Source: an uncultured SAR86 cluster bacterium (lineage in GTDB: Bacteria > Pseudomonadota > Gammaproteobacteria > Magnimaribacterales > AG-339-G14). From it: a stretch of 64,000 bases of DNA. The DNA lies in contig CABZYK010000003.1 in NCBI GenBank assembly GCA_902529935.1, positions 64,787-128,786 of the forward strand. The letters run 5' to 3'. A model generated the notes under the pieces. The model did no database searches, was not told where the DNA came from, and saw only the letters and a list, made by a program, of their open reading frames with translations. Shown piece by piece: positions 1 to 64,000 of this stretch; within the stretch, counting starts at the first letter, position 1, and the number at the start of each line of letters is the position of its first letter. The translations under genes and the position numbers were made by a program.

Positions 1-1
1 A

Positions 2-736
2 GGAGCAGAAACCATTGCTGCGATGATCGCCGAGCCGCTTATGGGCGCAGGCGGAGTCATTCTACCGCCAGAAGGGTATTTCCCAAGAATTCAAGCCGTA
101 TTAAATGAATACGATATACCTCTAATTGCTGATGAGGTTATAACTGGTTTTGGGAGGACAGGGAATGCTTTTGGTTCTGAAACCTATGACATTAACCCAA
201 CTTCAATGACCTTAGCGAAAGCTCTGTCTTCTGGATACATTCCCATAAGCGCCGTTATCGTGAACGATGATCTATTTGAGCCTATTAAAGAGGCTAGTAA
301 CGATATCGGTGTTTTTGGTCATGGGTATACCTATACCGGTCATCCGGTTTCTTGTGCAGTAGCTCTTAAAACATTAGAAATTTATGAGCGAGATAAAGTT
401 TTTCAACATGCTAAAAAAGTAGGCGAATACTTTCAAAATTCTATAAAAAAAATCCTCAAGGAAGACTACGTTGGTGAAGTGAGAGGAATTGGTTTGATTG
501 CTGGTATTGAATTGTATAAAGATCCTTTAAACAAGATTGCTTTTGAAGAAGCAGGCAAAGCCGGAAAAATTTTAAGCGACACCTGTCAAAAGAATGGTCT
601 TATAGTGAGACCAATACTGGATACCGTTGCTCTCTGTCCACCCTTGATTATTTCTGAAAAGGAAGTTGATGAGCTTACAGATAAACTAAAAAAATCTTTG
701 CAAGAAGCAAAAGATGAGATAATAAAAGTTCATTAA
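2..736 (+). CDS. Class III (omega-type) PLP-dependent aminotransferase, C-terminal ~245 aa; 5' end lies outside the window
   Basis: The frame is open to the window edge (codons 2-22 read GAETIAA before the listed Met). IAEPLMGAGGVILPP and FGHGYTYTGHP are conserved core segments of class III aminotransferases. Confidence 0.8.
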   Translation, partial: GAETIAAMIAEPLMGAGGVILPPEGYFPRIQAVLNEYDIPLIADEVITGFGRTGNAFGSETYDINPTSMTLAKALSSGYIPISAVIVNDDLFEPIKEASNDIGVFGHGYTYTGHPVSCAVALKTLEIYERDKVFQHAKKVGEYFQNSIKKILKEDYVGEVRGIGLIAGIELYKDPLNKIAFEEAGKAGKILSDTCQKNGLIVRPILDTVALCPPLIISEKEVDELTDKLKKSLQEAKDEIIKVH

Positions 737-961
737 TATGATGGTAGGAGTCATAAATGGATTGTGGATGCGGAAGAAGTCCAACCGGTAAATGTATAGG
801 TTGGCATAAGCTATCTGAAGAAGAATATTTAGAAGCAAAAAAAAATTATCAAGAAAAAGAAAAAGCTGAAGACTAGTTAATTAGAAAACCAGTGGCGTCT
901 TTGTTCCTTACGATAGGAGGATATTTCCAGATGACTGAAAGTCTTTACTACTCTTTCGAAC

Positions 962-995
962 TTGAGCCGAGTAAAGGCATAGTTACTCGGCTCAA
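962..995. other. Perfect 13-bp inverted repeat TTGAGCCGAGTAA-N8-TTACTCGGCTCAA (stem-loop) in the intergenic region
   Basis: Read directly from the sequence. No T-run follows on either strand, so it is not a canonical intrinsic terminator. Function is open. Confidence 0.6.
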
Positions 996-1082
996 CTATT
1001 AACTTCAAATATTGCGCAAGTTTGTAAAAACTTGAAAAAAAATATTAAAGTAAAGCTACGTTTGAAAATATTCAGGAGAGAT

Positions 1083-2024
1083 ATGAAAAAATTCTTAATT
1101 CTAATTTCTATGTTATCAATTTCCTTTTTTAACTTTGGAAATGAATGTGTAACTTCTAAATGGGGACCTAACGATCAGATTGGATCGGCAAACCTAATAT
1201 CGAATCAAAATACTTTAGAGGCATTAAAACTCGTCAAACAAGGAAAATCTCACGGACTTGGAGTGGTTATTGAGCCTGGCATGCCGGCTTTTCCTCCAAG
1301 ATACACTCAGCTACAAGTTGTTCAACCTGACCAGCATTTTGGTCGAGTCGCAATTGGGGATTACGGATGGGATATGTCGGCAAATGACGATGTACTGCAG
1401 ATGTGGTTAGGTACTGGTTCACAAATTGATAGTTTGGGACACCTTGGGGAAAGCCAGGAATTTTATAATTGTACTCCCGGTAAGGAATTTGCATTCATTA
1501 ATGGCATGACAAAATTTGGTATTGAAAAAATCCCCCCTTTAGTTGGGAGAGGGGTACTTTTAGATATGACTTCTTTAAAAAATGTGAAATTTATGAAAGG
1601 CGGAGAACCAATAACAGTCGACGACATTAAAAGGGCCGCAAAAAAACAAAATATTAAGTTTAAAGATGGCGACATTATAATTTTCCATACTGGATGGACA
1701 GACGCAAAGCTTAAACAAAATCCTCAAGAATGGGTCTCTACTGAGCCAGGCATAACTAATGACGCAGCCAGATATCTTGCATCCTTAAATCCTATGGCAG
1801 TTGGCTCTGATACTTGGGGCGTAGGAGCTGTTCCACCTATTGAGGGCGATAAAGTTTTTTATGATCACGTAACTCTTATCAAAGAAAATGGGATTTATAT
1901 TCTTGAGACTATGAACACAGGAAGATTGGCAAGCGAAGGCGTTAGTGAATTTTTATTTGTCTTAGGCCAGGCAAAATTAAAAGGAGCAGTTCAAATGATT
2001 ATTAATCCTGTAGCTCTTTGGTGA
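1083..2024 (+). CDS. Secreted cyclase-family protein (arylformamidase / isatin-hydrolase-like fold)
   Basis: The ORF-track start at 1032 is TTG. The ATG at 1083 has AGGAGA 4 nt upstream and opens a signal peptide (MKKFLILISMLSISFF). WGPNDQIGSANLI, GTGSQIDSLGH and IIIFHTGW resemble the conserved blocks of the putative-cyclase family. Confidence 0.6.
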   Translation: MKKFLILISMLSISFFNFGNECVTSKWGPNDQIGSANLISNQNTLEALKLVKQGKSHGLGVVIEPGMPAFPPRYTQLQVVQPDQHFGRVAIGDYGWDMSANDDVLQMWLGTGSQIDSLGHLGESQEFYNCTPGKEFAFINGMTKFGIEKIPPLVGRGVLLDMTSLKNVKFMKGGEPITVDDIKRAAKKQNIKFKDGDIIIFHTGWTDAKLKQNPQEWVSTEPGITNDAARYLASLNPMAVGSDTWGVGAVPPIEGDKVFYDHVTLIKENGIYILETMNTGRLASEGVSEFLFVLGQAKLKGAVQMIINPVALW

Positions 2025-3048
2025 TTGTTTTTATAAAGTCAATTTCACTTTGATTATAAGGAGAGCCATTAATCCTAAAAATATCGTGAAACCAAATATC
2101 TGGTTCTGGAAGAGGTTCTCCCTCTTTAACAAAATCTCCTTTATCTTTTAGTTCTTTGATTTTTAAGATGGTTTCCCAGCCAAAATGCGTCTGACTTTTG
2201 CCTGCAACAAGACCCCAGTTATAGGCTCCAATGTTGTGCTCTTTAAAGATGGGTAAGGTAAATTCAAATGTCGTACCAAATTCCCTTGCCATGTATTCAG
2301 TGCACACAAGAGGCCTACCAATTTCTTTTAGTTCTTCAATGATAGGAATTACCTTTTGGTGTTCATAGACATGGAAACTAATCACATCTGATCTTTCTTT
2401 ATTGGTTTGAATATTTTTATCGCCAATCGTGCCATTTAGGCAGGCTGTTAGCGGCTGGGATGGACGAACGTCAAAGGCCCAATCCCACACTTTGGCTAAA
2501 AGAGCGTTAGATTCGTCACCAATACCAAATTGACCCGGTTCGTTGTAGAGATCCCACATTAAGATTCTTTCATCGTCTCGAAAATCATCGAGAATTTCCT
2601 GAGTAAATAATCTAAGTCTAGCTTCTTCTTCCTTATTACCCTTTGCAATTTCTCTGACAATTTCGTGTCCGGGGCTTTGTTTCCAACCCGAATTATGAAC
2701 ACCTCTGACCGGCAAAGGTTGTTTTCCAAGCTTAGGAAAAGGTCTGTGACAATCATCAAACAGGACCAAAATGGGTTTTATATTCAAATCTATGCATATG
2801 GCTAGAATTTCATTAAGTCGTTTTTTAAAATTTTCTTTATCCTGCCAAAGCAAATCATGAAGATAAATTCGTAAACTGTTGAAGCCAATGTCACTTGCCC
2901 AACTGATTTCTCTTTTATTTGTTTCTAAATCAAAGCTTTCGTTTTGAAACATCTCCAACTGATTGATAGCTGAACTTGGTAAATAGTTACAACCTACCAA
3001 CCACTCATGTATTGAGTACCATTCGTTAATGTCTTTTTTATTCCACAC
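2002..3048 (-). CDS. Glycoside hydrolase, GH5-like (cellulase-family)
   Basis: LMWDLYNEPG (acid/base NEP motif) and VCTEYMAREFG (candidate nucleophile Glu) are spaced as in clan GH-A / GH5 enzymes. No signal peptide. Confidence 0.55.
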   Translation of the reverse strand: MWNKKDINEWYSIHEWLVGCNYLPSSAINQLEMFQNESFDLETNKREISWASDIGFNSLRIYLHDLLWQDKENFKKRLNEILAICIDLNIKPILVLFDDCHRPFPKLGKQPLPVRGVHNSGWKQSPGHEIVREIAKGNKEEEARLRLFTQEILDDFRDDERILMWDLYNEPGQFGIGDESNALLAKVWDWAFDVRPSQPLTACLNGTIGDKNIQTNKERSDVISFHVYEHQKVIPIIEELKEIGRPLVCTEYMAREFGTTFEFTLPIFKEHNIGAYNWGLVAGKSQTHFGWETILKIKELKDKGDFVKEGEPLPEPDIWFHDIFRINGSPYNQSEIDFIKTITKELQD

Positions 3049-3704
3049 TATGAATTATTTAAAAATATTTTCTGTATATTTGAGGAATGTTTCTTATAGT
3101 CTGAAACGATAGAAGAGAGAAATTCATGTTTTTTCTCATACGACATGGAAAAGATGTCGACACCTTCAGTGCTTTCTACAAAAGCTTTGTTTGGATCTTT
3201 CCCAGCAAGCAATGAGTGTAGGGAACCGAGAAAGTTCCATCGATAAGTTTCTCTAATATTCTCAAATCGATCTAAAAGTTCTAAAGGGTCTCCCTCTAGC
3301 TCTCTTTCCTTGATGGCTTGTTTGATCATGTTATCGGTAACACCTTTTGTGTTTTCATTCCAAAGCTTCATTAAAAACGTAGGATTTTCCGCGACCCATT
3401 CAAGGATAGGAGACCCGTAAAAAGCATGAAATTGAAAGTAATTCCTTATAAAAATCTGTTTTAGAGGACTAGTTTCATGACCTGTTAAATCGATTACAAA
3501 ATCTTGAATGCTGATGATCACTTCCTTTGTTATTTCTTCAAAAAGATCTGTGATGTCTGAAAAATGATTATAAAAAGTACCGTAGCCTAACTCGGCTTCT
3601 TTGGTGACTTTAGTTACGTCTATGTTTTTATAACCATCCCTTTCAATGAGGCTTGCTGCAGCTTTAATTAACTTATTTCGGTTGGTTGCCTTTCTAGTTT
3701 GCAT
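3048..3704 (-). CDS. TetR-family transcriptional regulator
   Basis: N-terminal HTH segment VTKVTKEAELGYGTFYNHFSD is typical of TetR_N. Its start lies downstream of the hydrolase gene on the same strand, and the ends share 1 nt. Confidence 0.75.
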   Translation of the reverse strand: MQTRKATNRNKLIKAAASLIERDGYKNIDVTKVTKEAELGYGTFYNHFSDITDLFEEITKEVIISIQDFVIDLTGHETSPLKQIFIRNYFQFHAFYGSPILEWVAENPTFLMKLWNENTKGVTDNMIKQAIKERELEGDPLELLDRFENIRETYRWNFLGSLHSLLAGKDPNKAFVESTEGVDIFSMSYEKKHEFLSSIVSDYKKHSSNIQKIFLNNS

Positions 3705-3740
3705 GTTGCCATCTTACATAAAAATGATAAAAAAATGACT

Positions 3741-4613
3741 TTATGTCGATTTATTTTTTTCTGCTACAGCCTTGATGAATTTAGGACCGATTCCACAACA
3801 GCCACCAATTATGGATGCCCCAAGATTTCGCCATTCCTCTGCAAATTCTAAAAATTTTTCAACTGACAAATCTCTTACTGATACTTGAACATTGTTATCA
3901 AGGGTCCAACCATCAGGAACATTAAAAACATTTGGATAGCCGCCAATTGGTTTTTGAGTTAATTCTTTCAATTCTTTAAGCCCCTCAGTAATCGCATAGG
4001 GATCTGTACAGTTAAACAAATATGCCTCAGGCTTTATAGAAGCAGAAGCTTTGAAAGCTTCCTTGATGGACTCTCCGCTCCGCAGTTTATTTTTTTGATC
4101 TTCTTTAAGAGACCATGCGATCCAGACAGGCTTTTCGTTATCAAGATTCTGTAAAGCTTGCATGACATGTTGCATCTCTTTGATCGATGACATAGTTTCG
4201 CAAATAAAAATATCAACATACGGAGTAAGCTCTTTTATAAGAGTTTCATAAATTGGAACAGCATCTTCTTTATCTATGACAAGATCCGGTCGGTAGCTTT
4301 CTTCCAATGGAGGCAAGGAACCAGCAACGATAACTTCTTTTTTGGAATCTTGAACAGCTTCCCTTGCAAGTTCACCGGCAAGACGAATAAGAGCAGGCAT
4401 TTTATCTACAGCATTTTTTTTAGTCAGATAACTTGGAATGGTTGAGTAGGTATTGGTGATTATTAGGTCAGCACCTGAATTGATGTATTCCAAATGAATT
4501 TCTTTAACCAGCTCTGGCGCATCGATAAGGTACTGAGCAGACCAAAGGCCTGAAATCAGATCGGATCTTCTGACCAGAAGTTCATTTCCCATACTTCCGT
4601 CCATTAAAATCAT
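3741..4613 (-). CDS. mmuM: Homocysteine S-methyltransferase
   Basis: N-terminal MILMDGSMGNEL, ITNTYS and the C-terminal zinc-ligand motif IIGGCCGIGP match the Hcy S-methyltransferase (MmuM/BHMT) domain. Confidence 0.75.
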   Translation of the reverse strand: MILMDGSMGNELLVRRSDLISGLWSAQYLIDAPELVKEIHLEYINSGADLIITNTYSTIPSYLTKKNAVDKMPALIRLAGELAREAVQDSKKEVIVAGSLPPLEESYRPDLVIDKEDAVPIYETLIKELTPYVDIFICETMSSIKEMQHVMQALQNLDNEKPVWIAWSLKEDQKNKLRSGESIKEAFKASASIKPEAYLFNCTDPYAITEGLKELKELTQKPIGGYPNVFNVPDGWTLDNNVQVSVRDLSVEKFLEFAEEWRNLGASIIGGCCGIGPKFIKAVAEKNKST

Positions 4614-4625
4614 AATTCTTTAACC

Positions 4626-6683
4626 TTAATTGTTATCTAAAGCGGTATCGTCCGTAGAGAATAAAGCAGCTTGTTCAGGCCTAATCGAACTTATCCAGAT
4701 GGGTGTGGACCAAGCACGTTCTTGAATGAACATAGGTAAATCTTTTCTGATTGTTGAGCCTGTTTTTATGGCATCCCAGGTTGACCATCGACAGGTAGGA
4801 TTCTCCAATACTCTGACGTAATAAAAGTTTTTTTGAGTCGGATCGTAATTCTCATCGGTCCAAATTGTTTTTAGTTCAGCGGCACCTTTATCCATAGAGA
4901 AGGCACAAGTTTCTATATCAACTTTAGCTCCATTATCGGGGCAACGATTAGTCTTGGGATCAACTTTCAGGTCATTTGAGCAAACCACATCGATGACTTC
5001 TTCGTTTGGCATAGCATCGAACTCATCTATGGTTCCTTTGATGATTTGAATTCTTTGAAGTGGAGCACCATTTTTATCCCTCTGCGCCCAAACAATGAAA
5101 GAAGGCTTTTCAACTGAACTATAAGCAAGATCACCACCCATGCTTACGCCTTTTTCATACGCCATAGAAATGATTTCTTCATCACTTAGATCCAGATCAT
5201 CTAGGCCGAAGCCTCCAAAGAATCTTAATTTAATTCTTGTACCTGAAGTTGCGTAAGTTTCCTTTCTTCTAAAGCCAGCAAAAATAGACTCTCTGGTATT
5301 TTCTTCAGCCCAAACTGCTGCAATCCCAGACGCACCCCAGCGGGAGTAGAAAGTATCCAAGAAATATTCTTCATCTTGTTCAACGAATCGATAGAGACCT
5401 TGGGTGTTAACCGATGAAGTAATCTGATCAATGTCTTCCTTAGCAAGGGTGGTTGATCCTCTGAGGAAAGTTTCACCGTCAAGCAGACCCACTTTGGACC
5501 AATAGTTTGATTCATCGTATGAGGAAGCAGCTGTGTGCGTATCGCTAGCTCCAACCAAACCAAATTTGTACGGATTACCTTTTCCTTCCCATTCTGCAAG
5601 CATTCCGCGGAGATAAGCATCTCTGACGTAACCCCCGTATGGAATTGAATAAATATTTTGTCCAATTCTAGAAGGAAAGATTTCAAAATTAGCCCACTCG
5701 TCATTAGGCGATAGAAGAGGATGAGTTTCTGAAGTTCCTTTAACCTGAGTCACCTCTACAAGAGGTTCATTCCGCATTCTAAATTCTGCGTACTCTTTAT
5801 CAACAACATCTCCGTTCCATTTTTCATCTTCAAACATCTGACCATTAGAGCCGTTACTGTTATGTGGTATTGCTATGCTATCGATGCCTTTTTCATCTCT
5901 CAGCATATCCATCCAAGTCCATAAATCTTCAGGATTTATTGAATCAATTCGAGAAAATGGCCTGGTCGGCACTTTCGAACCTTCAAAAATTACGTTTCTG
6001 TGAAGATTTTCTGAATTCGCCATTGAAGAAGTGAATTCATAAGCAATAAAAGTTGTTAATTTTCCTGGTTCATAATTTTCTTCAGCTGAGCGAGCCACAT
6101 CCGCCCATGCTGCTAAATGCGTCCCATGATCGTACATATCGCTTGCTAGTGACAAATTATTCGTTCGCCAAGCGTTGAAAGCACCAATTAGATCGTAATT
6201 TGTGAGAGTTCTGACCATATTTCTAAAAGCACCAACCCTTTGCGGAATTGAGTCTAGATTCACATTTTCAATAGCATTAAGATCATGAAAGTGATCCGCA
6301 CCGGGAAGCCTAGAAGCTTTGGATCCAACTTCAGCCCAACCTGGGACCATGCCCATGAAAAAACCATGATCGGTAACAGCAAAGAAATCTAAGGGTTCTT
6401 GTAATTGTTGGTCAAACCCTAATGGATGCTTAATGGACTCCCCGCGAGCAAATCGATAAGCATCATCCGGGGTAGCGGTTGTACCAAAAATATAGGCATC
6501 AAAAGAATGCTTGGTGTGAACGTGAAGATCACCAAAAAAAACGTCCCTATCTTCATTGTAAGCAGGCCTGGCATTCTCTCTTTTGCTTGTGTCTGCCTCT
6601 TCTGAAAAGTCTTTTGTCTGTTTGAGTGAGTCTGAACAACCAATGAAAATTATTGTCAGCGATATCAGTAAAATTTTAAACAT
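4626..6683 (-). CDS. DUF3604-like lipoprotein (PHP-like metal-dependent hydrolase fold)
   Basis: The ATG at 6683 gives the lipoprotein signal MFKILLISLTIIFIGC. FFGDLHVHTKHSFDAY is the hallmark N-terminal motif of DUF3604 proteins, from memory. Confidence 0.6.
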   Translation of the reverse strand: MFKILLISLTIIFIGCSDSLKQTKDFSEEADTSKRENARPAYNEDRDVFFGDLHVHTKHSFDAYIFGTTATPDDAYRFARGESIKHPLGFDQQLQEPLDFFAVTDHGFFMGMVPGWAEVGSKASRLPGADHFHDLNAIENVNLDSIPQRVGAFRNMVRTLTNYDLIGAFNAWRTNNLSLASDMYDHGTHLAAWADVARSAEENYEPGKLTTFIAYEFTSSMANSENLHRNVIFEGSKVPTRPFSRIDSINPEDLWTWMDMLRDEKGIDSIAIPHNSNGSNGQMFEDEKWNGDVVDKEYAEFRMRNEPLVEVTQVKGTSETHPLLSPNDEWANFEIFPSRIGQNIYSIPYGGYVRDAYLRGMLAEWEGKGNPYKFGLVGASDTHTAASSYDESNYWSKVGLLDGETFLRGSTTLAKEDIDQITSSVNTQGLYRFVEQDEEYFLDTFYSRWGASGIAAVWAEENTRESIFAGFRRKETYATSGTRIKLRFFGGFGLDDLDLSDEEIISMAYEKGVSMGGDLAYSSVEKPSFIVWAQRDKNGAPLQRIQIIKGTIDEFDAMPNEEVIDVVCSNDLKVDPKTNRCPDNGAKVDIETCAFSMDKGAAELKTIWTDENYDPTQKNFYYVRVLENPTCRWSTWDAIKTGSTIRKDLPMFIQERAWSTPIWISSIRPEQAALFSTDDTALDNN

Positions 6684-6805
6684 TTTTTCCCCATAAAAAA
6701 CTTGCAGATAGCCTCTAATTCTTAAATAAATTATCACAAGAATAAGAGAGAAAATATGACATATTTAATGTCAAAAGTGAACAAGTTATTAGCCTTCGAA
6801 ATATT

Positions 6806-7807
6806 TCAAATCTCTATTGAGATTTTTCCAAAATGTTTATTATCCATTTGAAATTGAAACGCTTCTCCTAACCTCTCCAATTTAAAAGTATCGCTAATTA
6901 TTGGTCTGATATCGGTCTCATTAAGGAAGTCAACCATGTCTCTTTGAGATTTTTGGCTACCCATGGATATTCCTGAAGTACGAAGTTGTTTAGCGAAAAG
7001 TCTTGGCAATAAGATTTCACTAGTGTTGCCGTCTAAGATTCCAATAATGGAAATATGACCGCCTAACTTGGCACATCGGATTGATTCATTGAAAGATTCT
7101 CCTCCTGCAACTTCAACAACATGATCTACTCCTTCATTCGCCGTCAACTTCAAGACTTCTTTTCCCCACTGAGGATGTTCTTTGTAATTAACCACTTCAT
7201 CAGCACCTAAGGATTTTAATTTTTCAGCTTTTTCATCAGAAGAGGTCGTAGCAATCACATTTGCTCCATGAGCCTTAGCTAATTGAAGAGCAAAAATGGA
7301 AACACCTCCGGATCCTTGTACTAAAATTGTTTCATTTGGTTGAAGGTTTCCTTCCTCCATTATTGCTCGCCAAGCAGTGAGTCCTGCGCAAGGTAATGTA
7401 GCTGCTTCTTGCAAAGACCAATCATTTGGAATCGGAGTCAATGCATTAGCTTTAATGGTCATATACTCACTTGCATAACCGTCTTCATTATCTCCAATGA
7501 AGCTAAAGTATTCATATTTTGGTGGACCATCTATCCATCTCGGGAAGCTCACGCTCATCACTTGATCTCCGGTTTTCCATTCATTGACCGACTCTCCAAT
7601 TGCTTCGACGGTACAGCCAGCATCACCAAGTGGTACTCTCTTATCTTCAGTAGGAATAAAACCAATAGCGACAAGAAGGTCGTGATAATTCAGACTACTA
7701 TGCGAAACTTTCAAAAGAACCTCGTCGCTCAGAGGCTCTGGTTTTTCTGTATCTACAAATTTAAGGTTATCTAGCCCGCCAGGTTTTTCTATTTCTATTC
7801 TTTTCAT
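6806..7807 (-). CDS. Zinc-type alcohol dehydrogenase / quinone oxidoreductase (MDR superfamily)
   Basis: Rossmann motif VQGSGGVSIFALQLAK and the overall MDR layout are present. The ATG at 7807 is preferred over the TTG at 7822. Confidence 0.75.
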   Translation of the reverse strand: MKRIEIEKPGGLDNLKFVDTEKPEPLSDEVLLKVSHSSLNYHDLLVAIGFIPTEDKRVPLGDAGCTVEAIGESVNEWKTGDQVMSVSFPRWIDGPPKYEYFSFIGDNEDGYASEYMTIKANALTPIPNDWSLQEAATLPCAGLTAWRAIMEEGNLQPNETILVQGSGGVSIFALQLAKAHGANVIATTSSDEKAEKLKSLGADEVVNYKEHPQWGKEVLKLTANEGVDHVVEVAGGESFNESIRCAKLGGHISIIGILDGNTSEILLPRLFAKQLRTSGISMGSQKSQRDMVDFLNETDIRPIISDTFKLERLGEAFQFQMDNKHFGKISIEI

Positions 7808-7994
7808 ATTTAATTTTCCCAAAAAAGCATAAAAAAAAGCTTTTTTAATAACTTTGAGTTACAACTATATAAATTCAATATTATTTTGCCTGCATTTCAC
7901 AAAAATGCACTCTTTTCGATCATTTTGAGATCATCCATTACATATAATGCATTTGTGTCAACAGACATGTTAACTAATAAAAGGAGTAAAAAAG

Positions 7995-8099
7995 ATGATT
8001 AATTTCCAAGTTTTCACCGGAAGCGTAGGATTAGCTTTCTGCTTGGGATTTTTGATTTATTTAGGCAGCCTAGGATTGGCAAGCTTTAGCCTAGTTTAA
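7995..8099 (+). CDS. Possible 34-aa hydrophobic small protein
   Basis: AAGGAG lies 8 nt upstream of the ATG. The translation MINFQVFTGSVGLAFCLGFLIYLGSLGLASFSLV is one predicted transmembrane (TM) helix. It is followed by an 11-bp inverted repeat (8129-8139 / 8156-8166). Confidence 0.35.
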   Translation: MINFQVFTGSVGLAFCLGFLIYLGSLGLASFSLV

Positions 8100-8405
8100 T
8101 CAACTTACTTAAAAGAACATTTCCCCCTAGACCCTTCAGTTCTCCCAATTTATACCTGAAGGGTCTAATCTAAAACAGTACTTTATGGATTACGAAACCT
8201 TTCAAAAACTCAGAAACCTTCTTATCATGTTATTTTTTACGACAGGTTTCTCTATCGGATACTTTATATCTCAAGTTATCATATAGCGTGACCAATCGCT
8301 GCGCTAACTGCAAAAAAAAACTTCCTTTACATTTTTTTGAAAAGGACCGTCACGGTCTAATGGGATTGAAAAATATTTGCAGGCCTTGTTTCTCTTCTCT
8401 ATCTG

Positions 8406-9833
8406 CTAAGACGAGCAACTAAGTTGCTGGTTTTGTTGTTCTTTCGGAGCAGGCTTACAATACTTTTCCATCGACTTGCCCAAATCATCGTAAGGGTTGC
8501 TTAAAACTTTAGCCAATTGATCTATCTTCTCTGATTTTCCTTCTTCTGCATCTTCAATAGCTGATTGTGCTAGATAGTTTCTGAGAACATATTTTGGATT
8601 ATTTTCATTCATCACTAATATTGATTGCTCAATGTTATTTTGATCTTTGTCTAATCTAGCTTTATAAGAAGTAAGCCAAGTGGAAAAGTTATCAGACAAT
8701 TTAAATTCGTCTGAAGAAGTGATGATCATAGATAGGTCTCTGAAGGTATTGGTATAGTCAAGTTTTTCTGTTTCCATTATCTCAAATAGCCCAAGAAGAA
8801 GATCATAGTCGCTATCCAGAGCGCTTTTAAAACCGAGTTTCTTACGATATTTTTCAATCAAGGAATCATAAAAATAATCATTGAATTTACTCAAAATATC
8901 TCTTAATTCCGATTCGCTGAAGAGGTCAATTAATGCCGAGGCAAGTGCATAGCAGTTCCATTCCGCAATGCTTGGCTGATTTGAAAAGCTATAGCGTCCT
9001 TGTGAATCGGTATGATTACAAATGTAGTTAGGGTTATAGGTTTCCATGAAAGCATACGGACCGTAATCAAAAGTCTCGCCGAGAATAGACATATTATCGG
9101 TATTCATAACTCCATGATTGAATCCAACACTTTGCCAAGCTGAAACCATGCAGGCTGTCTTTTTTATAGTTGCATCAAAGAATAATAAGTATTTATCAGA
9201 ATCTTGTTTTGTATCTGGGTAGTAGAAGTCAATTACATGATCAAGTAACGTTTTTACGCCATCTGCAATTTTATTGTGGTGGAAATATTCAAAGTGTCCA
9301 AATCTGATATGAGTTTTAGCAGTTCTAACAATCATTGCTCCACGTTCAGTTTCTTCACGCATCACCGGTTCGTTGCTGCCGAAAAGCATTAAAGATCTTG
9401 AGCTTGGAATGCCTAATCCAAACATAGCTTCGCCGCACAAATGCTCTCTCACAGATGAGCGGATAACAGCTCTGCCATCACCAAACCTCGAATAAGGAGT
9501 TTTTCCCGCACCCTTAATATGAAGATCAATAAGTCCTTCAGGCGAATCAATTTGGCCAAAGAGGATTCCTCGGCCGTCACCTAACTGGTTCACCCAATTA
9601 CCAAATTGATGACCTCCATAAACCATTGCTAAGGGAGAGGCTTTTTCAAAACTCTTGTTACCATTAAAAATTTGCATCAATTCTTCTGGATCGTCTTGAA
9701 TGCCTAAACTTTTTGCTAAGTCATGATTAAAGTGAAGCAAATAAGGTTGATCAAAAGAAGACCAACTTTGCTTAGTATAAAAATTACCAGGCAATTTGGA
9801 AAAAGGATTTGTAAATTTTATGTTTTCAAACAT
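8406..9833 (-). CDS. selO: Protein adenylyltransferase SelO (YdiU / UPF0061)
   Basis: YGGHQFGNWVNQLGDGRGILFGQ, HIKGAGKTPYSR, FGHFE and GVMNTDNMSILGETFDYGP are the conserved SelO pseudokinase blocks. Confidence 0.85.
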   Translation of the reverse strand: MFENIKFTNPFSKLPGNFYTKQSWSSFDQPYLLHFNHDLAKSLGIQDDPEELMQIFNGNKSFEKASPLAMVYGGHQFGNWVNQLGDGRGILFGQIDSPEGLIDLHIKGAGKTPYSRFGDGRAVIRSSVREHLCGEAMFGLGIPSSRSLMLFGSNEPVMREETERGAMIVRTAKTHIRFGHFEYFHHNKIADGVKTLLDHVIDFYYPDTKQDSDKYLLFFDATIKKTACMVSAWQSVGFNHGVMNTDNMSILGETFDYGPYAFMETYNPNYICNHTDSQGRYSFSNQPSIAEWNCYALASALIDLFSESELRDILSKFNDYFYDSLIEKYRKKLGFKSALDSDYDLLLGLFEIMETEKLDYTNTFRDLSMIITSSDEFKLSDNFSTWLTSYKARLDKDQNNIEQSILVMNENNPKYVLRNYLAQSAIEDAEEGKSEKIDQLAKVLSNPYDDLGKSMEKYCKPAPKEQQNQQLSCSS

Positions 9834-9836
9834 CTT

Positions 9837-10886
9837 TTATTCTAAGAATGATAAAGCATCTAAGTGCAAAGCTTGCCAAGCTGACCTTTCTGCCATGACA
9901 GCAAACATTTCATCGCCTCGCTCTGTTCTCTCAACTATCATGGCAGATAAAACAGCCATCAAAAAGCCTACAAACGAAGCACGCCGATAATCATCCCATG
10001 CTTGTTCAAAACTATAATTATCACTAACCCTAAGTAAATCGTAATAACCCTTGACTAAATCCTCCTCATTTACAGCTCTTTCTTTAGGATCTCGAAAACT
10101 TGTTGATATGCAATAAGCTACATCGTTTAAAGGCAAGCCAACTGCTGCAGTTTGCCAATCTAGAAGGATTGCTCTGTTATTTTTATCTGTGAAGAGCAGA
10201 TTATCTAGCCTCAAATCACCTTGAACCAATGTCATTGGTCCTTCTCTAACATCAGCATACTTTTCGTAATTGTTTAATAAAGTATCTCCCATCTCAAAAA
10301 TATCTTTTGAGATTCTTCCTTGGTACCTATTCTTCCATTCAGGATAGACGGCTGGTAAAAGCTCTGCAGCGAATTTTTTTCTTTCTTCGCTGATGCCGTA
10401 GGTAAGCCAGGGATAAGTTAAAAGAGTTTCATTGTTCCAATAACTTTTGTGAAGTGCTGCAGCTTCTTTTAAGACCATCGCAACTTCATCGGCGGAGCAA
10501 CCTTCCATTTGAGGAATTTGTTTGGCAGGGTACATATCCTCGAGCAGTAAGATGCCATCGCTTGTTTTTGAATCGTAATCTGCAAAGAAAGGTTCCGGTA
10601 CTCGTGCTGAGCATCTTGCAGATAAGTGCTTGTAGAAAGATACTTCTATTTCATATAAATGAAGATTTCTTGCGGTATCTCTGCTTGAAGAATCCTCTGC
10701 GGGACATTTGGCAATTAAAGAAGCAGGAGAATCTTTTTCATTAATCCAGTTTAGATTGATTCGATAACAATCTCCTACCTGGCCTGAACCAACTGGCTCA
10801 AAGTCAAAACTATCTAAATCTAATTCTTCTCGATTAAACAAATTCGAAATAAATTTTTTTGTTAGTTGTTTTGGATGATCCAACAT
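9837..10886 (-). CDS. Phosphotransferase-family protein (APH / CHK kinase-like fold)
   Basis: The catalytic-loop-like LVQGDLRLDNLLF followed by ILLDWQ is the APH/ecdysteroid-kinase signature. It lies 3 nt upstream of selO on the same strand. Confidence 0.6.
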   Translation of the reverse strand: MLDHPKQLTKKFISNLFNREELDLDSFDFEPVGSGQVGDCYRINLNWINEKDSPASLIAKCPAEDSSSRDTARNLHLYEIEVSFYKHLSARCSARVPEPFFADYDSKTSDGILLLEDMYPAKQIPQMEGCSADEVAMVLKEAAALHKSYWNNETLLTYPWLTYGISEERKKFAAELLPAVYPEWKNRYQGRISKDIFEMGDTLLNNYEKYADVREGPMTLVQGDLRLDNLLFTDKNNRAILLDWQTAAVGLPLNDVAYCISTSFRDPKERAVNEEDLVKGYYDLLRVSDNYSFEQAWDDYRRASFVGFLMAVLSAMIVERTERGDEMFAVMAERSAWQALHLDALSFLE

Positions 10887-10887
10887 T

Positions 10888-11703
10888 TTAAATATCTTGA
10901 ATTATTGATTTGATCGGCTCATAAGAATACTCATCAATGTTGCAACTAAAATAAAGTGATAAATTTTCAAAAATAAAACTTTCGTTCAGTCTTTTTTTTG
11001 TTTCATCCCGTTCCTTTTTATTTAACCAAAAGTTACTCCAAATGAAATCAAATCTTTCATTGCCTAAAAATATCAATCTATTGCCATCAGTAATTTCAAC
11101 GTTGTAGCGATGAGAATTAGAAAAAATTGCAGGAGTTGCATCGTCTACGGTTGAGAGAATCTTTAAAGCTAAATTGAGATCGTTATCGTCTTTAAAATTG
11201 CAAGATACGAACATTGAATAATGTGGTGGAAGACCCAACCATTCTACATCTGGCTCTTTGGTAGAAACTATTTCAGTCACTTCTTCAATCTCTTCATTGC
11301 AAGATAAAACTTCGTTAAATCTGAAGCTCCACCTTTCCTTATAAAGCTCTTGCCACATCAACTCAAATTGATCTCTTGTTTCGTAGTCACTCCAAGTCTC
11401 GCTCCAAATAAGAGTTTCCATTTTATTCTTTTGAAACAAAGATGACCTAATCGATGGATTTTCTAACTCCTCCATCACCTCATTCCATCCTCTCAATAAA
11501 ACTTCGAGATTTTTTTTAGAAAAAGCCTCTCCTTTAGTGCAAGTTTTATAGACATTTATGCCGCTTGTTTGAGGAAATACTTCTTCCATCGAATCGATAT
11601 CTATAATTACTCTATCCTCATTTTCAATAACTTCACTCTGACAGCTAAGCAGAAAAAGAATTATCAAAATTGATGAACAAACTAGCCAGTCGTTGTTTTT
11701 CAT
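10888..11703 (-). CDS. Hypothetical lipoprotein
   Basis: Signal/lipobox LVCSSILIILFLLSC. No recognised domain. A 1-nt gap separates it from the kinase-like gene. Confidence 0.6.
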   Translation of the reverse strand: MKNNDWLVCSSILIILFLLSCQSEVIENEDRVIIDIDSMEEVFPQTSGINVYKTCTKGEAFSKKNLEVLLRGWNEVMEELENPSIRSSLFQKNKMETLIWSETWSDYETRDQFELMWQELYKERWSFRFNEVLSCNEEIEEVTEIVSTKEPDVEWLGLPPHYSMFVSCNFKDDNDLNLALKILSTVDDATPAIFSNSHRYNVEITDGNRLIFLGNERFDFIWSNFWLNKKERDETKKRLNESFIFENLSLYFSCNIDEYSYEPIKSIIQDI

Positions 11704-11783
11704 ATATCTTTCATTTTAGCATTCCATAACAATTGATTTTTCACTATAGTTAAAGGCCGTAAAAAATTTTTTAGGAGAGATAT

Positions 11784-12479
11784 ATGAAATTTTTACAACT
11801 TACGGCAATGCTGGTGTTATCCAGTTTTATATTTGCCCAAAGTGCACCTGAAGGTGCTTTCTCAACGCTTCATGTTCAAGCTGAAGATCCTCAGGAATAC
11901 ATAGATTATCTAAAGGAAAATACTGAAGCTTTTGAAGCGATTGGCTCTGATCTTGCTGGAGTTTGTGTAACAAGAACTGGAAATACTTATTCCGGTGAAA
12001 TGTTCGTTTGGAATGGATTTAGTTCTATGGCAGCTGCCATGAAGGGAGCTGATTTATATGATCCTGCCTCTGCTCCAAGAGCTTTACAAAAACTCAGAGA
12101 AGTTAAGTACTCAACGTTTTGGAAACCTTTGAAAGATTTCCCCATACGTCCTTCTTCATTTGAAAGACTAAACAGGATAAAAATTGCTAGAGAAAACTTG
12201 GAAGAGTATATGGCTACCGCTATAGAGTTTGAAAAAGCTGTCAAAGCAGAAGGTAATGACTTTAACTTGGGTATTTTTCAACCTTTTGGCGGCGGATATT
12301 CTGAAATGGATTATCATGTAAGAGGTTCTCATGCTGACTCCGAAGATGCTGGAGATATTATTGACAGAGCTTACTCTGGAGCAGCCTCAACCGCACTTTA
12401 CTTAAAACTACTTTCGCTTGCAGACGAAGTGGTATCTGACACTTATGAGTCTTGTCAGGTTATATATACTGCTAATTAG
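11784..12479 (+). CDS. Secreted protein, tandem paralog 1 (unknown family)
   Basis: Signal peptide present. It shares GAFST.HV.AE.P.EY...LKEN, GEMFVWN.FSSM, WKPLK.F.IRP.SFER.NR and C.(V/I)(I/L)Y(T/S)A(N/E)-end with the next two genes. Confidence 0.75.
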   Translation: MKFLQLTAMLVLSSFIFAQSAPEGAFSTLHVQAEDPQEYIDYLKENTEAFEAIGSDLAGVCVTRTGNTYSGEMFVWNGFSSMAAAMKGADLYDPASAPRALQKLREVKYSTFWKPLKDFPIRPSSFERLNRIKIARENLEEYMATAIEFEKAVKAEGNDFNLGIFQPFGGGYSEMDYHVRGSHADSEDAGDIIDRAYSGAASTALYLKLLSLADEVVSDTYESCQVIYTAN

Positions 12480-12496
12480 TGTACATGGAGGTAAAT

Positions 12497-13204
12497 ATGA
12501 AACACTTATATCTTTTAACTACTCTGGTTATTGCCAGCATATCTTTTGGACAAGTTGCTCCAGGAGATGGAGCTTTTTCAACTTTTCACGTGAAAGCTGA
12601 AAATCCTACAGAATATGCAAACTTTCTTAAAGAAAATTCACAAATCTTGGGGAATCAAAATCCTGTAGCTGCAGGAACATGCATTACAAAAGCCGGAAGC
12701 AGATACACAGGAGAAATGTTCGTATGGCAAGCATTTAGCAGCATGGAAGAAGCAATGGAAAATTCGAATGCTTATGATCCTTATTCTGCTCCTTTTGCCT
12801 TAAAACAAATGAGGACGCCTTTATATTCCTCTTTTTGGAAGCCATTAAAGTCTTTTAACATCAGACCAAAAAGCTTCGAAAGAGTTAACAGAGTTATCAT
12901 TCAACCTGAGAATTTAGTTGAGTATATTCAGCTAGCGACAACATTTGAGAAAGAACTTCAAAAGTCAAATCCAGGTTTTGTCATGGGGATTTTTCAACCT
13001 CTAGGCGGTGGATCTGAGGAAGCGGTAGCAAATCAATATATGGTTAGAGGATTAACTGATACTGCTGGTGAGCATGGTAAGTTTGCAGATGAATTTTTTG
13101 CAGGCAATGCTTCTTGGGCTGGTATGTATCAAAAACTTATTAGTCTAGGAACGATCATTGATGATAGTTATGATGAATGTGAAATTCTTTATAGCGCCGA
13201 ATAA
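12497..13204 (+). CDS. Secreted protein, tandem paralog 2
   Basis: The ATG at 12497 is preceded by GGAGGT. Signal peptide MKHLYLLTTLVIASISFG. It aligns by eye along its full length with paralog 1. Confidence 0.75.
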   Translation: MKHLYLLTTLVIASISFGQVAPGDGAFSTFHVKAENPTEYANFLKENSQILGNQNPVAAGTCITKAGSRYTGEMFVWQAFSSMEEAMENSNAYDPYSAPFALKQMRTPLYSSFWKPLKSFNIRPKSFERVNRVIIQPENLVEYIQLATTFEKELQKSNPGFVMGIFQPLGGGSEEAVANQYMVRGLTDTAGEHGKFADEFFAGNASWAGMYQKLISLGTIIDDSYDECEILYSAE

Positions 13205-13220
13205 TTTACAAGGAGATATT

Positions 13221-13952
13221 ATGAAAATATTTAATTTACTATTAGTAATGATCATTGCAAATTTATCTTTTGCAGATGATCATGGCAATCCAAGTTCTGC
13301 GGCAGGAGCAGGCTTGCCAGAGGGTGGATTTTCAACATTTCATGTTGTTGCAGAAAATCCTTACGAATATATAGAGGTTCTGAAAGCAACTCCAGAGGCT
13401 TTAGCTGCTGGTGGAGGCGATGTAGTTGGTTATTGCATGACGATGACAGGCCATGACTATCCAGGTGAAATGTTCATTTGGAATGCATACTCTAGTTTGA
13501 AAGATGCGCTATCTTCAACCGCAGGACTATCGTATAACCCTTACGATGCACCAAAACAACTTCAAAATATGAGGAAAATTTTGTATACAAGTGCATGGAA
13601 ACCTTTAACACCATTTGAGCTCAAACCTGGATTTGAAAGAGTTACCAGAGTTAAAGTCAAACCTGAGAACACACAAAAATTTCTTCAAGCTACAGAAATG
13701 GTTCAAGCTGCAATTAATGCTTCGGGATCTGAATTCGAAATGGGTGTCTTTCTTCCTTTAGGTGGAGGATCTAAGGAAACTACTATGATGTTGAGAGGTA
13801 TTGCGCCTACCGGAGAATCTTTTGGTTCTCTTTATGAAGAGGGTTATGGTGGAGCACCTTGGGGACAAGCATTTTTAGGAATGATGGCTTTAGTAGATGA
13901 AATTGTCAGAGATTCGCATGAACAATGCGAAATTCTTTACACAGCTGAGTAA
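13221..13952 (+). CDS. Secreted protein, tandem paralog 3
   Basis: The ATG at 13221 is preceded by AGGAGA. It has the same conserved blocks (GGFSTFHVVAENPYEYIEVLK, GEMFIWNAYSS, FERVTRVKVKPEN, CEILYTAE). Confidence 0.75.
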   Translation: MKIFNLLLVMIIANLSFADDHGNPSSAAGAGLPEGGFSTFHVVAENPYEYIEVLKATPEALAAGGGDVVGYCMTMTGHDYPGEMFIWNAYSSLKDALSSTAGLSYNPYDAPKQLQNMRKILYTSAWKPLTPFELKPGFERVTRVKVKPENTQKFLQATEMVQAAINASGSEFEMGVFLPLGGGSKETTMMLRGIAPTGESFGSLYEEGYGGAPWGQAFLGMMALVDEIVRDSHEQCEILYTAE

Positions 13953-13956
13953 AAAT

Positions 13957-14658
13957 ATGAAAAAGTTTTTATTACTAATGATTAGCATCGCTGCAGTCAA
14001 TCTTTTTGCAGATGGTCATGATTCTCCTCCGATGACAGCGCATTACGGATTCTCAACTTCGAATCCTGCTGCGGTGGTGGAATCTTTACAAACTTTTATG
14101 GCCTCTGATTGCGCCAAAGAAATGCCAGCTCGAGTTACATTGTTCGAGCCTCATTTTAATGGTGACAACGGAGCTACGCATATTCTCACTTTTAATTATC
14201 AAAATGGGAAAGGCATGGATGCTGTGCGCCAAACGTTTCAAACTTGTGCAGCAGCTCAAAAATTTCTTGCAGATGGAGTTGGAGTTACAATCCAAGAATA
14301 TCAGGCTTTGTCTACTCCTATCTATGCTGGAGGAACTGCTCCTGAAGCAAATGTTTACATGCTTTGGCAAATGAAGGTGACCGATGAAGCTAAGTATGCT
14401 GCAGCTTATAAGAAGATGATGGAAGCACAAGCAGAAGACGGCTTAGCTTCTGGAAGTTACGGCGTAAATAGAATCATGGCAGGAGGAGTCGATGGAATGA
14501 CTCACTTTGCTTATATTTTTGGATCGTCAATGGCTGAAATGACAGAAGCTTTGAGCGTCAGTCAAGCAAGTGATAACTTTAAGAGATTTGCTAGAGAAGT
14601 AGAATCGATTAGAGAAATTATTACAGTCGATGCTGGGTATACTTTAATTCAATATTAA
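13957..14658 (+). CDS. Secreted protein, divergent fourth member of the array (relationship uncertain)
   Basis: The ATG at 13957 opens a signal peptide (MKKFLLLMISIAAVNLFA). It is similar in size and position, but only weakly similar (YGFSTSNP...) to paralogs 1-3. Confidence 0.65.
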   Translation: MKKFLLLMISIAAVNLFADGHDSPPMTAHYGFSTSNPAAVVESLQTFMASDCAKEMPARVTLFEPHFNGDNGATHILTFNYQNGKGMDAVRQTFQTCAAAQKFLADGVGVTIQEYQALSTPIYAGGTAPEANVYMLWQMKVTDEAKYAAAYKKMMEAQAEDGLASGSYGVNRIMAGGVDGMTHFAYIFGSSMAEMTEALSVSQASDNFKRFAREVESIREIITVDAGYTLIQY

Positions 14659-14664
14659 AGTTGG

Positions 14665-14698
14665 AAAAAAAAGGAAGGCATTAGCCTTCCTTTTTTTT
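14665..14698. terminator. Bidirectional rho-independent terminator between convergent genes
   Basis: AAAAAAAAGGAAGGC-ATTA-GCCTTCCTTTTTTTT: a 9-bp GC-containing stem flanked by an A-run and a T-run. Confidence 0.85.
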
Positions 14699-14710
14699 AT
14701 GCACAGATAG

Positions 14711-15451
14711 CTAACGAACTATCCTTCCAGTAAATAAAGTCGACCCATTACAATCGTAGGTATCTCTTACATTGTTACTTTCCGCCGAGCCTCTAACATT
14801 ATCGTACCAACCGTCTACAGCTTCACCCCAATTTGTAAATGAAGGATTCGTGAACAGTCTTACAAAATCAAACGGAAATTCAGCTGCATTTGCCCCTGAA
14901 GCAGGCCTGATAAGAACAGAGCTAGATTTAGAACCTTTTGAATGAGCTAATTTAAGTTCTGCATTAGATGCTAGGTATGCGTCACTGAGGTTTTTTCCAT
15001 CTCTTAAATTACAAGTGTAATAAGAAGCACTGAAATTTTGACCTTCGAAATCATCACGATCGGTAACCGCTTCCATCCACCATTGATAAGTCAAAATCTG
15101 AGTATCGCAAAACATTGGCCAAGCGTCTCTAGATTTTTCTCCGGCATCTGAAAGCCACCAATCCATTGCTTTACCTGCTTGAGCATTGTCTTGCCAAGTG
15201 TTTACCCATAAAACATCGTATTCAGAAATATTAGTTTTAAAAAACGGCATCAACATTGCTGAACCCATCTCAATTCCTGCTTTATCTAACTCCTCATTAA
15301 AAAGCTCTATATATTCTTCAAGAGATTCCATACCTTTTCCAGGTAAGAATTTACATTGGCTATATCCTGCCGTTAGCGGATCTGGCACTTCCTGTGCAAA
15401 AAGACTAATTGGTAATCCAATTAATGTCGCAAATAGTATTATTTTTTTCAT
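14711..15451 (-). CDS. Secreted hypothetical protein
   Basis: Signal peptide MKKIILFATLIGLPISLFA. Long clean ORF, no recognised domain. Confidence 0.65.
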   Translation of the reverse strand: MKKIILFATLIGLPISLFAQEVPDPLTAGYSQCKFLPGKGMESLEEYIELFNEELDKAGIEMGSAMLMPFFKTNISEYDVLWVNTWQDNAQAGKAMDWWLSDAGEKSRDAWPMFCDTQILTYQWWMEAVTDRDDFEGQNFSASYYTCNLRDGKNLSDAYLASNAELKLAHSKGSKSSSVLIRPASGANAAEFPFDFVRLFTNPSFTNWGEAVDGWYDNVRGSAESNNVRDTYDCNGSTLFTGRIVR

Positions 15452-15546
15452 GTTGTATCTCCTATAACAAAGATAAGATTAGCATGAGAAAATAAACTTT
15501 TTGTTCAAGAATTGAGTATTCAGATTAAACTTTTCAAAACGCAAAT

Positions 15547-15975
15547 ATGTTAAAAACAAAAATTATTTTGGGATATCTAGGGTTTCTTCCTTTCGCCGCA
15601 TTCACTATCCTGCCTTGGATCTTAGGAGAAAATTGGCTGAGGCCATCGCTGATCAGTTTGGTAATTTACGGAGCAATCATTCTTTCTTTTTTGGCTGGGA
15701 TTATTTGGCAGTCATCCAAGAAACAGTCTGATCTAATAATAGCCATAGTTTTTTCTTTGTTAGGATTTACAGGCATATTTTTGTTCACGGTAAACATCAT
15801 GATCCCATTGGTAGTTTTAACGATTTGTTTTCCGCTTTGCTATTTACAAGAAAAAAGAACGAGTGAAAGTTTTACTGACGAAGATTACGCTAGCTTGAGA
15901 TTGAACTTAACCACAGGAGTTACAGCATGTTTTGTTTTGAGTATTTTTTCTACGATAGGCTTATTTACTCAATAA
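15547..15975 (+). CDS. Integral membrane protein (DUF3429-like)
   Basis: Four predicted TM helices. The N-terminus KIILGYLGFLPFAAF resembles DUF3429 from memory. Confidence 0.5.
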   Translation: MLKTKIILGYLGFLPFAAFTILPWILGENWLRPSLISLVIYGAIILSFLAGIIWQSSKKQSDLIIAIVFSLLGFTGIFLFTVNIMIPLVVLTICFPLCYLQEKRTSESFTDEDYASLRLNLTTGVTACFVLSIFSTIGLFTQ

Positions 15976-16162
15976 AATATTGAGCAATCGTTGATGCTCC
16001 AATTGCTACCGCAGCAATAACCACAAAAGATAACATTCCGAGAGCTATACGAACATTATCGTCTGTTACGTTTGTTAAATGACGATCTCGGAGACGATGG
16101 GATAATCTTACTCCGTAAAACATGACAATAAAAAAGATCAGACCACTTATAAAGAGCTTCAC
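15965..16162 (-). CDS. Small membrane protein (65 aa)
   Basis: Two hydrophobic helices. Its GTG start overlaps the stop of an upstream 34-aa ORF (GTGA). Confidence 0.45.
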   Translation of the reverse strand: MKLFISGLIFFIVMFYGVRLSHRLRDRHLTNVTDDNVRIALGMLSFVVIAAVAIGASTIAQYFIE

Positions 16163-16263
16163 AAAAATCTATCGACCATGAGCCAAACAAAGACAGTAAT
16201 TAAAATAGGCGCAACAATAAATTTGTAATACTGCACTACAAAATTGTCATCAGGTTTCTTCAT
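16159..16263 (-). CDS. Possible 34-aa small membrane protein, translationally coupled to the 65-aa ORF
   Basis: The ATG at 16263 gives MKKPDDNFVVQYYKFIVAPILITVFVWLMVDRFL, with a 4-nt GTGA overlap with the next gene. Not in the ORF track because it is under 60 aa. Confidence 0.3.
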   Translation of the reverse strand: MKKPDDNFVVQYYKFIVAPILITVFVWLMVDRFL

Positions 16264-16270
16264 AAAAAAA

Positions 16271-16831
16271 TTATAAAGGTTGGATTAATTCAGGTGAATT
16301 ATTTTTTGGACTATTAACTTTTGTGCTTACGGGATAGTACTCAACCAAATCATCGAGTTCACTATCTAATTGGTCTTCATTGTTTAGCCAATGCTCACCT
16401 TCGTTTTGCGTCAGTAAAACCGGTTGCCGATGGTGAATTTGCTTCATATCTTTATTAGCTTCTTTGGTTACGATAAGACAGCCTTGACTATTAGCTAGCC
16501 CTGCAAAATAAAATAAATCGTGATTAATGTGATGATAATAGGGCTGCTTTTGAGTGCCATTGTCTTGCCATTCGTACCAACCGGTAGCGGGAATTAGACA
16601 ACGCATGGCACCTTTGAAAGAAGGCTTTTGATGCATGGTTTCAGAACGACAATTGATGAGATGGAAGGGCTTTTTTGCCCACAAAGGACTGTAAGACCAA
16701 GTCTTCAAGGAGGGCTCGGGATTGAGAATGATTATTTCATTTGATGGCGCTATATTAAAAGATACTTCTCTTTTATCTCTCGGAATACTTTCAAAGTTAT
16801 GAGTTTTGGTTAACGTGAAGCGGCCGCACAT
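16271..16831 (-). CDS. SOS-response-associated peptidase (SRAP / YedK family), abasic-site processing protein
   Basis: It starts MCGRF (catalytic Cys2) and has later WYEW and HHRQP(V/M) blocks typical of SRAP proteins. Confidence 0.8.
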   Translation of the reverse strand: MCGRFTLTKTHNFESIPRDKREVSFNIAPSNEIIILNPEPSLKTWSYSPLWAKKPFHLINCRSETMHQKPSFKGAMRCLIPATGWYEWQDNGTQKQPYYHHINHDLFYFAGLANSQGCLIVTKEANKDMKQIHHRQPVLLTQNEGEHWLNNEDQLDSELDDLVEYYPVSTKVNSPKNNSPELIQPL

Positions 16832-16833
16832 GA

Positions 16834-17844
16834 TTACTGTTTTCTTCCGAGCTGATCAAAATTATTAAAAAATGCCCAAATAATTTCTGCAGAATTTATG
16901 TCGTACTGACCAGTCCCCCCATTGCCATCGACTTCGTAATTTTCAGGCCAGTCGTGGCCAACTCCTTCTAATAGATACAACTGAACTTCAACATCGTTAG
17001 CACATTCAGAATAAATTCTATGCGTTCCGCTTACGCCATTTCCAGAAATGTCTGATATCGTTGCGATAGAAGGTTCAAGATTACAAACGTTGTTATTTGA
17101 CCAAAACCCCATAACATCCTCGATGCCCTTGAAGCCTACTCCGGAAGCGGTAACCGTACCGTCATAAGGAACAATTGTGTCCACAGTTCCATGGATTTGC
17201 ATTATGGAAGTTGGTTGAGCGTTGCAGTTTTCGTAACTAAAAACACTCATTGATCCGGTAACAGAGGCAATGGCTGCAATTTTAGAATTGATATTACAGG
17301 CGAGGTGATAGCTCATAAAACCGCCATTTGACATTCCGGCGGAGTAAAATTGATTTAAATTAATATTGTAATTCTGACCGACCCAATCCAAAACGGATTC
17401 TAAAAATTCAATACTGTTGACTGAGTTCCCTGGACCGATTTCATCAATATTCCAATGTGTGCCTCCCTTTGTTTCATGAACCAAACCTTGGGGATAAATA
17501 ACCACAAAATCATTGATATCGGCTTGTTTCATAAATCCTGTATAACTCATATTGGTCAGGGCAGTGCTGGTATAACCGTGCAAACTAAACATTGCAGGAT
17601 AGGACGTTCCAACCTCAGAATAGTTCTCAGGAAGGTATATGTAAAATTGCCTATCGGATGCAATGCATCTTCTGAGAGTACCTTCATATGGAGACGGATA
17701 AATAGTAATGGTTGCGCTGTAAGTTGAGCACTTTGGATTAAACCCAGTTTCTAAGGGGATAGAACTGCTGTTATCTGAATTAGACGATTCACCGCATCCT
17801 AAGACTAACGAAAGAAATATAAAGAGAAGAAGCGATTTATTCAT
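16834..17844 (-). CDS. Secreted esterase, PHB-depolymerase / LpqC-like alpha/beta hydrolase
   Basis: Lipoprotein signal (LSLVLGC), FSLHGYTS, nucleophile elbow GMSNGG and a late HG..D pattern. Confidence 0.6.
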   Translation of the reverse strand: MNKSLLLFIFLSLVLGCGESSNSDNSSSIPLETGFNPKCSTYSATITIYPSPYEGTLRRCIASDRQFYIYLPENYSEVGTSYPAMFSLHGYTSTALTNMSYTGFMKQADINDFVVIYPQGLVHETKGGTHWNIDEIGPGNSVNSIEFLESVLDWVGQNYNINLNQFYSAGMSNGGFMSYHLACNINSKIAAIASVTGSMSVFSYENCNAQPTSIMQIHGTVDTIVPYDGTVTASGVGFKGIEDVMGFWSNNNVCNLEPSIATISDISGNGVSGTHRIYSECANDVEVQLYLLEGVGHDWPENYEVDGNGGTGQYDINSAEIIWAFFNNFDQLGRKQ

Positions 17845-18127
17845 AACCCTCTACAATGGCATAAGCTCTCTCAGCTCCGCCATCTAGCACTGCAAGCGCT
17901 TGCTGATAGTCATCGCTTTCGTAGGCTTGCAAAGCAATTTCAAAGGAAGGGAATTCGACAACAACATTGCGCATGAATTCTGCGCCTTCTTTCGTGGCTT
18001 GCTCACCACCTCTGACTAAAAATTTGCCGTTAAATTTTGCTATGACTTCTTCAGCTAATTTTCCGTAGGCTCCTTGCTTATCGCCATCAATTACGTTTGC
18101 TTTTGCAACCCAATATCCTTTTTTCAT
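17837..18127 (-). CDS. DUF1330 domain protein
   Basis: GKFLVRGGE...VVVEFPSFEIALQAYESDDYQ matches the DUF1330 pattern, from memory. Confidence 0.65.
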   Translation of the reverse strand: MKKGYWVAKANVIDGDKQGAYGKLAEEVIAKFNGKFLVRGGEQATKEGAEFMRNVVVEFPSFEIALQAYESDDYQQALAVLDGGAERAYAIVEGYE

Positions 18128-18130
18128 CTG

Positions 18131-18505
18131 TCACTCCTTAAGGTCCAAAACCTTTTTAATGTTTGGTTTGAAATAGCTTTCCGGCTTCATAATTTTACCG
18201 TGTTCATTTTTGATGGCTTTTCCGTCGGGAAACTTACTCATGTTGGATGCTTTAACTTCTTGCCAAACTGAATCAAAATCAATCCCACAACTGTTACACA
18301 TCCCCATAATGACCCAGACCATATCGGCAAGACCATCGGCAACTTCAATCATGTCATTGGTTTTGAAAGCCGATAAAGTTTCTTGATATTCTTCTGAGAT
18401 AAGATTCATGTATAAAGTTGCTTGATCTCCCTCTAAAGATAATTCTGAGCGTATGGGTTGTTCGCCAGCTTTCATAAAATTTGCAACATCGTTTTGATAA
18501 GACAT
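18131..18505 (-). CDS. MazG-like nucleotide pyrophosphohydrolase-fold protein
   Basis: LISEEYQETL and EVADGLADMVWVIMG resemble the EExxE/ExxD helices of the all-alpha NTP-PPase family. Confidence 0.5.
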   Translation of the reverse strand: MSYQNDVANFMKAGEQPIRSELSLEGDQATLYMNLISEEYQETLSAFKTNDMIEVADGLADMVWVIMGMCNSCGIDFDSVWQEVKASNMSKFPDGKAIKNEHGKIMKPESYFKPNIKKVLDLKE

Positions 18506-18516
18506 TTAAAACTCCA

Positions 18517-19668
18517 TTAAATTTTTGAAGACACGGATTGAATACCTGCCAGAGTATTGGCAAACATCATGAGGTCCAATGGTTCAGGTTGAGATGAAAA
18601 TCTAACAATGACAGAGTTTGTAGCTTTATTGATACATATGAACTGACCATGTATACCAATGCACAGCATGATGTTTTCATCGACAACCCACATTTTGTTT
18701 TTGTAGTGACCGTCCGGCATCATCGGCCCGTGTTCGGATGCTGCGAAACGCTGTTTGTACCCAGAGTCTCCAGCAATAGTATCTGATATCCAAGAAGCAG
18801 GAACGATTTGTTCCCCAGCATGCATACCATCATTAAGAAGCATTAACCCAAACCTGCCTAGATCTCTGGCGCTAGCATTCATGCCCGCACCAAAATAAGG
18901 AAAATCATTAGGATCCAATACAACGTGAGCGTCGTTTTCAGGTTTAAGTTTTTGCCAAATATGTTCGTCCATTAATTCAAAAACACTTTTCTTGGCTGCA
19001 TGTTCCAAAGCCATAGCGGCAACATCGGTTAAGACGGTTCTGTAGTGATATTTTTCTCCATCAACTTGTTCAGTATCTTTTAAGGATTGAGCAAACTCTT
19101 TTAAGTTATTTGCTTTAAGATTTTCTTTTAGGTCAGGACGCCAGCCAACCATTGCAGTTTCATGCCAAAAGTCTGCATCGGTTTGAGCATAATCTTCACC
19201 AAATTTGACTGCTCCCGCCATATCCAGAGCATTTTGCAGAGTTGTTTCAGCGAAGGCGCTGTCTTTCAATTCAGGTATTAAGTTTGATATCTTATCTTCT
19301 GGATCAATGATTCCTTTTCCAGCTAAAACTCCAGCTAACATCCCCAAGAAAGACTTTGAAATTGAATTCATCAGATGAGGGCTCTGAGCAGACATCTCGT
19401 TAAAGTATTGTTCGTAGATGATTTCCTCATTTTTAATGACTAAAAAAGCATCTGCATGCGTTTCACTTAATGAATCTTTTATTGATATTGATTTACCTTC
19501 CAACGTATCGAATTCAAAATTTTCAATGTCTTGATTTAATTTCATATCAAACGACGATGGATCGTTAGATTTTGAAAGTGTTTTTGTTGAGAACAGATCT
19601 TTCATGTTCTGAAAGCTCCAAACTTGGTTTGGATGTTGATTCCAATTATTTTGATTTATTTCACTCAT
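18517..19668 (-). CDS. Serine hydrolase, beta-lactamase / transpeptidase-like family
   Basis: S-x-x-K motif (SISKSF) sits at the expected position. Length is ~380 aa. Confidence 0.65.
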   Translation of the reverse strand: MSEINQNNWNQHPNQVWSFQNMKDLFSTKTLSKSNDPSSFDMKLNQDIENFEFDTLEGKSISIKDSLSETHADAFLVIKNEEIIYEQYFNEMSAQSPHLMNSISKSFLGMLAGVLAGKGIIDPEDKISNLIPELKDSAFAETTLQNALDMAGAVKFGEDYAQTDADFWHETAMVGWRPDLKENLKANNLKEFAQSLKDTEQVDGEKYHYRTVLTDVAAMALEHAAKKSVFELMDEHIWQKLKPENDAHVVLDPNDFPYFGAGMNASARDLGRFGLMLLNDGMHAGEQIVPASWISDTIAGDSGYKQRFAASEHGPMMPDGHYKNKMWVVDENIMLCIGIHGQFICINKATNSVIVRFSSQPEPLDLMMFANTLAGIQSVSSKI

Positions 19669-19729
19669 CAGACTTATAAACTTAAAGTTAAAACATTAAC
19701 ATAACTAATAAATTAATAAGGAGATTACC

Positions 19730-20029
19730 ATGAGTAAATTTGCAAATTGTGTTCGCTTTGTCGTTAAAGAAGACTGCGTTGAAGATTTTATTGCAGGCTT
19801 TACAGATTCAAACTTTCAGCCGGCTGGAATGTTAGTGAGCGAAATGTTTCAAAGCGGCGATAGGGAATTTGTTTCGTTTGGAGTGTTTGAGAGTGAAGAT
19901 GCCCTTGCAGCAGCTAGACCCGAAATGATAGCTTTCTTGGACACTATCAGAGACTACCTTGAAGAAATTTCTCCTGAGCTGGGTGTAACCGATCCTCGAT
20001 CAGGCAATGTTCTTTGGAGTATGAACTAA
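19730..20029 (+). CDS. Small hypothetical protein (possibly ABM / ferredoxin-like fold)
   Basis: AGGAGA lies upstream of the ATG. The 99-aa ORF has a coding-like composition. The fold assignment is a guess. Confidence 0.5.
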   Translation: MSKFANCVRFVVKEDCVEDFIAGFTDSNFQPAGMLVSEMFQSGDREFVSFGVFESEDALAAARPEMIAFLDTIRDYLEEISPELGVTDPRSGNVLWSMN

Positions 20030-20032
20030 AAA

Positions 20033-20293
20033 CTATCTTTTAATAACTTTTAAGACTTCTTCAACTTTATCGTCAAAATTGTGTTTGTCGTTGAGTGTTT
20101 CTTTTACGCACTCTTTAAGATGAGTTTTGACGATTTTCCCCTCTACGCTAGTTAGCGAGTTCCTAACCGCTTTAATTTGGTTAAGAATATCAATGCAGTA
20201 TTTTTCGTCTTCAATCATCTTCGCAATACCGCGAATTTGACCTTCGATTCTTCTGATACTGATAAGTTGTTCTTTATGGCACGGATGACTCAT
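20033..20293 (-). CDS. Metal-sensing transcriptional repressor, CsoR/RcnR/FrmR family (C-H-C fingerprint as in Cu(I)-sensing CsoR)
   Basis: RRIEGQIRGI, YCIDILNQI (Cys) and THLKEC (His-x3-Cys) are the family helices and ligand positions. Confidence 0.8.
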   Translation of the reverse strand: MSHPCHKEQLISIRRIEGQIRGIAKMIEDEKYCIDILNQIKAVRNSLTSVEGKIVKTHLKECVKETLNDKHNFDDKVEEVLKVIKR

Positions 20294-20295
20294 GA

Positions 20296-20661
20296 TTATA
20301 AATACCTCGGAATAATATAAGTAAATGAAGTTGCAAAAATAAAAATCGCAACAGAAAAATAATAAATGTATCTAGACCTTCGTCGGGTTTGCAAACAAGC
20401 TCTCCCTAATTCTGGATCAGCAGGGCAGGGTAAATAGTACGTTCGATAATTTACGTATCCTGCTAAAACGATCATGCAAAGGGCGAATAGTGTAATTTGA
20501 AGTTTGTACTGCGATAGAACAATAAGAAAAGGAAACACAGTAATTAAACTGGCAAAGGTTGCGCCAGCACCTAGGGCGACAAATAAGGCTGGAAGAGCAC
20601 AACAAACTAACGTTGATGAAGAAGCAAACAAAGAAAAGAAATTAGCCGATTTATCGAACAT
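20296..20661 (-). CDS. Membrane protein with a Cys-Cys pair in TM1 and a CP motif (MerT/MerC-like metal transport candidate)
   Basis: STLVCCALPALFVALGAG sits in the first helix, and LPCPADP..C in a loop. A 2-nt gap separates it from the CsoR-like gene. Confidence 0.5.
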   Translation of the reverse strand: MFDKSANFFSLFASSSTLVCCALPALFVALGAGATFASLITVFPFLIVLSQYKLQITLFALCMIVLAGYVNYRTYYLPCPADPELGRACLQTRRRSRYIYYFSVAIFIFATSFTYIIPRYL

Positions 20662-20663
20662 GA

Positions 20664-21071
20664 TTAGAGTTTCAGCACTTGAAGTTTAGTTGCGTTTTGT
20701 CCATTCGAAACAATCATCTTTTTGATTTTTTCAAAATCAATTTTTGTGTTCATTTGGTATGCAATAAAAACCTTACCTTTATTCAAATCAACATCAATCT
20801 TGGCCACGGTTTTATCTTTTTTGAAAGTTTTTTCGATTCCTTGCGCGCAAAAGTCACAAACCATTCCTTTGACGCTGACCACTGCAATTTGTTTATCTTT
20901 CAAACCTTCAACAAATTTATCAAAACGTTCGACATCAACCTCTAACTTTTCGCCATCAACCATTTGCTCATGCAGATGACCTTCATGAGAATGATGATCG
21001 TGATGATCGTAATTATCTTGTGCACTAACAAATGTAGATACAAGAAACACGATAATAAAAAATATTTTCAT
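20664..21071 (-). CDS. Exported heavy-metal-associated (HMA) domain protein with a His-rich N-terminus
   Basis: The ATG at 21071 has GGAG upstream and a signal peptide (MKIFFIIVFLVSTFVSA). His-rich DHHDHHSHEGHLH is followed by the HMA motif GMVCDFCAQGIE. Confidence 0.75.
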   Translation of the reverse strand: MKIFFIIVFLVSTFVSAQDNYDHHDHHSHEGHLHEQMVDGEKLEVDVERFDKFVEGLKDKQIAVVSVKGMVCDFCAQGIEKTFKKDKTVAKIDVDLNKGKVFIAYQMNTKIDFEKIKKMIVSNGQNATKLQVLKL

Positions 21072-21081
21072 AAACATCTCC

Positions 21082-21684
21082 TTAAAACCTATACATAATA
21101 TGGGCATCCCATTCTGTTTGATCGTTGTAACCAAACTCGATGAGAAAGTTACCTTTAAAAAATTTTAAAACTGGAAAAGTTGACCAATCTCCAACCAGAG
21201 TATTTTTTTTTGTTTTTATCATAATCCAAGTGTGAAAATCCCCGTAAGCACCCAAATAGGGAGCAACTCCAACTTGCAAAAATTGATCAGTGTAATTTTT
21301 AAGTGAATTTTTTACATCCCGATAATTAAAGCCAATAAACCATCTTCGAGTCTCCCAGTCTCCGTGCAATCCATAAAAATGCCCATCCAAGCCATCCGAG
21401 CTAAGACCAGACTGGAAATAGAGATTCCCTTGAGAATTCTCAGTATTACGTCTATTTAGTAAATAGGTAAATCTGAAGTAACTGTATTGTTGATTAAAAA
21501 ACTTATCTTCAACGCTTTCAATGCCAACCGAATATCGATAAGTAGGCGAGAAATGATAATAGAGAGAGTTATACATGTTTCCGGAAAAAGCCATCAGGGT
21601 GGAACCTCCTGAATACGAAATAGGCCTCGCCTCACTGATCAAAGTGAAAAAAAACATTGTAAATACAAGTAGCTTAATACCCAT
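21082..21684 (-). CDS. Secreted protein, probable small outer-membrane beta-barrel
   Basis: Signal peptide, alternating aromatic/polar strands and a C-terminal ...HIMYRF (terminal Phe) typical of OMPs. First gene of the CsoR operon. Confidence 0.5.
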   Translation of the reverse strand: MGIKLLVFTMFFFTLISEARPISYSGGSTLMAFSGNMYNSLYYHFSPTYRYSVGIESVEDKFFNQQYSYFRFTYLLNRRNTENSQGNLYFQSGLSSDGLDGHFYGLHGDWETRRWFIGFNYRDVKNSLKNYTDQFLQVGVAPYLGAYGDFHTWIMIKTKKNTLVGDWSTFPVLKFFKGNFLIEFGYNDQTEWDAHIMYRF

Positions 21685-21722
21685 GGCGGGTATGGTATAT
21701 GATCCAAAGCTAAAAAAAAAGG

Positions 21723-22064
21723 TTAATTAATCTTTGCTTCGAGAGTTTCTTTGAGTTGAGACAAATTATCGATGTGTTCAAAATCTCTTCTTGAGATCAG
21801 CTCTTTAAAGGAATTTTCTTTTTCCAATAATATTGTAGGATAAGTCAGGTTCAGCTTTTTTATCGACTCGGGTAATTCGTTTATATGCAAAACTTGATAA
21901 GGACGATCTAATTCTCCAAGGAAACCATCCCAAGACTTTTTTTGAAAGATTAAAGTATGACTAAGATCGCACAGTTTACACTTGTCACGGCCGGATATTT
22001 TTTTAAGAAAGTAACTGATCTCCCCAAAAAAAGATCCATCGGCATTGTAGATAAAATAGATCAA
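21723..22064 (-). CDS. Hypothetical protein (113 aa)
   Basis: Clean ORF with a 4-nt overlap with the upstream gene. No motif recognised beyond CKLC. Confidence 0.5.
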   Translation of the reverse strand: MIYFIYNADGSFFGEISYFLKKISGRDKCKLCDLSHTLIFQKKSWDGFLGELDRPYQVLHINELPESIKKLNLTYPTILLEKENSFKELISRRDFEHIDNLSQLKETLEAKIN

Positions 22065-22546
22065 TCGACGGGCTTTAGTTCATTTTTAAACAATCGAGTC
22101 GCTACCAATAAATCGCTATTGTACTCACGAACAGAATGGATCAAGCCATCCTTCATTTTGAATATCCAAACGTATTTATTATCGTATTCTCCGTTGATAC
22201 CTTCTGCATCACCGACTTGAATTAAAGCTACCCCATCATTATCTGAAATAGCATCAATTGTGGTCAGAACGATTCCGTTCGGTAAAAGCTCTCCAACGAC
22301 CGGCCAATAATTATCAAAAAAACTTTCTTTTCCATGAATTTCACTACCTGGGTAAACGATTCCCATCCACATGAAGGTAAAATCCTCATGCATTAGTTCT
22401 GATGCTGCATCAAGATCGCCAGAAATCAACAAATGATCCATCCAGGACTGAGCTAACTCTTCATTTTTCTCACCGTTAATTTGAACATCAACTTCCATAT
22501 TGCATGCCACAAGCAAAAACATTGATAAAACTAAAATTATTCTCAT
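22061..22546 (-). CDS. Lipoprotein, SnoaL / NTF2-like fold (tentative)
   Basis: The ATG at 22546 has GGAG upstream. Lipobox LLVAC. The size and pattern of the remainder suggest an NTF2-like fold. Confidence 0.45.
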   Translation of the reverse strand: MRIILVLSMFLLVACNMEVDVQINGEKNEELAQSWMDHLLISGDLDAASELMHEDFTFMWMGIVYPGSEIHGKESFFDNYWPVVGELLPNGIVLTTIDAISDNDGVALIQVGDAEGINGEYDNKYVWIFKMKDGLIHSVREYNSDLLVATRLFKNELKPVD

Positions 22547-22613
22547 AAATTCTCCATAATTGCTTTTAATATTGTAGATAAAAAAATCCACTTTAAAATC
22601 ATATCATTGGTCT

Positions 22614-23387
22614 ATGAGAAGAATAATTTTAAGTAGAAAAGGCTTTGATTCGTCTTCTGGTGGGGTGGCTTCTCCCATTTTTGCAGATGGAAGCTTATGT
22701 TCTCTGCCGATTCCTTTCTCAGGACCGGCACCGGATAAGTTTAAAAACGTCAGTGTGAACGGTATTCGATGTATCGATGCCCTCAAAGAATCCAAGGCAA
22801 AAAGTAAACCAAGCGACAATTGCCATTACGATCCAAATCTCGAAACAGGACTTTTTGGACAGGCTAGCAGTTCACAATCCGAGTTACGTAACAATCAAGT
22901 TGGACCGGGCGATCTTTTTTTATTTTTTGGATGGTTTAAAAATTATTCGGAAGGTGGAAGAGACTTGCATCACATTTTTGGCTGGCTTCAAATAGATAAA
23001 ATAATCGATGGTAATGAAGCGATTCAACAGTACTTTAAAAATAAAAAAAAGATGCATCCGCATGCTTTTTATAGATTTAGCAATAATTGCCTTTACGTTG
23101 GATCAAAAAATTTAATTTTAGGAAATAAAAAAACTCCTCATAAAGGTTTTGGGCATTTCAAAAAAACACATAATGATTTAGTGCTAACAAAAGATCAGGC
23201 AACCCGTTCTGTTTGGCAATTACCAAAAAAATACTTTGCAAATTCAGATCCTTTTTTAAACAGACTCAAGTGGATAGATAAGAATGAATGCATTACGCAT
23301 TGCAAAGGTCGTGGCCAAGAATACATAATGGATGTGACGAACCACCCAAAATTAATCAGGTGGTTGCATCACATTTTCCAGGGTTAG
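22614..23387 (+). CDS. Hypothetical protein; the N-terminus resembles the 'nucleotide modification associated domain 3' (Nmad3) family, from memory
   Basis: MRRIILSRKGFDSSSGGVASPIF.DGSLCSLPIP is very like the N-terminus I recall for Nmad3-type proteins. Unverified without an HMM search. Confidence 0.4.
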   Translation: MRRIILSRKGFDSSSGGVASPIFADGSLCSLPIPFSGPAPDKFKNVSVNGIRCIDALKESKAKSKPSDNCHYDPNLETGLFGQASSSQSELRNNQVGPGDLFLFFGWFKNYSEGGRDLHHIFGWLQIDKIIDGNEAIQQYFKNKKKMHPHAFYRFSNNCLYVGSKNLILGNKKTPHKGFGHFKKTHNDLVLTKDQATRSVWQLPKKYFANSDPFLNRLKWIDKNECITHCKGRGQEYIMDVTNHPKLIRWLHHIFQG

Positions 23388-23417
23388 TGATTGAAATCTT
23401 ATGATTTGATATTTTTG

Positions 23418-24053
23418 TCAAACATACATTTTGAACTGATCTTCATCAAAAATCGGATCTAGAGACAACATTAATCTGTTTTCATATATGTTTGGAGATC
23501 GGTGAACAACTCCATTGAACTGACTTTGCCAAGTTCCGCCTTTTAACAACGACCATTCCCCCGCTTTAAATTGCTTTACTTTCTTTTTTTCTTTTAATGG
23601 GGCATCAAGATTTGTTCTGTCGTCAAAAAGTTTCCAATCAACATCTTTATTTGCGATCCATTCGGTCCCTCCACCAGAAAGTGTAATTAGCAATCTGCAT
23701 GGAATTTGATCAACATGAAACCTAGGACACATGGGTTTATTGAGGGTTAAGAGCCTAACCCCAACGTATTTGCAATCTAAAGTTTCATGCAGCATGCCAC
23801 AGCTCTCTTTTATTTGGTCAGCAAGCATTTTTTTTGCCTCAGAATCAATTGATGTTGATAGCAGTTCATCTACCACTCTCAAATCATTTAGAGATTGAAT
23901 CCATTGAAGTTCGAGGTCTTCCCTTGTGTTGAGAATTTTTTTTCCCAAAGTATCTAAATAACTTGATTGAGGATGAGCCATGCACACTAGTTCGACATCT
24001 TTTGAATAAATATCTGCAAAACTTTCTAACTTGTTGCTAAAAATTGATCTCAT
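23418..24053 (-). CDS. DUF1826-like protein (commonly adjacent to COG0523 GTPases)
   Basis: Position immediately downstream of the COG0523 gene, and size. The family call is from memory of this conserved pairing. Confidence 0.45.
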   Translation of the reverse strand: MRSIFSNKLESFADIYSKDVELVCMAHPQSSYLDTLGKKILNTREDLELQWIQSLNDLRVVDELLSTSIDSEAKKMLADQIKESCGMLHETLDCKYVGVRLLTLNKPMCPRFHVDQIPCRLLITLSGGGTEWIANKDVDWKLFDDRTNLDAPLKEKKKVKQFKAGEWSLLKGGTWQSQFNGVVHRSPNIYENRLMLSLDPIFDEDQFKMYV

Positions 24054-24071
24054 GATATTTTTATCCCCAAT

Positions 24072-25277
24072 TTACTTCCACGCTGGAAAAGGATCATTGA
24101 AACTAGACCAGTACTCTCTTCCTTTAAGAACATCTTCCTCACTTAATAGACAGGCATCCAAAGCAGCAATCATTTCTTCTTTTTGAAGTCTTTGACCGAT
24201 AAAGACTAACTCTTGACGCATATCTCCAAACGGCTCAACCCATTGTTTCTTAATAGACTCAAGATATTCTTCATCTTGTGGCCAATCTTTTTCTGGCACT
24301 GCTTTCCAAAACATCCCCGCAAAACCGTAACGAGCAATTCCCCCAGCTTGACTCCATTGTCCGGCAAATTCTGGACGAGTGGCCAACCAGAAATATCCTT
24401 TTGAACGAATTAATTTTCCATACCTTTCTGTTCCATGAAGAAAATTATGAAATTTTTCAGGATGGAAAGGCCTGCGTGCTTCATAACAAAAGCTCGAAAT
24501 TCCGTACTCTTCTGTTTCAGGTACATGTTCACCTCTCATTTCTTTAAGCCAACCAGGAGATTGTTGCGCACGCATAAAATCAAAAGAATTCGTATTTAGA
24601 ACCTCATCGATATCGACATTTCCGTTTTCAATTGGAATGATTTTTGCATCTGTATTGAGTGTTTTTATGATTGCCGTTAAACGCTCTACCTCTTTTGTTG
24701 TGACAAGATCAATTTTGCTGATAAGAATAATATCTGCAAACTCAACTTGATCAACCAGCAAATCAGCCACGCTTCGCTCATCATCTTCACCCATTGACTC
24801 GCCTGCTTCCTGAAGGCTTTTGGCTTGATCGTAATCTTTAACAAAATTTACAGCATCTACAACCGTTACCATCGTATCTAATTTGGCAACATCGGATAAT
24901 GAAATCCCATCTTCATCTGCAAAAGTAAAAGTTTCAGCTACAGGTAAGGGCTCTGAAATACCTGTTGACTCAATAACTAAATAGTCGAATCTCTTTTCCT
25001 GGGCTAGTTTTGTTACTTCTTCTAATAAATCTTCTCGGAGAGTGCAACAAATGCATCCATTACTCATTTCAACGAGTTTCTCCTCGCTGCGATTTAGAGA
25101 AACTTCGTTTTGAACAATTGCAGAATCAATATTTATTTCGCTCATATCGTTAACGATAACGGCAACTTTTTTATTTTCTCTATTATTTAAAATATTACTT
25201 AGTACGGTTGTTTTTCCCGCACCAAGAAACCCTGATAAAACCGTTACAGGGAGTTTTGAATTTAAAACATTTTCCAT
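24072..25277 (-). CDS. COG0523 / CobW-family GTPase metallochaperone (ZigA/YeiR-like, zinc-homeostasis type)
   Basis: Walker [10 protein letters not shown], metal-binding CICCTLR, and a CobW C-terminal domain. Confidence 0.85.
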
Positions 25278-25319
25278 CTTTCACACCTACCAAAGTGATT
25301 AGAATTAACTTTTATGACG

Positions 25320-25345
25320 TATCGCCCAAAATTAATTGGGCGATA
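25320..25345 (-). other. 10-bp perfect stem-loop (TATCGCCCAA-N6-TTGGGCGATA) between the receptor and the COG0523 gene
   Basis: Read directly. No clear U-run follows on the transcribed (minus) strand, so it may be an intercistronic attenuator or an RNA-processing/stability element. Confidence 0.5.
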
Positions 25346-25356
25346 GCATCACATTT

Positions 25357-27687
25357 TTAGAAGCGTAAGCTGAAGCGCAAACCTACGTTTCTGCCAGGTA
25401 GGGGGACCTGATCTTTCACAAACGAATTATGATTCCTAGCTGCTTCATCCAGCAGGTTTGAAGCAAAGAACGATAATTTCAAATCAACATTTGGATCTAA
25501 AGGCACCGTACCTGAGATAGTAAAGTCCACCATTTGATATCCCTCTGTTGCTGTTTCATTTAAAGCAAGTTTTGTTTGCTCTTCGACGTCTTTAAGAGAC
25601 AAAGTAGTTTTCAAGTCATCATTACTGTAAGAAACATCAAAGAAATTTCTAGCAGGCGTCATTCTAGGAATGTAACCGCCTGATGCAAATTTACCCTCCA
25701 CTGAATCTCTACCGAAGGAAACTTCAACTTCACCATTGTCCACATAAATAACGGTACCGAACTGAAGTTCATAACCAGTAAATTCAGCGTCCTTCTGTAA
25801 GTAATCAGACTTTATTAATCCGCCGTGATCATCGTGACCTTCTTCTTCATGATCATCCTCCGTCTCATCTTGTAGGTAGATGTAATCAGTGATGTTGTTC
25901 GCATACACCGAGACGTTTCCAAACCAGTTGTCAATGTCAAATTCTAGAGTTAGATCAATGTTATTTGATCTCTCAGCATTAAGGTTGACGTTACCGGTTT
26001 CAAGCCTGCCGGTAGCTAAATGCGGACCGTTCATGAAAAGTTCTAATGCTGAAGGCGCTCTTTCTACAGAAGCTGCACCAATAAGAAACTTAACGTTTTC
26101 ATCAATATCGTACGTGTAAGTTAATGCAAGACTCGCACTAGACATATCAACATTGTAGAAAGTCTGTTCTCCGTGCTCTTCTTCATGTTCATCGTGATGT
26201 TCTTCTTCTTCGTGCTCATCGTGGTCTTCTTCACCTTCGTGCTCATCATGCTCTTCTGTTTCAGTAATGGATCCATTTCTGCTCACAGAGTCGTAACGAA
26301 CACCAAAATCAAGGTGATGATCGGAAAAGTCTTTAGACATAAAGTAACCAACCGTATATTCATCCGATTTAGTAGGATTCATGAAAGCTTCATGACCAAC
26401 AATGGCTTGATCTTCTTTGGCAAGATTAAAAGAAATTTTTTGACCTAAGTTTGATGTTGAAAGATCAAGAATCGTTCCTATTTCGTAAGAGTCATTCGAG
26501 AAAGTGGTTGGTCCCTCTTCACCGTGTCCATGCTCATCCTCATGCTCATCGTGATCTTCTTCCCCTTCGTGCTCATCATGATCCTCTTCACCTTCGTGCT
26601 CATCATGACCTTCTTCTTCTGCATGCCCTTCAGTAAGAGAGTAATCAGTTCCTCTTATGAAGTAATTAATCGACTTAACTGCTCCTGTATCAAAGTTATA
26701 AGCCCCTTGAACGTTTACTTCGTTGGAATCAGTCACAGAAAATATTCTTTCACCTTCGTGCTCATCATGGCCTTCCTCTTCGTGCTCATCATGATCCTCT
26801 TCACCTTCGTGCTCATCATGGCCTTCTTCCTCGCCATGACCACCGTGACCTTCACCATGGTAAGGAATACCGTAATGAGTCTCTAAAATATTTGCAGATG
26901 CACCGATGTATCCCCAATCCTCGACAACCGAAAAACCAAATTTATGAGACTCACGCTCGTAATCAGAATTTTCTAAGTATCCAAGCTCTTCATCGTGATG
27001 TTCTTCTTCTTCGTGCTCGTCATGTTCTTCTTCGCCTTCGTGCTCGTCATGTTCTTCTTCAGAATGCATAACTGCTCCATCGGGCACATCGTAATTTTCA
27101 AAATCGGTGTTTTCATAGGAGTAGCTAAAATTGATTCCATTAACAATGTTGGTAATTCCAAAAGCTTCTGCTGTTCCCCTATTTACGGATTGTTTTTCAA
27201 AATCAACGTTGGCGTTTAACCCATCAAAATCTTGTCTCGCTATGGTGTTATCAACAATATTAATGATTCCACCTACACCACCGTTGGCGTATAAAAGTGA
27301 TGAAGGACCACGAACAACCTCAATTTGTTGCACGTTGTTCATATCGATCTCAACAGGGTGATCAACTCCGATACCAGCAACATCTCGATTAACCATTCCG
27401 TTTTTGAGAATTTTAATTCTGGGACCCGACAATCCTCTGATAACAGGTTGCCCAGTGGCAAAGCCATAGTCTGAATTGGCTACTCCAAGCAGGTCATCGA
27501 TAGATTCACCTAGACTTGCTCTTCCTTGATCGTCTAAATCAACTCCAGATAAAACATGAACTGGATCACCTAAGTCACTTAAATTCTGATCTATTAATGA
27601 AGCGGTAACTGTCACCTCTTCTTCATCTTGAGCAAGCAGAAATGGTGCAGTAAATAAAAATAAAAATAAATAAATAAAATGTTTCAC
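25357..27687 (-). CDS. TonB-dependent outer-membrane receptor with five His/Glu/Asp-rich insertions (ZnuD-like zinc receptor candidate)
   Basis: The GTG at 27687 has GGAGG upstream. Signal peptide, plug-domain blocks (VIRGLSGPRIKILKNG, IEVVRGPSSLLYANG) and a C-terminal GRNVGLRFSLRF with terminal Phe. Confidence 0.85.
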   Translation of the reverse strand: MKHFIYLFLFLFTAPFLLAQDEEEVTVTASLIDQNLSDLGDPVHVLSGVDLDDQGRASLGESIDDLLGVANSDYGFATGQPVIRGLSGPRIKILKNGMVNRDVAGIGVDHPVEIDMNNVQQIEVVRGPSSLLYANGGVGGIINIVDNTIARQDFDGLNANVDFEKQSVNRGTAEAFGITNIVNGINFSYSYENTDFENYDVPDGAVMHSEEEHDEHEGEEEHDEHEEEEHHDEELGYLENSDYERESHKFGFSVVEDWGYIGASANILETHYGIPYHGEGHGGHGEEEGHDEHEGEEDHDEHEEEGHDEHEGERIFSVTDSNEVNVQGAYNFDTGAVKSINYFIRGTDYSLTEGHAEEEGHDEHEGEEDHDEHEGEEDHDEHEDEHGHGEEGPTTFSNDSYEIGTILDLSTSNLGQKISFNLAKEDQAIVGHEAFMNPTKSDEYTVGYFMSKDFSDHHLDFGVRYDSVSRNGSITETEEHDEHEGEEDHDEHEEEEHHDEHEEEHGEQTFYNVDMSSASLALTYTYDIDENVKFLIGAASVERAPSALELFMNGPHLATGRLETGNVNLNAERSNNIDLTLEFDIDNWFGNVSVYANNITDYIYLQDETEDDHEEEGHDDHGGLIKSDYLQKDAEFTGYELQFGTVIYVDNGEVEVSFGRDSVEGKFASGGYIPRMTPARNFFDVSYSNDDLKTTLSLKDVEEQTKLALNETATEGYQMVDFTISGTVPLDPNVDLKLSFFASNLLDEAARNHNSFVKDQVPLPGRNVGLRFSLRF
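25819..27066 (-). repeat. Five in-frame intragenic repeat cassettes encoding (H-D-E-H-E-G-E-E-D)n tracts
   Basis: Near-identical DNA units (gtgctcatcatg[ag][tc]cctcttcaccttcgtgctcatcatg...) lie at ~25819-25866, 26161-26262, 26509-26625, 26749-26859 and 26986-27066. Confidence 0.85.
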
Positions 27688-27728
27688 AAAAACCTCCAAA
27701 AAAATTAAAAATTAAAAAAAATTAAAAT

Positions 27729-28025
27729 TTAATTTCTTGGTGGTGCGCGAATAGAAAGTTGATTATAAGAAAGGGTGATTTCACTTGTCTGATAAGCATC
27801 AAGGAAATCAAAGGAAATGGCTGTTGGATTAACAACGGTATCGTCTTGCACGTACTCAATTTGTTCAGCTAAACAAGTTGAACAATCTTCAGTTAGTTCA
27901 ACTGCATGCTCATTGTGAACGTGCTCACCGTGATCCAATTCAAAATGCGATGTCTCGTGCGAGATAATTCCCGCTGAAAAGACGAGCGCAAAAAGAATTG
28001 CAAACAGCTTAAATTTCATGGGCAT
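27729..28025 (-). CDS. Small exported His-rich protein (98 aa)
   Basis: Signal peptide, then HETSHFELDHGEHVHNEH. It lies directly upstream of the receptor on the same strand. Confidence 0.6.
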   Translation of the reverse strand: MPMKFKLFAILFALVFSAGIISHETSHFELDHGEHVHNEHAVELTEDCSTCLAEQIEYVQDDTVVNPTAISFDFLDAYQTSEITLSYNQLSIRAPPRN

Positions 28026-28059
28026 TATTAAACCTCTAAAAAATAAAAAAAGAAAGAGG

Positions 28060-28479
28060 TTAAAAAATTAAATACAGACCTAAATCAATTATTAAATAAA
28101 AGCTAGCCAAAAAGCCAATGCCGAAAAAGATACTGCGCACGCTCGGATTTTTATCGGTAGCGATCATGTAGTACAAAATCATATGAAAGACTCTAGCAAT
28201 CGCATACGTCCAAACCACAATAGAGAGCTTGGTCGCACTGTAACCGGAGACCAACGCAAGGATTGCCATGCCGAAAAGCGGCACAATGTTTTCCATTGAA
28301 TTCCAAAACGTTCGATACGCTCTGAAGAACAAAGACTCTTGTCCTAGCGAGGGATCGATGACCCCAACCTTATACCCAGGCTGCCTGCGATGAACTCTTA
28401 TTAATACTGTTGCTTGAACTACGATCGTAACCAAGATGAACCATAAACCGATTAGTGAAGATTGATATATACCTAACAT
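28060..28479 (-). CDS. MAPEG-family membrane protein
   Basis: ~140 aa with four TM helices. FRAYRTFWNSMENIVPLF contains the N..E segment typical of MAPEG. Confidence 0.55.
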   Translation of the reverse strand: MLGIYQSSLIGLWFILVTIVVQATVLIRVHRRQPGYKVGVIDPSLGQESLFFRAYRTFWNSMENIVPLFGMAILALVSGYSATKLSIVVWTYAIARVFHMILYYMIATDKNPSVRSIFFGIGFLASFYLIIDLGLYLIF

Positions 28480-28838
28480 TGGGAAATTGAGAAATTGATT
28501 GGTTCATTGAATTCAATGTGATCTGTATCAAAGGTAACGTTAAAAAGCGCTTCCGTTTTTCTGGTTATAGAAGATTTTGAAATATTCAATGAGATAGGAT
28601 TTCCTTTTCTAAAAGAGTTCCAGCATTCATAAAGAGATTTTGATTCCTTATCTGTGAATTTCAAGTAAGCGTTATTGATAATAATTTTGTCAGCTAAAGC
28701 CCTCGCTAATCTATCGGGAAAAGCTGAATTCGTATCTGTATAAAAATTAAAACTAAACTCTTTTCCGTTTAGGTTAGGAAAGAAAAAGGCGCAAAGTATA
28801 AAAGTTTTAAAAATCGTCTTCATCAACACTGGCTTCAC
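28473..28838 (-). CDS. Small secreted hypothetical protein
   Basis: Hydrophobic N-terminus. Its ends overlap both neighbours (operon member). The start may be the internal Met at ~28823. Confidence 0.5.
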   Translation of the reverse strand: MKPVLMKTIFKTFILCAFFFPNLNGKEFSFNFYTDTNSAFPDRLARALADKIIINNAYLKFTDKESKSLYECWNSFRKGNPISLNISKSSITRKTEALFNVTFDTDHIEFNEPINFSISQC

Positions 28839-30156
28839 TCCCTCCGGTCATTTCATTTTCTTCGTACCATGAACCAGACGATGAAGATGACGACTTAGAA
28901 CCAAAACCGGTACTTTCATTTACGTTTTTTACTCTGCCTGCAAAATCTGAAGAAGAAGGTTTCCAAACCATGACCACACCTGCAACAGGCGTTTCGGCAG
29001 TGGGATGATTTTTAATACTCCATCGTTGAACTGTTTGAAGACCTGATAACTGAAGTTTCGAAGATCCAGAAACTCTTTCTTGAAATTCTCTATCACCGTA
29101 ATAATCTTTTATATCGCTTTGATCAAAACCGGTGGCAACTTCAGCGGTATCCATTTTTCTGTATAGATCGACGTTTTCGCCACTCAGTTGAACAATTTGA
29201 GCTTGTGCTTTTTCTGTAGCCACTCCGTAAGCGGCTCTTAAAGCTTGCGGTTCTGCTCTCGAAGCAGCTGCTTGACCATAACTAATGATAGCTAATTCTC
29301 CGTTTTCAAGCCTCTCCATGTGAGCACCAAAGGAAAGTAATAGTTTTTTTAAACCTCCGTCAGCAGATTTATTGGGCACTAATCTCGTAAGAGGCTTACC
29401 AGGTTTAAGGTCTCTTAACAGTTCAAGATTACCCGAGGCAAGAGCATCAGCTTGTTTTGACGTATTCTCCGACCATGCTAAGACTGTGCACACTCCTGAT
29501 TTTCCTAGGATAGTGTTAATGGTTTTCATGCCTCGAATTTGTGCTTGAGCTAAAGTTTCTGTTCCCTGCTCAAAAGAAGCTTGATCTGTTATCTCATCTA
29601 ACTCTTTTTGGAGCGCTTCTTTGGACATTTCTTCTTGAGCTAATTTATCTTTTGTTTCATCGCTCATCATTGAATCAAGTTTTTGATGAATCAGTAACTT
29701 TGTTTTTTCAAAAATGGAAATATCTCCAGTATCATCTGCTATTTTTTGTTCTGCTAGTAAATCTTTAGGCTTAACACCAGAGGACAGACCTTCTATTATT
29801 TGACTTTTCACGTCGTTGGACATTTTTTTTCCAACAAATTCTGCTAAATCTCTCCTCGCTAGAAGAGCAGCCTCAGTATAAGAATTCTGAATACTATCAA
29901 CATACAAAGGAGTTCCTCTCGGTGCCTTTATGCCTGATGAACCAACCGCCATAAAAACATCCGTATTACCGATTACATTATCGCCTTGAAACCAACCTTT
30001 GCTCAGCAACCATGCGTCACATTCACCGGCTGGCTCATCAACAGGCACTAACTCTAACTCCATGCTCATATCCTCAATCGCGGATAGCGAGAGAGATAAA
30101 ACAGTTATGATTAAGACTAGGATTTTATTAGTATAAATCTTCATATTGCTCCTCAA
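28807..30156 (-). CDS. Secreted protein with a Ser-rich acidic C-terminus (unknown family)
   Basis: Signal peptide (KILVLIITVLSLSLSA). Alternative start at 30144. C-terminal GSKSSSSSSGSW...DEDDF. No enzymatic motif recognised. Confidence 0.65.
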   Translation of the reverse strand: MRSNMKIYTNKILVLIITVLSLSLSAIEDMSMELELVPVDEPAGECDAWLLSKGWFQGDNVIGNTDVFMAVGSSGIKAPRGTPLYVDSIQNSYTEAALLARRDLAEFVGKKMSNDVKSQIIEGLSSGVKPKDLLAEQKIADDTGDISIFEKTKLLIHQKLDSMMSDETKDKLAQEEMSKEALQKELDEITDQASFEQGTETLAQAQIRGMKTINTILGKSGVCTVLAWSENTSKQADALASGNLELLRDLKPGKPLTRLVPNKSADGGLKKLLLSFGAHMERLENGELAIISYGQAAASRAEPQALRAAYGVATEKAQAQIVQLSGENVDLYRKMDTAEVATGFDQSDIKDYYGDREFQERVSGSSKLQLSGLQTVQRWSIKNHPTAETPVAGVVMVWKPSSSDFAGRVKNVNESTGFGSKSSSSSSGSWYEENEMTGGSEASVDEDDF

Positions 30157-31393
30157 TTTCCTTTCGTAATTCTTTTTTCTTTTTAGATAAACTTTGTTTC
30201 GTAGAATTTGGGTTTAACCTTAGTATATATTTTCTAGGTTTAAAATCTAAACCAAGATCTAAATTTTTGTTTTGCAAATCAGCGATGGCTCTAGATTGTT
30301 TGGGTGAAACCTGAGTGATCTCAACAACTCCAATCTTTGTTTCTCTCGCACCAAGAGATTCTTTTGTGTAAGCATCTTTCAGCTTTTCTCCAAGCAAGAA
30401 TAAGTCAAACTTCTGTCCTACTGAAACAGTATCTCCTCCGACGTTAAGGTCTAAAACATTTTTATCTGTGACTCCCGTAACTTGAATAGGGTAAATGGCG
30501 TTTAAAACTGTGAACCCAATGGTTTCTCCTACCTTTTTCGTAACCTCAAAAATATCGCTGTTCTTGCTTAAACCGAGATCAGATGGATTAGCCCGAAGAA
30601 CTGAAGAAAATTTAATTTGACCTGTTGCAGTGTCAATTATTCTTATGTTTGAGGCTATGTTTCCAGATAAGTATTCAACAATTCTATCGGAGGTATTTAG
30701 TTTCCTCTTTGCAATCTGCATTCTAATTGCATTTAAATTACCAACTAAAATTAAGTCTGCAAAAAGTTCTTGACCCAGTTTTGCTAGTTCACGAATGGGC
30801 ATATTTTCAGCATTTTTTAAACTATCCCTCTCTGCGTCTACAAATCCCTTAAAGGATCTATCGAGAACAGTGAATTTTCTAGTTTGCACAAGGTAATTGG
30901 ATATCGAGCTAGAAATTTCTTGTGCGGCTACTGCCGGATTAATCGTTCCTTCCGGCGTCAAACAGCATCCGTCTCTGCTAACTAAATCTATGACAGCTAT
31001 TCTTTTTCGATTAGCAGACTTCGATGGTTTGTACCTTATGATTGCCGCTTTAACTTTTACTACCCATGAGCCAATGCTTTCATCTTTAGTTGTAGATAGA
31101 ATTTGATAGGTTTCAACAACTCCTTTCGTTTTAGACTTGATAGATTCCTGAAAATCTCTTGAAGACAAATAATCAGTATTATTATTTTTTGTTGTTGTTG
31201 TTTCCTTAGTATTCAATAGTGTATCTGACTCAATGGACTTACCGTTGACCATGCCAATGGCTTGAGTAAGAGCGGAATTGAGAGCGGATTCTGGATTTTC
31301 ACCATAGCCTTCCGCTTCAACTGATACCGCCTCTAGTTGAGCGCCAACTTGTGCGCTCAAAAAGAGAACTAAAATACCTACAGGAAGTTTCAA
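30128..31393 (-). CDS. Secreted protein with a CsgG / LpoB-like central region (tentative)
   Basis: Signal peptide. The central KRIAVIDLVSRDG...QTRKFTVLDRS resembles the CsgG/HfaB-type lipoprotein core. The N-terminal AEGYGENPESALNSALTQAIGMVNG is LPP20-like. Confidence 0.5.
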   Translation of the reverse strand: MKLPVGILVLFLSAQVGAQLEAVSVEAEGYGENPESALNSALTQAIGMVNGKSIESDTLLNTKETTTTKNNNTDYLSSRDFQESIKSKTKGVVETYQILSTTKDESIGSWVVKVKAAIIRYKPSKSANRKRIAVIDLVSRDGCCLTPEGTINPAVAAQEISSSISNYLVQTRKFTVLDRSFKGFVDAERDSLKNAENMPIRELAKLGQELFADLILVGNLNAIRMQIAKRKLNTSDRIVEYLSGNIASNIRIIDTATGQIKFSSVLRANPSDLGLSKNSDIFEVTKKVGETIGFTVLNAIYPIQVTGVTDKNVLDLNVGGDTVSVGQKFDLFLLGEKLKDAYTKESLGARETKIGVVEITQVSPKQSRAIADLQNKNLDLGLDFKPRKYILRLNPNSTKQSLSKKKKELRKEIEEQYEDLY

Positions 31394-31399
31394 GAGAGA

Positions 31400-32077
31400 C
31401 TAACTGGATGGAATGCTTAACCCACCTTCTTTCAATTGCGCAGAGAAATTTTTAGTTGGAATGTCGTTTGCTTTTGCAAAACCCCAAACCATTTTGGTGG
31501 ATTCATCCATGGCTTTAAAGAAAGCAGGAACTTGTTTACCTGACTTAATGCCAATTTCAAACTGCTTCTTAATTTTCATTATTTGCATTGGATTTTTTAT
31601 ATTGGTTATTTCCTTCGTTGCAGCCTGGACAAATTCAATCGAAGTAGCAACCACAGCTAACATTAAAACTGTTCCCCTTGCATAAGGACCCAACGCTTGT
31701 TCAAATCTTTTTTTCCCTGCTTCATCGAGAGTTTTTCCATCAGCTGAGAACTTTGCAAGTCTTTCTCTTGTATCAGTGATCAACTCGAATTTTCTTTGCA
31801 AATTTTTGTCGGTTTCAGAAGGTTCTTGCGAAGCAAGATTTTTCAATTCTTTTGCATTGTCTGTACTTCCAATTGCTTCATTGATCATCACGCTTGATTC
31901 AAGTAAAAACTTAGTGGATTTACTCATTCCCAAGATGAGAGCAGCTTGCATTGCAAGAGTATCTCCTCCTGAGCTATCGTCTCCACCGCCAAAAGCATTT
32001 TTCAAACCTCCAATACCCTGAACGTGCCCGAAAGCAGAAAAGAATAAAAGAGTTATAAGTGTTATTGTTAATCTCAT
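31400..32077 (-). CDS. Secreted helical hypothetical protein (225 aa)
   Basis: Signal peptide MRLTITLITLLFFSAFG. No recognised domain. Confidence 0.6.
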   Translation of the reverse strand: MRLTITLITLLFFSAFGHVQGIGGLKNAFGGGDDSSGGDTLAMQAALILGMSKSTKFLLESSVMINEAIGSTDNAKELKNLASQEPSETDKNLQRKFELITDTRERLAKFSADGKTLDEAGKKRFEQALGPYARGTVLMLAVVATSIEFVQAATKEITNIKNPMQIMKIKKQFEIGIKSGKQVPAFFKAMDESTKMVWGFAKANDIPTKNFSAQLKEGGLSIPSS

Positions 32078-32106
32078 TTGACCCTCCTATAAATTAACTT
32101 AACTAA

Positions 32107-33225
32107 TTACAAATTATAAAATAAACCTGGAACTGCTTCACTAACAGCTTTTTTTAATGCTTCTGCTTCAGCCTGTTGCTCAGTTTCAGCAGTAGCTATG
32201 AAAGATTCATTTGAACTAGACAACAGAAAGTTTCCATCCATTGTACATTCATAAAGTTCAAAATTAACGATGGCCGTTACTCTCGGTAAGCCGGATTGTT
32301 GGTCTATTCTCGGATTACTCAAATCAACTGAACCGATGATTAAGTATTGATAAATACCGACATCCATTGAAAAAAGTTCAAGCTCAGCTAACGTATCGAA
32401 AGAATAGTTACCATCAGGTCCAAGGAATTCTGCTTCAAGCCTATCGACAAAGGATGCATCGTATCCCATTCTGCCTGCCCTAGCTTTAAGTTGTGCAGGA
32501 AATGCTGCTCGCATTTTCATTCTTCTCAGAGCTCTGCTTGATATACTTTGTGCAGTAGTTCGATCCCCTAAACGATAAACTCTTTTTTCAGATCCTCTAA
32601 CGGTCGAACCGCCGGTCGTCGTTGCAGAAATAGATCTTGAATTTTCGGTTATCGAAGCAGATGAATCTGATACTTCTGAGACTTCATCGGCCACAAAGCT
32701 ATTTTTTTTATCTACAACTGTGGTTTTTCTATCGTCAAATGAAGTCGCTTTATCGACTTTTCTGGGATAGATCATGATTATGGTCGTTTGTCCTGCTAAA
32801 GAACCGCCGGCTGAAACTTGCCCTGATGCTCTAGACATGGCTCCCCTAAAAGCGCCATCGTCAATTGACACTCTTACGATTAATTCGTAACTTCTACTTT
32901 GTTTTGAGCATTCTTGACTTAAAATTCTTAGGTCTAAAAAATATTCGTCTAAATTATTGATAAAAGTAGACTTATTATCTTCATAAGTATCTCTTGCATC
33001 ATCTTCTAAGGTGCTTATAAATTTTTTCCAAGCTTGAAGCTTAGCTTTCTCAAAAGTTTCCTCGTGGACTCCTTTTTCTCGAGGCCTATTCTGATTATTG
33101 CAACCCGATTTTAAGTTACTGAAGCCAACCCCTTTCTGAGTGACTGCTGCTTGAAGGTAAGTTGAGACAAAACTCATTACAAACAGTAGCAACAAGCCTA
33201 ATATTTTATATTTCATGTTATTCAT
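32107..33225 (-). CDS. Secreted hypothetical protein (372 aa)
   Basis: Signal peptide. An 8-nt overlap with the upstream gene. No recognised domain. Confidence 0.6.
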   Translation of the reverse strand: MNNMKYKILGLLLLFVMSFVSTYLQAAVTQKGVGFSNLKSGCNNQNRPREKGVHEETFEKAKLQAWKKFISTLEDDARDTYEDNKSTFINNLDEYFLDLRILSQECSKQSRSYELIVRVSIDDGAFRGAMSRASGQVSAGGSLAGQTTIIMIYPRKVDKATSFDDRKTTVVDKKNSFVADEVSEVSDSSASITENSRSISATTTGGSTVRGSEKRVYRLGDRTTAQSISSRALRRMKMRAAFPAQLKARAGRMGYDASFVDRLEAEFLGPDGNYSFDTLAELELFSMDVGIYQYLIIGSVDLSNPRIDQQSGLPRVTAIVNFELYECTMDGNFLLSSSNESFIATAETEQQAEAEALKKAVSEAVPGLFYNL

Positions 33226-34501
33226 TTACTTTCTCCAATATAACTTTAGCAACTTTTTTAAAATCTCTCACTTTTAACTCAGTAGCCTCTGTTACCCATT
33301 TCTTGTCTGGTTTCATTAAATTTTTACTGTAATTACTGAAGGTAAGCTGAATAGCATCATCAAAAAAGTTCCAATCACTGACAACATCATTCTTATTGAT
33401 TTCTTTGACGTTTCCTTGAGTGAGCGATACATCAGCTAGTACCTTGATGTCATCAACCTGATCTCCTAAAACAACACCAAAGTAGACTCTCGAAAAACCT
33501 CCCCATGCGAATGCTTCACGCTTGCCTGTCTCACCAAGCAACACTTTATTAAACCCCCTAACTGTAAAATCAAACCCATAACTAAGTTCTGGCTTCTGAA
33601 GATTTAAGATGGTTTGAGAGTCACTGAAAGTAGTTGCTACGTTAAGGGTGAGTCCTTGACCTTCGTAAAAGGGGATGATCGGAATATTAAGTTGAGTCGA
33701 AAGCCAACGAGAAAATTCCGAGCCGACCCATTCCTTGTATTTTTTTGAGTCAAACCTTTTATTTTTGCTAAACCGAGTGTGTTCTGCGAAATCTCCGTCC
33801 CCGATCATTTGATTGATGGAGTAATCGGTAACTTTTACGTGTCTTACCCCAATAAAATCAGAACCCGAAGCAAAGGTATTCTTTAGGGTTTGCAGATTAT
33901 TGATTTGTTCCCCTAAAACTCCGGTTTCAGTAATGTCAGCATTGACAAAGTTCTTAAGAAAAAATTCATTATTCAATTCGCTAGCTGCAACTTCTTTGAG
34001 TTCCACGCCCCAAAGCATTTCTGCAAACCTTTTCAGGTGAACGTTCCTACTTATGGAACTATTCGAACATTTACCGTTAATTGTTTCGTCAGCATAAGGC
34101 CTGACCTTTGTTAGAGGAACAACTTTTAGAATGGTTTTATCAATTGCAGAATAAAGGATAACCTGTGTGGATAAGTAGTAATATCTAGAACATATTCCTC
34201 TTCCTCTCTTTGTAGAGGAAACGGTTTCATCTGTTATCGCTAGTATTACGTTATTGTAGCCTTCCGATGCAGTTACGTTGCCCGAGCTTCCAATAATGAA
34301 ATTTTCATCATTTGATAACGCATCTCTAAGCTTCTTAGTGACTCCAAACCTTTGATTTATTAGGTCTGAGTACGGATAGACTTCTTGGGTCTTATTGGCA
34401 TCAACTAAAAAACCAAGCCCGCTCCAAATCATCGGATCGGAATTCGAATAAGTCCATCCTGAGGATAGAAATAAAATAAATCCTATAAAAATCCTTCTCA
34501 C
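33218..34501 (-). CDS. Secreted hypothetical protein (427 aa), first gene of the exported-protein operon
   Basis: Signal peptide MRRIFIGFILFLSSGW. A 218-bp upstream intergenic region (promoter side). Confidence 0.6.
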   Translation of the reverse strand: MRRIFIGFILFLSSGWTYSNSDPMIWSGLGFLVDANKTQEVYPYSDLINQRFGVTKKLRDALSNDENFIIGSSGNVTASEGYNNVILAITDETVSSTKRGRGICSRYYYLSTQVILYSAIDKTILKVVPLTKVRPYADETINGKCSNSSISRNVHLKRFAEMLWGVELKEVAASELNNEFFLKNFVNADITETGVLGEQINNLQTLKNTFASGSDFIGVRHVKVTDYSINQMIGDGDFAEHTRFSKNKRFDSKKYKEWVGSEFSRWLSTQLNIPIIPFYEGQGLTLNVATTFSDSQTILNLQKPELSYGFDFTVRGFNKVLLGETGKREAFAWGGFSRVYFGVVLGDQVDDIKVLADVSLTQGNVKEINKNDVVSDWNFFDDAIQLTFSNYSKNLMKPDKKWVTEATELKVRDFKKVAKVILEKVNE

Positions 34502-34719
34502 AGCAATATCTTTAAATAAGCTGTCCCAAAAAGCAATATAAGTTATTTTATGACAAGAAATCCCTTGTTAATTTTTGCCTTAAAAAACGTTCAATAGTCA
34601 GACATTGGCATACCTAGAGCAGGACTAAATCACCTTAAAGTACTCTCAGTGTTTAAGCCCAAAAAATTGTTACGCTGCGTCACTGGCTAAAAAAAAGATA
34701 TTCGGTAACATTTAAGTTT

Positions 34720-35223
34720 ATGGATACTACAATTTCAATAATCTTTTTCGTAGTTGGGATTTTCGCCTTCAGTTTCTTTTTAGATGTTATTACTAAGGGT
34801 AAGTATCTTCCAACTCAAAAGGAAAACGAAATTTTACTTCTCTGCGTATTCATACCCTTGATGAGTATTCTGATATGGATTCAGTTTGATAATTTCTATC
34901 TTATGAGTTGGAGCTACTTAATAGGATTTACTATTGTTTCTTCGATAGCTCTTGATGTGGTTTCCCACTTCATAACTATTTTTCTAGCAAAATACCTTAT
35001 TAAATCTAAAGAAGAAGAGATGGATGTTAAGGAAATAATGGATGGCATTCTGCAAGAGGGCAGAACCATTAAAGACCAAGGAACAGGAATCTATTTCAAG
35101 GTAGTGGGGAATAAATTACATACCAGCTATCCTATTCATACTGAAGCCGGCGGTGATCCAGATGTGTATTGGGCGTGGGAAAAGGCACAAGAAGGTTCAG
35201 ATACTTACCCTCCAGAAGATTAA
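34720..35223 (+). CDS. Membrane protein (3-4 TM) with a soluble C-terminal domain, unknown function
   Basis: Hydrophobic N-terminal two-thirds, clean ORF. Confidence 0.55.
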   Translation: MDTTISIIFFVVGIFAFSFFLDVITKGKYLPTQKENEILLLCVFIPLMSILIWIQFDNFYLMSWSYLIGFTIVSSIALDVVSHFITIFLAKYLIKSKEEEMDVKEIMDGILQEGRTIKDQGTGIYFKVVGNKLHTSYPIHTEAGGDPDVYWAWEKAQEGSDTYPPED

Positions 35224-35236
35224 TTATAATTAATCA

Positions 35237-35635
35237 ATGGATTTTAGTTTTTTTCTTTTTTTGTGCGTTGTCGCAGTCTGGCTTTATTACCCATCACAAT
35301 GGCTATTGGAATTATTTGGATATAAAAAATTTTTAGAAAGACAACGTATCTATTGGGAATTTATAAGATTAATAAACTGTTTAATCTTGCCAGCTTCTCT
35401 TATAAGTTTGTATCAATATATTTTTGGAGAATGGTCTATCTTTGGAGGATGGAATCTTGTGACAGAAGGCGATTTTACAAGGGGAGAAGTTAATGGGGTT
35501 TCCTTTGTTATAGCGTTAATAATAGTTCTAGTTATACCATTGATGAATTTTATTTTATCTTTGATGGTTTTGTTTCATTCTTACAAAAAAATAAAAAACC
35601 CTAAGAAAAATATATTCACTAGAGATAGCTATTAA
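35237..35635 (+). CDS. Membrane protein (132 aa), unknown function
   Basis: Three hydrophobic helices. It lies 13 nt after the preceding gene. Confidence 0.5.
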   Translation: MDFSFFLFLCVVAVWLYYPSQWLLELFGYKKFLERQRIYWEFIRLINCLILPASLISLYQYIFGEWSIFGGWNLVTEGDFTRGEVNGVSFVIALIIVLVIPLMNFILSLMVLFHSYKKIKNPKKNIFTRDSY

Positions 35636-35725
35636 CTTTTTTCAATTATGATTGTGGACAATTAATTAAACACCCACCTATGATTTTTTCTTTGTAACCT
35701 ATCTTCTACCAACATAAAAGAATTC

Positions 35726-37294
35726 TCAGAGTTTTCGGCATATAGATTTAATCTCTTCTAATTTTTCGTAGAAGCCATCAATTGAAAAAGACTCGTAGGG
35801 CATATCCATGAACGGGTACAAAGGATCGTCGATCGCTAATTTAAACGAAATCACTTCGCCGTAATCTTTGGCAAAATCAGGATTAATCCACGGCACAAAA
35901 AAACGAATGACATCAGGTCCTCCGGTACCTAGCTCTCTGCCAAATAAATTATAAAAAGTTAAGTTATGGGCTGTGAACGGATTTGCTAACTGAGTAAAGG
36001 GCGATGACGAGATAAATTTAGCCTCTCCTTGTGAGAGTTTATCAACTAAATTATTCAGCATGGTTTCGCCGTGAATCTCTCTTATGTCCATGAAATCTAA
36101 AGTTGATAAATGGAAAAAGGAAGCAACTTCTTCACAATCCTCTTTTGCGACAGCGAATTGTAAAATGTGTCCGGCTGCGCCAAATCCTTTAGTTTGCATG
36201 CCAACCGATTTTTTGGCTTTTTTTATCTCCCATTTAAGATCTTCTGGGGAAATAGGTAGTATATTTTCACCTTCAGAATAGTTAAATAAATAACCACCTT
36301 TAAGAAGATAATCGTCCAAATAATAAATCTTGTTACCAAAAACTTGACAGTCCTCAATATCACGCAGAAAAACCTGTAAAAAGTTTTCTTCCTGATTCGG
36401 AATGAAATGCAAACACTCTTCAGGAACTGCATAACGATTATCGTAATGTTGAACTAATTTTTCTTTGCTCAAGGCAAGCTCGCCATCAATAGATTCAAGA
36501 GAAGCTATGGTTTCAATATCAAACTGATCACAAAGGGTTAAACCTTGAGATCTAAGGGGATACATGATTTGTTGGATTTGTCTGGAATTTGGATATCTTT
36601 TGATCATTTCCCAAAACATACAGAAGTCATCCTGGTTTTCTGACATGTAATCTATCAGATAATTACGAGTGGGCTTGCTGACGGTAACACCGTACCAACT
36701 ATCTTCACCAAGTAGAGTGAGGTTAAGTTCATCAGGTGCTTGGCTGAGCCTCTCGACTAATTTATTTGAAACAATTTTTAGATGATAGGTATTGAGATCA
36801 GTCTTATAGGAAGAACAAGACTCCAATGGAATCATGTATTCAAAAATTTTGTTATTGCTTTTGTTAGGATCAAATTGACTCATTAAATCGTAATAGCGAT
36901 CAAACGATACGTACTCATCACTCAAAAATACAATCGGACAGTTTTTTTGCTCTAAGATATCGACTAGGTACTCATGCACAGGTTCTGCTAACTCTTTATC
37001 AGCTGAACTCAACCAAGATTCCAAAGCTAACGTATTCTTATACGGATCAATAAATAAGATATCACTGCGATCCTCATCAATATAAATTTCAACATCACTG
37101 CGCTGAAAAAAACGTTGGCGCATAATTTTTTCAGTTGTTTCTGAAAAGGGCCCTCTAAGGAACTCTCTAACCTCCGCTTCTTCTGCTTCTTCACTGGCAT
37201 TCATGATCGGCACGATATAAAAATGATGCAACACCATAAAGGAACTCATGATGATTAACGGAATGATTGCTAGATATTTCATGGGTTTCTCCAC
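35726..37294 (-). CDS. Hypothetical 522-aa protein with an N-terminal TM/signal anchor
   Basis: Long clean ORF with a 2-nt gap from the upstream 74-aa gene. No motif recognised. Confidence 0.65.
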   Translation of the reverse strand: MEKPMKYLAIIPLIIMSSFMVLHHFYIVPIMNASEEAEEAEVREFLRGPFSETTEKIMRQRFFQRSDVEIYIDEDRSDILFIDPYKNTLALESWLSSADKELAEPVHEYLVDILEQKNCPIVFLSDEYVSFDRYYDLMSQFDPNKSNNKIFEYMIPLESCSSYKTDLNTYHLKIVSNKLVERLSQAPDELNLTLLGEDSWYGVTVSKPTRNYLIDYMSENQDDFCMFWEMIKRYPNSRQIQQIMYPLRSQGLTLCDQFDIETIASLESIDGELALSKEKLVQHYDNRYAVPEECLHFIPNQEENFLQVFLRDIEDCQVFGNKIYYLDDYLLKGGYLFNYSEGENILPISPEDLKWEIKKAKKSVGMQTKGFGAAGHILQFAVAKEDCEEVASFFHLSTLDFMDIREIHGETMLNNLVDKLSQGEAKFISSSPFTQLANPFTAHNLTFYNLFGRELGTGGPDVIRFFVPWINPDFAKDYGEVISFKLAIDDPLYPFMDMPYESFSIDGFYEKLEEIKSICRKL

Positions 37295-37296
37295 AG

Positions 37297-37521
37297 TTAT
37301 TTTTTAATCGATACTCGATAGACAATTTCATCCACTACCGGCACGCCGTTAATCTTTTCCAACGTTGAACCGACTTTACTGCTCCTGTATTTTTTGACCA
37401 ATTCGCCATCTTGAAAACAGAACACCCAGGTCGATAGTGAATCCTCTTTAATGATCAGTTCAAAATAATTTCCTGACTCATAAAGCACTTTTGCATTTTC
37501 ATTGATCTTTATTTTTTTCAT
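37297..37521 (-). CDS. Hypothetical 74-aa protein
   Basis: ATG start embedded in an 8-bp inverted repeat (37519-37538). An operator-like site lies ~60 nt upstream. Confidence 0.5.
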   Translation of the reverse strand: MKKIKINENAKVLYESGNYFELIIKEDSLSTWVFCFQDGELVKKYRSSKVGSTLEKINGVPVVDEIVYRVSIKK

Positions 37522-37572
37522 GTAGTTTTGACTACATGTATACGATTAAGTTCTCGTGATCTTTCTTATGTG

Positions 37573-37587
37573 CGACTGATTATGTCG
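37573..37587. promoter_or_regulatory. Operator-like site 1: CGACT-GATTA-TGTCG (one arm mismatch)
   Basis: It shares the 14-mer GATTATGTCGTTAA with site 2 at 54108-54121. On the minus strand the spacer reads CATAAT (-10-like). Confidence 0.6.
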
Positions 37588-37610
37588 TTAACAGAATTTA
37601 GGATGTACAG

Positions 37611-37736
37611 ATGATTGCTGAGAGAATGAACAAATACAAGCAGCTAGCCTTTAACTGTATTCTAGGTTGGCTGATCAACGACATCTGGTCATTTATTGAA
37701 AGAGAGGATTTCCCTGAGGAATTAAAAAAAATCTGA
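37611..37736 (+). CDS. 41-aa ORF that is probably the 5' part of the downstream gene (separated by a +1 frame change at an A8 tract)
   Basis: AGGA lies 7 nt upstream of the ATG. The ORF ends just after AAAAAAAA (37724-37731). The +1 frame is open from 37726 into the 37795 ORF. Confidence 0.4.
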   Translation: MIAERMNKYKQLAFNCILGWLINDIWSFIEREDFPEELKKI

Positions 37737-37794
37737 ACAGCAATTCAGGAACCGTCTCGAAGAAATTCAGTCTCTAGCAAAGACACTTAAAAAA

Positions 37795-38556
37795 TTGAGA
37801 CAACTTAATTTTGAATCACTTCTCTACTCAAATCTGCTCGATGAAGATACGGCTATTACCATAAAAAAAGCCGATCAATTAGCAAACATAGATATCAAGC
37901 ATTTAGAAATCGCACAAATTAAAGAATGTTATGAAAACGATATCATCCTTGAAGAAGAAAAATGGTTGGATCGAGTTAAGCCCTTCATTTCTGAGCAAAG
38001 TCCGAGATATATCGAAAATATGTTTAATACGAGAATAAACAGTTGGTATAAAAAACACATCAATTTGCTGACCTTTATGGACGAAGCTCCCCAAAGTCAA
38101 TTATGGTCTGCGTTCAGTGAAATAGTCGTTGCTGGCCATCTCATTCAAGATTTAATCGATGACCAACTAAAAGAGCTCAGTTACTTTAAATACCTTGGCG
38201 ATCAACTAGCTAAAGATGGTTTTGATCTCAAGTCTCAGAAAACCAAAAACTACCTAGAGTTTGAATTCAACTCCACAACTGATCACTTGCGCTCCATCAA
38301 AGATTTTTTTTCTTACTTAGAAAAAGATTACACCAAAATATCATTCGAAGAATTTATGGAGCGATTTAACGGTTTAGAGAAATTACTCCGAAGATGGCAG
38401 GCTGTAGGGATTGTGTCTGCACAAAAAGCTCTTGAACTTGTTAATCAAGAACCTTATCCAAAAATAGATTTTTTTGATTTAGATCAATCTTTTATCGATG
38501 AAGTTAAAGAGCCCAAAAAATGGTACGTTGATGTCAATCAAAGCGTTCTTGTCTGA
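37795..38556 (+). CDS. Hypothetical 253-aa protein (listed start is TTG; probably the 3' part of a frameshifted or slippage-dependent gene)
   Basis: There is no ATG or SD near 37795. The frame is open upstream to 37726. See the related finding. Confidence 0.5.
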   Translation: MRQLNFESLLYSNLLDEDTAITIKKADQLANIDIKHLEIAQIKECYENDIILEEEKWLDRVKPFISEQSPRYIENMFNTRINSWYKKHINLLTFMDEAPQSQLWSAFSEIVVAGHLIQDLIDDQLKELSYFKYLGDQLAKDGFDLKSQKTKNYLEFEFNSTTDHLRSIKDFFSYLEKDYTKISFEEFMERFNGLEKLLRRWQAVGIVSAQKALELVNQEPYPKIDFFDLDQSFIDEVKEPKKWYVDVNQSVLV

Positions 38557-38558
38557 TA

Positions 38559-38945
38559 TCAGTTCCAGCGATAGCTAGCTAGATCTTCCTTAATTTCAAG
38601 CAGCTTTGCCAAATCGGAATTTTTACCGCCTTCTTCTAGGTGCATATCAAAATCAAAATAAACCTCGTCGTTTATTTTTACGAAGACGAGGTCGGTTTCA
38701 ATGCCCTCCAAATTCCAAGTTACTTCAAAAAAACCTTCCGGAAGTTCTTTTGAACTCTCCAAGGATGCAGATTCAAAGAGAAGACCGATAATATCGAGCT
38801 CTTCAGTCATCTTTATCATTGACCGAGAATACATTCTTGGAAAGTTGTAACGAAAAAAACTTCGGATATCGTATCTATGCACATAAAAAAGGTACATAAC
38901 GCCGAGGATAATGATTTGAATGCCGTAAAATTCGTGATCTGTCAT
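38559..38945 (-). CDS. Hypothetical 128-aa protein with one N-terminal TM helix
   Basis: IQIIILGVMYLFYV helix. A 4-nt overlap with the upstream gene. Confidence 0.5.
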   Translation of the reverse strand: MTDHEFYGIQIIILGVMYLFYVHRYDIRSFFRYNFPRMYSRSMIKMTEELDIIGLLFESASLESSKELPEGFFEVTWNLEGIETDLVFVKINDEVYFDFDMHLEEGGKNSDLAKLLEIKEDLASYRWN

Positions 38946-39181
38946 AAGCTTTTTAATATTTTTAATTCTTTTCTTTTAGAGAAATGATTACGGATGCAGT
39001 ATTTACGCGTCACTGAAGCGACCGTCAAAATCATGGTTTGAAAGATCGATAAAGTGAAAGCATTTTCAACTCCCATGCTCATCAGCACTAAAAGAGAGAT
39101 ATAAGATAAGCCCCAGGCGATAGGCAGTGCAAGAGCAGTGTCAGCTAGGGATTCTCTTAATGCAGGTTTATTTATTCTCAT
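38942..39181 (-). CDS. Small membrane protein (79 aa, 2 TM)
   Basis: Two hydrophobic helices and a basic C-terminus. Operon member. Confidence 0.5.
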   Translation of the reverse strand: MRINKPALRESLADTALALPIAWGLSYISLLVLMSMGVENAFTLSIFQTMILTVASVTRKYCIRNHFSKRKELKILKSL

Positions 39182-39185
39182 ATTT

Positions 39186-39437
39186 TTAATGTAGTGATTT
39201 GCTCCTAGCCAAATGTTTCTTAGCCGCCTTATCGTTGAGTATTTCCATCTCAGCAGCCCAGCAAGTTAATATATATCTGGCAGCATTTATGGGGTTCTCA
39301 GCTAGATCGTAGTTTAATTCAATACAATGATGCGTTAGTGCTGAGCAGTAGTGACCCTCATCAAAATCTTCTCTTTTAGAAAATTCCATAAAGACTTTCT
39401 CTAAAGCATCGTATAAGTCAATTTCCAATTTATTCAT
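39186..39437 (-). CDS. Hypothetical 83-aa soluble protein, first gene of a 3-gene operon
   Basis: The ATG at 39437 is preferred over the TTG at 39443. Operator-like site 3 is centred ~31 nt upstream. Confidence 0.5.
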   Translation of the reverse strand: MNKLEIDLYDALEKVFMEFSKREDFDEGHYCSALTHHCIELNYDLAENPINAARYILTCWAAEMEILNDKAAKKHLARSKSLH

Positions 39438-39460
39438 GCTCAAATAATAGGACTTATGAA

Positions 39461-39475
39461 CGACAAAATATGTCG
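39461..39475. promoter_or_regulatory. Operator-like site 3: CGACA-AAATA-TGTCG (perfect arms) in a divergent intergenic region
   Basis: It lies between the minus-strand 83-aa gene and the plus-strand nuclease gene. Like sites 1 and 2, it is preceded by TTATG. Confidence 0.6.
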
Positions 39476-39536
39476 CATTTATTTTTTAAATAAATCTTAA
39501 AGGGTTTTTTTGATAATATTAGTTGTGGAGTAATAG

Positions 39537-40346
39537 ATGGCGAGGCATAGAGGAGTATACGATCCAAATAATCCTGAACCTTATGAATTGAGTCGTTCAC
39601 GTATAGAAGCTTTCATTAATTGTCCTGCTTGCTTTTGGATGGATAGGGTTAAAGGCATAAAGTTTCCAGGAATGCCTGGTTTCTTGCTCAATACTGCTAC
39701 CGATACCCTCTTAAAAAAGGATTTTGATAAATATAGAGCCTTAAAAAAACCGCATCCACTGATGGAATCATACGGTTTGGGGCATCTAGTTCCTTTTGCT
39801 CACGAAGATTTTGAAACTTGGACAAAATCACTTCAATTGGGCTTGAGAACATATTTCAAAGAAGAGAATCTATTGATTGGGGGAGGTTTAGACGATGTCT
39901 GGCATGATAGATTCAAAGACGAAATATTTATTGTTGATTATAAGAGTACTGCAGGACGAAGAAATGCAGATAAAACCGCATTGGAACCAATCAGTTTAAA
40001 CGGTGCCTATAAAGAAAGTTATAAAAGACAGATGGATGTTTATCAATGGATCATGCGAAAAAACGGTTTCAAAGTAAGTAATAAAGGCTATTTTCTTTAT
40101 GTCAACGGAGATCAACATTTTGAAGACGGCATGTTAGATGATGATCCTATGAAAGCGACCATGAAATTTGACGTCCAGTTACTAGAATACAACGGAGATG
40201 ATTCTTGGGTAGAAGATACTATAAAAGAAATATCGAAGTGTTTAAAAAGCTCAGAATGTCCTGATCACTCTATGAACGGCTTTGGTCCGAAGGGCGATCA
40301 GCCCTGTGAGTACCTGATCTTTTTAGACGGAGTCAAGAAAATCTAA
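39537..40346 (+). CDS. PD-(D/E)XK nuclease, Cas4 / RecB-family type with a probable 4-Cys Fe-S cluster
   Basis: GGAG lies upstream of the ATG. N-terminal CPACFW, GGLDDVW (Asp), IVDYKS (D/E-x-K), QMDVYQW (Q..Y), and C-terminal C..CPDH...C. Confidence 0.75.
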   Translation: MARHRGVYDPNNPEPYELSRSRIEAFINCPACFWMDRVKGIKFPGMPGFLLNTATDTLLKKDFDKYRALKKPHPLMESYGLGHLVPFAHEDFETWTKSLQLGLRTYFKEENLLIGGGLDDVWHDRFKDEIFIVDYKSTAGRRNADKTALEPISLNGAYKESYKRQMDVYQWIMRKNGFKVSNKGYFLYVNGDQHFEDGMLDDDPMKATMKFDVQLLEYNGDDSWVEDTIKEISKCLKSSECPDHSMNGFGPKGDQPCEYLIFLDGVKKI

Positions 40347-40476
40347 TGAGGTTCAATCTAGGGCCCTCAGAAAATAGAACACTTCATAAAAATATCACAT
40401 AGGAATTAGATACCTATATTTCTCTATAATTTAAATAAATTGGAAATAATGAAAGAATTTGATAAAAAATAATCAT

Positions 40477-43400
40477 ATGAGTTGGTTTTTAGAAAGAGAT
40501 AGAGCCGATTTTCTTGAAAAGGAAGTTAAATCGTCTATAGATAGAAAAAAACAGGAAGTGAATAGGAATATCACTTATAAAGATCATGTAAATATCCTCA
40601 CTGAATTTATGGATCAAGGGTATATTCACGAAAATTTTTTAATAAATGTAATATGGTTTTTTCATAGATGTAGATTAGATCAATCGTATTCAAACATTTT
40701 AGAATCATTCATTGAGAATTTTCAAAAGGCAGTTGAGTTACAAAAGGCAATTGAAACTGAAGCGCCTTCTTCAGGTAGTGGAGATTTTTTAGCATACACC
40801 AATACGCTTATTAACATCTTTACTTTAGAATTCCAGCAAAATCGATTGGACACTCCCTCTATAGCTTCCTGCCTCTCGGCTGAAGAAAAAGATAGGATAA
40901 ATAAAAAAATTACAGATTTTGAAGAAATATCTTTTCTGAACGAAAAAGCAGGATACTTAGATAAGACTAAGCAGATGAAAATTTTAGAAAAATTCTCGAA
41001 AAGTTCACATTTTGAGAAAGTATCGTATCAACTTGACTTTTTAATGGACATTGCGACCGGCTCAGGAGATGAATCAACTATTGCTGAAGCTCCTCTAAAC
41101 TACTTACTAGAAGAAAATGATGTAATTTCAGATGATTATGGAATATTTGGTTTAGTTGATGATGTTTATGCGATATCAGAGAGTTATTACAAATTAAGAA
41201 ATAGGAATGATCTAGGTCGACTCGTACAAAGCTTTAATCATGAACATGAAAATTTTTATATTCCCAATCTTCAGGATGAGAATAAACCTATATCTTTAGT
41301 TAATGTTGAAGATATAGTAAAAGCCGCGCTGGCAAAGGAAAATGAAGATTATTTTAAGCGGCTCCTTGTTCTCTCAGACATCGGACCTCTACCTATCTTC
41401 ATTGCTTTGGGAAAAGCAATAATTGAGAGACAAAAGCACTCTCACTTTGGTCAAGATGACGTGAAATTTGATTCTGGTGAAAATTTGGTCTTCTTTAATG
41501 AAAAGAATGATACAAGAATCGTAGCAACTTATGCGGGTAAGCGTGGCCAGGATTTTGATCAAAATTTATTATCAGATAACAAAGATGATGAGGTTTTAAA
41601 CGATATGTATGCATTATGGGTTGATAAGGAAAAAAGCTCCATACAGTATGTAACAGAAGCCTTCATAAAAACTGCAAAGCCTACTTCTAGACGTATTTCA
41701 ACAAAAAAAAATATATATAAATTCTTTAATTCTCTTGAGGAAAAACCTCTCAATCATTGGGCAAGGTATAACTTTCCTGAAGGCATTACATCAATTAGAC
41801 ATGAGAAAAAATTATTTATCCTTGGCCAAAAAAATAAAATTTTAGATTTCCTTGATTTAAATTTATTCAACAAATCAATCAAATCATGGTTAGGGCTAAG
41901 AGAATTTACTAAAGATGGGAAATGTATAAATCATGAACAACAAGCAAATCAATTATTTCCTGACCCCTATATATATCTTTTTGCTGACTCTGGAGCATTT
42001 ACCGATGCTCTTGAAAATCAATGGCATGAAACTTGCAGTGAAACTGAAAGATCAGAACCAGAATTAATAATTACATGTGAAGACAATTATTTAAGAGACG
42101 AATATCTTTTAGATACTTTAAAAAGATGTGAGGCTGATGTATTGGTTCTATCATCATTTATTAATAACTATGAAATAAATAAGACAGCTGCTAATGGTTT
42201 TGATCAGATACCAGTTAAGCCAAATGATTACCTATCAGACTTGAATATTAGTGGAATTGATCCTGTAAGTAGGTTTTTTAGTAGATCAAAAGATTTTAAA
42301 ATCTCTATTGAGAATACAAAAAATAATTTTATTGAAAACTTTTATTCTATTAGAAATCTTCTAAAAGATTTATTGTTGGAAGAGAGGCACAAATTTATCA
42401 AGCGTTGTCTTTATAGGATTATTGAAAATCTACAAAATAGAATACTGCCACTAAATGAAGAAGAAAAAGTAAATTTCCAAGAGAATTTTGAAATTCTATT
42501 AAATGAACTTCACGAAATAAGTGCTAATAATTCAAAAGTCAAAAGAGCAATAAATCTTTTGGCTGACTTAAAGCAAGATGCAGAAGATTTTCATAAATTT
42601 GAAGAAATTAAAGATTTTTGCATTAAAAACAATGAACTTAAGACAGTAATCCTTTGTCACAAAAGACAAAAAGAAAGGCTAAATTTTTTAATTTCTGAGG
42701 AAGGATTAAATGCCACGGCTGAGACCTTTACGAATCTTGAGAAGATAGAAATTGTAGGAAAAATCTTAGTTGCAATAGCTCAAAAAAGGGAAATTTCACA
42801 AAAACTAAAGATGTATCGTTATGCTCAGGAGATTTGTTTTCTTTTAAATGATGAAGAGCGAAAGAGTCACCTTAATACGCTCAAAAGGCTTGAAAAATAT
42901 TTTAATAATTATTTTCCTTCATCTGAGGTTAAAGAAGAAATAATAGAGGAAGTTGAGGATTTCAGTTCAAGTTTCACTGAAGAATCAATCGACTTTACCT
43001 ATACCGCTGCTAAATCAAAGTTCTCAGGAGAAGCTGATTCAAGTGTGGAAGCAAAAATGCTGCTTTTGGATGACGAACAGATTTATTTTTCCAGAAATAG
43101 AAGAGATGTCCTTTTCATATCCAGAAGAAGGGGGGATTCGATAGAATATGGCAAAACTGAAGATTTACTATCGGGAGATAAAATTGTGATCTCGGAAGAA
43201 TTCAGTGGCAATGAAATTTTACATCTTTTAATGAATAAAGAAGAAAAATTGAAATATCCTGAATTAGAAGGGCAAGCTCAAATTTGGCAGGATAAGTTAA
43301 AAGAGTATAAAAATGAAAATCATATGGACATATATCAATTAACTGCAGCTTTAAAGGACAATGGAGTTGATAGACATTTCGCTACGGTAAGAAATTGGCT

Positions 43401-43716
43401 AAGTGACCCAGAAACAATTTCGCCTAGGTCTTTTTTTGATCTTCAACAAATTTTTAAACTAGTTGGGGAAAAAGATTCTAAAGTTTTTTATGATTGTAAA
43501 AATAAAGGAAAAGAAGTTTATAGACTGAGAAATGAATGTAAAAAAAGGCTTTTAGAAAAGCTTCAAGATGTTCGGTTTGATGTTGATCAAGATGAAATCT
43601 CATTGATTATTAATGAAAAGCAGATTTCCTTTGGTGTTTATGAGATTAATGCTACTAAAGATATAGTTGTGGAATCATCTCATTTACACAAAATACAAAA
43701 TCTAGATCAGTTCTAA
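40477..43716 (+). CDS. Orphan 1080-aa protein (a DrmE-like role is possible by context only)
   Basis: The ATG at 40477 is preferred over the TTG at 40459. No NTPase or nuclease motif recognised. The segment YLLEENDVISDDYGIFGLVDDVYAI resembles the DUF1232 motif. The stop overlaps the next start (TAATG). Confidence 0.7.
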   Translation: MSWFLERDRADFLEKEVKSSIDRKKQEVNRNITYKDHVNILTEFMDQGYIHENFLINVIWFFHRCRLDQSYSNILESFIENFQKAVELQKAIETEAPSSGSGDFLAYTNTLINIFTLEFQQNRLDTPSIASCLSAEEKDRINKKITDFEEISFLNEKAGYLDKTKQMKILEKFSKSSHFEKVSYQLDFLMDIATGSGDESTIAEAPLNYLLEENDVISDDYGIFGLVDDVYAISESYYKLRNRNDLGRLVQSFNHEHENFYIPNLQDENKPISLVNVEDIVKAALAKENEDYFKRLLVLSDIGPLPIFIALGKAIIERQKHSHFGQDDVKFDSGENLVFFNEKNDTRIVATYAGKRGQDFDQNLLSDNKDDEVLNDMYALWVDKEKSSIQYVTEAFIKTAKPTSRRISTKKNIYKFFNSLEEKPLNHWARYNFPEGITSIRHEKKLFILGQKNKILDFLDLNLFNKSIKSWLGLREFTKDGKCINHEQQANQLFPDPYIYLFADSGAFTDALENQWHETCSETERSEPELIITCEDNYLRDEYLLDTLKRCEADVLVLSSFINNYEINKTAANGFDQIPVKPNDYLSDLNISGIDPVSRFFSRSKDFKISIENTKNNFIENFYSIRNLLKDLLLEERHKFIKRCLYRIIENLQNRILPLNEEEKVNFQENFEILLNELHEISANNSKVKRAINLLADLKQDAEDFHKFEEIKDFCIKNNELKTVILCHKRQKERLNFLISEEGLNATAETFTNLEKIEIVGKILVAIAQKREISQKLKMYRYAQEICFLLNDEERKSHLNTLKRLEKYFNNYFPSSEVKEEIIEEVEDFSSSFTEESIDFTYTAAKSKFSGEADSSVEAKMLLLDDEQIYFSRNRRDVLFISRRRGDSIEYGKTEDLLSGDKIVISEEFSGNEILHLLMNKEEKLKYPELEGQAQIWQDKLKEYKNENHMDIYQLTAALKDNGVDRHFATVRNWLSDPETISPRSFFDLQQIFKLVGEKDSKVFYDCKNKGKEVYRLRNECKKRLLEKLQDVRFDVDQDEISLIINEKQISFGVYEINATKDIVVESSHLHKIQNLDQF

Positions 43717-45440
43717 TGTTAACGCTCATTCCTCAATATCAACCTAAAAAAGATAACAAAGGAAAAATGATTCCTAAAGCAGAAGTGAGCTTTTTTGAAA
43801 CAATAAAAAAACAAAAGGATCAATTAAATGAGTGGATGGTTTTTTGGAATATTCATATTGATGAGCATCTTTCAAAGCAAGATGGTCAAGTTGATTTTAT
43901 TTTTCTTGGGAAAAAAGGGCTGTTCGTTGTCGAGGCTAAAGGTGGAGATAGTTACGTTGTAAAAGGAAATAAACATTATTATTTTTACAAATCCCAAGGA
44001 ATGAATTCTGATTATGCGCAAAATGAATCCGCCTTAACTCAGGCAGAAGGAAATATGCGTTCTATCGAGAATTATATAAGAAACAAAATACCCACAACTA
44101 AGGTCAATATTAAGAAACGAGTTATTGGATTTGGAGCTGTTCTTCCATTTATCGATACCACTAATATTGATTCAGGAATTCAATTTAACAGTGGACAAAT
44201 TTATGGGTCTCAATCAACAAGCATCTCAGATTTTCTTGATTTTTTAATAAAGCATAGCAAGGCAAAACTGCAAGGAGAAAGAGAGCAATTTTCGGACTCT
44301 GAGTTAAACGTAATTAGAAACCATCTTCAAATTGAAATGAAATGCGTCAGTAAATTTTATCTTTCTCAATCTGAACATAATGAAATTATGATGCTAGAAA
44401 GCAATCAACAAACTCTGGCAAGCTATTTTTTATCTAAATCTCACTCAAGATTTTTAATTGAAGGCGGGGCAGGAACTGGAAAAACAGTTTTAGCAAAGTA
44501 TTTTGCACACAGCTTAATTAATGATAACAAAAAAGTTTTATGGATTTCCTTCAATAAGTTGTTTACTGAGCATATAAAAGAATATTTTGGCGATATTGGC
44601 AAAATTGAAATTATTTCAGCTACAAAATTTAAAATGAACATAATTAAACAAAATACTGGACAAATAGTCACGACCGGTGTTGAAGACAATGATTTTGATA
44701 AAAAATTTCTTGAAGCTGCAAGTATGGATAAAGACTCTTTAGATTATGACTTCATTATTATGGATGAAGCACAAGATATCCTCAGTGGTGATTTTTTTTG
44801 GGGGATGGACGAATTAATAAAGGGAGGATTTGATGAATCATCATGGGCAATTTTCTTAGACTCTGAATCGCAAGCACATGTATTCAACCGCCTAGATCGC
44901 GATGCTTTGCAGCATTGCAAGCAAAAATCTGATTTTGAAGAATCACTTATTGAGAACTATAGAAATCCTAGAAAAATTGTAAAAAATTTATATGAATATT
45001 TGGGAAAAGAACCACCTGAAGCTAAAAGAGAATTTGAAGGAGAGATTATAGAAAAAAAAGTACAAGAATCTTTGGAAAAAACCCTTTTGAATATAGTAAA
45101 AAAAGAGGACAAACCAGTTGTTCTATCTACAGTAGCGGAAATTAAATTTTTTGGAGATAAGTTTGATAATAAGAAATTTTTTGAGTTAAGCAATGAAAAA
45201 TATTTTCTACAATCTCTCGGAAATGAAAAAATAAGCCAAACAGTTTTAAGAAATTACGATACAAGAAAAGCTAAACCCATAGAAGCAACAAACATTCATA
45301 CCTTTAAGGGACTAGAAAGTGAAGTGATTATTCTCGTGATTGATAAAGAAGAACTCGAAGAGAAAAGAGAAGAGTTCTCTTATCGATACTATACTGGATT
45401 ATCCAGAACATTGGGAAAAGCATATTTAGTATTAACTTAA
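43716..45440 (+). CDS. NERD-domain nuclease-like + SF1 (UvrD-like) helicase fusion
   Basis: N-terminal NERD pattern (QVDFIFLGKKGLFVVEAKGG), Walker A GGAGTGKT, Walker B IIMDEAQD, NYRNP, and C-terminal IHTFKGLESEVIILV. Confidence 0.8.
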   Translation: MLTLIPQYQPKKDNKGKMIPKAEVSFFETIKKQKDQLNEWMVFWNIHIDEHLSKQDGQVDFIFLGKKGLFVVEAKGGDSYVVKGNKHYYFYKSQGMNSDYAQNESALTQAEGNMRSIENYIRNKIPTTKVNIKKRVIGFGAVLPFIDTTNIDSGIQFNSGQIYGSQSTSISDFLDFLIKHSKAKLQGEREQFSDSELNVIRNHLQIEMKCVSKFYLSQSEHNEIMMLESNQQTLASYFLSKSHSRFLIEGGAGTGKTVLAKYFAHSLINDNKKVLWISFNKLFTEHIKEYFGDIGKIEIISATKFKMNIIKQNTGQIVTTGVEDNDFDKKFLEAASMDKDSLDYDFIIMDEAQDILSGDFFWGMDELIKGGFDESSWAIFLDSESQAHVFNRLDRDALQHCKQKSDFEESLIENYRNPRKIVKNLYEYLGKEPPEAKREFEGEIIEKKVQESLEKTLLNIVKKEDKPVVLSTVAEIKFFGDKFDNKKFFELSNEKYFLQSLGNEKISQTVLRNYDTRKAKPIEATNIHTFKGLESEVIILVIDKEELEEKREEFSYRYYTGLSRTLGKAYLVLT

Positions 45441-45456
45441 GCTTAATATTAAATGC

Positions 45457-47400
45457 CTAGATGTTGAGAAAATACCCTTTTGCATTTTCTGAATCTTCTG
45501 TAAGCAAATTTCTATCTAATAGGATATTTTTTGGAAACGAACAGCACGCTAAATCTGGGACCATAAGACAAGCGTGGCAACCCGCCAAATTCATGCCATT
45601 TAAAGCCTGACCTTTTGAATCGCTACAAATTGGGTCATTGGAACAAAACCTAGAATTTTCGATAGCATTATGTAAAAGATTTTCAAATAATTCTGGTTTA
45701 ATCATTCTAACCAACCCCCCTAATGATCCAGACGAGTCTGCAGATGCCGTGTAAATTAATAATCCTGCCATTTTTTTTTCCTTACTGTAATAAATTCTTT
45801 CTAGCAATTCTGTGATTCCGTAACCACATTCTGCTGCTAGTTGATTCATCAAAGAATGAGAAAATGAATGGATCATCACATAACCCGGATCAAATGATTC
45901 TGATCTGCTTAACTTTTCAAATAAAAAAGTATTTTTTGCGTTACTTTTTATTAAATTAGCTCTTTCAAGAAAATATGGATTTTCATCGAGCCAAGAGGAA
46001 ATTTTTTCATATCCAAAGTCTATAAAAATTCCTTCTCCTGTAACCTCGATACAAGGAAGAAAATCTACTAATTCTCTTGCAGCATTGAATTTTTCCTCTG
46101 GGGAGACACTACTAAGCGATTCTGCTTGACGTTCAAATCCCAACAAAGCAGTTGCCGTTTTGACTTTCTTTACCTGATGAAGGCTTGAGAAAAAATTAGA
46201 AATATTCTCATTCTTATAACTGTCTAAAGATATTTTAGATGCAATAAAATCATCGTCATCAACCTTATCTTGAATAAGAGTTTGATACTCTTTATAAAGA
46301 AAATCCTTATCAAGTTCCTCAGAATTAAGACGTTCGATTGGTTGCTCATATATCTTGCTGAAATGAGTAGTTATGATTTGGGTAGCTTGATCAAGATCTA
46401 AACTATATTGTTCATGTATCCCAGTATTATCCAGAGTATCCCTTAACGAATCCATTACATCAGGATTATCTAAAGCCTTATTTATAAACCTTGTTATTAA
46501 GTCATCATCCAGAAGGGGAGATCGTATACTCTCTGGATCTGGAACAAAAATTGCACTTTTATGAATTGGCAGATAAATTTTCGAAGCTCCTCTTGGTTGA
46601 ACATCAACAATCTCATCACATTTTTCACTGTCGCCTAGCCAAGGTCTTTTCCCATCACATGAAAATATTTTTCTGCCGTCTCTATCAAGAATTTCCTTTC
46701 TATTGTCAATTTTATTAATGCCAGTTAAAGGTTTTGACTTTCCACATTCAGCGCAAGTTATTCTTAAGCTAGAAAAACCTGCTCCAGTTCCATTATCATC
46801 TAAATAAAGAGATGGGCTATTGTGACTATGATTTTTTGTGAGCATTTTACATCCATCATCGCAACTTGTTGACATCAGCCTGTCCCAGTTAATATCTTGG
46901 ATGTGACCTTTCTGACAAAAAGATATGAATCTAACAGGCTCAGTTTTAGATCCCCATCGTGAATCGTTACAAGGTGAACCTTTTTTCCATTTAGGCAGTC
47001 TTGGGTTAGAACAACGTCTAGAGGTTGCAATTGGACTATGTTTCATCAAAGCATTACAGCTCATACAAATCGACCACTCAGGAAATATCGATACTGGTAT
47101 TTTTCCAGCTATAGGATGAAAAGAAGGCTGATATTGATCGTATTCAACTGGCGGTTCAACAAGTTTTCGTATATTAATATAGTGCCGAGGAGAGTTTTCA
47201 AAATTTTTAAGAACTATATTTAGGTAGTCAACGAACCTTTGATTGTTAATTTTTAAGTTATTTATCTTATCGGGAGTGAGATCCCATTTATCAACAGACA
47301 TTGTCATTCCAGGAAAGTCAACGTAGTCATAGGTCGCACCAACACCAAAGGTAGTAACTATTTGACTTCTTCTTAAATCATTATTGCTATTGAATGGCAT
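45457..47400 (-). CDS. drmB: DUF1998-domain protein, DISARM DrmB-like
   Basis: C-terminal Zn-type Cys cluster FCSNDPICS...GCHACLMVPDLACCSFPKNILLDRNLL is typical of DUF1998. A 14-nt overlap with the upstream helicase gene. Confidence 0.8.
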   Translation of the reverse strand: MPFNSNNDLRRSQIVTTFGVGATYDYVDFPGMTMSVDKWDLTPDKINNLKINNQRFVDYLNIVLKNFENSPRHYINIRKLVEPPVEYDQYQPSFHPIAGKIPVSIFPEWSICMSCNALMKHSPIATSRRCSNPRLPKWKKGSPCNDSRWGSKTEPVRFISFCQKGHIQDINWDRLMSTSCDDGCKMLTKNHSHNSPSLYLDDNGTGAGFSSLRITCAECGKSKPLTGINKIDNRKEILDRDGRKIFSCDGKRPWLGDSEKCDEIVDVQPRGASKIYLPIHKSAIFVPDPESIRSPLLDDDLITRFINKALDNPDVMDSLRDTLDNTGIHEQYSLDLDQATQIITTHFSKIYEQPIERLNSEELDKDFLYKEYQTLIQDKVDDDDFIASKISLDSYKNENISNFFSSLHQVKKVKTATALLGFERQAESLSSVSPEEKFNAARELVDFLPCIEVTGEGIFIDFGYEKISSWLDENPYFLERANLIKSNAKNTFLFEKLSRSESFDPGYVMIHSFSHSLMNQLAAECGYGITELLERIYYSKEKKMAGLLIYTASADSSGSLGGLVRMIKPELFENLLHNAIENSRFCSNDPICSDSKGQALNGMNLAGCHACLMVPDLACCSFPKNILLDRNLLTEDSENAKGYFLNI

Positions 47401-50400
47401 CTTGAGTTTGTTCGTTTTTAACTATTTCTACTTGTAAATCAGAATTTCGCATACTTGTTGGAGCAGAAAAAACAGCACCCTCACCAACAGGAAATCCAGG
47501 GTCAAAAAGTCTCGTGTCAGATGGTCTTCCTCCCATTTTACCCCATTCATCAATATTGCCAGATTTTTTCCAACGATCCTTAATTCTCTTTAATTCATTT
47601 TTTACCATATCAAGCTCTTCCGGATCTGATTTTTTTACTGAATCTAGAATCCAATCTTCAGCTAATTTAAATCTTTCCTTGTCTTCTTTTTCACTATAAG
47701 TGGGATTATTTATATCTTTCCCAAAACTTAAAACAAGTGAAGCAAAAATTGCAGGCAAACCTCGTTTTCTGGCTCCCGAAGAGAAGGGTGTAACACTCAC
47801 AGTCTCAACATATCTATAGATAGACTGATGATAATTTTTAAACATTTCATAAATAGATCTATCTTTGGATTTTGCATGATTAAAAATAGTTACAACTAAA
47901 CCGGGATTTCTTCGCCCTACTCGTGAAGAAGCTTGAATGTATTCCGCAGTAGTTTTAGGCTGACCATGAACTAACATAAGGCCTAGTCTTGGGATATCTA
48001 CCCCCACTGAAATCATATTTGTTGCTAATAAAATATCTATTCCTTTAACTGTATCTTCGGCGCTTCTAAAAGTTTGAGTCCAAGGAATATTGATTTCTTC
48101 TAAGATGCTTTCTATTTCATCTTGACTTCTTCTGCCGGTCAATTCTCTTATCTTTTTAATTTGTCTCGAGAACCTTGTGAGCTTATCATCAACAGATCCA
48201 AATTTCCCTCTGTTAAAATTTTTTGCATTTCTTCTTAAGGAAGCATTGAGATTTTGTTTCTGATTGCTCATGTAGGCTAGCTCTCTTTTACTGTTGAAAT
48301 ACCATACGGCAGTTCCAAAGGGATCAAAAGACATCTCTTTTGAAGTTGGCAAAGGATATATAGTGTCTCCTTCCGCTAAGTTATGATTAAATTTTTCTTT
48401 TAAACCTAATTTAAATCCTAGTTCATCAGCTTTTTCTATATAGCTTATATCGTATTTAGCGACTTCCTTTCCATCGTAAAAAGTAAAGCTACTATCTTCT
48501 TTCAACGATGATAGTGGAGAGACGTAAAGATGATCAACTCCTTTCTTGACTTTTGATTTAGTCATTGGAAGTATGTCATTTGGGCTCTGAAGTAATGGAA
48601 TTGCTGCTGAAACGGAAGACTCAATCATAGAACCTTTCGAAGAGCCAAAATAACCCATATAAATCCTACCTGGTACATCCTTGGTATCTCTCTCAGTAGC
48701 AAAAAAAGAATCTTCCCAATCAATTACTTGCGGGGGGAAAATATTGGATCTCCTACCGCGGTAAAGAGATTTAGCCTGATCACCCGAAAAAGTAAGAGTA
48801 GCTGAAGCACCAACTATTTTCGGTATCTGATTTTCAGTTGACATTAGTTTCATGACAACATTTTCAAATAAACCAACCATAGTTCCTAGAGGTCCAGAAA
48901 TTAAATGAAGTTCATCCTGAATTATCATCTCTGGAGGATCGTATTGGTCATTTTTAATTAACTCTATGGCCTCTTTTCGCCAACATAATTTAGCAAAGTT
49001 ATCTACAGTCCCCAGAAGCAAAGTTGGCTTTTCTTGAAAAATTGATTCTTCCCATAAGAACACGGGCAATTCTTCATAGAAAATACATTTTTTATCAGAA
49101 CACTTTATTATTGCCTTCCCCTGTCTGCGAACATAGCCTCTGTCATCTGGATGAGAAATTTTTGATTTACACCAAGGGCATTGATGAAGAACGAACTTAT
49201 AATTTCCTTGATCATCTTTACCAGATCGATCTTGACCATTTAATATTCTAATTGCATTTGCATGAGTATTTGGATTACCTTTTGAGCCTATCCAAAGTCC
49301 CAAAGATATCATTTTATCTCCTAGATTTAGATTTAGAATTCCATGTCTTCTGATAAATTCCAGAGCACAAATTAAAGCTGAAGATCTCCTAAATTGATCA
49401 GAAGTAAGTAATCTCAAGGTATATCTCATTAATGAAGTTACCCCAGCATTATTTGGATTTCTGAGTCTTCTTAATAAAATGTTGAAAGCAATCAAACCTA
49501 AATAAGCCTCAGTTTTTCCACCGCCAGTTGGAAACCAAATCAGATCTACTTGTTCTCTTAATTCAGAATATTCTTCTGGCTCTACTATTTCGGGCAATAT
49601 AGTAAGGATGAATGCTATTTGAAATGGTCGCCAACTTCCCTTTAGCCCTGTATGCTTTAAGTTCTTGAGTGATTCAATAAATTCAAGCTCTAATTCAAAA
49701 TTTTGATCCTGGTCTTTTTTAATAATTAGTTCTTCATCCTTATCTTTTTTTTCTAACTTATTTAAACGATTCATCTGAAGCAGCATTGCATGATTCATAA
49801 GTCTGAAGCATTTATCAGCCTCATCGTTTTTCTTAATCATATTTAATCCAACTTTCATTCTGCTTAAACATTCCCGAGCATTTGACAGATTTTTCTCAGC
49901 TATTTGCACGAAAGCATCATCCAAAGTATTTTTTTTGTTTTCTTGATCGTCTAGCCAATTTGAATAATTCTGAATAAGATCTTCTAAAGGTTGATATCTA
50001 CCGCTAGTATCTTCATCATTGAGATCGGCAAATTTACTCATGCTTAAATTATCTGAATCTAGTGCTTGTATGCTTTTTGTTTCAAAGGTTGGCACAAAAG
50101 AAGACGAAATAATTTTACAATCATTAGAATTATGATTTTCCTCCCAATCTGAGGCGCAACCCTTTCCAATTGCATAAGACCTCTTGTTTCTGAAAAGTAA
50201 ATCTAGAGTCTCTGCATTCTCTCCATATCCTGATTGGAATGGATTTTTTATAGGTAAAAAACCTGAATCTAGATTTTCTATTTTCATACCTACTTGATAA
50301 TAAATATCCTCTTCATTTTTGCTTTTATTAAACATGGAGATGGAACAAATAATTTTGTCTCTTTTTCTAAATACTTTTACCGAAATAGATAGGCTTTCAT

Positions 50401-50899
50401 TAATCTCGAGAAGCTGAGATCCCAACGCAATATCAACTTCGATTTCATCAATCGTCTTATTTCTTTTCCAAGTATCATTTTCTTTTTTATATTTTGAAAA
50501 GCCGTATAAAATTTTTAATCTATCATCTGTTGCTAGCAAGAAATTCAATCCGAACGCAGAAGGATTATTTTGGGTGGACAGATCGATTATATTTGAAGAC
50601 TCAGAATTGTCTTCATCGTCATCAGCCTCAGGTTGATAGCCTAAACCGGTGTCATTTTCTATTTCTTCTTCTTCAACTTCAATTTCAATGGATTCATTTT
50701 CATGATCAGATGATGAAGAAATGTCAGTTATTTGAGGGTATAAAATTCCTGATATAAATTGATATTTGGGATTAACAGTAATTTCTTCCTCAAGTTCATC
50801 TTCCCAATTACCTCCATAAATTGTTTTTTTAAAGTCACCTATGACTGCTTTTCTAGCTTGAAGAAATTCTTCAAGATTGGGATTAGGTAAGTTTTTCAT
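47387..50899 (-). CDS. drmA: Large SF2 helicase, DISARM DrmA-like
   Basis: FPTGGGKTEAY (motif I), IIQDELHLISGPLG (motif II), ATNMISVGVDIPRL and YIQASSRVGRR (motifs V/VI), behind a ~430-aa N-terminal region with an acidic tract. Confidence 0.8.
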   Translation of the reverse strand: MKNLPNPNLEEFLQARKAVIGDFKKTIYGGNWEDELEEEITVNPKYQFISGILYPQITDISSSSDHENESIEIEVEEEEIENDTGLGYQPEADDDEDNSESSNIIDLSTQNNPSAFGLNFLLATDDRLKILYGFSKYKKENDTWKRNKTIDEIEVDIALGSQLLEINESLSISVKVFRKRDKIICSISMFNKSKNEEDIYYQVGMKIENLDSGFLPIKNPFQSGYGENAETLDLLFRNKRSYAIGKGCASDWEENHNSNDCKIISSSFVPTFETKSIQALDSDNLSMSKFADLNDEDTSGRYQPLEDLIQNYSNWLDDQENKKNTLDDAFVQIAEKNLSNARECLSRMKVGLNMIKKNDEADKCFRLMNHAMLLQMNRLNKLEKKDKDEELIIKKDQDQNFELELEFIESLKNLKHTGLKGSWRPFQIAFILTILPEIVEPEEYSELREQVDLIWFPTGGGKTEAYLGLIAFNILLRRLRNPNNAGVTSLMRYTLRLLTSDQFRRSSALICALEFIRRHGILNLNLGDKMISLGLWIGSKGNPNTHANAIRILNGQDRSGKDDQGNYKFVLHQCPWCKSKISHPDDRGYVRRQGKAIIKCSDKKCIFYEELPVFLWEESIFQEKPTLLLGTVDNFAKLCWRKEAIELIKNDQYDPPEMIIQDELHLISGPLGTMVGLFENVVMKLMSTENQIPKIVGASATLTFSGDQAKSLYRGRRSNIFPPQVIDWEDSFFATERDTKDVPGRIYMGYFGSSKGSMIESSVSAAIPLLQSPNDILPMTKSKVKKGVDHLYVSPLSSLKEDSSFTFYDGKEVAKYDISYIEKADELGFKLGLKEKFNHNLAEGDTIYPLPTSKEMSFDPFGTAVWYFNSKRELAYMSNQKQNLNASLRRNAKNFNRGKFGSVDDKLTRFSRQIKKIRELTGRRSQDEIESILEEINIPWTQTFRSAEDTVKGIDILLATNMISVGVDIPRLGLMLVHGQPKTTAEYIQASSRVGRRNPGLVVTIFNHAKSKDRSIYEMFKNYHQSIYRYVETVSVTPFSSGARKRGLPAIFASLVLSFGKDINNPTYSEKEDKERFKLAEDWILDSVKKSDPEELDMVKNELKRIKDRWKKSGNIDEWGKMGGRPSDTRLFDPGFPVGEGAVFSAPTSMRNSDLQVEIVKNEQTQDAIQ

Positions 50900-50911
50900 A
50901 CTTAATAATAA

Positions 50912-52204
50912 TTAAAATCTTTTATGGGTGAGCAATATATTTTTGAAGTGCTTTCCAATCTCATAAGCAAGCTTTACTGGAACAGCATTTCCTATCTGAG
51001 TATATTTAGGAACCTCTCTTTCAAAATTTAACTCCTTAGGATTTCCTGCTCTTCTGATACCACCTGTGGTTCTTTTTCCGCAGAACTTATACCAATCTGG
51101 AAAAGTTTGTAATCTTGCCCATTCTCTTACAGTTAGAGACCTAGGTTGAGCATAATGCACAAAATCATCAGGCAATGAGGTTGCAGTAATAGTCGGTCCT
51201 TTATTACCCCATCTTTTTGGTAAAAGTCTTTGGGCAAATTTTTTAGTTTTGAGGTTCTCTGGAATTTGACCATTGTTTTTTAGCATGTAAGCGAATTTTT
51301 CTTCAACCTTTTGAGAGTGATTGCTATATTTATGATCAGTTAAAGTATCTCCTTTCATGGAAATTTTATTTGACCGAAAACCTTTTCTTATATTTCTTTG
51401 CCATTTATTTTTCGGATTACTCGGATAGACATTAGTTTGACCACCATTAATAAACTTTCTATCAATTATGTCAGAAAAAACTTCATCCAGATTTGGATAA
51501 TCGTATTTAGGTGCGGGAAGAAAACCATTTAGTAAAGCGTCATGATCATTAACTAAATTCACAGGAATTTTTTTATTAATTCCAATTATCAGAACCCTAG
51601 GTCTATTTTGTGGAACCCCATAGTCTTTTGAAAAAATTAGCTTAAATTTAACGTTATAGTTTGTAATTTTTTTAAAGGCATTTAAAACTTCATAAAAAAC
51701 TTCACCTTTTCTTCCTTCAGGATTCCATTTTGATCTAAGTAGGCCTTGAACGTTTTCGAATAAAAAAATCTTTGGTTCAACTCTTCTTATGAAAAACGCC
51801 ATATCTTGGAACAAGTGATTGGATGGAAGCTGATCTCTCTTAACAGGATAAGATCTTCTGATGCCTAATCGAGAAAATCCCTGACAAGGAGGCCCACCAA
51901 CCACTAAATCAACAGTATCTTTTGAGAAGTCTCTTTGAAAGGAAAGTTCCAATTCATTGAATAAATTCTTAAAAAAATTTCTTTTATAAATCTCATCCCT
52001 TAAATCATGAGAATGAAATTTCTCTCTTAAGTGGGGATAATTTTTATCTCTATTAGAAAGATATGTTTCAAGAGCATCTACATTCAATTCGTTGACGTAT
52101 AAAGGAAAAAAACCAGCTTGTTCAAGGCCTAAAGATAAACCACCACATCCCGCAAACAAATCAATGAATGTTAGTTTATTCTTCTCTATTTTGAGTTTCT
52201 TCAA
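50912..52204 (-). CDS. drmMII: DNA (cytosine-5) methyltransferase (DrmMII-like position)
   Basis: Motif I FIDLFAGCGG, motif IV GGPPCQGFS, motif VI FENVQGL, motif VIII QNRPRV, motif X GNAVPV. Confidence 0.9.
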   Translation of the reverse strand: MKKLKIEKNKLTFIDLFAGCGGLSLGLEQAGFFPLYVNELNVDALETYLSNRDKNYPHLREKFHSHDLRDEIYKRNFFKNLFNELELSFQRDFSKDTVDLVVGGPPCQGFSRLGIRRSYPVKRDQLPSNHLFQDMAFFIRRVEPKIFLFENVQGLLRSKWNPEGRKGEVFYEVLNAFKKITNYNVKFKLIFSKDYGVPQNRPRVLIIGINKKIPVNLVNDHDALLNGFLPAPKYDYPNLDEVFSDIIDRKFINGGQTNVYPSNPKNKWQRNIRKGFRSNKISMKGDTLTDHKYSNHSQKVEEKFAYMLKNNGQIPENLKTKKFAQRLLPKRWGNKGPTITATSLPDDFVHYAQPRSLTVREWARLQTFPDWYKFCGKRTTGGIRRAGNPKELNFEREVPKYTQIGNAVPVKLAYEIGKHFKNILLTHKRF

Positions 52205-53078
52205 GTTGCTCTGCTCCCTTATTCAACTCTCTTCCCAAGACATTAATTCTAGTTTGCATATTTGAAACTTCTTTTACAGAAGCGTCTAATTTCGTCAACA
52301 CCTTTTCGGTACTGGCATCAAACTGTTTGAATTGATCTTTAATTTTTCTGACAACTTCTGCCACCAAGCCGGCCGTTTCATTCAGCCTTAAATAGTGATG
52401 CCCCATCCTTACTGTATCTAAAAATGCTGCCAAAGTATTTGGACCTTGTATTAATATTCGTTTTTGAGAGAGGCAGTCTTGTCTAAGGTTTTCAATTTGA
52501 CCTATTAAATCATTAAGTTTTTCGGAGGCTAAATAAAGGATTCCATAATCTGTGGTGGTATTTTGCAAAATGTATTTATTAGCAATATCATCTGCGTCGT
52601 TTAGGATCGCTGTTTTAAGTTGTCTTAATACCCTAGATTTCTCTGTTTGAGTTTTTGCTTCGTGATAATTGCCATAAAGTCCAGCATAAAACTTCGAATC
52701 AATCGGAATTAGCAGGCCATCAGCAGTCGAGACTGCACAATCTACTTGATCTTGAGTCCTAGGGTTAATGATATGTTGAAAGTTAAAGCTACCCTCAGGC
52801 ATGATCTCGCTGACAATAGATTCGAGACTCCACTCACCTAATCTGCCGGTAGAAACGTTGCCTCCTAAAAATCTATTTAATTCATTTATTGGGGCTGTAA
52901 CAGACTGCAATTGATTTTCAATTTCATTGATGTCTTTAGTGACTACGTCCAATTTATTTTCAAGATATTCTGAAGATGAAGTTTCTTTTATATCTTTGTC
53001 TCTAATTTTTATAACAAGGAACCCTAAAAGACCTAAAGTAATTGAAGATAAAAGAATGGCAACTACATTTAAGATCAT
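52176..53078 (-). CDS. rmuC: RmuC-family protein (short, 300 aa; N-terminal TM + coiled coil + RmuC nuclease-like domain)
   Basis: AILNDADDIANKYI, YGILYLASE and KRILIQGPNTLAAFL match RmuC-domain blocks, from memory. It overlaps the methyltransferase start by 29 nt. Confidence 0.7.
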   Translation of the reverse strand: MILNVVAILLSSITLGLLGFLVIKIRDKDIKETSSSEYLENKLDVVTKDINEIENQLQSVTAPINELNRFLGGNVSTGRLGEWSLESIVSEIMPEGSFNFQHIINPRTQDQVDCAVSTADGLLIPIDSKFYAGLYGNYHEAKTQTEKSRVLRQLKTAILNDADDIANKYILQNTTTDYGILYLASEKLNDLIGQIENLRQDCLSQKRILIQGPNTLAAFLDTVRMGHHYLRLNETAGLVAEVVRKIKDQFKQFDASTEKVLTKLDASVKEVSNMQTRINVLGRELNKGAEQLEETQNREE

Positions 53079-54077
53079 TTAATAAATATCCTTTAATTTC
53101 AATGCTAATTCTTTAAATTTTGCTCTCAAGGCTTTAGGTGCGAGCACTTCTACATCGGCACCAAAACTCATAAGCCATTGTTCAAATTGTAAAGTATCTG
53201 GAACTCTTGCTGTAACTAATAATCTTCCATCTGATAATTCTTTTTCAGTCTGAGTACCATTGAGTTTTGTTTCCGTTAAGTGCGCCGCCATGGTTTTATT
53301 AAATATTGCTTTAAAAGTATAAAGTTTATCGCTGTTTGTAAATCCGAGGTTATTGGTATGAATAAAATCATCCAAACTAAAATTCTCAGGTTGCTTTATT
53401 TTTTGATCTGTTAATAACTCAACCTCTTTAAACCTATGAATTGGTAGATATCTCGGCGTTATAGGATCTTCATCCATCATGCATATAAGATAAGTCATGC
53501 TCCCTTTCACAACGATTGCCATTGGATGCATATGCCTTAAATCAGCTTCTTTTTCTCCTCTCTTTCGATACAAAGCTTTCAGTTGAATACCTTCGAATAC
53601 TGCTTGATATATTTTTTGTCTGATTTCTGATTTTACTGGCGCTTCCTTAAAGCGGATTGTCTCAGGAATCACACGGACCCTTTTCCGCCATCTCAAAACA
53701 TTTGATTTTTCATTACCGGTAAGAACTTTTTCAGCTCTTTTAAAAAATTTTTCTACTCTTTTAAAGCTTGCTTTAGGCATAAGAGGCTCTAAATATTGGG
53801 CCGCCAGTGAAAAGGTAAGAGCTTGTATTGGGTCCATAGCAGGAAATTCATATCCTGGTGAATCTTTCTTCCAACTCCACCCAAAAGGGGTGCTTCTGTC
53901 ATCGCATTCAATGGGAAAAATTCTGGAAAGTTCATTTAAATCCCTTTGCACAGTTCTAAGGCTTGTTTCATAACCAAAGTTATCGAGACCTTGTTTTATT
54001 TCTGTTGCAGTAACTTTGACCGGGTATCTTTTTATTAACTCAGTCATTTTGATCATTCTTAAGACGCTATCGCTCAT
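53079..54077 (-). CDS. wHTH-WYL-WCX transcriptional regulator (BrxR / CapW / YafY type)
   Basis: N-terminal wHTH (TSLRTVQRDLNELS). WYL-like core (LKALYRKRGE...HPMAIVVKGSMTYLICMM...RYLPIHRF). C-terminal WLMSFGADVEVLAPKALR. Its stop abuts the rmuC start. Confidence 0.85.
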   Translation of the reverse strand: MSDSVLRMIKMTELIKRYPVKVTATEIKQGLDNFGYETSLRTVQRDLNELSRIFPIECDDRSTPFGWSWKKDSPGYEFPAMDPIQALTFSLAAQYLEPLMPKASFKRVEKFFKRAEKVLTGNEKSNVLRWRKRVRVIPETIRFKEAPVKSEIRQKIYQAVFEGIQLKALYRKRGEKEADLRHMHPMAIVVKGSMTYLICMMDEDPITPRYLPIHRFKEVELLTDQKIKQPENFSLDDFIHTNNLGFTNSDKLYTFKAIFNKTMAAHLTETKLNGTQTEKELSDGRLLVTARVPDTLQFEQWLMSFGADVEVLAPKALRAKFKELALKLKDIY

Positions 54078-54099
54078 GTCATAATTTTATAGTTTATGC

Positions 54100-54120
54100 T
54101 AACGACAGATTATGTCGTTA
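54100..54120. promoter_or_regulatory. Operator-like site 2: perfect 8-bp-arm palindrome TAACGACA-GATTA-TGTCGTTA upstream of the WYL regulator gene
   Basis: Centred 33 nt upstream of the ATG at 54077. On the minus strand it reads ...ACGACATAATCTGTCGT..., with a -10-like CATAAT inside the site. Confidence 0.75.
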
Positions 54121-54193
54121 AAATAATTTTTTCACATATTATCAATCAGATAGAAGATTGCCACTAAGATTACGAAAGCAATTAATCCAAGAG

Positions 54194-55171
54194 TCATTTT
54201 CTCAGCCTCTGATACCCGCTCAAATGAATAATGCTACTTTGTTTGGATATAGCTCCTAAGGAAATATCTAGCTGAGGATAATTTAAAACAACCTCGCTGC
54301 CCTCATAAGGCCCTGGTAATACCTTTTCTTTCAGACTTTTGATTAAGGTAACAAATTTATCTTTGATCTCACTTTTACTAAAAGGCGTTCGATATATTAA
54401 ATAAGGATCTTTTGAATTTTCAAGTTCTATAGCATCGATTAGAATGCTTCTTGTTAGTTTTTTTGAATATTTAGAATATAAAGCAGGTGAATTAAAGAAT
54501 TCAATTCCTAGACAAGTATTTTTTAAATAAAAAATGAACCCAACCTGATCTTTTAATTCTTTAACTTTTAAAGATAGCTGTTTAAGTGAAGAGTTTGCAT
54601 TTCTGTAAGTATCATTTATGGAGGATGTAAGGGATCTTACGTTCATATTTCTTTGCTTTTCTTGAATATCTTTCCATACTTCAGACTGATTTGAATGTTT
54701 TCTGCCCGTATTTATTTTCGATTCATTTACATAAAACATCTTGTTTCCTTTTGCTCTAAAATTATGTAAATCGTCTGAATAGTTAAATTTGCCGTAAGTC
54801 GATGACCATCTGTTCTGTTCAACACAACTTACGTCCATCATGAATTCACCATGGCCAGAAAGTAAAGTGGAATCATTGAGAGTTCTATTTTGCTTAGCTC
54901 CTTCAATTATTTCTCCATTGAGCAAAAGAACATCTTGACCAGATTTATTTTTAATTTTTACCTTACTAACGTCTCCTGTTTCCATAACTTCAAAATCATC
55001 AAGATTTATGGCTTCTTCAAGAGATAATAAATTGCTTGAGGAGAATTCATTTAGCTTTTTAGTAATAGGGAAGAGGGTAAGAGTTTCACTAATTTCTTCT
55101 CCTTGAAGTATTAAAAGTTGATTAATTTCTTTTTCTAATTCGCTTGATTGGGCATTTCTGATGTCTGTCAT
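54194..55171 (-). CDS. Hypothetical 325-aa protein (contains LLNGEIIEGAKQNRTLN...VSCVEQNRW block; possibly DUF6569/ARPP-1-like, from memory)
   Basis: Clean ORF with a 4-nt overlap with the upstream DUF4258-like gene. The family call is unverified. Confidence 0.55.
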   Translation of the reverse strand: MTDIRNAQSSELEKEINQLLILQGEEISETLTLFPITKKLNEFSSSNLLSLEEAINLDDFEVMETGDVSKVKIKNKSGQDVLLLNGEIIEGAKQNRTLNDSTLLSGHGEFMMDVSCVEQNRWSSTYGKFNYSDDLHNFRAKGNKMFYVNESKINTGRKHSNQSEVWKDIQEKQRNMNVRSLTSSINDTYRNANSSLKQLSLKVKELKDQVGFIFYLKNTCLGIEFFNSPALYSKYSKKLTRSILIDAIELENSKDPYLIYRTPFSKSEIKDKFVTLIKSLKEKVLPGPYEGSEVVLNYPQLDISLGAISKQSSIIHLSGYQRLRK

Positions 55172-55446
55172 TTTAAGTAGATCCTTTTTGTAATTTTCAT
55201 AGCTGTGATAACTACATCACCATTGCAAACGACAGCAGTATTTTTGATGAATTTGTCATAGGATTTTAAGAAATCTTTATGTTCGTATTTAAGTGAGCGC
55301 AATATCTTTTTTGGGATAAAGTATTTTTTATTTCCATGAGTGTTCAAAGATTTTCCATTATCAATAATGAATTTCACAACCTTAGGAGGAATTCCCCTAT
55401 TTTGGCAGCGATGCTTCGCGTGATTAGTAAATATAGTATCTTTCAT
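55168..55446 (-). CDS. DUF4258-like small protein (toxin-like fold)
   Basis: The ATG at 55446 is preferred over the TTG at 55455. FTNHAKHRCQNRGIPPKVV resembles the H..R...RGI signature of DUF4258. Confidence 0.55.
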   Translation of the reverse strand: MKDTIFTNHAKHRCQNRGIPPKVVKFIIDNGKSLNTHGNKKYFIPKKILRSLKYEHKDFLKSYDKFIKNTAVVCNGDVVITAMKITKRIYLK

Positions 55447-55448
55447 AT

Positions 55449-55481
55449 ATGACAATATATGTCATATGACAATTTATGTCA
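55449..55481. promoter_or_regulatory. Operator-like sites 4a/4b: two abutting palindromes ATGACA-ATATA-TGTCAT and ATGACA-ATTTA-TGTCA
   Basis: Read directly. They have the same half-site core and 5-nt spacer as sites 1-3, and lie in the divergent region between the DUF4258-like gene and the 513-aa gene. Confidence 0.6.
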
Positions 55482-55525
55482 AATATAATATTTGTTATAT
55501 GCTATAATAAAACATATAATAAATT

Positions 55526-57067
55526 ATGGTTGATATTCCAAAAGGCAAATCAGCATTTAATCTTCTATTTGATAAGAATTTTAAGCACGCTGAAGAACAG
55601 TTGGCTAAAGCAAGCTTATTGATTAATGATTCATCAATAGATGAGTTTGCAATTTTATTTAAATTAGCTGAAATCCTTGATTCCAATTTTGTTAAAGCTG
55701 ATCTATCACCTATAAATAAAGAGCTTTTTAAATTATTGCTGAATGAAGATTCAAAGATAGGCAAGGTTTTTTGGCATTCGCTAGCAAAATGCTTTTCTCA
55801 GCAAGATACAACATACAATTCTATTGATGCCGAAGAATTAATTTCTATTCTGATGCTTTTAGAAAAAAATGGTTCAAAAGATCTGTACCAAAACTTTAGG
55901 GACTTTATAGCAACAAATGGTCTTTTAAGATCGTCTTCAAAGAGACATCTTGAATATACTTCAATAGCAGAGGAAGCAGGTCAGTCTTCTCTGCTTGATC
56001 TTGTTTTTGAGCTAGATTTTTTTACAAACTTTATAAGTGAACACAAGAATATTCTTTCAGATATTTTTTTGTTTTCTCTGGGCATTAATCCACATATAGG
56101 ACACTCTTTAAAAGAAGATTTTTTCCCTGCAATTAAGGATAAACAAAAATTGATATTCTTAGAAAAAAAGGGCTTAGCTAAAAAGTCTTCTAAAGAATCC
56201 TCAAAGCAATATCATCTATATATGAATTATGGGGAAAACCATGAGATTTTCCTAAAAAAATTGTCTTCATCAAACGAGGATAATGAAGAAAGATACGTCC
56301 AGTGTGAATTCACTCACCGTGAAGAGTTACTGTTACTTAGCGATAAGTTTAATGCATTTGAAAATCTTTTCATCAGTATGATGAATAGTGTAAAAGTCGG
56401 CGATAACATAATGTATCGAAAGGAGAGTTTTACTGAGATATTCATTCAAGAAATGGTTACAAACTATACTTCTGAGTGGAGTAATTTCGAACAAAATTTG
56501 ATGAGTGTTGGCATATTTGTTGACTATGAAGATCTTGAAATTGATGAAATGGATGAACCTTTTCTAAATATCTCAGACTTAGTAGAAAAAGTGTTTCTGG
56601 TATTTTTTAGTTACGCAAAGAAGTTACTCGCATCTCTTTCTTCCCTAATTGATGGAAATAGTGTCACTCCTGAAAGCGCATGTATCTTACTTGAGCTAAG
56701 AAATCCAAAAACAATTTTAAATGCAATAGCTAATGAAAATACTATTCTCAAATGGGCTGAATTCGGAAACAAAACCTCTTTTACTTATATCGATAAATTA
56801 TCCTTTATAGAATGGGGGTTGGAAAAGAAGAGGAAAAATAGACTTCCGAAAATACTTTCCCTCAAAAATCTAAGCAAAAATATCGAACTACAAGACTTAA
56901 CGGCCATAAAAAATAAGTTAGATGCTGTTTTTACAGAAAATTTACCTCGCTCTGATATTATCAAAGAGGATTTGATGAATAAAATTATATCCAACAAAGA
57001 TTTAGGACAATTGACTTATGATGAAAGTCTTATTTTAGATAAGGTTTTTAGTTCGCTAGATTATTGA
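55526..57067 (+). CDS. Orphan 513-aa protein
   Basis: Long clean ORF. No motif recognised. Confidence 0.65.
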   Translation: MVDIPKGKSAFNLLFDKNFKHAEEQLAKASLLINDSSIDEFAILFKLAEILDSNFVKADLSPINKELFKLLLNEDSKIGKVFWHSLAKCFSQQDTTYNSIDAEELISILMLLEKNGSKDLYQNFRDFIATNGLLRSSSKRHLEYTSIAEEAGQSSLLDLVFELDFFTNFISEHKNILSDIFLFSLGINPHIGHSLKEDFFPAIKDKQKLIFLEKKGLAKKSSKESSKQYHLYMNYGENHEIFLKKLSSSNEDNEERYVQCEFTHREELLLLSDKFNAFENLFISMMNSVKVGDNIMYRKESFTEIFIQEMVTNYTSEWSNFEQNLMSVGIFVDYEDLEIDEMDEPFLNISDLVEKVFLVFFSYAKKLLASLSSLIDGNSVTPESACILLELRNPKTILNAIANENTILKWAEFGNKTSFTYIDKLSFIEWGLEKKRKNRLPKILSLKNLSKNIELQDLTAIKNKLDAVFTENLPRSDIIKEDLMNKIISNKDLGQLTYDESLILDKVFSSLDY

Positions 57068-57173
57068 AGAATACAGAAGGTGATTAAATAAGAAACCCCT
57101 AAAGTTTTGGGATTTCATTACGGAATATATTGACGCTTTAAGAATATTAAACAAAAAGTTGAGAAGAGGAATT

Positions 57174-57680
57174 ATGAATAATAAATCTTTAGCTAGGGCA
57201 AAAGAGATAGCCTTTAAGGTCCATGGAGAACAAGAGGATAAAAAAAACTATCCGTATATGGCTCATATATTAGATGTTGCATCGCGAGTTTCTCATCTTG
57301 GAGAAAGTTACGAAATAGTTGGTTTATTGCATGATGCAATAGAGGATGCTGAACCTGAAAGCCTTAAAAAAGAAATAGTAGCGGAAATAAAGAAAGAGTT
57401 TTCTGAAGAAATACTTGAGGCGATATTTGCAGTGTCTAAGCAAAAGGATGAAGATTATTTTTGTGAATATCTACCGAGGTTAAAGAGAAACAAGATCGCT
57501 CTTAAGGTCAAAATAGCAGATTCATCACACAATCTCTCGAAAGCACATTTAATTGAAAACAAACAGCTCCAGCAGAAGCTTAGGAGTAAGTATATTAAAG
57601 TGCTAAACCAGCTTGGGGTAGATGGTAAAAATCTCGAAATACCTTTAGTTTATAAAGATAAAAAGTGGAAAAAGTTGTAA
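57174..57680 (+). CDS. HD-domain (p)ppGpp-hydrolase-like protein (small alarmone hydrolase type)
   Basis: The ATG at 57174 has AGAGGA upstream. AFKVHGEQEDKKNYPYMAHILDVA and VGLLHDAIEDA are the RelA/SpoT-type HD hydrolase blocks. Confidence 0.7.
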   Translation: MNNKSLARAKEIAFKVHGEQEDKKNYPYMAHILDVASRVSHLGESYEIVGLLHDAIEDAEPESLKKEIVAEIKKEFSEEILEAIFAVSKQKDEDYFCEYLPRLKRNKIALKVKIADSSHNLSKAHLIENKQLQQKLRSKYIKVLNQLGVDGKNLEIPLVYKDKKWKKL

Positions 57681-57736
57681 TTCATCTTTATTCATAGGTA
57701 AAACCACCGAAGCGGATAAATTTTGAGGAAATTATT

Positions 57737-58189
57737 ATGAAAATTGTTTATGTAGACATGGATAAAGTTTTGGTAAATTTTCAAAGCGGAATAAATGCTT
57801 TAACGGAAGAAGAAAGAACGGCATTCAAAGATGATCCAGATGATGTGCCTGGAATATTTTCAAAGATGAAACCTGTCGATGGTGCGATCGAAGCCTATGA
57901 AAGACTTTCAAAGCACTTTGATGTTTATATTTTATCTGCAGCCCCTTGGAACAATCCTTCCGCATGGACAGATAAACTCTTATGGGTAAAGAAGTATTTG
58001 GGTGACTTAGCTCATAAAAGATTAATACTTAGTCACAACAAGAATCTAAATATCGGAGATTATTTAATAGACGATAGAACGGCAAATGGTGCAGGAGAGT
58101 TTAAAGGTGAACATATTCATTTTTTGAGTGATGAATTTAAGAATTGGAATGATGTGCTTAATTACTTAATTCCAAACGAAGAAAAGTGA
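57737..58189 (+). CDS. 5'(3')-deoxyribonucleotidase (HAD superfamily, NT5C type)
   Basis: IVYVDMDKVLVNF (DxDxV/T nucleophile motif), YILSAAPW and YLIDDR match the NT5C family. Confidence 0.7.
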   Translation: MKIVYVDMDKVLVNFQSGINALTEEERTAFKDDPDDVPGIFSKMKPVDGAIEAYERLSKHFDVYILSAAPWNNPSAWTDKLLWVKKYLGDLAHKRLILSHNKNLNIGDYLIDDRTANGAGEFKGEHIHFLSDEFKNWNDVLNYLIPNEEK

Positions 58190-58244
58190 AAGAAGCATCT
58201 CAATTAAATTTTTTTTTAATCTTTAGTTGTAAAGAATCGATTTA

Positions 58245-58967
58245 GTGGCGAGGTCTGAAATAAATAATATCGATATTAACTTCGATGTTTACTCTGATAC
58301 TCCTGAAGGTAAAGATCCAGATTCATTCAGTCCTACGCTAAGACAATATCACCAAATCCTTTGGAGCAAACCGCTCCCCAATAATGAAGAATTTTTATTA
58401 AATTTAGATAAACCAAAACTATTGCATCATAAATCTGCTTTAGGTGAGTTTTTTCTATCAAGTGACTCAATCGGACATACCTATAGCAGAGTAAAAAAGA
58501 TGTCACATATTATTGATGAAGTTAGTCAAACAGAGATCAAAAGTTTTTTTTCGATTTGCAGCACAATTGGTGCTTACATAATTTTTCCAGCAAAAAGAAT
58601 AGAGAATAAAATGACAATTAATGGCGCCAGAGGAGTCAATCATAAGATACAAGATAGATTTGATTTAACTCTTGAGTGCATAAGAAGATTTTATCTAAAT
58701 CAAAAAAGTCCATTAACTGATGCTCTGGAGAGGAATGCTAATTTCTTTGAACTCTTCTCTGATTTTAAAGGCTACGTGGATTTTTTCCTTTTACAAGATT
58801 TGATGGAAAATGATTATGAGACAATTAAATTTTGGAGTAATTTTGATAACTTTGAAACAGCACCTCTGCCAAAAGATAAGGAAGAATATTTATCATATAA
58901 GTTTAATTTGATTTCTTTTGTTGCTGCTAGAAACCAAAGGATACTTGAAAATCACCATAATTTTTAA
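58245..58967 (+). CDS. Hypothetical 240-aa protein (conserved-looking; GKDPDSFSPTLRQYHQILWSKPLP block)
   Basis: GTG start per the ORF track. I recall this N-terminal block from an uncharacterised DUF but cannot name it reliably. Confidence 0.55.
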   Translation: MARSEINNIDINFDVYSDTPEGKDPDSFSPTLRQYHQILWSKPLPNNEEFLLNLDKPKLLHHKSALGEFFLSSDSIGHTYSRVKKMSHIIDEVSQTEIKSFFSICSTIGAYIIFPAKRIENKMTINGARGVNHKIQDRFDLTLECIRRFYLNQKSPLTDALERNANFFELFSDFKGYVDFFLLQDLMENDYETIKFWSNFDNFETAPLPKDKEEYLSYKFNLISFVAARNQRILENHHNF

Positions 58968-59013
58968 TGTTCGAAAACAGACTCTTTTTTAAGGTTTATA
59001 TCAGAAAAGTTAT

Positions 59014-59430
59014 ATGGCAATATCTTATTTTATGAAATATTTTAACTATTTATCTTTATCTTTATTTTTATTTTCTTGTGCATCAGGTACTTCGATGTTT
59101 GCTGTAGATCCAAATTCAGTTGAAGACGAAGATAAGTTAGTAATTGATAGAGAACAATGTTATGAAATTGCTGCAACTATTGAAATGGATGGTGAAGTAG
59201 CAGGGAAAGCAGTCGGGGGAGCCCTATTGGGTGGGGCAGGCGTTGCGGGCGCTGCTGCTTTAGCATTCGGCGCGGTATTTCCTCCTGCCATTCCATTTAT
59301 AATTGCTGGAGGCGCAGCTGGTGGGAGCTTGTGGGGTAAATCGGCAAGCGATAGTGAAAAGAAATTTAGAAATAATATTATGAAACAATGCCTGGAAAAA
59401 AGAGGTTATACGGTATTTACCGCAGAGTAA
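59014..59430 (+). CDS. Glycine-zipper lipoprotein
   Basis: Lipobox LFLFSC. Gly/Ala zipper GGALLGGAGVAGAAALAFGAVF...AGGAAGGSLWG. Confidence 0.65.
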   Translation: MAISYFMKYFNYLSLSLFLFSCASGTSMFAVDPNSVEDEDKLVIDREQCYEIAATIEMDGEVAGKAVGGALLGGAGVAGAAALAFGAVFPPAIPFIIAGGAAGGSLWGKSASDSEKKFRNNIMKQCLEKRGYTVFTAE

Positions 59431-59451
59431 TTAATTTTAATAGCATTGAAA

Positions 59452-59937
59452 TTAATTATTCTGCAGAAGAGCAGTCTTGGGATTCATTTGTGATACCGAT
59501 AAGCAAATATTGATGATGCACCAAATAAGCACCCAACCTGGAATGGATATGCCAAACAAACTCCAGACAACTTCGGCGCAATTACCGTCACCGATAAAAA
59601 GCATGCGCAAAGCATCAGAAAAATAAGCGTTATCAAGTAGGTAGCCTAAATCGGGTCCGCAAAAGGGCACTTGGTCTTCGGGTAAAGACTGCAAGTACAA
59701 ATGACGAATCGCGGATGCTGCTCCGGCAATGCTAAACACAGTCGTTAAGGAAAAATAAAATTTAAACCAGCGATCGTGAAAGTAACCAATTAGGGCTGCT
59801 AAACCGGTCAAAGCAATGGCGATTCTTTGAATGATACACATGGGGCAAGGCTCCAATCCCATTTGGTACTCCATGAAGTAAGCCACTGCGATGAGCACCA
59901 CACAAAAACCAAAAATCAGTAATAGAACTTTTTTCAT
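59452..59937 (-). CDS. dsbB: Disulfide bond formation protein B
   Basis: CPMCIIQR (CxxC in periplasmic loop 1), four TM helices and a second Cys pair (FCGP...GNCAE). The start could instead be at 59973. Confidence 0.8.
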   Translation of the reverse strand: MKKVLLLIFGFCVVLIAVAYFMEYQMGLEPCPMCIIQRIAIALTGLAALIGYFHDRWFKFYFSLTTVFSIAGAASAIRHLYLQSLPEDQVPFCGPDLGYLLDNAYFSDALRMLFIGDGNCAEVVWSLFGISIPGWVLIWCIINICLSVSQMNPKTALLQNN

Positions 59938-59991
59938 TGCTAATCTAAACTTGAGTATCGAAGTATAAACCATCAAAACAATATTGAATGC

Positions 59992-62664
59992 ATGGCCAAA
60001 CCTGAAAATTTAGACGATAACAATTCTGTCATATTGGTCGACGGATCGTCTTATGTGTACCGTGCTTATCATGCGTTACCGCCGTTATCGACATCCACCG
60101 GCCAGCCTACAGGCGCCGTGCGTGGGGTGGTCACGATGGTGATGCGTATCTTGCAAGATCATCCTAACGCTCCGGTTGGCATGGTCTTTGATGCCAAAGG
60201 CGATACGTTTCGTCATGAAATGTATGAGGACTACAAAGCCAACAGAGCTGCGATGCCAGATGATTTGATACCGCAAATTGAACCGATTCACGAAGTGATC
60301 AAAGCGTTAGGCATTAAAATCTTTGTGGTCGAAGGCGTTGAGGCGGATGATGTGATCGGCACGCTAGCTGCTGAAGCAGAACAAAAAGGCATCTCGACAA
60401 TTATCTCTACTGGCGATAAGGATTTAGCTCAATTGGTCACCAAAAATATTAAGTTGGTCAATACGATGAAGAATGAGGTCCTTGATATAAATGGAGTGGA
60501 GAAAAAATTCGGCGTGAAGCCGGAACAAATCGTTGATTATTTGGCTTTGGTTGGCGATACCTCGGATAACATTCCAGGCGTGGAAAAAGTGGGTCCTAAG
60601 ACCGCCGTCAATTGGTTATCCGAACATAATGATATCGATACCATCATTGAAAAAGCAGATGAATTCAAAGGAAAGGTTGGAGAATATCTACGTTCCGGCA
60701 TTGAGCAATTAAAACTCTCTCGTCAGCTCACCGAAATTAAGAAAGATGTGAAATTGGACTTTGGGATTGAGGATTTAGCGGTTGGGGAACGCGATGAAAA
60801 AAGATTGCATGAGCTTTTCACGGAACTTGAATTCAAAACTTTATTAAAAGAGGCGCCTAAAGCCTCTAAGCCAAAAAGCACTAGTAAGTACACTTGTATT
60901 TTGGATGACAAAACCTTTGATGGTTGGCTGAAAAAACTTAACAAAGCAAAACAAATTGTCTTGGATTGCGAAACCGATAGATTGGATTTCACCACAGCGG
61001 ATCTGGTGGGTCTTTCTTTTGCAGTTGATGCGGGGGAAGCAGCATATCTCCCTTTTACCCATGATTACGTTAACGCTCCGTCCCAATTAGATCGAGATGC
61101 TTGTTTAAAAAAACTCAAACCTATCTTGGAGGAGAAACCGATCATTGGGCAACACATAAAATTCGATCGAAACGTTTTGGTCAATTACGACATTCATATA
61201 AATAGTATCGAAAACGACACCATGATGATGTCCTATGTTCTGGATTCGACAGCCACTCGTCATAACCTTGACGATATGGCTAATCATTATCTCAATTTAA
61301 AAACCACAACTTTTGAGGAAGTCGCAGGAAAAGGTGTTAAGCAGCTTACCTTTAATAAAGTGAGCCTAGATGTCGCAAGCGATTACGCTGCCGAGGATGC
61401 AGACATCACGTTGCAAATGTACGACACGATTGGTGAGCACTTAAAGAAACAAAAGACACTCCAAAAAGTGCTTAAAGATATTGAACTGCCTCTCATTCCG
61501 GTTTTATCGGACATGGAGCAAAAAGGTACAGTTATCGATTCTGATATTTTGAATCTTCAGTCTAAAAATTTAGGCCAACGCATCAACGGCCTTGAAGAAC
61601 AAGCCTTCTCAATGGCTGGCAAAGAATTTAATTTATCCTCACCCAAACAGCTTCAAGAGATTCTATTTGATGAGATGAACATTCCGGTGATCGAAAAGAC
61701 TCCAGGCGGTCAGCCTTCGACTGCGGAATCTGTTTTGCAAGAACTCGCTAAACAGTACGAACTCCCGCAGGTTATTCTTGAACACAGAACGCTTTCCAAA
61801 CTTAAATCAACTTACACCGATAGATTGCCTGAACAAATTTCAGAGAAAACCGGCAGGGTGCACTCAACTTTTCACCAAGCGGTGACTACTACAGGAAGAC
61901 TATCCTCATCAGATCCTAATTTACAAAATATTCCCATTAAAACTGAGGAAGGCAGGATGATTCGAGAGGCTTTTGTGGCTCCAAAAGGATTTGATTTAAT
62001 CTCTATTGATTATTCACAAATTGAACTTCGCATCATGGCGCACCTTTCCAAGGACGAAGGTTTAATCACAGCTTTTGAAAACGGGGAAGACATTCACTCC
62101 GCCACTGCCAAGGAAGTGTTTGGTTCAGCCGATGATCAAGCCAGGCGCAGTGCAAAAGCCATAAATTTTGGACTCATTTACGGAATGTCAGCATTTGGGC
62201 TAGGTAAGGCTCTGGGAGTGACTCGCCCGGAGGCAGCTGATTACATTGCTTCTTATTTTGGTAAGTACCCTGGAGTAAAAATATACATGGATGAGATGAA
62301 GGCTAAAGCTAAAGATCAGGGTTATGTGGAAACGGCTTTTGGCAGAAGGCTTTATCTACCTGGCATTCATTCTGGCAGAACGCGCATGGCAGCAGAGCGA
62401 GCAGCTATCAATGCACCGATGCAGGGGACTGCTGCAGACATTATGAAATTAGCAATGATCAACATGCATGACTACATAAAAGGTACAGGTAAAGATATTC
62501 ATTTAATTTTACAGGTACATGATGAAGTTATAGTTGAATGCCCAGAAAAAGATACTAAACCAACCTTAAAAGCTCTAGAGCAAATCATGACCGACGTCAC
62601 CGAATTATCCGTTCCGTTAGTGGTTGAAAGCGGCGTTGCAAACAACTGGGGCAAAGCCCACTAA
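59992..62664 (+). CDS. polA: DNA polymerase I
   Basis: 5'-nuclease N-terminus (LVDGSSYVYRAYHA), 3'-5' exonuclease block, and polymerase motifs DYSQIELRIMAH, RRSAKAINFGLIYG, QVHDE. Confidence 0.97.
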   Translation: MAKPENLDDNNSVILVDGSSYVYRAYHALPPLSTSTGQPTGAVRGVVTMVMRILQDHPNAPVGMVFDAKGDTFRHEMYEDYKANRAAMPDDLIPQIEPIHEVIKALGIKIFVVEGVEADDVIGTLAAEAEQKGISTIISTGDKDLAQLVTKNIKLVNTMKNEVLDINGVEKKFGVKPEQIVDYLALVGDTSDNIPGVEKVGPKTAVNWLSEHNDIDTIIEKADEFKGKVGEYLRSGIEQLKLSRQLTEIKKDVKLDFGIEDLAVGERDEKRLHELFTELEFKTLLKEAPKASKPKSTSKYTCILDDKTFDGWLKKLNKAKQIVLDCETDRLDFTTADLVGLSFAVDAGEAAYLPFTHDYVNAPSQLDRDACLKKLKPILEEKPIIGQHIKFDRNVLVNYDIHINSIENDTMMMSYVLDSTATRHNLDDMANHYLNLKTTTFEEVAGKGVKQLTFNKVSLDVASDYAAEDADITLQMYDTIGEHLKKQKTLQKVLKDIELPLIPVLSDMEQKGTVIDSDILNLQSKNLGQRINGLEEQAFSMAGKEFNLSSPKQLQEILFDEMNIPVIEKTPGGQPSTAESVLQELAKQYELPQVILEHRTLSKLKSTYTDRLPEQISEKTGRVHSTFHQAVTTTGRLSSSDPNLQNIPIKTEEGRMIREAFVAPKGFDLISIDYSQIELRIMAHLSKDEGLITAFENGEDIHSATAKEVFGSADDQARRSAKAINFGLIYGMSAFGLGKALGVTRPEAADYIASYFGKYPGVKIYMDEMKAKAKDQGYVETAFGRRLYLPGIHSGRTRMAAERAAINAPMQGTAADIMKLAMINMHDYIKGTGKDIHLILQVHDEVIVECPEKDTKPTLKALEQIMTDVTELSVPLVVESGVANNWGKAH

Positions 62665-62748
62665 TTTTTTTTTCAGATTCATTGAACTTTTATACCTTTG
62701 ATTGGTCATAGGTATAGGTAGATTTTTTCATGTTTACTCTCCTATTAA

Positions 62749-62780
62749 CCCCGGGCCACCCCAATGTCCGGGGTTTTTTT
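62749..62780 (+). terminator. Rho-independent terminator (CCCCGG-N13-CCGGGG-TTTTTTT) downstream of polA
   Basis: Read directly. The T-run ends at the engB stop codon region. It lies 85 nt after the polA stop, so it may terminate polA or a separate small transcript. Confidence 0.7.
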
Positions 62781-63372
62781 ATGAAGTGATAAAAAAGCCG
62801 AGCGCCTCCAGACCGTTACCCTTTTCGGCAGAGCAAATTTGCAGGTGTTCTATCTCTGGGTATTCTTGCGCTGCGCGCTGCGCTGCTGCCAAAGACTGCC
62901 CAGCTTGATTGTTAGACAATTTATCGGCTTTATTGAGACAGATAAAAATATTTATAGGCAACCCCTTACACCAATCAAGAAAAACAAGATCGGCTTCTTT
63001 AAACGGGTGCCTGATATCCATGATGACCACAACCTTCTTGAGGCACTGTCTGCTGAGCAAATAGCTCTCTACCAGTTTTGCCCAATTATTTTGATCTTGT
63101 TTAGACGCTTTGGCGTAACCGTAACCGGGCAAGTCCACTAATTTAGTTTGTGGATCATCGTTAATAGTGAAGAAATTTACCGTTTGGGTTCGACCAGGCG
63201 TTTTTGAGGTCTTAGCAAGCTTTTTGCTATTACCCAAAGCATTGATGATGCTTGATTTCCCCGAGTTGGAACGACCGCACACAGCTATCTCAATTCCTTC
63301 ATCAAAAGGTAGCTGCGCAAGGTTGCCGACAACGCGATCAAACGCTAGGTTAATAGGTAATATTGATTTCAT
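62779..63372 (-). CDS. engB: Ribosome-biogenesis GTP-binding protein EngB/YihA
   Basis: G1 GRSNSGKSS, G3 DLPGYG, G4 NKADK. Conserved position next to polA. Confidence 0.9.
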   Translation of the reverse strand: MKSILPINLAFDRVVGNLAQLPFDEGIEIAVCGRSNSGKSSIINALGNSKKLAKTSKTPGRTQTVNFFTINDDPQTKLVDLPGYGYAKASKQDQNNWAKLVESYLLSRQCLKKVVVIMDIRHPFKEADLVFLDWCKGLPINIFICLNKADKLSNNQAGQSLAAAQRAAQEYPEIEHLQICSAEKGNGLEALGFFITS

Positions 63373-63450
63373 TGTTTTTCACACTAAACAAAGATTATTA
63401 AAGGAGTATGGTATATAATTTTCGCTCGCTCGACCCTGAAATATTTCTTA

Positions 63451-64000
63451 ATGATTAAAAAAGTTATATTCATCTCAATTCTCTTTTTATCTGGAGCTAT
63501 TTTCGCCGCATCTGAAAAAGCTGGTGAAGTGAAGCCATTACCGAAAGGCGATCCAGTAAGAGGAGAAAAACTAGTCGGTTCTTGTGCTGCTTGTCATGGC
63601 GCTGATGGAAACAGCTTAGTGGGCATGTGGCCAACATTAGCCGGCCAAAGAGAACTTTATCTTTTCGATCAACTTCATCATATCCAAGAAGGTGAAAGGG
63701 TCATTGAATCCATGATGGGACTGCTCGATGGCTATAACGACGATGACTTAAGAGATATGGCTGCATACTATGCTTCACAAAAAATTAAAGTAGGCCAAGC
63801 GAGCGATGAAAACGTATTGCTTGGACAAACAATTTATCGAGCTGGAAATGCTGCATCTGGATTGCCGGCATGCACAGGGTGTCACGGTCCCCAAGGAAAA
63901 GGAGTTAATTCAGCAGGCTATCCTGCTCTTGGTGGTCAAAAAGCAGAATACGTTGTTACCAGTTTAGTGGCTTACAAAAATAAAACTCGTGGAAACGGTG
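63451..64000 (+). CDS. Di-haem cytochrome c4 (3' end outside window)
   Basis: Not in the ORF track because there is no stop in the window. My translation is MIKKVIFISILFLSGAIFA (signal), then two CxxCH sites (CAACHG at ~63583, CTGCHG at ~63871). Confidence 0.8.
   Translation, partial: MIKKVIFISILFLSGAIFAASEKAGEVKPLPKGDPVRGEKLVGSCAACHGADGNSLVGMWPTLAGQRELYLFDQLHHIQEGERVIESMMGLLDGYNDDDLRDMAAYYASQKIKVGQASDENVLLGQTIYRAGNAASGLPACTGCHGPQGKGVNSAGYPALGGQKAEYVVTSLVAYKNKTRGNG

Follow-up and report, generated by a model that had tools for sequence, protein, structure and literature searches.

The minus-strand locus in the window (a 64,000-nt stretch of DNA from an uncultured SAR86 cluster bacterium) is best read, with moderate confidence, as an importer of zinc type whose synthesis would be controlled by a stalling leader peptide; the reading draws on the observed gene anatomy, loop topology, family-wide conservation, RNA pairing and Zur boxes of orthologues. 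The minus-strand order is leader ORF, TonB-dependent receptor gene, hairpin, zigA and DUF1826 gene. ORFs, domains and motifs read from the sequence confirmed this order and strand as originally predicted; the accompanying interpretation, as a whole, was partly supported. The receptor locus most likely encodes a ZnuD-type outer-membrane importer of a divalent transition metal, Zn2+ preferred, and the small His-rich ORF 5' of it is most likely a regulatory arrest peptide rather than a metal-handling partner.

The ZnuD-like receptor (25357..27687, minus strand; plug and 22-strand barrel) was characterised with Pfam, NCBIfam, PDB, Foldseek and two AlphaFold models. Its start was set at GTG 27687, 5 nt past GGAGG, giving 776 aa (one residue fewer than the 777 first reported); TTG 27699, taken by the mechanical ORF (780 aa), was rejected, since it sits within the Shine–Dalgarno sequence. 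Pfam: Plug and barrel domains; NCBIfam: ZnuD as top match (216 bits vs family cut-off 950), heme and hemoglobin receptor families as second-best; PDB sequence search: 4rdr as top match (E = 4.9e-36; 2.8e-55 with a profile); Foldseek with the receptor model: 4rdr as top match (E = 2.3e-28), OprC second. The ZnuD-type assignment of the original prediction thus stood in all three of the latter searches, at an identity to ZnuD of only ~19–20%. The same 22 strands were found in both AlphaFold models; the plug was poorly modelled (pLDDT 22–50). The TonB box EVTVTAS (27598..27618), read from the sequence, lies right behind the signal-peptide cleavage region, and E23, E24, V27, T28 and S30 of this region are conserved.

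The closest solved structure is that of ZnuD, the zinc TonB-dependent transporter of Neisseria meningitidis (PDB 4rdr/4rdt/4rvw; zinc site as defined in PMC4557270), likewise a plug within a 22-strand barrel. Alignments matched two of the four ZnuD zinc ligands: the plug apical-loop pair D109-H110 (27358..27363) with Asp-99/His-100, and the loop residue H556 in NGPHLATG (26020..26022) with His-499. E353-G-H355 (26623..26631), at the end of strand 7 and the start of loop L4, is the probable counterpart of Glu-340 by position only; the E353 region itself could not be aligned with the ZnuD sequence. The plug D-H pair, E353, H355 and H556 are invariant in all 78 relatives compared.

Five His/Asp/Glu cassettes were located by AlphaFold and by alignment of the relatives: cassette 1 in L2, between strands 3 and 4 (26980..27069); cassette 2 in L3 (26746..26838); cassette 3 in L4 (26515..26625); cassette 4 in L6 (26164..26265); cassette 5, short and divergent, in L8 (25822..25872), all on the minus strand. 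Together they comprise 149 residues (34 His, 22 Asp, 67 Glu), and the 123 H/D/E residues agree with the "well over 100" of the original prediction. Its question of loops or periplasmic turns was answered by modelling of the barrel: in both models each of the five cassettes joins an odd-numbered strand to the next even one, on the extracellular side, and none lies in a periplasmic turn. Length variation among the 78 relatives was found only in L2, L3, L4, L6 and L8; the periplasmic turns (ten of ten) are constant in length to within a few residues. Repeated DNA units are indeed present, with a 27-nt (9-aa) period in four cassettes (2.7–3.4 copies) and longest exact repeats between cassettes of 43 nt (cassettes 2/3) and 30 nt (cassettes 1/4); the earlier wording "near-identical" was somewhat generous for units with 76–89% matches. 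The supposed variation in cassettes among strains was borne out, lengths differing even between near-identical strains.

In ZnuD, the counterpart of cassette 2 by alignment is His/Asp cluster 1 of loop 3, and extracellular loop 3 of either protein bears flexible His/Asp/Glu clusters, the "fishing net" of ZnuD (PMC4557270). ZnuD has two short clusters in one loop, whereas the window receptor has clusters in five, and the family of the latter comes from marine free-living bacteria. The cassettes are a family trait rather than an oddity of this receptor: H/D/E residues number 103 in the median and 162 at most, and the window receptor (about 123–125) ranks 69th of 78 by this count. The cassettes had been called extreme; the count was right, but the term is relative, the five-cassette design being common to the whole family. 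H/D/E composition is maintained across classes though cassette sequence drifts, which argues for selection on chemistry and not on antigenic novelty alone.

The leader ORF (27729..28025, minus strand; 98 aa, from ORF reading) encodes an exported protein with His and Cys that contains HETSHFELDHGEHVHNEH. A counterpart was found directly 5' of the receptor in 73 of 81 loci; these leaders are about 90–98 aa long, all carry a signal peptide, and all 73 end in [R/Q][A/G]PP followed by 1–8 residues before the stop (QAPP replaces RAPP in one subclade). Overall identity is 15–25% and only about six positions are conserved: H27, C48, P95 and P96 never vary, and R93 and A94 hardly do. H23-x3-H27 (27945..27959), with His or Asp at position 23 across the family ([H/D]x3H), is a candidate metal ligand pair by its conservation; C48-S-T-C51 (CxxC; 27873..27884), which Porticoccaceae leaders lack, is separated from RAPP by 41 residues (40–43 in 58 loci), and the residues between are unconserved. 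The small His-rich protein had by implication been taken for a metal partner; the RAPP end, the fixed spacing and the RNA pairing described below instead make an arrest peptide the likelier reading.

These traits are the ones that define CruR (DUF2946) of Bordetella pertussis, a small exported ORF that is also first and directly 5' of a TonB-dependent transporter, with a CxxC, a RAPP at the C-terminus just ahead of the stop codon, and a CxxC-to-RAPP distance that is conserved while the sequence between is not (PMC9426467, PMC12992588). When CruR arrests the ribosome, its Pro-Pro occupies the P and A sites, and RAPP uORFs with signal peptides are enriched 5' of TonB-dependent receptors (PMC12992588); an R-to-A change abolishes the CruR arrest, so that the QAPP subclade counts against the stalling reading. 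The differences are several: CruR has 145 aa and a CxxC-to-RAPP spacing of 45 residues; the window family has the additional invariant His; the CruR spacer is GC-rich (162 bp), that of the window family AU-rich (31–52 nt; 72–91 nt in Porticoccaceae); and the receptor downstream is ZnuD-like, not CrtA/OprC. The Pfam DUF2946 model (PF11162) left the window leader unmatched and touched only 2 of 29 relatives (E = 0.01 or weaker).

The RAPP codons CGC GCA CCA CCA (27738..27749), a putative ribosome-arrest site by folding and by likeness to CruR (PMC9426467, PMC12992588), form the 5' arm of an RNA hairpin (27685..27749) in which they and the leader tail pair with the start region of the receptor gene and its Shine–Dalgarno sequence GGAGG (27693..27697), predicted to be sequestered there. 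Folding z-scores in the window were −3.95 and −4.67; the segment between R codon and receptor start gave a median z of −3.1 (69 loci). Pairing of the RAPP codons with the Shine–Dalgarno sequence, within the footprint of a stalled ribosome, was found in 59 of 68 loci vs 8 of 47 control gene pairs, and cognate arms pair better than non-cognate ones by 2.75 kcal/mol (p = 3e-8). Part of this pairing comes free, because any pair of Pro codons (CCNCCN) is by nature complementary to GGAGG; RNAalifold on a plain MAFFT alignment gave no consensus structure for this hairpin. CruR acts through Rho-dependent termination, whereas masking of the Shine–Dalgarno sequence by RAPP codons suggests translational control here. 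In SecM-secA, MifM-yidC2 and VemP-secDF2, a ribosome stalled at the leader end opens the hairpin in which the ribosome-binding site of the following gene is buried. The geometry of the leader-receptor hairpin matches; those leaders sense protein export, whereas for the present leader its conserved His/Cys, and the metal-transport gene that follows it, suggest a metal as the signal.

No Zur box was found in the window or near the operon; a search of the upstream regions had been among the checks first suggested. In 1 Mb of loci, the perfect core TGTTAT-N3-ATAACA turned up just two times, in both cases 5' of a receptor gene of this family (48 and 87 nt; loci L007 and L044), a trait that these orthologues share with ZnuD; these are two of the three complete loci without a leader ORF. 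The Zur boxes of the orthologues support the zinc link first proposed. None of the loci sampled has both a leader and a Zur box, which suggests the same job, and in most members of the family the leader ORF apparently stands in for the zinc repressor site that would usually precede the receptor gene.

The hairpin 3' of the receptor (25313..25352, minus strand, core 25320-25345; 10-bp stem TATCGCCCAA/TTGGGCGATA) starts 5 nt past the receptor stop (folding z = −4.96) and is kept by compensatory changes (L003, L004, L025), with zigA following or not; it has no U-tract and was not called by the terminator scan, and probably either terminates transcription leakily or stabilises the mRNA. ZigA (24072..25277, minus strand; Walker A 25206-25223, GAGKTT; CICC 25044-25055, of the CxCC type), a COG0523 zinc-metallochaperone GTPase with cobW and CobW_C domains (Pfam), scored 701 bits against NCBIfam NF038288 (equivalog cut-off 600), so that its earlier assignment to COG0523 was confirmed. 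The DUF1826 gene (23418..24053, minus strand; PF08856, E = 1.7e-36) starts 18 nt past the zigA end; DUF1826 likewise follows ZigA in Zur clusters predicted for Pseudomonas (PMC2770081). It is known as a member of the Zur regulon (PMC5786701, PMC2770081) and is Zur-regulated in Francisella (PMC5786701). The window module differs from its Zur-regulon counterparts by the lack of a preceding Zur box and by its place behind the receptor hairpin. It was found joined to the receptor in two lineages with different gene orders, is absent from most family loci and has been lost in close relatives; zigA-DUF1826 is a facultative add-on, which amends the operon first proposed.

Copper in place of zinc, with a CruR-type leader that senses it via CxxC and a receptor that imports Cu2+ for heme-copper oxidases, is a fairly unlikely but live rival reading of the same architecture. 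His-rich peptides hold Cu2+ tighter than Zn2+ (Irving–Williams series), OprC was the second-best fold match, an exported His-rich HMA protein is encoded 2.3 kb off in the window, and SCO1, CtaA and CyoE lie directly 5' on the same strand in four SAR86 loci (L011, L012, L041, L056); MerC-like proteins with Cys/His tails adjoin the receptor in about nine loci, as would suit copper or a thiophilic metal. Copper was kept as a candidate because CruR, the only characterised leader of its kind, responds to copper via its CxxC (PMC9426467), and Sco and PCuAC chaperones are encoded in known cruR operons (PMC9426467, PMC12914433). The receptor is, however, far closer to ZnuD than to OprC; 46 of 78 family receptors lack any Cys, so that an OprC-type thiolate copper site, or a Cys/Met-type site, is absent from most; leader-less orthologues have Zur boxes and not copper-regulator sites; and the leader has its extra invariant His and escapes the DUF2946 model. 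Against 9rvq, presumably the CrtA structure, only the plug of the receptor matched (E = 1.7e-5). ZigA and DUF1826 are, moreover, zinc-regulon markers (PMC5786701). Import of heme or a metal chelate rather than the free ion, the acidic loops mainly varying the surface against phages and grazers, is very improbable. Differences in cassette length between close strains and the second-best NCBIfam matches would fit it. So would the ERAP...H...GNxNL motif of the receptor, which resembles the FRAP/NPNL boxes of heme receptors. CrtA, too, imports chelated copper (PMC12914433); ZnuD, however, has the same motifs, and its ligand is zinc rather than heme (PMC4557270), the conserved H/D/E composition speaks for chemistry, and the zinc-regulon neighbours and Zur boxes argue for a metal ion.

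That the leader is an arrest or coupling element and not a metal sensor (a Sec-export monitor like SecM and VemP, or plain translational coupling, with any metal control elsewhere) is decidedly unlikely, although all leaders carry a signal peptide, RAPP arrest peptides were first found as protein-export monitors (PMC12992588), Porticoccaceae leaders do without the CxxC, and the short 31–52 nt spacer would let any terminating ribosome open the hairpin, with re-initiation to follow. The invariant His/Cys and the constant CxxC-to-RAPP distance are not easily accounted for unless a ligand binds, or folding occurs, at a defined distance from the peptidyl-transferase centre, the mutual exclusion with Zur boxes suggests a shared job, and the CruR signal peptide is dispensable for regulation (PMC9426467). 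Least probable of the readings considered is the one implied at the outset, a metal-binding protein of the periplasm or cell surface that works with the receptor (metallochaperone or metallophore-like capture protein): the small protein is exported, His-rich, has a CxxC and always adjoins the receptor, but its few conserved positions, the 41 residues that vary while their number is fixed, the RAPP close to the stop in 73 loci and the pairing of its codons with the next gene's Shine–Dalgarno sequence stand against it, and CruR protein was undetected by proteomics and its recombinant production failed (PMC9426467).

In the preferred reading, a zinc-type importer gated by its leader, the metal ion would be caught at the cell surface by the five disordered His/Asp/Glu loops and handed to a buried single-ion site (plug D109/H110, E353/H355, H556), from which TonB-driven movement of the plug would let it enter the periplasm. 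Expression in the window would be set by the 98-aa leader and not by a Zur operator. We infer arrest at RAPP, a metal as the signal and its sensing site: the ribosome on the leader would stall at the C-terminal RAPP and cover the codons otherwise paired with the receptor Shine–Dalgarno sequence, and because these codons are then hidden, the receptor would be translatable only during the stall. Sufficient metal would be bound by the emerged nascent leader through [H/D]x3H and CxxC, 41 residues before RAPP; binding would free the stall, the hairpin would re-form and receptor synthesis would end. ZigA and DUF1826 would form an optional module for zinc sparing, transcribed when the U-less hairpin is read through. 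If this reading is true, a leader peptide switches the importer on and off in place of a Zur operator.

The operon was read from the minus strand as a leader ORF (98 aa; 27729–28025), a TonB-dependent receptor (25357–27687; Pfam Plug, 1.6e-15, and barrel, 1.3e-20), a hairpin with a 10-bp stem (25320–25345; wider element 25313–25352), the COG0523 GTPase ZigA (24072–25277; Pfam cobW and CobW_C, NCBIfam) and a DUF1826 gene (23418–24053; full-length Pfam match). This layout, together with the five His/Asp/Glu-rich cassettes noticed earlier in the receptor, was borne out by ORF, family and repeat analysis; two details of the original prediction were corrected. The receptor start is most likely GTG 27687, five bases 3' of GGAGG, giving a protein of 776 aa in place of 777 aa; the longer mechanical ORF begins at a TTG situated within the Shine–Dalgarno sequence. 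The repeat units, described as near-identical, show 76–89% matches: a 27-nt unit underlies four of the five cassettes, and the longest exact repeat between cassettes is 43 nt. The cassettes total 149 residues, 123 of which are His (34), Asp (22) and Glu (67). A putative signal peptide followed by a TonB box was read at the receptor N-terminus (MKHFIYLFLFLFTAPFLLA/QDEE-EVTVTAS; conserved in the alignment).

AlphaFold2 was run twice on the receptor (12 and 68 sequences; mean pLDDT 54.8 and 60.3; barrel strands 70–88); both models contained the same 22 strands, i.e., an N-terminal plug and a C-terminal 22-strand β-barrel. The plug was badly modelled in both runs, and strand order was therefore relied on instead of three-dimensional detail. 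In both models the cassettes were low-confidence segments between strands 3–4, 5–6, 7–8, 11–12 and 15–16; in a TonB-dependent barrel such gaps are the extracellular loops L2, L3, L4, L6 and L8. The inter-strand gaps alternate between short and long, fitting the standard topology. Extracellular loops and periplasmic turns had both been considered as sites of the cassettes; by strand order in the two models, all five are predicted to be extracellular. Independent support for this placing was obtained from cassette 2 (between strands 5 and 6), the start of which aligns with HSHE of ZnuD; the crystal structure shows this to be cluster 1 of extracellular loop 3 (PMC4557270).

Relatives were sought in a species-representative genome collection (one genome per species), where at least 406 candidate stretches encode receptor relatives; the closest is a SAR86 single-cell genome (95% identity), and others belong to SAR86, Porticoccaceae/SAR92, Luminiphilus, Woeseia and the alphaproteobacterial PS1 and OCS116 clades. 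Matches in the protein database number thousands, and the cassettes stand at the same places already in homologues of 47–51% identity. When 78 full-length members were aligned and loop lengths compared, length variation was confined to five segments, the H/D/E-rich ones; the remaining six loops and all ten turns were constant to within a few residues. The five loops carry a median of 103 H/D/E residues (range 33–162); the window receptor, with about 125, ranks 69th of 78. The cassette content, originally regarded as extreme, is indeed rich, but the five-cassette design is a family trait and other members are richer.

ZnuD was the top match of the receptor by sequence (4.9e-36; 2.8e-55 with a profile) and by fold (2.3e-28; next the copper transporter OprC), and NCBIfam ZnuD (NF038289) was the best-scoring family, at 216.6 bits still far below its cut-off of 950. 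In ZnuD one zinc ion is bound by Asp-99 and His-100 of the plug, Glu-340 and His-499 (PMC4557270). D109/H110 and H556 of the receptor align with, and would correspond to, three of these four ligands and are invariant in 78/78 members; where strand 7 ends, E353 and H355 show the same invariance (78/78). E353 may, judged by position only, be the counterpart of Glu-340; a sequence search for a ZnuD alignment with the strand 6–11 region of the receptor found none. The His/Asp/Glu clusters that ZnuD has in extracellular loop 3 are found in the receptor too, along with four further loops with clusters. Cysteine is absent altogether from 46 of the 78 proteins, the window receptor among them, and these thus have no OprC-like thiolate copper site. 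Membership of the CrtA family was rejected, since the match to structure 9rvq, which is probably CrtA, was limited to the plug (E = 1.7e-5). CrtA, the copper transporter under control of the copper-responsive upstream ORF CruR of Bordetella pertussis, falls in a different cluster (PMC12914433).

Directly upstream of the receptor, 73 of the 81 fetched loci (L001–L081) contain a small ORF ending in [R/Q][A/G]PP, 1–8 residues and a stop codon; the distance from RAPP (Arg-Ala-Pro-Pro) to the stop is most often 2 residues, and in the window leader RAPP occupies residues 93–96 of 98. QAPP stands in place of RAPP in L006, L020, L024, L034, L038, L042, L062 and L067, although in CruR a change of the Arg abolishes arrest. 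Shared by the leaders are a signal peptide, the [H/D]x3H motif, RAPP at the end and, in most, E-C-x-x-C; overall identity is 15–25%, with conservation limited to about six positions. The CxxC motif (C48-x2-C51 in the window) was present in 58 of 73 leaders, its first Cys being invariant in the alignment; the second is missing in Porticoccaceae leaders (L016, L021, L026, L028, L032, L039, L043, L047–L049, L060, L065). In all 58 CxxC leaders the gap between CxxC and RAPP is 40–43 residues, mostly 41, with the intervening residues free to vary.

In CruR, the stall at RAPP is lifted when the nascent chain senses copper via CxxC, the 45-residue spacing being fixed (PMC9426467); the stall has Pro-Pro in the P and A sites, and TonB-dependent receptors are preceded by signal-peptide-bearing RAPP ORFs more often than expected (PMC12992588). 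The present leader is like CruR in its conserved CxxC, in the C-terminal RAPP shortly before the stop, in the fixed CxxC–RAPP spacing (40–43 vs. 45 residues) and in being the first operon gene, followed by a TonB-dependent transporter. It differs in the junction: CruR has a long spacer with a Rho-dependent terminator (C>G region), whereas the leader has a hairpin masking the Shine–Dalgarno sequence. Pfam DUF2946 (PF11162) did not match the window leader; among 29 leader relatives 2 matched the model, both under the cut-off (E = 0.01 or weaker). A leader profile search of 1.84 billion representatives gave only 75 proteins, nearly all of about 90 aa and none of CruR size, so that homology to DUF2946 stays unproven; no Pfam domain was found among the 120 profile-search matches listed. 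The leader is accordingly described as CruR-like in design, as far as its sequence tells, and not as a demonstrated DUF2946 member; the small ORF is most likely a leader rather than a partner of the receptor.

The leader-to-receptor spacer is 41 nt (10% G+C) in the window and 31–52 nt in most loci. From the R codon through the receptor start the window RNA folds as a hairpin (z = −3.95 and −4.67), with GGAGG base-paired to the Pro-Pro codons (CCACCA); the median z across 69 loci was −3.1. In 59 of 68 loci, three or more Shine–Dalgarno bases pair with the first 22 nt from the R codon, which would lie under a ribosome stalled on RAPP, Pro-Pro codons being inherently complementary to the Shine–Dalgarno sequence; among control gene pairs from these loci whose spacers are similar, only 8 of 47 gave comparable pairing. 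Each cognate 3' arm pairs with its own 5' arm 2.75 kcal/mol better than with the arms of unrelated loci (p = 3e-8). No consensus structure was predicted by RNAalifold from a MAFFT alignment of 36 leader–receptor junctions; the AU-rich arms of variable length are unalignable, and this approach was therefore replaced by per-locus z-scores, control gene pairs and the cognate/non-cognate duplex test. In Porticoccaceae the spacer is 72–91 nt long with inner GC-rich hairpins, and the Shine–Dalgarno sequence pairs with the last codons and stop of the leader, not with the Pro codons. U residues follow the hairpin in some loci, where it could also attenuate transcription; a contribution of Rho through a weak rut region is possible, as the 3' half of the leader contains more C (34) than G (21). 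No Rfam family was matched across the 64-kb window. The promoter/terminator scan performed no better than on shuffled sequence, and the leader promoter was not located; the same scan, at this shuffled level, gave a promoter-like CAGACA-N18-TATAAT (10/12 matches) at 27762–27791 (minus strand), within the 3' part of the leader ORF, which, if active, would permit receptor transcription without the start of the leader.

In the best-supported picture, the RAPP leader would gate translation of the importer with a geometry shared with SecM-secA: a ribosome stalled on RAPP would leave the receptor ribosome-binding site exposed, and on release of the stall the RAPP codons would re-pair with the Shine–Dalgarno sequence and mask it. 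A further step is to take the leader for a zinc-sensing nascent peptide, the zinc counterpart of CruR, serving ocean bacteria as a translational switch instead of a Zur operator; we offer this only tentatively and consider it doubtful. In such a scheme, on leaving the ribosome or the Sec channel, [H/D]x3H...CxxC would bind Zn2+, which would pull the chain off the RAPP stall, and the RAPP codons would then re-pair with the Shine–Dalgarno sequence. In streamlined SAR86, SAR92 and PS1, a self-contained metal switch of some 340 nt, acting on translation, would have taken the place of the Zur operator and would move together with the receptor gene across bacterial classes.

Which metal is imported or sensed has to be weighed, copper being a real rival to zinc. 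The sole tested leader of CruR-type design is a copper sensor, and Cu2+ is bound well by His-rich peptides. Some neighbouring genes point the same way: in one SAR86 subclade (L011, L012, L041, L056; ca. 3000–5560), CtaA (COX15), CyoE/UbiA and SCO1/SenC immediately precede the leader–receptor pair and share its strand, which hints at a copper link. MerC-like four-helix membrane proteins, whose first helix contains CxxHC and whose C-terminal tail reads C-x4-C-x-C-H, adjoin the receptor in about nine loci (L059, 8277–8675; L063, 8156–8560; L079, 6457–6879; L031, 5179–5589; others) and may be the inner-membrane step of its uptake path. Zinc is favoured by the genes downstream of the receptor and by Zur sites in two relatives. 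ZigA scored 701.4 bits with NCBIfam NF038288 (equivalog cut-off 600) and contains GAGKTT and CICC; the DUF1826 product matched PF08856 over model positions 2–202 of 202 (E = 1.7e-36); both are Zur-regulon markers (PMC2770081; PMC5786701). The zigA–DUF1826 module is joined to the receptor in two lineages, downstream in the clade of the window and upstream in L061 (Porticoccaceae). Across roughly 1 Mb of fetched loci just two perfect TGTTAT-N3-ATAACA cores were found, both upstream of the receptor: one in L007 (a complete SAR86 genome), at a distance of 48 nt, and one in L044, at 87 nt and overlapping a −10 box. Of the complete loci, three have no small ORF ahead of the receptor: L007, L044 and L061, the last of which bears an 8-bp inverted repeat where zigA begins.

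In the window itself no Zur box was found near the operon by E. coli-type and alphaproteobacterial consensus scans, a search that the original prediction had proposed for the upstream regions; in this the operon differs from ZnuD, which is under Zur-dependent regulation. The best Zur-core match of the window, at 41567, lies within a 1085-aa ORF (40459–43716, plus strand) and is probably due to chance; no Fur-family gene was found within the 64 kb. The zigA–DUF1826 pair is dispensable: it is missing in L004 and L005, and in L003, past the receptor hairpin (ca. 8400–8480), zigA is gone and only the last codons of DUF1826 are left (…SLDPIFDEDQFKMYV). This remnant reads as a deletion scar, by which the zinc-chaperone module would have been lost recently in some SAR86 strains. 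The post-receptor hairpin (25313–25352, minus strand) has no U-tract and is kept whether zigA follows or not, in all close relatives by compensatory changes (TATCGCCCAA, AACCGCCCGA, AACCACCCGA). On balance, the picture best supported by these comparisons is a zinc-type importer whose 'fishing-net' surface is multiplied, a Zur operator probably doing the job of the leader in L007 and L044.

Other genes near the operon were recorded as follows. An exported His-rich HMA/CopZ-like protein is encoded at 20664–21134 (minus strand), overlapped by a 200-aa ORF (21082–21684, minus strand) with the C-terminus YRF, an ending typical of small outer-membrane barrels; synteny of the two (20664–21684) extends to the close relatives L001, L002 and L004, and they may be a second metal-handling pair. 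An Nmad3 (nucleotide-modification-associated) gene at 22614–23387 (plus strand) is convergent with DUF1826; homologues were found in eight fetched loci, mostly adjoining the receptor, with that of L007 (5136–5942) directly upstream of it.

Variation in copy number, to which the DNA repeats would make the gene prone according to the original prediction, was seen among close strains: in close single-cell genomes the cassettes measure 24–43 (L3), 25–40 (L4) and 27–31 (L6) residues, so that variation of unit number between strains is real. Metagenome receptors (P0002–P0015) are 90–98% identical to that of the window and only 589–704 aa long, as in-frame joins between different cassettes by which two to six barrel strands would go. 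All of them are clusters of one sequence only, taken from short-read assemblies; in L081 (1720–3834), which was inspected, the junction falls within a 71-nt repeat common to two cassettes, and zigA contains a 100-N gap. A first reading of the short forms as real deletion alleles was set aside on these grounds, and assembly collapse is the probable and simpler reading.

ZnuD, CruR, arrest at RAPP and ZigA are all already known. Seemingly undescribed are the large marine receptor family with its five H/D/E loops, the association of this family with a leader of CruR-like design outside Pfam recognition, a Shine–Dalgarno sequence masked by the RAPP codons themselves, and the apparent alternation of leader and Zur box. 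Papers linking arrest peptides, zinc and TonB-dependent receptors were not found by full-text search, and the founding SAR86 genome paper makes no mention of zinc or copper. In the surface ocean, SAR86 and its neighbours belong to the most abundant heterotrophs, and they have to acquire picomolar free zinc or copper. A large, so far unnamed ZnuD-like family is hereby defined, with a predicted five-loop metal-catching surface in all sampled members, and is tied to a compact device: most members have a RAPP leader whose own codons would mask the ribosome-binding site of the next gene, and two leaderless ones have a Zur box. A cultured carrier of the leader–receptor system, SAR92 strain HTCC2207 (L016), exists and allows tests. 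If the leader senses metal, nascent-peptide metal sensing would reach beyond copper and would have a second output mode, translational vs. Rho-dependent, and the leader would provide a sequence marker of metal limitation readable in metatranscriptomes.

Follow-up and report, generated by a model that had tools for sequence, protein, structure and literature searches.

DriD-type boxes, putative binding sites of a WYL regulator, in a SAR86 island

A DriD-type box at three sites

Three of the five palindromes found in the 64-kb stretch of DNA analysed here (the window), which comes from an uncultured SAR86 bacterium of the sea, are, judged by sequence, real and conserved putative binding sites of the DriD type. 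We think it rather probable that these three (sites 1-3) are DriD-type boxes through which the WYL regulator encoded in the island would activate its targets; by analogy, the position of the box suggests that this regulator switches genes on, not off. The five palindromes are the following:

37573 to 37587, no strand: site 1, putative DriD-type box CGACTGATTATGTCG; matrix score 17.2 bits, third in the window
54100 to 54120, no strand: site 2, TAACGACAGATTATGTCGTTA, core box 54103-54117, in the WYL promoter; 24.7 bits
39461 to 39475, no strand: site 3, putative DriD-type box CGACAAAATATGTCG; 25.4 bits, the top score
55450 to 55481 (also given as 55449-55481), no strand: sites 4a and 4b, tandem TGACAATATATGTCA and TGACAATTTATGTCA; membership doubtful

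All five read exactly as in the preliminary description of this DNA; a TTATG does precede each of sites 1-3 by 2-4 nt, and sites 1 and 2 do have the 14-mer GATTATGTCGTTAA in common. Sites 1-3 conform to a candidate DriD-type box, C1 G2 x C4 - N7 - G12 x C14 G15, with an AT-rich centre. The published DriD box consensus is CGxC(x)7GxCG, Caulobacter DriD was crystallised on ATACGACAGTTACTGTCGTAT, and the box is present in the promoters of 68 of 69 driD homologues of alpha-proteobacteria (PMC10853764).

Exact and one-mismatch matches were counted in the 64-kb window and compared with expectation and with 100 shuffles. The exact form CGAC-N7-GTCG occurs three times, i.e. at sites 1-3 (0.07 expected; 0/100 shuffles reach 3), and GACA-N5-TGTC four times (0.52 expected; 0/100 shuffles reach 4), while the one-mismatch class of the latter showed no enrichment over the whole window (14 vs 16.4 expected). 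With a matrix built from SAR86 orthologous loci only (the scores listed above), the next match in the window reached 8.7 bits, and the three matches above 13 bits compare with 0.09 in shuffles. Site 1 is still supported because its sole asymmetry, at position 5, lies outside the critical bases C1 G2 C4 / G12 C14 G15, which are intact; an identical box is carried by a related locus (L001) at the equivalent place. The proposal of one operator for all five palindromes is supported for sites 1-3 (enrichment, orthologue matrix and conservation) and not supported for sites 4a/4b, which score as background and differ at C1/G15.

Conservation across SAR86 loci

The comparison set comprised 18 SAR86 loci encoding a WYL orthologue (57-73% WYL identity where measured); 14 of the compared loci are genome loci, and three further metagenome loci include the WYL gene. 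A perfect box lies upstream of the WYL gene, or of a small leader gene, in 17 of the 18, the last having one mismatch; each of the 14 genome loci carries a box ahead of the WYL gene, as does each of the three metagenome loci (two perfect, L015 with one mismatch). C1/G15 is invariant in the 26 boxes of the 14 genome loci, where every exact GACA-N5-TGTC site (21/21) is flanked by C and G. Additional boxes elsewhere in the orthologous islands are without exception intergenic, and ORFs of at least 100 aa are avoided by all 26 genome-locus boxes and all three window boxes, non-ORF sequence being 10.3% of the total. Families recurring beside boxes are DUF7220 (79 aa), an 83-aa family and a 65-69-aa leader gene. 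The motif is thus kept in orthologous islands, and its conservation at the WYL promoter together with the intergenic position of the boxes bears out the earlier view that the palindrome is a true cis-element linked to the WYL regulator.

It is very probable that the island's WYL protein binds the box. That the boxes are real but bound by another transcription factor, whose gene lies elsewhere in the genome, and that the WYL gene co-occurs only indirectly, has a very small chance of being correct: we infer the WYL binding and covered 64 kb of the genome, which favours such a factor, but the box is kept beside the WYL gene in every locus although the neighbouring genes vary, its sequence equals that in the solved DriD-DNA complex, and the guanine-reading arginines are conserved.

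Promoter geometry and predicted targets

The box occupies the -35 position, its proximal TGTCG ending 10-11 nt before a -10 element. Of 62 directions, 46 show a -10 hexamer at offset 10 or 11, where 8.4% would be expected (binomial test, p = 1.9e-36, a value overstated because many orthologous sites are phylogenetically related), and 17 of the 31 boxes are flanked by a canonical -10 on each side. An ATG follows 5-8 nt past the -10 in 27 of the 46 directions, commonly at 6-7 nt, and leaderless mRNAs are therefore predicted. The -10-like hexamer earlier seen as buried within the site did not hold up, since the central 5 nt of orthologous sites are merely AT-rich and the conserved -10 sits 10-11 nt outside the box. 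No -35 element at a usable distance was found at the box promoters. The missing -35 may be a general trait of AT-rich SAR86 promoters.

Fixed box-to-(-10) spacing with no usable -35 would, by analogy, be the published activation geometry of DriD and PafBC. In promoters lacking a -35, the DriD box overlaps the place of that element and keeps a single fixed distance to the -10 (PMC13004042), the PafBC consensus is tGTCgg-N10-tAnnnT (PMC8635444), and SiwR, a homodimeric WYL activator, targets a palindrome between -10 and -35 (PMC10693628). The promoters and genes around sites 1-3 are as follows:

37599 to 37613, plus strand: site 1 promoter, -10 TAGGAT (37599-37604) 11 nt past the box, then 6 nt and ATG 37611; predicted leaderless
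37611 to 38556, plus strand: predicted site 1 target gene, homologue of an intact 314-aa ORF in L001
35726 to 37521, minus strand: 74-aa/522-aa operon, a possible, weaker site 1 target
39435 to 39449, minus strand: site 3 promoter, -10 TATTAT (39449 to 39444) 11 nt past the box, then 6 nt and ATG 39437; predicted leaderless
38559 to 39437, minus strand: operon of 83-aa, 79-aa (DUF7220, membrane) and 128-aa genes, predicted canonical site 3 target
39537 to 45440, plus strand: operon of a Cas4-like PD-(D/E)XK nuclease, a 1085-aa protein and a NERD-helicase, adjoining site 3; membership uncertain
54075 to 54091, minus strand: WYL promoter, TATAAA at offset 11 (54091 to 54086) overlapping TAAAAT at offset 13 (54089 to 54084), then 6 nt and ATG 54077
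53079 to 54077, minus strand: WYL regulator, 332 aa, with wHTH, three predicted helices, WYL and WCX (Pfam WYL + WCX; structure model)
45457 to 53078, minus strand: RmuC (52176-53078), C5 methyltransferase (50912-52204), DrmA-like helicase (47387-50899) and DrmB-like protein (45457-47400)

Two predicted targets have canonical geometry, i.e. the 83/79/128-aa operon (site 3, minus strand) and the split 314-aa-type gene at 37611 (site 1, plus strand), in which an extra A in an A8 run (37724-37731) leaves ORFs of 41 aa (37611-37736) and 253 aa (37795-38556). Site 1 had been assigned to the 74/522-aa operon; its perfect half-site, canonically spaced, points to the gene at 37611 instead, and only the imperfect half-site AGTCG faces that operon, with GATCAC at offset 11 in the window and GATCAT in L001. 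The assignment of site 3 to the Cas4-like operon is not supported either, no -10 being found at 10-13 nt on that side; the canonical side belongs to the 83/79/128-aa operon, and homologues of its 79-aa and 83-aa genes adjoin boxes in other SAR86 loci. In L008 the canonical geometry precedes a 232-aa gene with a Cas4-like gene behind it. In the window, neither the side of site 3 towards the Cas4-like operon nor that of site 1 towards the 74/522-aa operon has a good -10.

A near-canonical target is predicted at site 2 (-10 offset 11 or 13), namely the WYL, RmuC, C5 methyltransferase, DrmA and DrmB genes, presumed to form one operon because of their overlaps and short gaps. The centre of site 2 does lie 33 nt before the WYL ATG (54077), as previously given. 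In the window this promoter departs from the canonical geometry, its best -10 being found at offset 13 and the alternative at 11 being an imperfect TATAAA; the same overlapping -10 arrangement occurs in L015-L017.

The WYL regulator

By sequence and modelled fold, the regulator would be a distant relative of Caulobacter DriD, and its previous description as a BrxR/CapW-type protein is not upheld, DriD and PafBC being closer on both counts. The only matches in a PDB sequence search were to DriD (1.7e-9), BrxR and CapW not being found; hhalign against a DriD-like alignment gave 96% probability, and BLASTP against DriD aligned the WYL domain only (25% identity over 83 aa). Foldseek E-values, obtained with a mediocre structure model (pLDDT 71; three-helix linker 37-58), were 5e-14 for DriD, 2.7e-12 for PafBC, 3e-8 for CapW and 3.6e-7 for BrxR. 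Profile methods gave no alignment of the HTH with that of DriD, and the recognition helices were therefore matched manually: S39-L-R41-T42-V-Q44-R45...F54-P55 here against S35-R-R37-T38-A-E40-R41...F50-P51 in a DriD homologue. R41, Q44 and R45 do not vary among 19 SAR86 homologues.

The palindrome could instead be the operator of a BrxR/CapW-type WYL repressor that occludes promoters and leaves on a phage or stress signal, derepressing defence operons, which we consider possible though doubtful. The regulator shares the wHTH-WYL-WCX architecture with BrxR and CapW, the WYL gene heads a defence-type operon (RmuC, C5 methyltransferase, DrmA, DrmB), and WYL genes often precede and repress RmuC (Shield) systems (PMC10270631); BrxR operators have a 5-bp central spacer, with two R-boxes in one island in pEFER (PMC9122601). 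A box at about -38 to -24 would moreover hinder RNA polymerase, and the overlap of sites 4a/4b with a canonical promoter suits repression. However, the PDB searches return DriD and not BrxR/CapW, both of which score 6-7 orders worse than DriD in Foldseek, and a regulator of 332 aa with a helical linker resembles DriD/PafBC, the listed BrxR and CapW chains having about 266-290 residues. Acinetobacter BrxR uses an SRQQ motif and 10-bp half-sites over a canonical -35, whereas R-T-x-Q-R and no -35 are found here; the buried -10 is not conserved, and rigid box-to-(-10) spacing is expected of an activator contacting RNA polymerase, a repressor having no such need. Repression of the BrxR/CapW type would also suit a regulator that lies in a defence island and has a box in its own promoter.

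Sites 4a and 4b

Membership of sites 4a/4b in the regulon is doubtful on sequence grounds. They adjoin the following features:

55454 to 55482, minus strand: canonical sigma-70 promoter TTGACA-17-TATATT (11/12 matches), formed by the 4b arm and the 4a centre and facing the DUF4258/ARPP-1 operon
54194 to 55446, minus strand: DUF4258 and ARPP-1 genes

Sites 4a/4b keep G2/C4/G12/C14, but C1/G15 is replaced by T/A (TGACA...TGTCA), unlike all 26 genome-locus boxes, and their orthologue-matrix scores (7.4 and 2.2 bits) equal background. With the overlapping sigma-70 promoter, this speaks against the earlier view of them as the same operator. TGAC-N7-GTCA occurs twice in the 64-kb window (0.41 expected), a marginal excess reached in 6 of 100 shuffles, and the pair is a tandem duplicate, effectively one event. 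The two sites are conserved in L015 and partly in L018, L016 and L017 having a different palindrome there, and at the ARPP-1 homologue of L001 a box reads CGTCA-N5-TGTCG, with CATAAT 11 nt after it.

For sites 4a/4b only, it is reasonable to see the palindromes as RNA hairpins or intrinsic terminators, or as AT-rich promoter by-products without a bound protein: the 4b arm is itself the TTGACA -35 element, and enrichment is no more than marginal. Extended to the palindromes in general, such an origin is highly improbable. Sites 2 and 3 were flagged as terminator-like on the plus strand, but the stems at sites 1-3 are just 5-8 bp, site 2 has no plus-strand gene needing termination, the arm sequence is invariant across the protein divergence (57-73%), each variant site breaks pairing on one side with no compensating change, and an Rfam search gave no match.

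Proposed mode of action

The mechanism that we favour for sites 1-3 is ssDNA-triggered activation, which has a better than even chance of being right and draws on analogy with DriD, PafBC and SiwR. Single-stranded DNA arising from damage or from degradation of phage DNA would bind the WYL domain, as in those three regulators; a dimer of the island's WYL regulator, so loaded, would bind the box at sites 1-3 and recruit RNA polymerase to promoters lacking a -35, the outcome being activation rather than derepression. Both the ssDNA ligand and the sign of regulation are what we infer for this protein. The earlier idea of a WYL regulon is supported by the presence of the box both in the promoter of the regulator itself and in further island promoters (sites 1-3). 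Some operon assignments are not supported, nor is the repressor reading, given a -10 at a fixed 10-11 nt outside the box, no usable -35 and a protein nearer to the activators DriD and PafBC.

Comparison with known WYL regulators

The regulator was compared with DriD (PMC9186387, PMC10853764, PMC13004042), PafBC/SiwR (PMC8635444, PMC10693628) and BrxR/CapW (PMC9122601, PMC9122589). BrxR and CapW share with it the wHTH-WYL-WCX fold family, a place at the head of defence genes and a palindromic site with a 5-bp centre, several sites per island being possible. Unlike it, they are shorter proteins of lower similarity, with longer half-sites (10-11 bp) of different sequence and operators overlapping canonical -35/-10 promoters, and they are documented repressors.

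PafBC and SiwR, ssDNA-sensing WYL activators likened here on geometry, also act at promoters without a -35. The PafBC half-site and spacing, tGTCgg-N10-tAnnnT, correspond to TGTCG-N11-TAnnnT here, and SiwR binds as a homodimer to a palindrome between -10 and -35. Both are actinobacterial; PafBC is a heterodimer on one half-site that contacts sigma region 4, in contrast to the single gene and symmetric box found here, and SiwR recognises a different motif, its conserved triplet at -26 being GGA.

The relation to DriD is distant (25% identity in the WYL domain, with an HTH that fails profile alignment), and the host is a gammaproteobacterium, not an alphaproteobacterium. The predicted SAR86 regulon is a variable island (RmuC, methyltransferases, DISARM-like or helicase-nuclease genes, small orphan proteins) without didA, recA or bapE; position 40 is Gln instead of Glu, C1/G15 is invariant, and a canonical -10 stands on each side of 17 of 31 boxes, whereas DriD in cryo-EM activates one direction only. 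Common to both are a protein of about 330 aa with wHTH, helical linker, WYL and WCX, an R-T-x-(E/Q)-R recognition helix, and the same box CGAC-N7-GTCG with an AT-rich centre (CGACA-GTTAC-TGTCG within the crystallised DriD site), lying in the regulator's own, often bidirectional, promoter, over the -35 position and at a fixed distance from the -10 of promoters that have no -35.

Gene content of the island

All five palindromes reported in the preliminary description were present in the window. Their positions, and those of the island genes considered here, are:

37573-37587: site 1
39461-39475: site 3
54100-54120: site 2
55449-55481: sites 4a and 4b
53079-54077, minus strand: WYL + WCX regulator (332 aa; domains by Pfam)
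54077 down to 45457, minus strand, in this order: WYL regulator, RmuC, C5 methyltransferase, DrmA-like helicase, DrmB-like protein
plus strand, convergent with the WYL operon: Cas4-like PD-(D/E)XK nuclease, 1085-aa protein, NERD-helicase
upstream of the WYL gene: ARPP-1 and DUF4258 genes, with the 513-aa gene divergent from both

The genes from the WYL regulator to the DrmB-like protein (54077-45457, minus strand) are closely packed. PADLOC recognized the DrmA-like helicase (E = 2.8e-186) and the DrmB-like protein (E = 5.8e-75), and the C5 methyltransferase also matched DrmMII models, while RmuC, the 1085-aa protein, ARPP-1 and the 513-aa protein had no PADLOC match. Known DISARM systems comprise DrmA, DrmB, DrmC and a methyltransferase together with DrmD or DrmE; the window has DrmA, DrmB and the C5 methyltransferase, whereas neither DrmC nor DrmE was matched among the ten island proteins scanned, RmuC being present instead. 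The DISARM-like set (45457-53078, minus strand) is preceded by this membrane-anchored RmuC, which resembles Shield ShdA. A wHTH-WYL-WCX regulator heads defence-type genes (RmuC; DrmA, DrmB, DrmMII-like) here, an arrangement expected of a BrxR/CapW-type system and a point in favour of that reading.

Several smaller features accompany these genes. A mini-ORF encoding a 21-aa hydrophobic peptide (MTLGLIAFVILVAIFYLIDNM; 54132-54197, minus strand) overlaps the ARPP-1 stop codon by ATGA and terminates shortly ahead of the WYL box, and its peptide is conserved in three metagenome loci (L015-L017). The DUF4258 gene, translationally coupled to ARPP-1 in the window, diverges from a 513- to 610-aa gene in a recurring SAR86 island module (window 55168-57067; genome loci L010, about 18977-20996, and L013, about 18312-20592). 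The stretch from the 513-aa gene to dsbB contains three more island genes (57159-58967, plus strand), encoding, as judged by eye, an HD-domain-like 173-aa protein, a nucleotidase-like 150-aa protein and a 240-aa protein.

Sites 1-3 match the DriD box

The core GACA-N5-TGTC occurs four times in the 64-kb window (0.52 expected), a count reached in 0 of 100 shuffles. When one mismatch was allowed the class was not enriched in the window (14 vs 16.4 expected), so this search gave way to the DriD-box definition and to a matrix derived from the orthologous loci. The pattern CGAC-N7-GTCG has exactly three matches in the window, namely sites 1, 2 and 3 (0.07 expected), the seeming mismatch of site 1 falling at position 5, beyond the critical bases. 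Sites 4a/4b read TGAC-N7-GTCA, found twice (0.41 expected; 6 of 100 shuffles reach two), and count as one event since they are a tandem duplicate. A terminator scan flagged sites 2 and 3, but a terminator or RNA reading of sites 1-3 was rejected on account of their invariant arms and lack of compensatory change; the Rfam search for the palindromes gave no match.

The DriD box, C1G2xC4-(x)7-G12xC14G15 with an AT-rich centre, is present in 68 of 69 driD promoters across alpha-proteobacteria, and the DNA co-crystallized with Caulobacter DriD is ATACGACAGTTACTGTCGTAT (PMC10853764). Sites 1-3 fit this consensus exactly, as do 26 boxes in 14 SAR86 genome loci. The -10 hexamer proposed in the preliminary description to be buried within the palindrome, as in a repressor operator, did not hold up: it is unconserved, and the centre is merely AT-rich, as in DriD boxes.

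The box in orthologous SAR86 loci

Homologues of the WYL regulator numbered 283, chiefly from marine metagenomes, and the comparison set comprised 14 SAR86 genome loci (L001-L014) whose WYL orthologues are 57-73% identical. Conservation of the motif in orthologous islands, a check named beforehand, was borne out, the motif lying upstream of the WYL gene in 14/14 genome loci. Among metagenome loci, L016 and L017 carry a perfect box at the WYL gene and L015 a box with one mismatch (G12 to A). In seven genome loci (L002-L007, L014) a leader gene of 65-69 aa stands between box and WYL gene. The C-terminal domain of a 167-aa ORF in the window (34720-35223, plus strand) is homologous to these leader ORFs, and no box was found upstream of this gene in the window.

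All 21 exact GACA-N5-TGTC sites in the 14 loci are flanked by C and G, bases that were outside the search pattern; five more sites have one inner mismatch with the outer CG kept, bringing the boxes to 26, and C1 and G15 are invariant in 26/26. These boxes and the three in the window all lie outside ORFs of at least 100 aa, a fraction that makes up just 10.3% of the 341 kb examined. A symmetrized 21-nt matrix, built from the orthologous loci only and then run over the window, ranked site 3 (25.4 bits), site 2 (24.7) and site 1 (17.2) far ahead of the next best match (8.7), and three window matches exceeded 13 bits compared with 0.09 in 300 shuffles. Over the 341 kb scanned, every box above 13 bits was intergenic and inside these islands, which makes the box a means of predicting the regulon from sequence alone. 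The single regulon proposed earlier is thus supported for sites 1-3, which are exact boxes, are the top three matches of the orthologue matrix and have counterparts at orthologous WYL genes; they very probably form a regulon of the WYL protein.

Gene families recur beside the boxes. The 79-aa membrane protein of the window is a DUF7220 member, and in six loci (L008-L013) its homologue and the WYL gene are divergent, with the box between them; a search for more distant DUF7220 homologues returned near-identical SAR86 proteins only. Members of the 83-aa family adjoin boxes in L001, L008 and L012, and L008 repeats the succession of 83-aa homologue, box and operon with a Cas4-like gene. In L001 both island flanks share about 97% protein identity with the window but the cargo is different: its WYL operon contains an N6/N4 methyltransferase, and a second box stands before an operon whose last gene encodes a fusion of UvrD-type helicase and PD-(D/E)XK nuclease. 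Because L001 shares the flanks but carries other cargo, the boxes persist while cargo is exchanged at a hotspot adjoining dsbB. The island (about 35.7-59.4 kb) occupies, in the window as in L001-L014, a hotspot that is conserved in SAR86 and adjoins dsbB (59452-59976) and an 890-aa gene. An RmuC homologue lies beside the WYL gene in 11/14 loci, and the cargo between conserved box-bearing promoters varies by genome.

Promoter geometry and predicted targets

We examined 31 boxes in both directions (62 directions) for a -10-like hexamer, defined as A at position 2, T at position 6 and at least 4/6 matches to TATAAT, with the offset counted from the box end to the hexamer start. Such a hexamer occurred at offset 10 or 11 in 46/62 directions (8.4% expected from other offsets; binomial p = 1.9e-36, a value inflated by related sites), with an unmistakable peak at offset 11 (36 hexamers vs about 2.6 per background offset), and 17 of the boxes are flanked by a -10 on either side. 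Of these 46 directions, 27 have an ATG 5-8 nt past the hexamer, and leaderless transcripts are therefore predicted. No -35 is recognizable at a usable spacing in the box promoters; the distal half-site GACA would be separated from the -10 by 21 bp, a distance at which it could not function as a -35. In the orthologous promoters TGA also recurs at a fixed offset 6-8 nt past the box, just before the -10 (e.g. L002 4995, L004 8922, L006 9770 and L014 16481), and -10-like hexamers are over-represented at offsets 1 and 4 as well.

In DriD-controlled promoters, which lack a -35, the box overlaps the place of that element and keeps one fixed distance to the -10, and the promoter of driD itself is bidirectional (PMC13004042). 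By our own reading of the DriD cryo-EM promoter oligonucleotides, aligned on the box, CAA starts 11 nt past the box in 3/3. The PafBC consensus, tGTCgg-N10-tAnnnT in a promoter without a -35 (PMC8635444), equals the dominant SAR86 arrangement TGTCG-N11-TAnnnT, and SiwR, a homodimeric WYL activator, binds a palindrome between -10 and -35 (PMC10693628). As read from sequence, the SAR86 box geometry is that published for WYL activators. The arrangement tells against the BrxR/CapW reading, in which a repressor releases defence promoters by derepression: BrxR/CapW half-sites of 10-11 bp cover a canonical -35/-10, whereas the conserved SAR86 half-site is 5-6 bp without a usable -35, and sites 4a/4b alone overlap a canonical promoter.

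Predicted targets of sites 1-3 in the window
site 3, minus strand: TGTCG-N11-TATTAT-N6-ATG (39437), 83/79/128-aa operon; canonical
site 1, plus strand: TGTCG-N11-TAGGAT-N6-ATG (37611), 314-aa-type gene, split in the window; canonical
site 2, minus strand: TATAAA at offset 11 or TAAAAT at offset 13, then N6-ATG, WYL operon; near-canonical
site 1, minus strand: AGTCG half-site, GATCAC at offset 11, 74/522-aa operon; weak
site 3, plus strand: no -10 at offsets 10-13, Cas4-like operon; weak

The co-control of operons put forward earlier thus stands in part: the WYL operon is a near-canonical target of site 2, a promoter arranged identically in L015-L017, while the 74/522-aa and Cas4-like operons are weak on geometry. 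The 314-aa-type gene is intact in L001, where a run of seven A residues corresponds to eight in the window (37724-37731); the extra A splits the ORF into 41 and 253 aa and could be a sequencing error, a pseudogene mutation or homopolymer slippage.

Sites 4a and 4b

Sites 4a/4b keep G2, C4, G12 and C14 but not C1 and G15. Three observations count for their membership of the WYL regulon: replacing C1/G15 by T/A weakens DriD binding only about 4-fold (PMC10853764), two putative boxes likewise occur in the bapE promoter (PMC13004042), and at the ARPP-1 homologue of L001 the sequence CGTCA-N5-TGTCG is followed after 11 nt by CATAAT. Against it, C1 and G15 never vary in the SAR86 genome loci, the matrix scores (7.4 bits for 4a, 2.2 for 4b) are at background level and the canonical geometry is absent. 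The pair also coincides with the region's best sigma-70 match (TTGACA-17-TATATT, minus strand), formed by the 4b arm and the 4a centre. Their standing as the same operator is hence doubtful, and membership appears unlikely on these grounds; were the WYL protein bound there, it would repress this promoter. Also against membership, the pair is conserved in L015 and partly in locus L018, but at the same position L016 (about 2355-2380) and L017 (about 2487-2512) carry a different palindrome, AAAGCGA-TATTTTT-TCGCTTT, with 7-bp arms; its outer arms resemble the WYL box flanks, but the palindrome is 2 bp shorter. In L010 and L013 the region separating the DUF4258 and 513-aa homologues contained no comparable repeat.

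The WYL regulator

Only DriD was matched in a sequence search of the PDB (1.7e-9), BrxR and CapW giving no PDB sequence match to the WYL regulator. BLASTP aligned it to DriD at 25% identity over 83 aa (E = 1e-4), and hhalign to a DriD-like alignment gave 96% probability over WYL + WCX only, the HTH being unaligned; the search for DriD homologues returned chiefly truncated proteins. Foldseek ranked DriD first (5e-14), followed by PafBC (2.7e-12), CapW (3e-8) and BrxR (3.6e-7). The top hits were DriD chains with TM-scores of only about 0.3, low because the structure model is moderate (pLDDT 71); it has a wHTH and, at 83-133, three helices, a segment with pLDDT of only 37-58. A profile of the N-terminal 82 residues retrieved nothing but ArgR-type wHTH domains from the PDB.

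DriD contacts G2 through Arg37 and the guanine opposite C4 through Arg41, while Glu40 touches C1 (PMC10853764). Profile methods align only WYL + WCX, so the correspondence of helix residues rests on an alignment made by hand, without gaps, to the DriD homologue P0212, in which the SAR86 recognition helix S39-L-R41-T42-V-Q44-R45...F54-P55 faces S35-R-R37-T38-A-E40-R41...F50-P51. R41, Q44 and R45 thereby pair with R37, E40 and R41, and they are invariant in 19 SAR86 homologues. Of the residues by which DriD contacts ssDNA, only some appear to be kept, R178, Y192 and R204 being aligned with R181, Y196 and R209. BrxR of Acinetobacter reads 10-bp half-sites overlapping a canonical -35 via an SRQQ motif, whereas the SAR86 helix has LRTVQR. 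The WYL regulator is, by these comparisons, a distant relative of DriD and not an orthologue.

Regulatory model and comparison with known systems

The BrxR/CapW-type repressor proposed in the preliminary description is not supported: the motif is a DriD box, the protein is nearer DriD and PafBC by sequence and fold, and the geometry is activator-like. Derepression of that type accordingly seems the less likely mechanism, and by analogy ssDNA-triggered activation of the DriD/PafBC/SiwR type the more probable one. We put forward, tentatively and at somewhat less than even odds, that an ssDNA-sensing DriD-type WYL activator is the master switch of the hypervariable SAR86 defence hotspot beside dsbB. 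One symmetric box would fire two divergent leaderless promoters at once and act as a portable socket through which DNA damage or phage DNA would control exchangeable cargo, joined by a conserved complement of small proteins, the DUF7220 membrane protein among them. Cargo seen so far comprises a DISARM-like set, helicase-nuclease operons and RmuC with methyltransferases. Immunity would then be induced by activation, unlike in BrxR/CapW derepression.

SAR86 are among the most abundant uncultured marine heterotrophs, and the presence of the DriD box and its promoter geometry in them would extend both to gammaproteobacteria. WYL control of defence islands is currently pictured as derepression; geometry and protein affinities point here to ssDNA activation, and inducible immunity would then follow another logic. 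The DUF7220 gene and other small orphan genes would be candidates for effectors induced by damage or phage, and the symmetric box with a -10 on both sides would be a clear design for co-firing divergent leaderless promoters.

DriD has its box at the regulator's own promoter, and so do the window and 14/14 SAR86 genome loci. PafBC, in contrast, is a PafB/PafC heterodimer that places a single HTH on DNA, whereas the island has one WYL gene and a symmetric box of two half-sites. The motif and kind of regulator were already known, the DriD box and its promoter geometry having been described in Caulobacter and alpha-proteobacterial relatives (PMC10853764, PMC13004042); new here would be the host, the defence-type regulon and the predicted symmetric, bidirectional and leaderless design.

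Follow-up and report, generated by a model that had tools for sequence, protein, structure and literature searches.

The region from 39.46 to 54.12 kb of the window (the entire 64,000-nucleotide stretch of DNA analysed here, from an uncultured SAR86 cluster bacterium) is, with a probability that we put at roughly 80%, a single DISARM-type restriction-like defence system made up of two convergent operons, in which the PLD nuclease DrmC is missing and a NERD nuclease-helicase is the likely effector. On the plus strand, the first arm would start from a palindromic operator of the ACGACA-N5-TGTCG type, CGACAAAATATGTCG (39461-39475), and continue through genes for a 269-aa Cas4/RecB-type PD-(D/E)XK nuclease (39537-40346), a 1080-aa long-form DrmE-family protein (40474-43716) and a 574-aa protein that joins a NERD nuclease to a UvrD/Nhi-like SF1 helicase (43716-45440); all three open reading frames were found in the ORF list as originally predicted. 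On the minus strand, the second arm would be headed by another palindrome, CGACAGATTATGTCG (54103-54117), followed in order of transcription by a BrxR/CapW-like WYL-WCX transcription regulator (53079-54077; Pfam WCX 8.3e-17, WYL 4.9e-8), an RmuC-family protein (52176-53078; Pfam RmuC 8.4e-44), a C5 cytosine DNA methyltransferase in the DrmMII role (50912-52204), the YprA-like SF2 helicase DrmA (47387-50899) and DrmB (45457-47400). The DrmA and DrmB genes adjoin with a 14-nt overlap, and the earlier proposal that the plus-strand genes converge on this operon was confirmed, the ends of the NERD-helicase and DrmB genes lying 16 nt apart. Judged from gene order, the DrmA-DrmB block is inverted in the window relative to the single DrmE/NERD-helicase/DrmA/DrmB operon of its relatives, so that the system consists of two convergent arms.

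DISARM is a widespread anti-phage system. Its class 2 form (Ofir et al. 2018) comprises DrmA, DrmB, DrmC, DrmMII and sometimes DrmE (bioRxiv 10.1101/2021.12.28.474362; PMC9252829), and the window clusters DrmA (PADLOC 2.8e-186; Pfam Helicase_C 2.4e-9), an adjacent DrmB with DUF1998/MZB (PADLOC 5.8e-75; Pfam MZB 5.2e-9), a C5 cytosine methylase (Pfam DNA_methylase 1.3e-62) and a protein that is DrmE at the level of the DrmE_fam family. The methylase matches PADLOC DrmMII at 1e-48 and is outscored there by the generic MTase_II model (2.4e-81). A further likeness is that the operon of the window's relatives opens with DrmE, as does the canonical one. The window departs from canonical class 2, however, in the inverted DrmA-DrmB block, in a NERD-SF1 helicase gene placed between DrmE and DrmA, in the attached RmuC and WYL genes, and in the lack of DrmC: no PLD domain was detected by Pfam in the ORFs scanned from 35.7 to 59 kb, a set that took in every ORF of 150 aa or longer as well as several that are shorter, and the related loci L001-L010 and L050 likewise yielded no PLD DrmC. 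DrmC is known to be dispensable and often missing, and the effector of DISARM has been called 'a mystery' (PMC9142583). We conclude that the window system is a PLD-less variant of class 2 DISARM under predicted WYL control; no description of a PLD-less DISARM with a NERD-helicase was found in the literature searched.

The 1080-aa protein, called an orphan in the original prediction, belongs to a recognisable family. It scores 88.9 bits (2.6e-25) on NCBIfam NF038316 DrmE_fam, just over the cut-off of 80 bits, and a profile built from it finds 1,091 cluster representatives. It matched neither the NF038323 DISARM_DrmE equivalog nor any PADLOC DrmE model nor Pfam DrmE_C, and tools relying on the 2023 PADLOC DrmE models would probably under-call the locus. 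Pfam DrmE_C is matched by the homologue P0001 (46% identical to the window protein) and by short-form DrmE proteins, and the profile connects the long and short forms. The window DrmE thus differs from that of class 2 in falling within the broader family rather than the equivalog and in carrying an extra N-terminal region of roughly 250-390 residues, which the DrmE_fam model leaves uncovered. An upstream start at 40459 would yield 1085 aa, but homologues begin MSW(F/Y)L, so that translation of the 1080-aa protein probably starts at the ATG at 40474. Long-form DrmE has an N-terminal helical domain, a central SF2-helicase-like fold and a C-terminal DrmE_C-like region, and an AF2 model (pLDDT 71, pTM 0.51) was matched by Foldseek with Hef, RIG-I and XPB. 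The helicase-like core has no conserved ATPase motifs, and the columns that are invariant in 57 sequences (Y210, D216, D220, G226, D229, D230, W938, W975 and P984) all lie outside it. The role of DrmE still awaits study according to structural work on DISARM (PMC9142583); a model of moderate quality and the missing motifs make that of an adaptor possible.

Synteny among relatives ties DrmE to the NERD-helicase and both to DrmA and DrmB. The six nearest DrmE homologues are all followed by a NERD-helicase gene, with DrmA and DrmB next wherever the contig is long enough. Among the 13 informative DrmE lineages (14 in all), 11 have the NERD-helicase 3-115 nt after DrmE, and in 11 of the 13 the order DrmE, NERD-helicase, DrmA, DrmB forms a co-directional operon; a C5 methylase gene converges on it, and a PLD DrmC is absent. 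This order also holds in the distant short-form locus L050, where the genes overlap and are accompanied by a C5 methylase and Vsr. In terms of pairwise identity to the window proteins, the NERD-helicase tracks DrmE across loci (49/46, 34/31, 31/26 and 29/26%, respectively). In L027 and L034 the NERD-helicase is absent after DrmE and a different, 711-714-aa Nhi-like helicase is encoded elsewhere in the locus; the NERD-helicase partner is therefore replaceable. In the window, the predicted TAATG stop/start overlap of the two genes is present at 43714-43718 and indicates that translation of the NERD-helicase is coupled to that of DrmE. The proposal that the plus-strand genes supply the missing accessory part of DISARM accordingly holds, by family score and synteny, for DrmE and the NERD-helicase, and fails for the Cas4-like gene: the trio is not co-conserved in related loci, and the pair that is kept maps to an already described system, DISARM.

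The NERD plus UvrD-like SF1 architecture proposed for the 574-aa protein was borne out by Pfam (NERD 6.3e-10 plus SF1 helicase domains), and its family shows no variation in D60, E73, K75, the Walker A motif or DEAQD. Both marine Gammaproteobacteria and a Bacillota-like genome carry DrmC-less loci in which a NERD-helicase with intact catalytic residues consistently follows DrmE. From these sequence features, the NERD-helicase is likely to stand in for the PLD nuclease DrmC as effector, which makes it a concrete candidate for the DISARM effector and leaves DrmE a possible adaptor role. Under such a scheme, the Dcm-like methylase would mark host DNA; DrmA and DrmB, by analogy with class 1 structures, would load on unmodified invading DNA; DrmE, SF2-helicase-like and lacking conserved ATPase motifs, might serve as adaptor; and the NERD-SF1 helicase would translocate along the foreign DNA and cut it, taking over the role assigned to canonical DrmC. 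Alternatively, the true effector could be RmuC or host nucleases. The genes for the WYL regulator, RmuC and the methylase form one operon; RmuC stays with WYL in L001-4 and L024, where identity is 58%, and in L027, where it is 97%, and the C5 methylase is kept beside the DrmE/NERD/DrmA/DrmB block in relatives. PADLOC returned no significant match for RmuC, only weak ones to LmuB and DruC. Shield, an RmuC-domain defence (PMC10270631), likewise has an RmuC-family protein encoded in a defence locus, but the RmuC of the window differs in sharing an operon with a WYL gene and a methylase.

The operator-like site predicted in the promoter region of the plus-strand genes, CGACAAAATATGTCG, does lie there, 62 nt upstream of the Cas4-like ATG, and operator 2 precedes the WYL start codon by 26 nt. 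The motif CGACA-N5-TGTCG occurs exactly twice in the 64 kb, against 0.02 expected, and the same palindrome is found upstream of the DrmE operon in L001, L004, L009 and L011. WYL repressors of the BrxR type bind to inverted repeats whose halves are 5 bp apart (PMC9122601). The window regulator resembles BrxR/CapW in having WYL and WCX domains and in the placing of two such repeats, one ahead of its own gene and the other before the defence operon, an arrangement like that of R-BOX1 and R-BOX2 of BrxR (PMC9122601). It differs from BrxR in its half-sites, which are 6 bp rather than 11 bp in operators that are here predicted, and in accompanying DISARM, which is absent from the main text of PMC9122601. 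The position of the operators predicts that the WYL protein is the repressor of both arms, and it would hold both promoters down through the ACGACA-N5-TGTCG sites until a ligand relieves repression. The operator pair offers a simple handle on the co-regulation of the two-arm system.

The 269-aa protein matches Pfam PDDEXK_1 (6.4e-7, above cut-off) and PADLOC Cas4 models (1.2e-6), and the PD-(D/E)XK motifs seen in it earlier proved invariant across 16 homologues (D120, D134-Y-K136, Q165 and Y169). Five cysteines are likewise invariant in these homologues and are probable Fe-S cluster ligands; the three at the C-terminus (C235, C241 and C257) had been predicted correctly, but the N-terminus contributes two (C29 and C32) instead of one. 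The protein is thus like Cas4, AddB and AdnAB in its RecB-type motifs and cysteine ligands, and an AF2 model (pLDDT 74) gave as best Foldseek matches the AdnAB nuclease domains and Cas4 (AdnA/AdnB, type I-C Cas4 and SSO0001, probability 1.0). Canonical Fe-S nucleases of the Cas4/AddB kind have a C-terminal cysteine spacing of C-x2-C-x5-C, whereas here it is C-x5-C-x15-C with an extra N-terminal cysteine. It also differs from CRISPR Cas4, reaching 17.7 of the 65 bits that the TIGR00372 cas4 model requires, and no cas genes, Cas1 and Cas2 included, were found among the neighbours of the gene in the window and seven other contexts.

Whether this nuclease belongs to the DISARM variant as a true accessory, for example by processing DNA ends under control of the same WYL repressor, has to be weighed, since operator 1 stands immediately upstream of its gene, no terminator is predicted between it and DrmE, and it adjoins DrmE/DISARM in four lineages (the window, L002, L039 and L040). 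We consider this unlikely. The same kind of search returned 1,478 homologues of the Cas4-like protein at 64-93% identity against six of DrmE; in related marine bacteria the gene borders unrelated cargo, namely MoxR/VWA, RmuC plus PLD-SNF2, Dnd/BREX-like and type I R-M modules; most related DISARM loci do not have it as a neighbour, and it was not found upstream of DrmE in L001, L006-9, L025-26 or L031, nor in L027, a near-identical locus with the window's flanks and another DISARM allele; and its orientation relative to DrmE differs between loci. These contexts, which contradict the original grouping of the three plus-strand genes into one module, point to the Cas4-like nuclease being not a DISARM component but the product of a conserved gene on the border of a hot spot at which defence cassettes recombine. 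In the window it is the first gene downstream of operator 1, between that operator and DrmE. Set side by side, the window and L027 are a natural case of uncultured marine bacteria exchanging a defence cassette while the locus itself stays fixed.

Four proteins are met repeatedly on the borders of islands whose cargo is unrelated: the Cas4-like nuclease, RmuC, a UDG-like protein and the WYL regulator. A broader and rather unlikely proposal is that these four make up a conserved, WYL-controlled 'docking frame', which would place any inserted cassette under a repressor that senses DNA damage or infection and, through the Cas4-like nuclease, would actively favour cassette exchange; the clean allele swap between the window and L027 would then be explained. 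A less radical component of this proposal is that the NERD-SF1 helicase, recruited by the pseudo-helicase DrmE, would be the long-sought effector nuclease of PLD-less DISARM in at least five phyla.

It is very unlikely that the NERD-helicase is an autonomous single-gene defence of the Nhi/AbiO kind, riding in DISARM operons but mechanistically separate from them. Nhi-type nuclease-helicases reportedly work by themselves, and with Nhi, AbiO and the NERD+UvrD candidates of PADLOC the window protein shares its domain layout, in which a nuclease of the PD-(D/E)XK type at the N-terminus is joined to an SF1 helicase. RTasNERD-Hel was its best full-length PADLOC model (4.2e-20), followed by C3a187 (NERD+UvrD; 4.5e-10), Nhi (1.6e-9) and AbiO (4.7e-9), the last two matches being confined to the helicase part (residues 210-545 for Nhi). 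Substitution by another helicase at other positions in L027 and L034 would also fit autonomy, as would a Rhizobium plasmid on which the NERD-helicase comes after DrmB rather than before DrmA. Known Nhi and AbiO proteins, however, work alone or with a reverse transcriptase, whereas the window's sits in, and is coupled to, a DISARM operon; the slot between DrmE and DrmA is fixed, with overlapping or tightly spaced genes, in lineages whose DrmE is 24-46% identical to the window's and in L050; divergence of the NERD-helicase parallels that of DrmE; and adjacency to DrmA/DrmB is kept in five phyla. Extremely improbable is the suggestion, raised originally, that the Cas4-like, 1080-aa and NERD-helicase genes constitute an independent, unnamed nuclease-helicase system merely abutting DISARM, since, although in the window the three lie on one strand with a common promoter region and the PADLOC NERD-helicase models come from other systems (DRT-associated, Nhi and AbiO), the 1080-aa protein is a DrmE_fam member, relatives co-transcribe DrmE, NERD-helicase, DrmA and DrmB, and the Cas4-like gene is not co-conserved with the other two.

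The PLD-less DISARM reading can be set beside 'DISARM-like' cassettes that Bell et al. mention (eLife 2024, PMC11090510; bioRxiv 10.1101/2025.09.15.676423), leaving their composition to a 'forthcoming publication'. Both have split DrmA/DrmB-type YprA helicases with non-canonical partners, but Bell et al. name NERD solely for TALON, which represents another YprA clade with other partners. The NERD-helicase also adjoins DrmA/DrmB on Rhodococcus, Deinococcus and Rhizobium plasmids, in the inspected stretches of which no PLD gene is annotated, and the Rhodococcus protein is a full-length homologue of the window's (hhalign 3.6e-33). McrC-like (DUF2357) and Vsr genes are neighbours on the Deinococcus and Rhizobium plasmids, a setting that fits the McrBC-associated cassette of Bell et al.

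Three open reading frames on the plus strand were confirmed with the sizes originally predicted (269, 1080 and 574 aa), encoding a Cas4-like PD-(D/E)XK nuclease (39537-40346), DrmE (40459/40474-43716; 1085/1080 aa) and a NERD nuclease-SF1 helicase fusion (NERD-helicase; 43716-45440). The ATG at 40474 is favoured as the DrmE start because homologues begin MSW(F/Y)L, and the TAATG in which the DrmE stop codon overlaps the NERD-helicase start was present as described; the NERD-helicase gene ends 16 nt from the stop codon of the convergent DrmB gene. The original prediction had treated these genes as one module, either the missing part of the adjacent DISARM system or an independent nuclease-helicase system. 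DrmE and the NERD-helicase are, with a probability that we place at roughly four in five, integral DISARM components, and the Cas4-like gene does not share this assignment; the prediction was partly confirmed as an observation and partly supported as an interpretation.

The 1080-aa protein proved not to be the orphan it had been called: it matched the DrmE family model NF038316 at E = 2.6e-25 and 88.9 bits, above the curated cut-off of 80, and NCBIfam was the only one of four collections (Pfam, PADLOC, PHROGs and NCBIfam) to recognise it. PADLOC, which did recognise DrmA and DrmB and gave weak Cas4 matches, returned no match for it, nor did PHROGs, and in Pfam nothing passed E <= 0.01, while relaxing the limit to E <= 1 added just one DUF1232 match of chance level (E = 0.27); a 46%-identical homologue (P0001) was above threshold for Pfam DrmE_C. 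When a seven-sequence DrmE profile was searched against 1.84 billion representatives, 1,091 proteins were recovered at E <= 0.001, and these split into a long form of ~1,050-1,130 aa, the window type, scoring 69-150 bits on NF038316, and a short form of ~840-880 aa, scoring 324-375 bits with a DrmE_C match in addition. The narrower equivalog model NF038323 was reached by none of the tested DrmE proteins, including that of the window. Against plasmids, tblastn with DrmE gave no match, and the short-form protein P0310 gave a single weak match in Nostoc.

An AlphaFold2 model of DrmE of moderate quality (pLDDT 71, pTM 0.51) had three parts, which were helical at the N-terminus, two-lobed alpha/beta in the centre and beta-plus-helical at the C-terminus, and the best solved matches to the central part were SF2 helicases (Hef at 3.4e-7, then RIG-I/MDA5 and XPB). 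The only residues invariant in a 57-sequence alignment were Y210, D216, D220, G226, D229, D230, W938, W975 and P984, every one of which falls outside the helicase-like core (~residues 290-810), an arrangement that leads us to read DrmE as a putative helicase-like protein lacking ATPase motifs. Residues ~205-235 hold the sole invariant block of the long-form N-terminal extension, DV(I)PDxLGxLGLVDDxY, which resembles the DUF1232 (YkvA-like) motif, although the Pfam matches are weak (E = 0.27 in the window protein, 0.00034 at best among homologues).

The 574-aa protein was assigned a NERD domain (6.3e-10) plus SF1 helicase domains by Pfam, in agreement with the original description, and because the NERD triad (D60/E73/K75), Walker A, DEAQD and late helicase motifs are invariant across nine family members, both its nuclease and helicase activities are predicted to be intact. 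A NERD-helicase of 560-584 aa lies immediately after DrmE in all six nearest homologues, and wherever their contigs continue, DrmA and DrmB come next in the same orientation, and a C5 methylase gene is convergent with them. A genome scan with a DrmE alignment yielded two loci, one in a SAR86 single-cell genome and one in a genome from the Woeseiaceae, and a metagenome scan with a 15-sequence alignment yielded 21 more. De-duplication at 80% identity left 14 lineages, 13 of them with sequence downstream of DrmE, and the NERD-helicase follows DrmE by 3-115 nt in 11 of these 13; the pair co-occurs, and the trio of the original prediction is not kept together. The two exceptions, loci L027 and L034, carry a different Nhi-like P-loop helicase of 711-714 aa elsewhere in the locus. 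The 714-aa helicase of L027 was considered as a divergent NERD-helicase orthologue and rejected, as it aligns to the NERD-helicase profile at the P-loop only. In the window, the convergent minus-strand arm comprises DrmB (5.8e-75), DrmA (2.8e-186), the C5 methylase, RmuC and a WYL-WCX regulator; the window departs from its relatives in a single respect, the inversion of the DrmA-DrmB block, which places this block at the end of the WYL-RmuC-methylase operon, 12 nt separating methylase and DrmA.

The association extends to the short form of DrmE and to other phyla. Locus L050, set among Bacillota-like neighbours on a contig of 632 kb, has overlapping genes in the order DrmE (845 aa), NERD-helicase (580 aa), DrmA and DrmB, followed by a convergent C5 methylase and Vsr. 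On three plasmids representing three further phyla, Rhodococcus opacus pROB02 (L051), Deinococcus gobiensis P4 (L052) and Rhizobium rhizogenes pC5.7d (L053), the NERD-helicase directly adjoins DrmA/DrmB, with a C5 methylase and/or Vsr nearby in each; the Rhodococcus protein is a full-length NERD-helicase homologue (hhalign 3.6e-33, 527 columns), and the 507-aa protein encoded upstream of it had no significant similarity to DrmE (hhalign E = 0.23). McrC-like DUF2357 and/or Vsr genes were also among the neighbours on each of the three plasmids. A PLD domain, as in the DrmC nuclease of canonical DISARM, was absent from the scanned island ORFs of the window and from the related loci, L050 included, and no PLD gene was annotated in the inspected stretches of the three plasmids. 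The first three DrmA plasmids inspected (Bacillus cereus, Photobacterium and B. toyonensis) carried accessory genes of other kinds and lacked a NERD-helicase, so that not every DrmA/DrmB locus has this partnership.

Locus L027 has 93% DNA identity to the window up to 39437 and 83% from 50934 on, with RmuC and WYL proteins 97% and 100% identical, respectively. Between these shared flanks lies another DISARM allele, in which DrmE, DrmA and DrmB are 27%, 47% and 42% identical to those of the window, neither the Cas4-like gene nor the NERD-helicase is present, and the divergent 714-aa Nhi-like helicase is accompanied by an MvaI/BcnI-type endonuclease. The difference between window positions 39438-50934 and L027 positions 595-13164 represents a natural cassette exchange.

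The nuclease assignment of the 269-aa protein was upheld by an above-cut-off match to Pfam PDDEXK_1 (6.4e-7), by weak matches to several PADLOC Cas4 models and by an AlphaFold2 model (pLDDT 74, pTM 0.75) whose best solved matches were the nuclease domains of AdnA/AdnB, type I-C Cas4, SSO0001, RecE, lambda exonuclease and AddB. The predicted PD-(D/E)XK residues (D120, D134-Y-K136, Q165 and Y169) are invariant in 16 homologues, as are the cysteines, which number five (C29, C32, C235, C241 and C257) rather than the one N-terminal and three C-terminal originally listed. This protein had 1,478 homologues, the best 120 of which were 64-93% identical; the same kind of search with DrmE found six, at <= 46% identity. 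The neighbourhoods of the Cas4-like gene were all defence islands with varied cargo: a MoxR-like AAA_5 and DUF2201 pair adjoining the core genes UvrB and PurL (L013-15); RmuC with a PLD-SNF2/type ISP-like pair or an SNF2 helicase (L016-18); a UvrD-like helicase, a uracil-DNA glycosylase (UDG)-like protein, SLFN/DndB, SNF2, PAPS reductase and BrxC (L044-47); and type I R-M, NucS and DUF4011 (L048). A WYL regulator lies within 5 kb of the gene in L013-18.

The Cas4-like gene adjoins DISARM in four lineages: the window; L002, in which it shares the DrmE strand and precedes a UDG-like gene; and L039 and L040, in which it is divergent from DrmE. It is not beside DISARM in L001, L006-9, L025-26 and L031. 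The slot between operator and DrmE is variable: the window has the Cas4-like gene there, L001-4, L011, L023 and L024 have a 237-aa gene of UDG-superfamily type, L002 has both and L009 has neither. Given the varied cargo, the variable slot and, most tellingly, the absence of the gene from L027, we conclude that it is not part of DISARM; rather, it is one member of a frame that recurs at island edges, the others being WYL, RmuC, the UDG-like gene and a small p85-like gene. A single three-gene module was accordingly rejected, the Cas4-like gene being unlinked to DrmE and the NERD-helicase in most relatives, and the missing-part reading held for the latter two only. The upstream genes of L001 (237 aa) and L006 (310 aa), also considered as Cas4-like, were unrelated to the Cas4-like protein. 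In L044-47, a 611-aa UvrD-like helicase gene (4485-6320 in L044) lies directly 3' of the Cas4-like gene. The UDG-like gene (236-237 aa; e.g., L001 369-1082) matches PF03167 weakly (E = 0.0018) and recurs at 74% identity in L044 (6329-7039), an island of Dnd/BREX-like rather than DISARM type, where it again lies downstream of the Cas4-like gene. Small OGFr_N-like proteins are encoded near the island edge in L044 (2883-3326) and L011 (3094-3663), in the latter between two operator copies.

Class 2 DISARM consists of DrmA, DrmB, DrmC (PLD), DrmMII and sometimes DrmE (PMC9252829; bioRxiv 10.1101/2021.12.28.474362). DrmC is dispensable and often missing, the degradation step has been called 'a mystery', and DrmE is said in the same structural paper to need study (PMC9142583). 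Bell et al. refer to 'many uncharacterized DISARM-like classes' and to one DISARM-like cassette associated with McrBC, the composition being given for neither (PMC11090510; bioRxiv 10.1101/2025.09.15.676423), and mention NERD for TALON only, a system different from the DISARM of the window. Full-text literature searched for DISARM, DrmA/DrmB and NERD in combination yielded nothing further. The components and their family names are known; the DrmE-NERD-helicase partnership and its substitution for DrmC we could not find described in the literature searched. For the question of the DISARM effector, the NERD-helicase offers a useful and testable lead. In the mechanism that we propose, the C5 methylase would mark self DNA, DrmA/DrmB would detect the ends of unmodified foreign DNA, an analogy drawn from the class 1 structure (PMC9142583), DrmE would bridge DrmA/DrmB to the NERD-helicase, the NERD-helicase would unwind and cut the foreign DNA, and WYL would repress both arms; our confidence in these details is lower than in the DISARM membership of DrmE and the NERD-helicase.

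An MvaI/BcnI-type endonuclease gene (Pfam 5e-57) lies next to the methylase in L027 (11991-13166) and L030 (11073-12254), and Vsr mismatch endonuclease genes occur in L050 (21194-21634) and on the L051-L053 plasmids; the window contains neither type. These neighbours point to a CCWGG-type specificity and suggest that the methylase may recognise a Dcm-like motif; CCWGG methylation has been reported for the DrmMII of class 2 (bioRxiv 10.1101/2021.12.28.474362). They also suggest that a complete type II R-M system is embedded in DISARM in some loci.

The palindrome CGACA-N5-TGTCG occurs twice in the 64 kb (0.02 copies expected by chance; two matches reached in 0 of 100 shuffles). One copy (39461-39475) precedes the Cas4-like ATG by 62 nt, and the other (54103-54117) precedes the WYL start codon by 26 nt. 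Its extended form, ACGACA-N5-TGTCGT, was also found upstream of the DrmE operon in L001 and L004, in two copies in L011, and in L009 128 nt before DrmE with no intervening gene. WYL regulators of the BrxR type act as repressors and recognise inverted repeats whose half-sites are 5 bp apart, one located at the regulator's own promoter and another elsewhere in the island (PMC9122601), and the window likewise has a palindrome with a 5-nt spacer before the WYL gene and before the other arm. The position and conservation of the operator lend good support to the prediction that the WYL protein controls both arms together. The two-arm arrangement is a neat regulatory layout, and we regard the whole as a DISARM variant rather than a new kind of system. 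A promoter scan gave fewer sigma-70-like sites than shuffled sequence and no convincing placement.

With the looser motif GACA-N5-TGTC, a further pair of sites appeared in tandem (55451 and 55468), flanked by two other operons of the island. These palindromes, TGACAAT(A/T)TATGTCA at 55451-55463 and 55468-55480, share the GACA-N5-TGTC core of the DISARM operator and may belong to the same regulon or a related one; to their left is a minus-strand operon of DUF4258 and ARPP-1 genes (54194-55455), and to their right a plus-strand operon encoding a 513-aa unknown and HD, NT5C and DUF6994 proteins (55526-58967). GC content is 30-32% over 40000-58000 and ~36-38% on the left, and core genes (DsbB, PolA and an EngB-like GTPase) begin again at 59.4 kb, where GC is 42%. 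The 64-kb window contains no tRNA gene and hence no tRNA-linked integration site. Immediately left of the island, 28807-38945 holds ORFs of 128-522 aa that lack Pfam and NCBIfam matches, except for a weak CsgG/LpoB-like lipoprotein (30128-31393). Farther left, a gene at 22614-23387 encodes a full-length Nmad3 domain (nucleotide modification associated domain 3; 2.2e-52) and adjoins CobW-like and DUF1826 genes.
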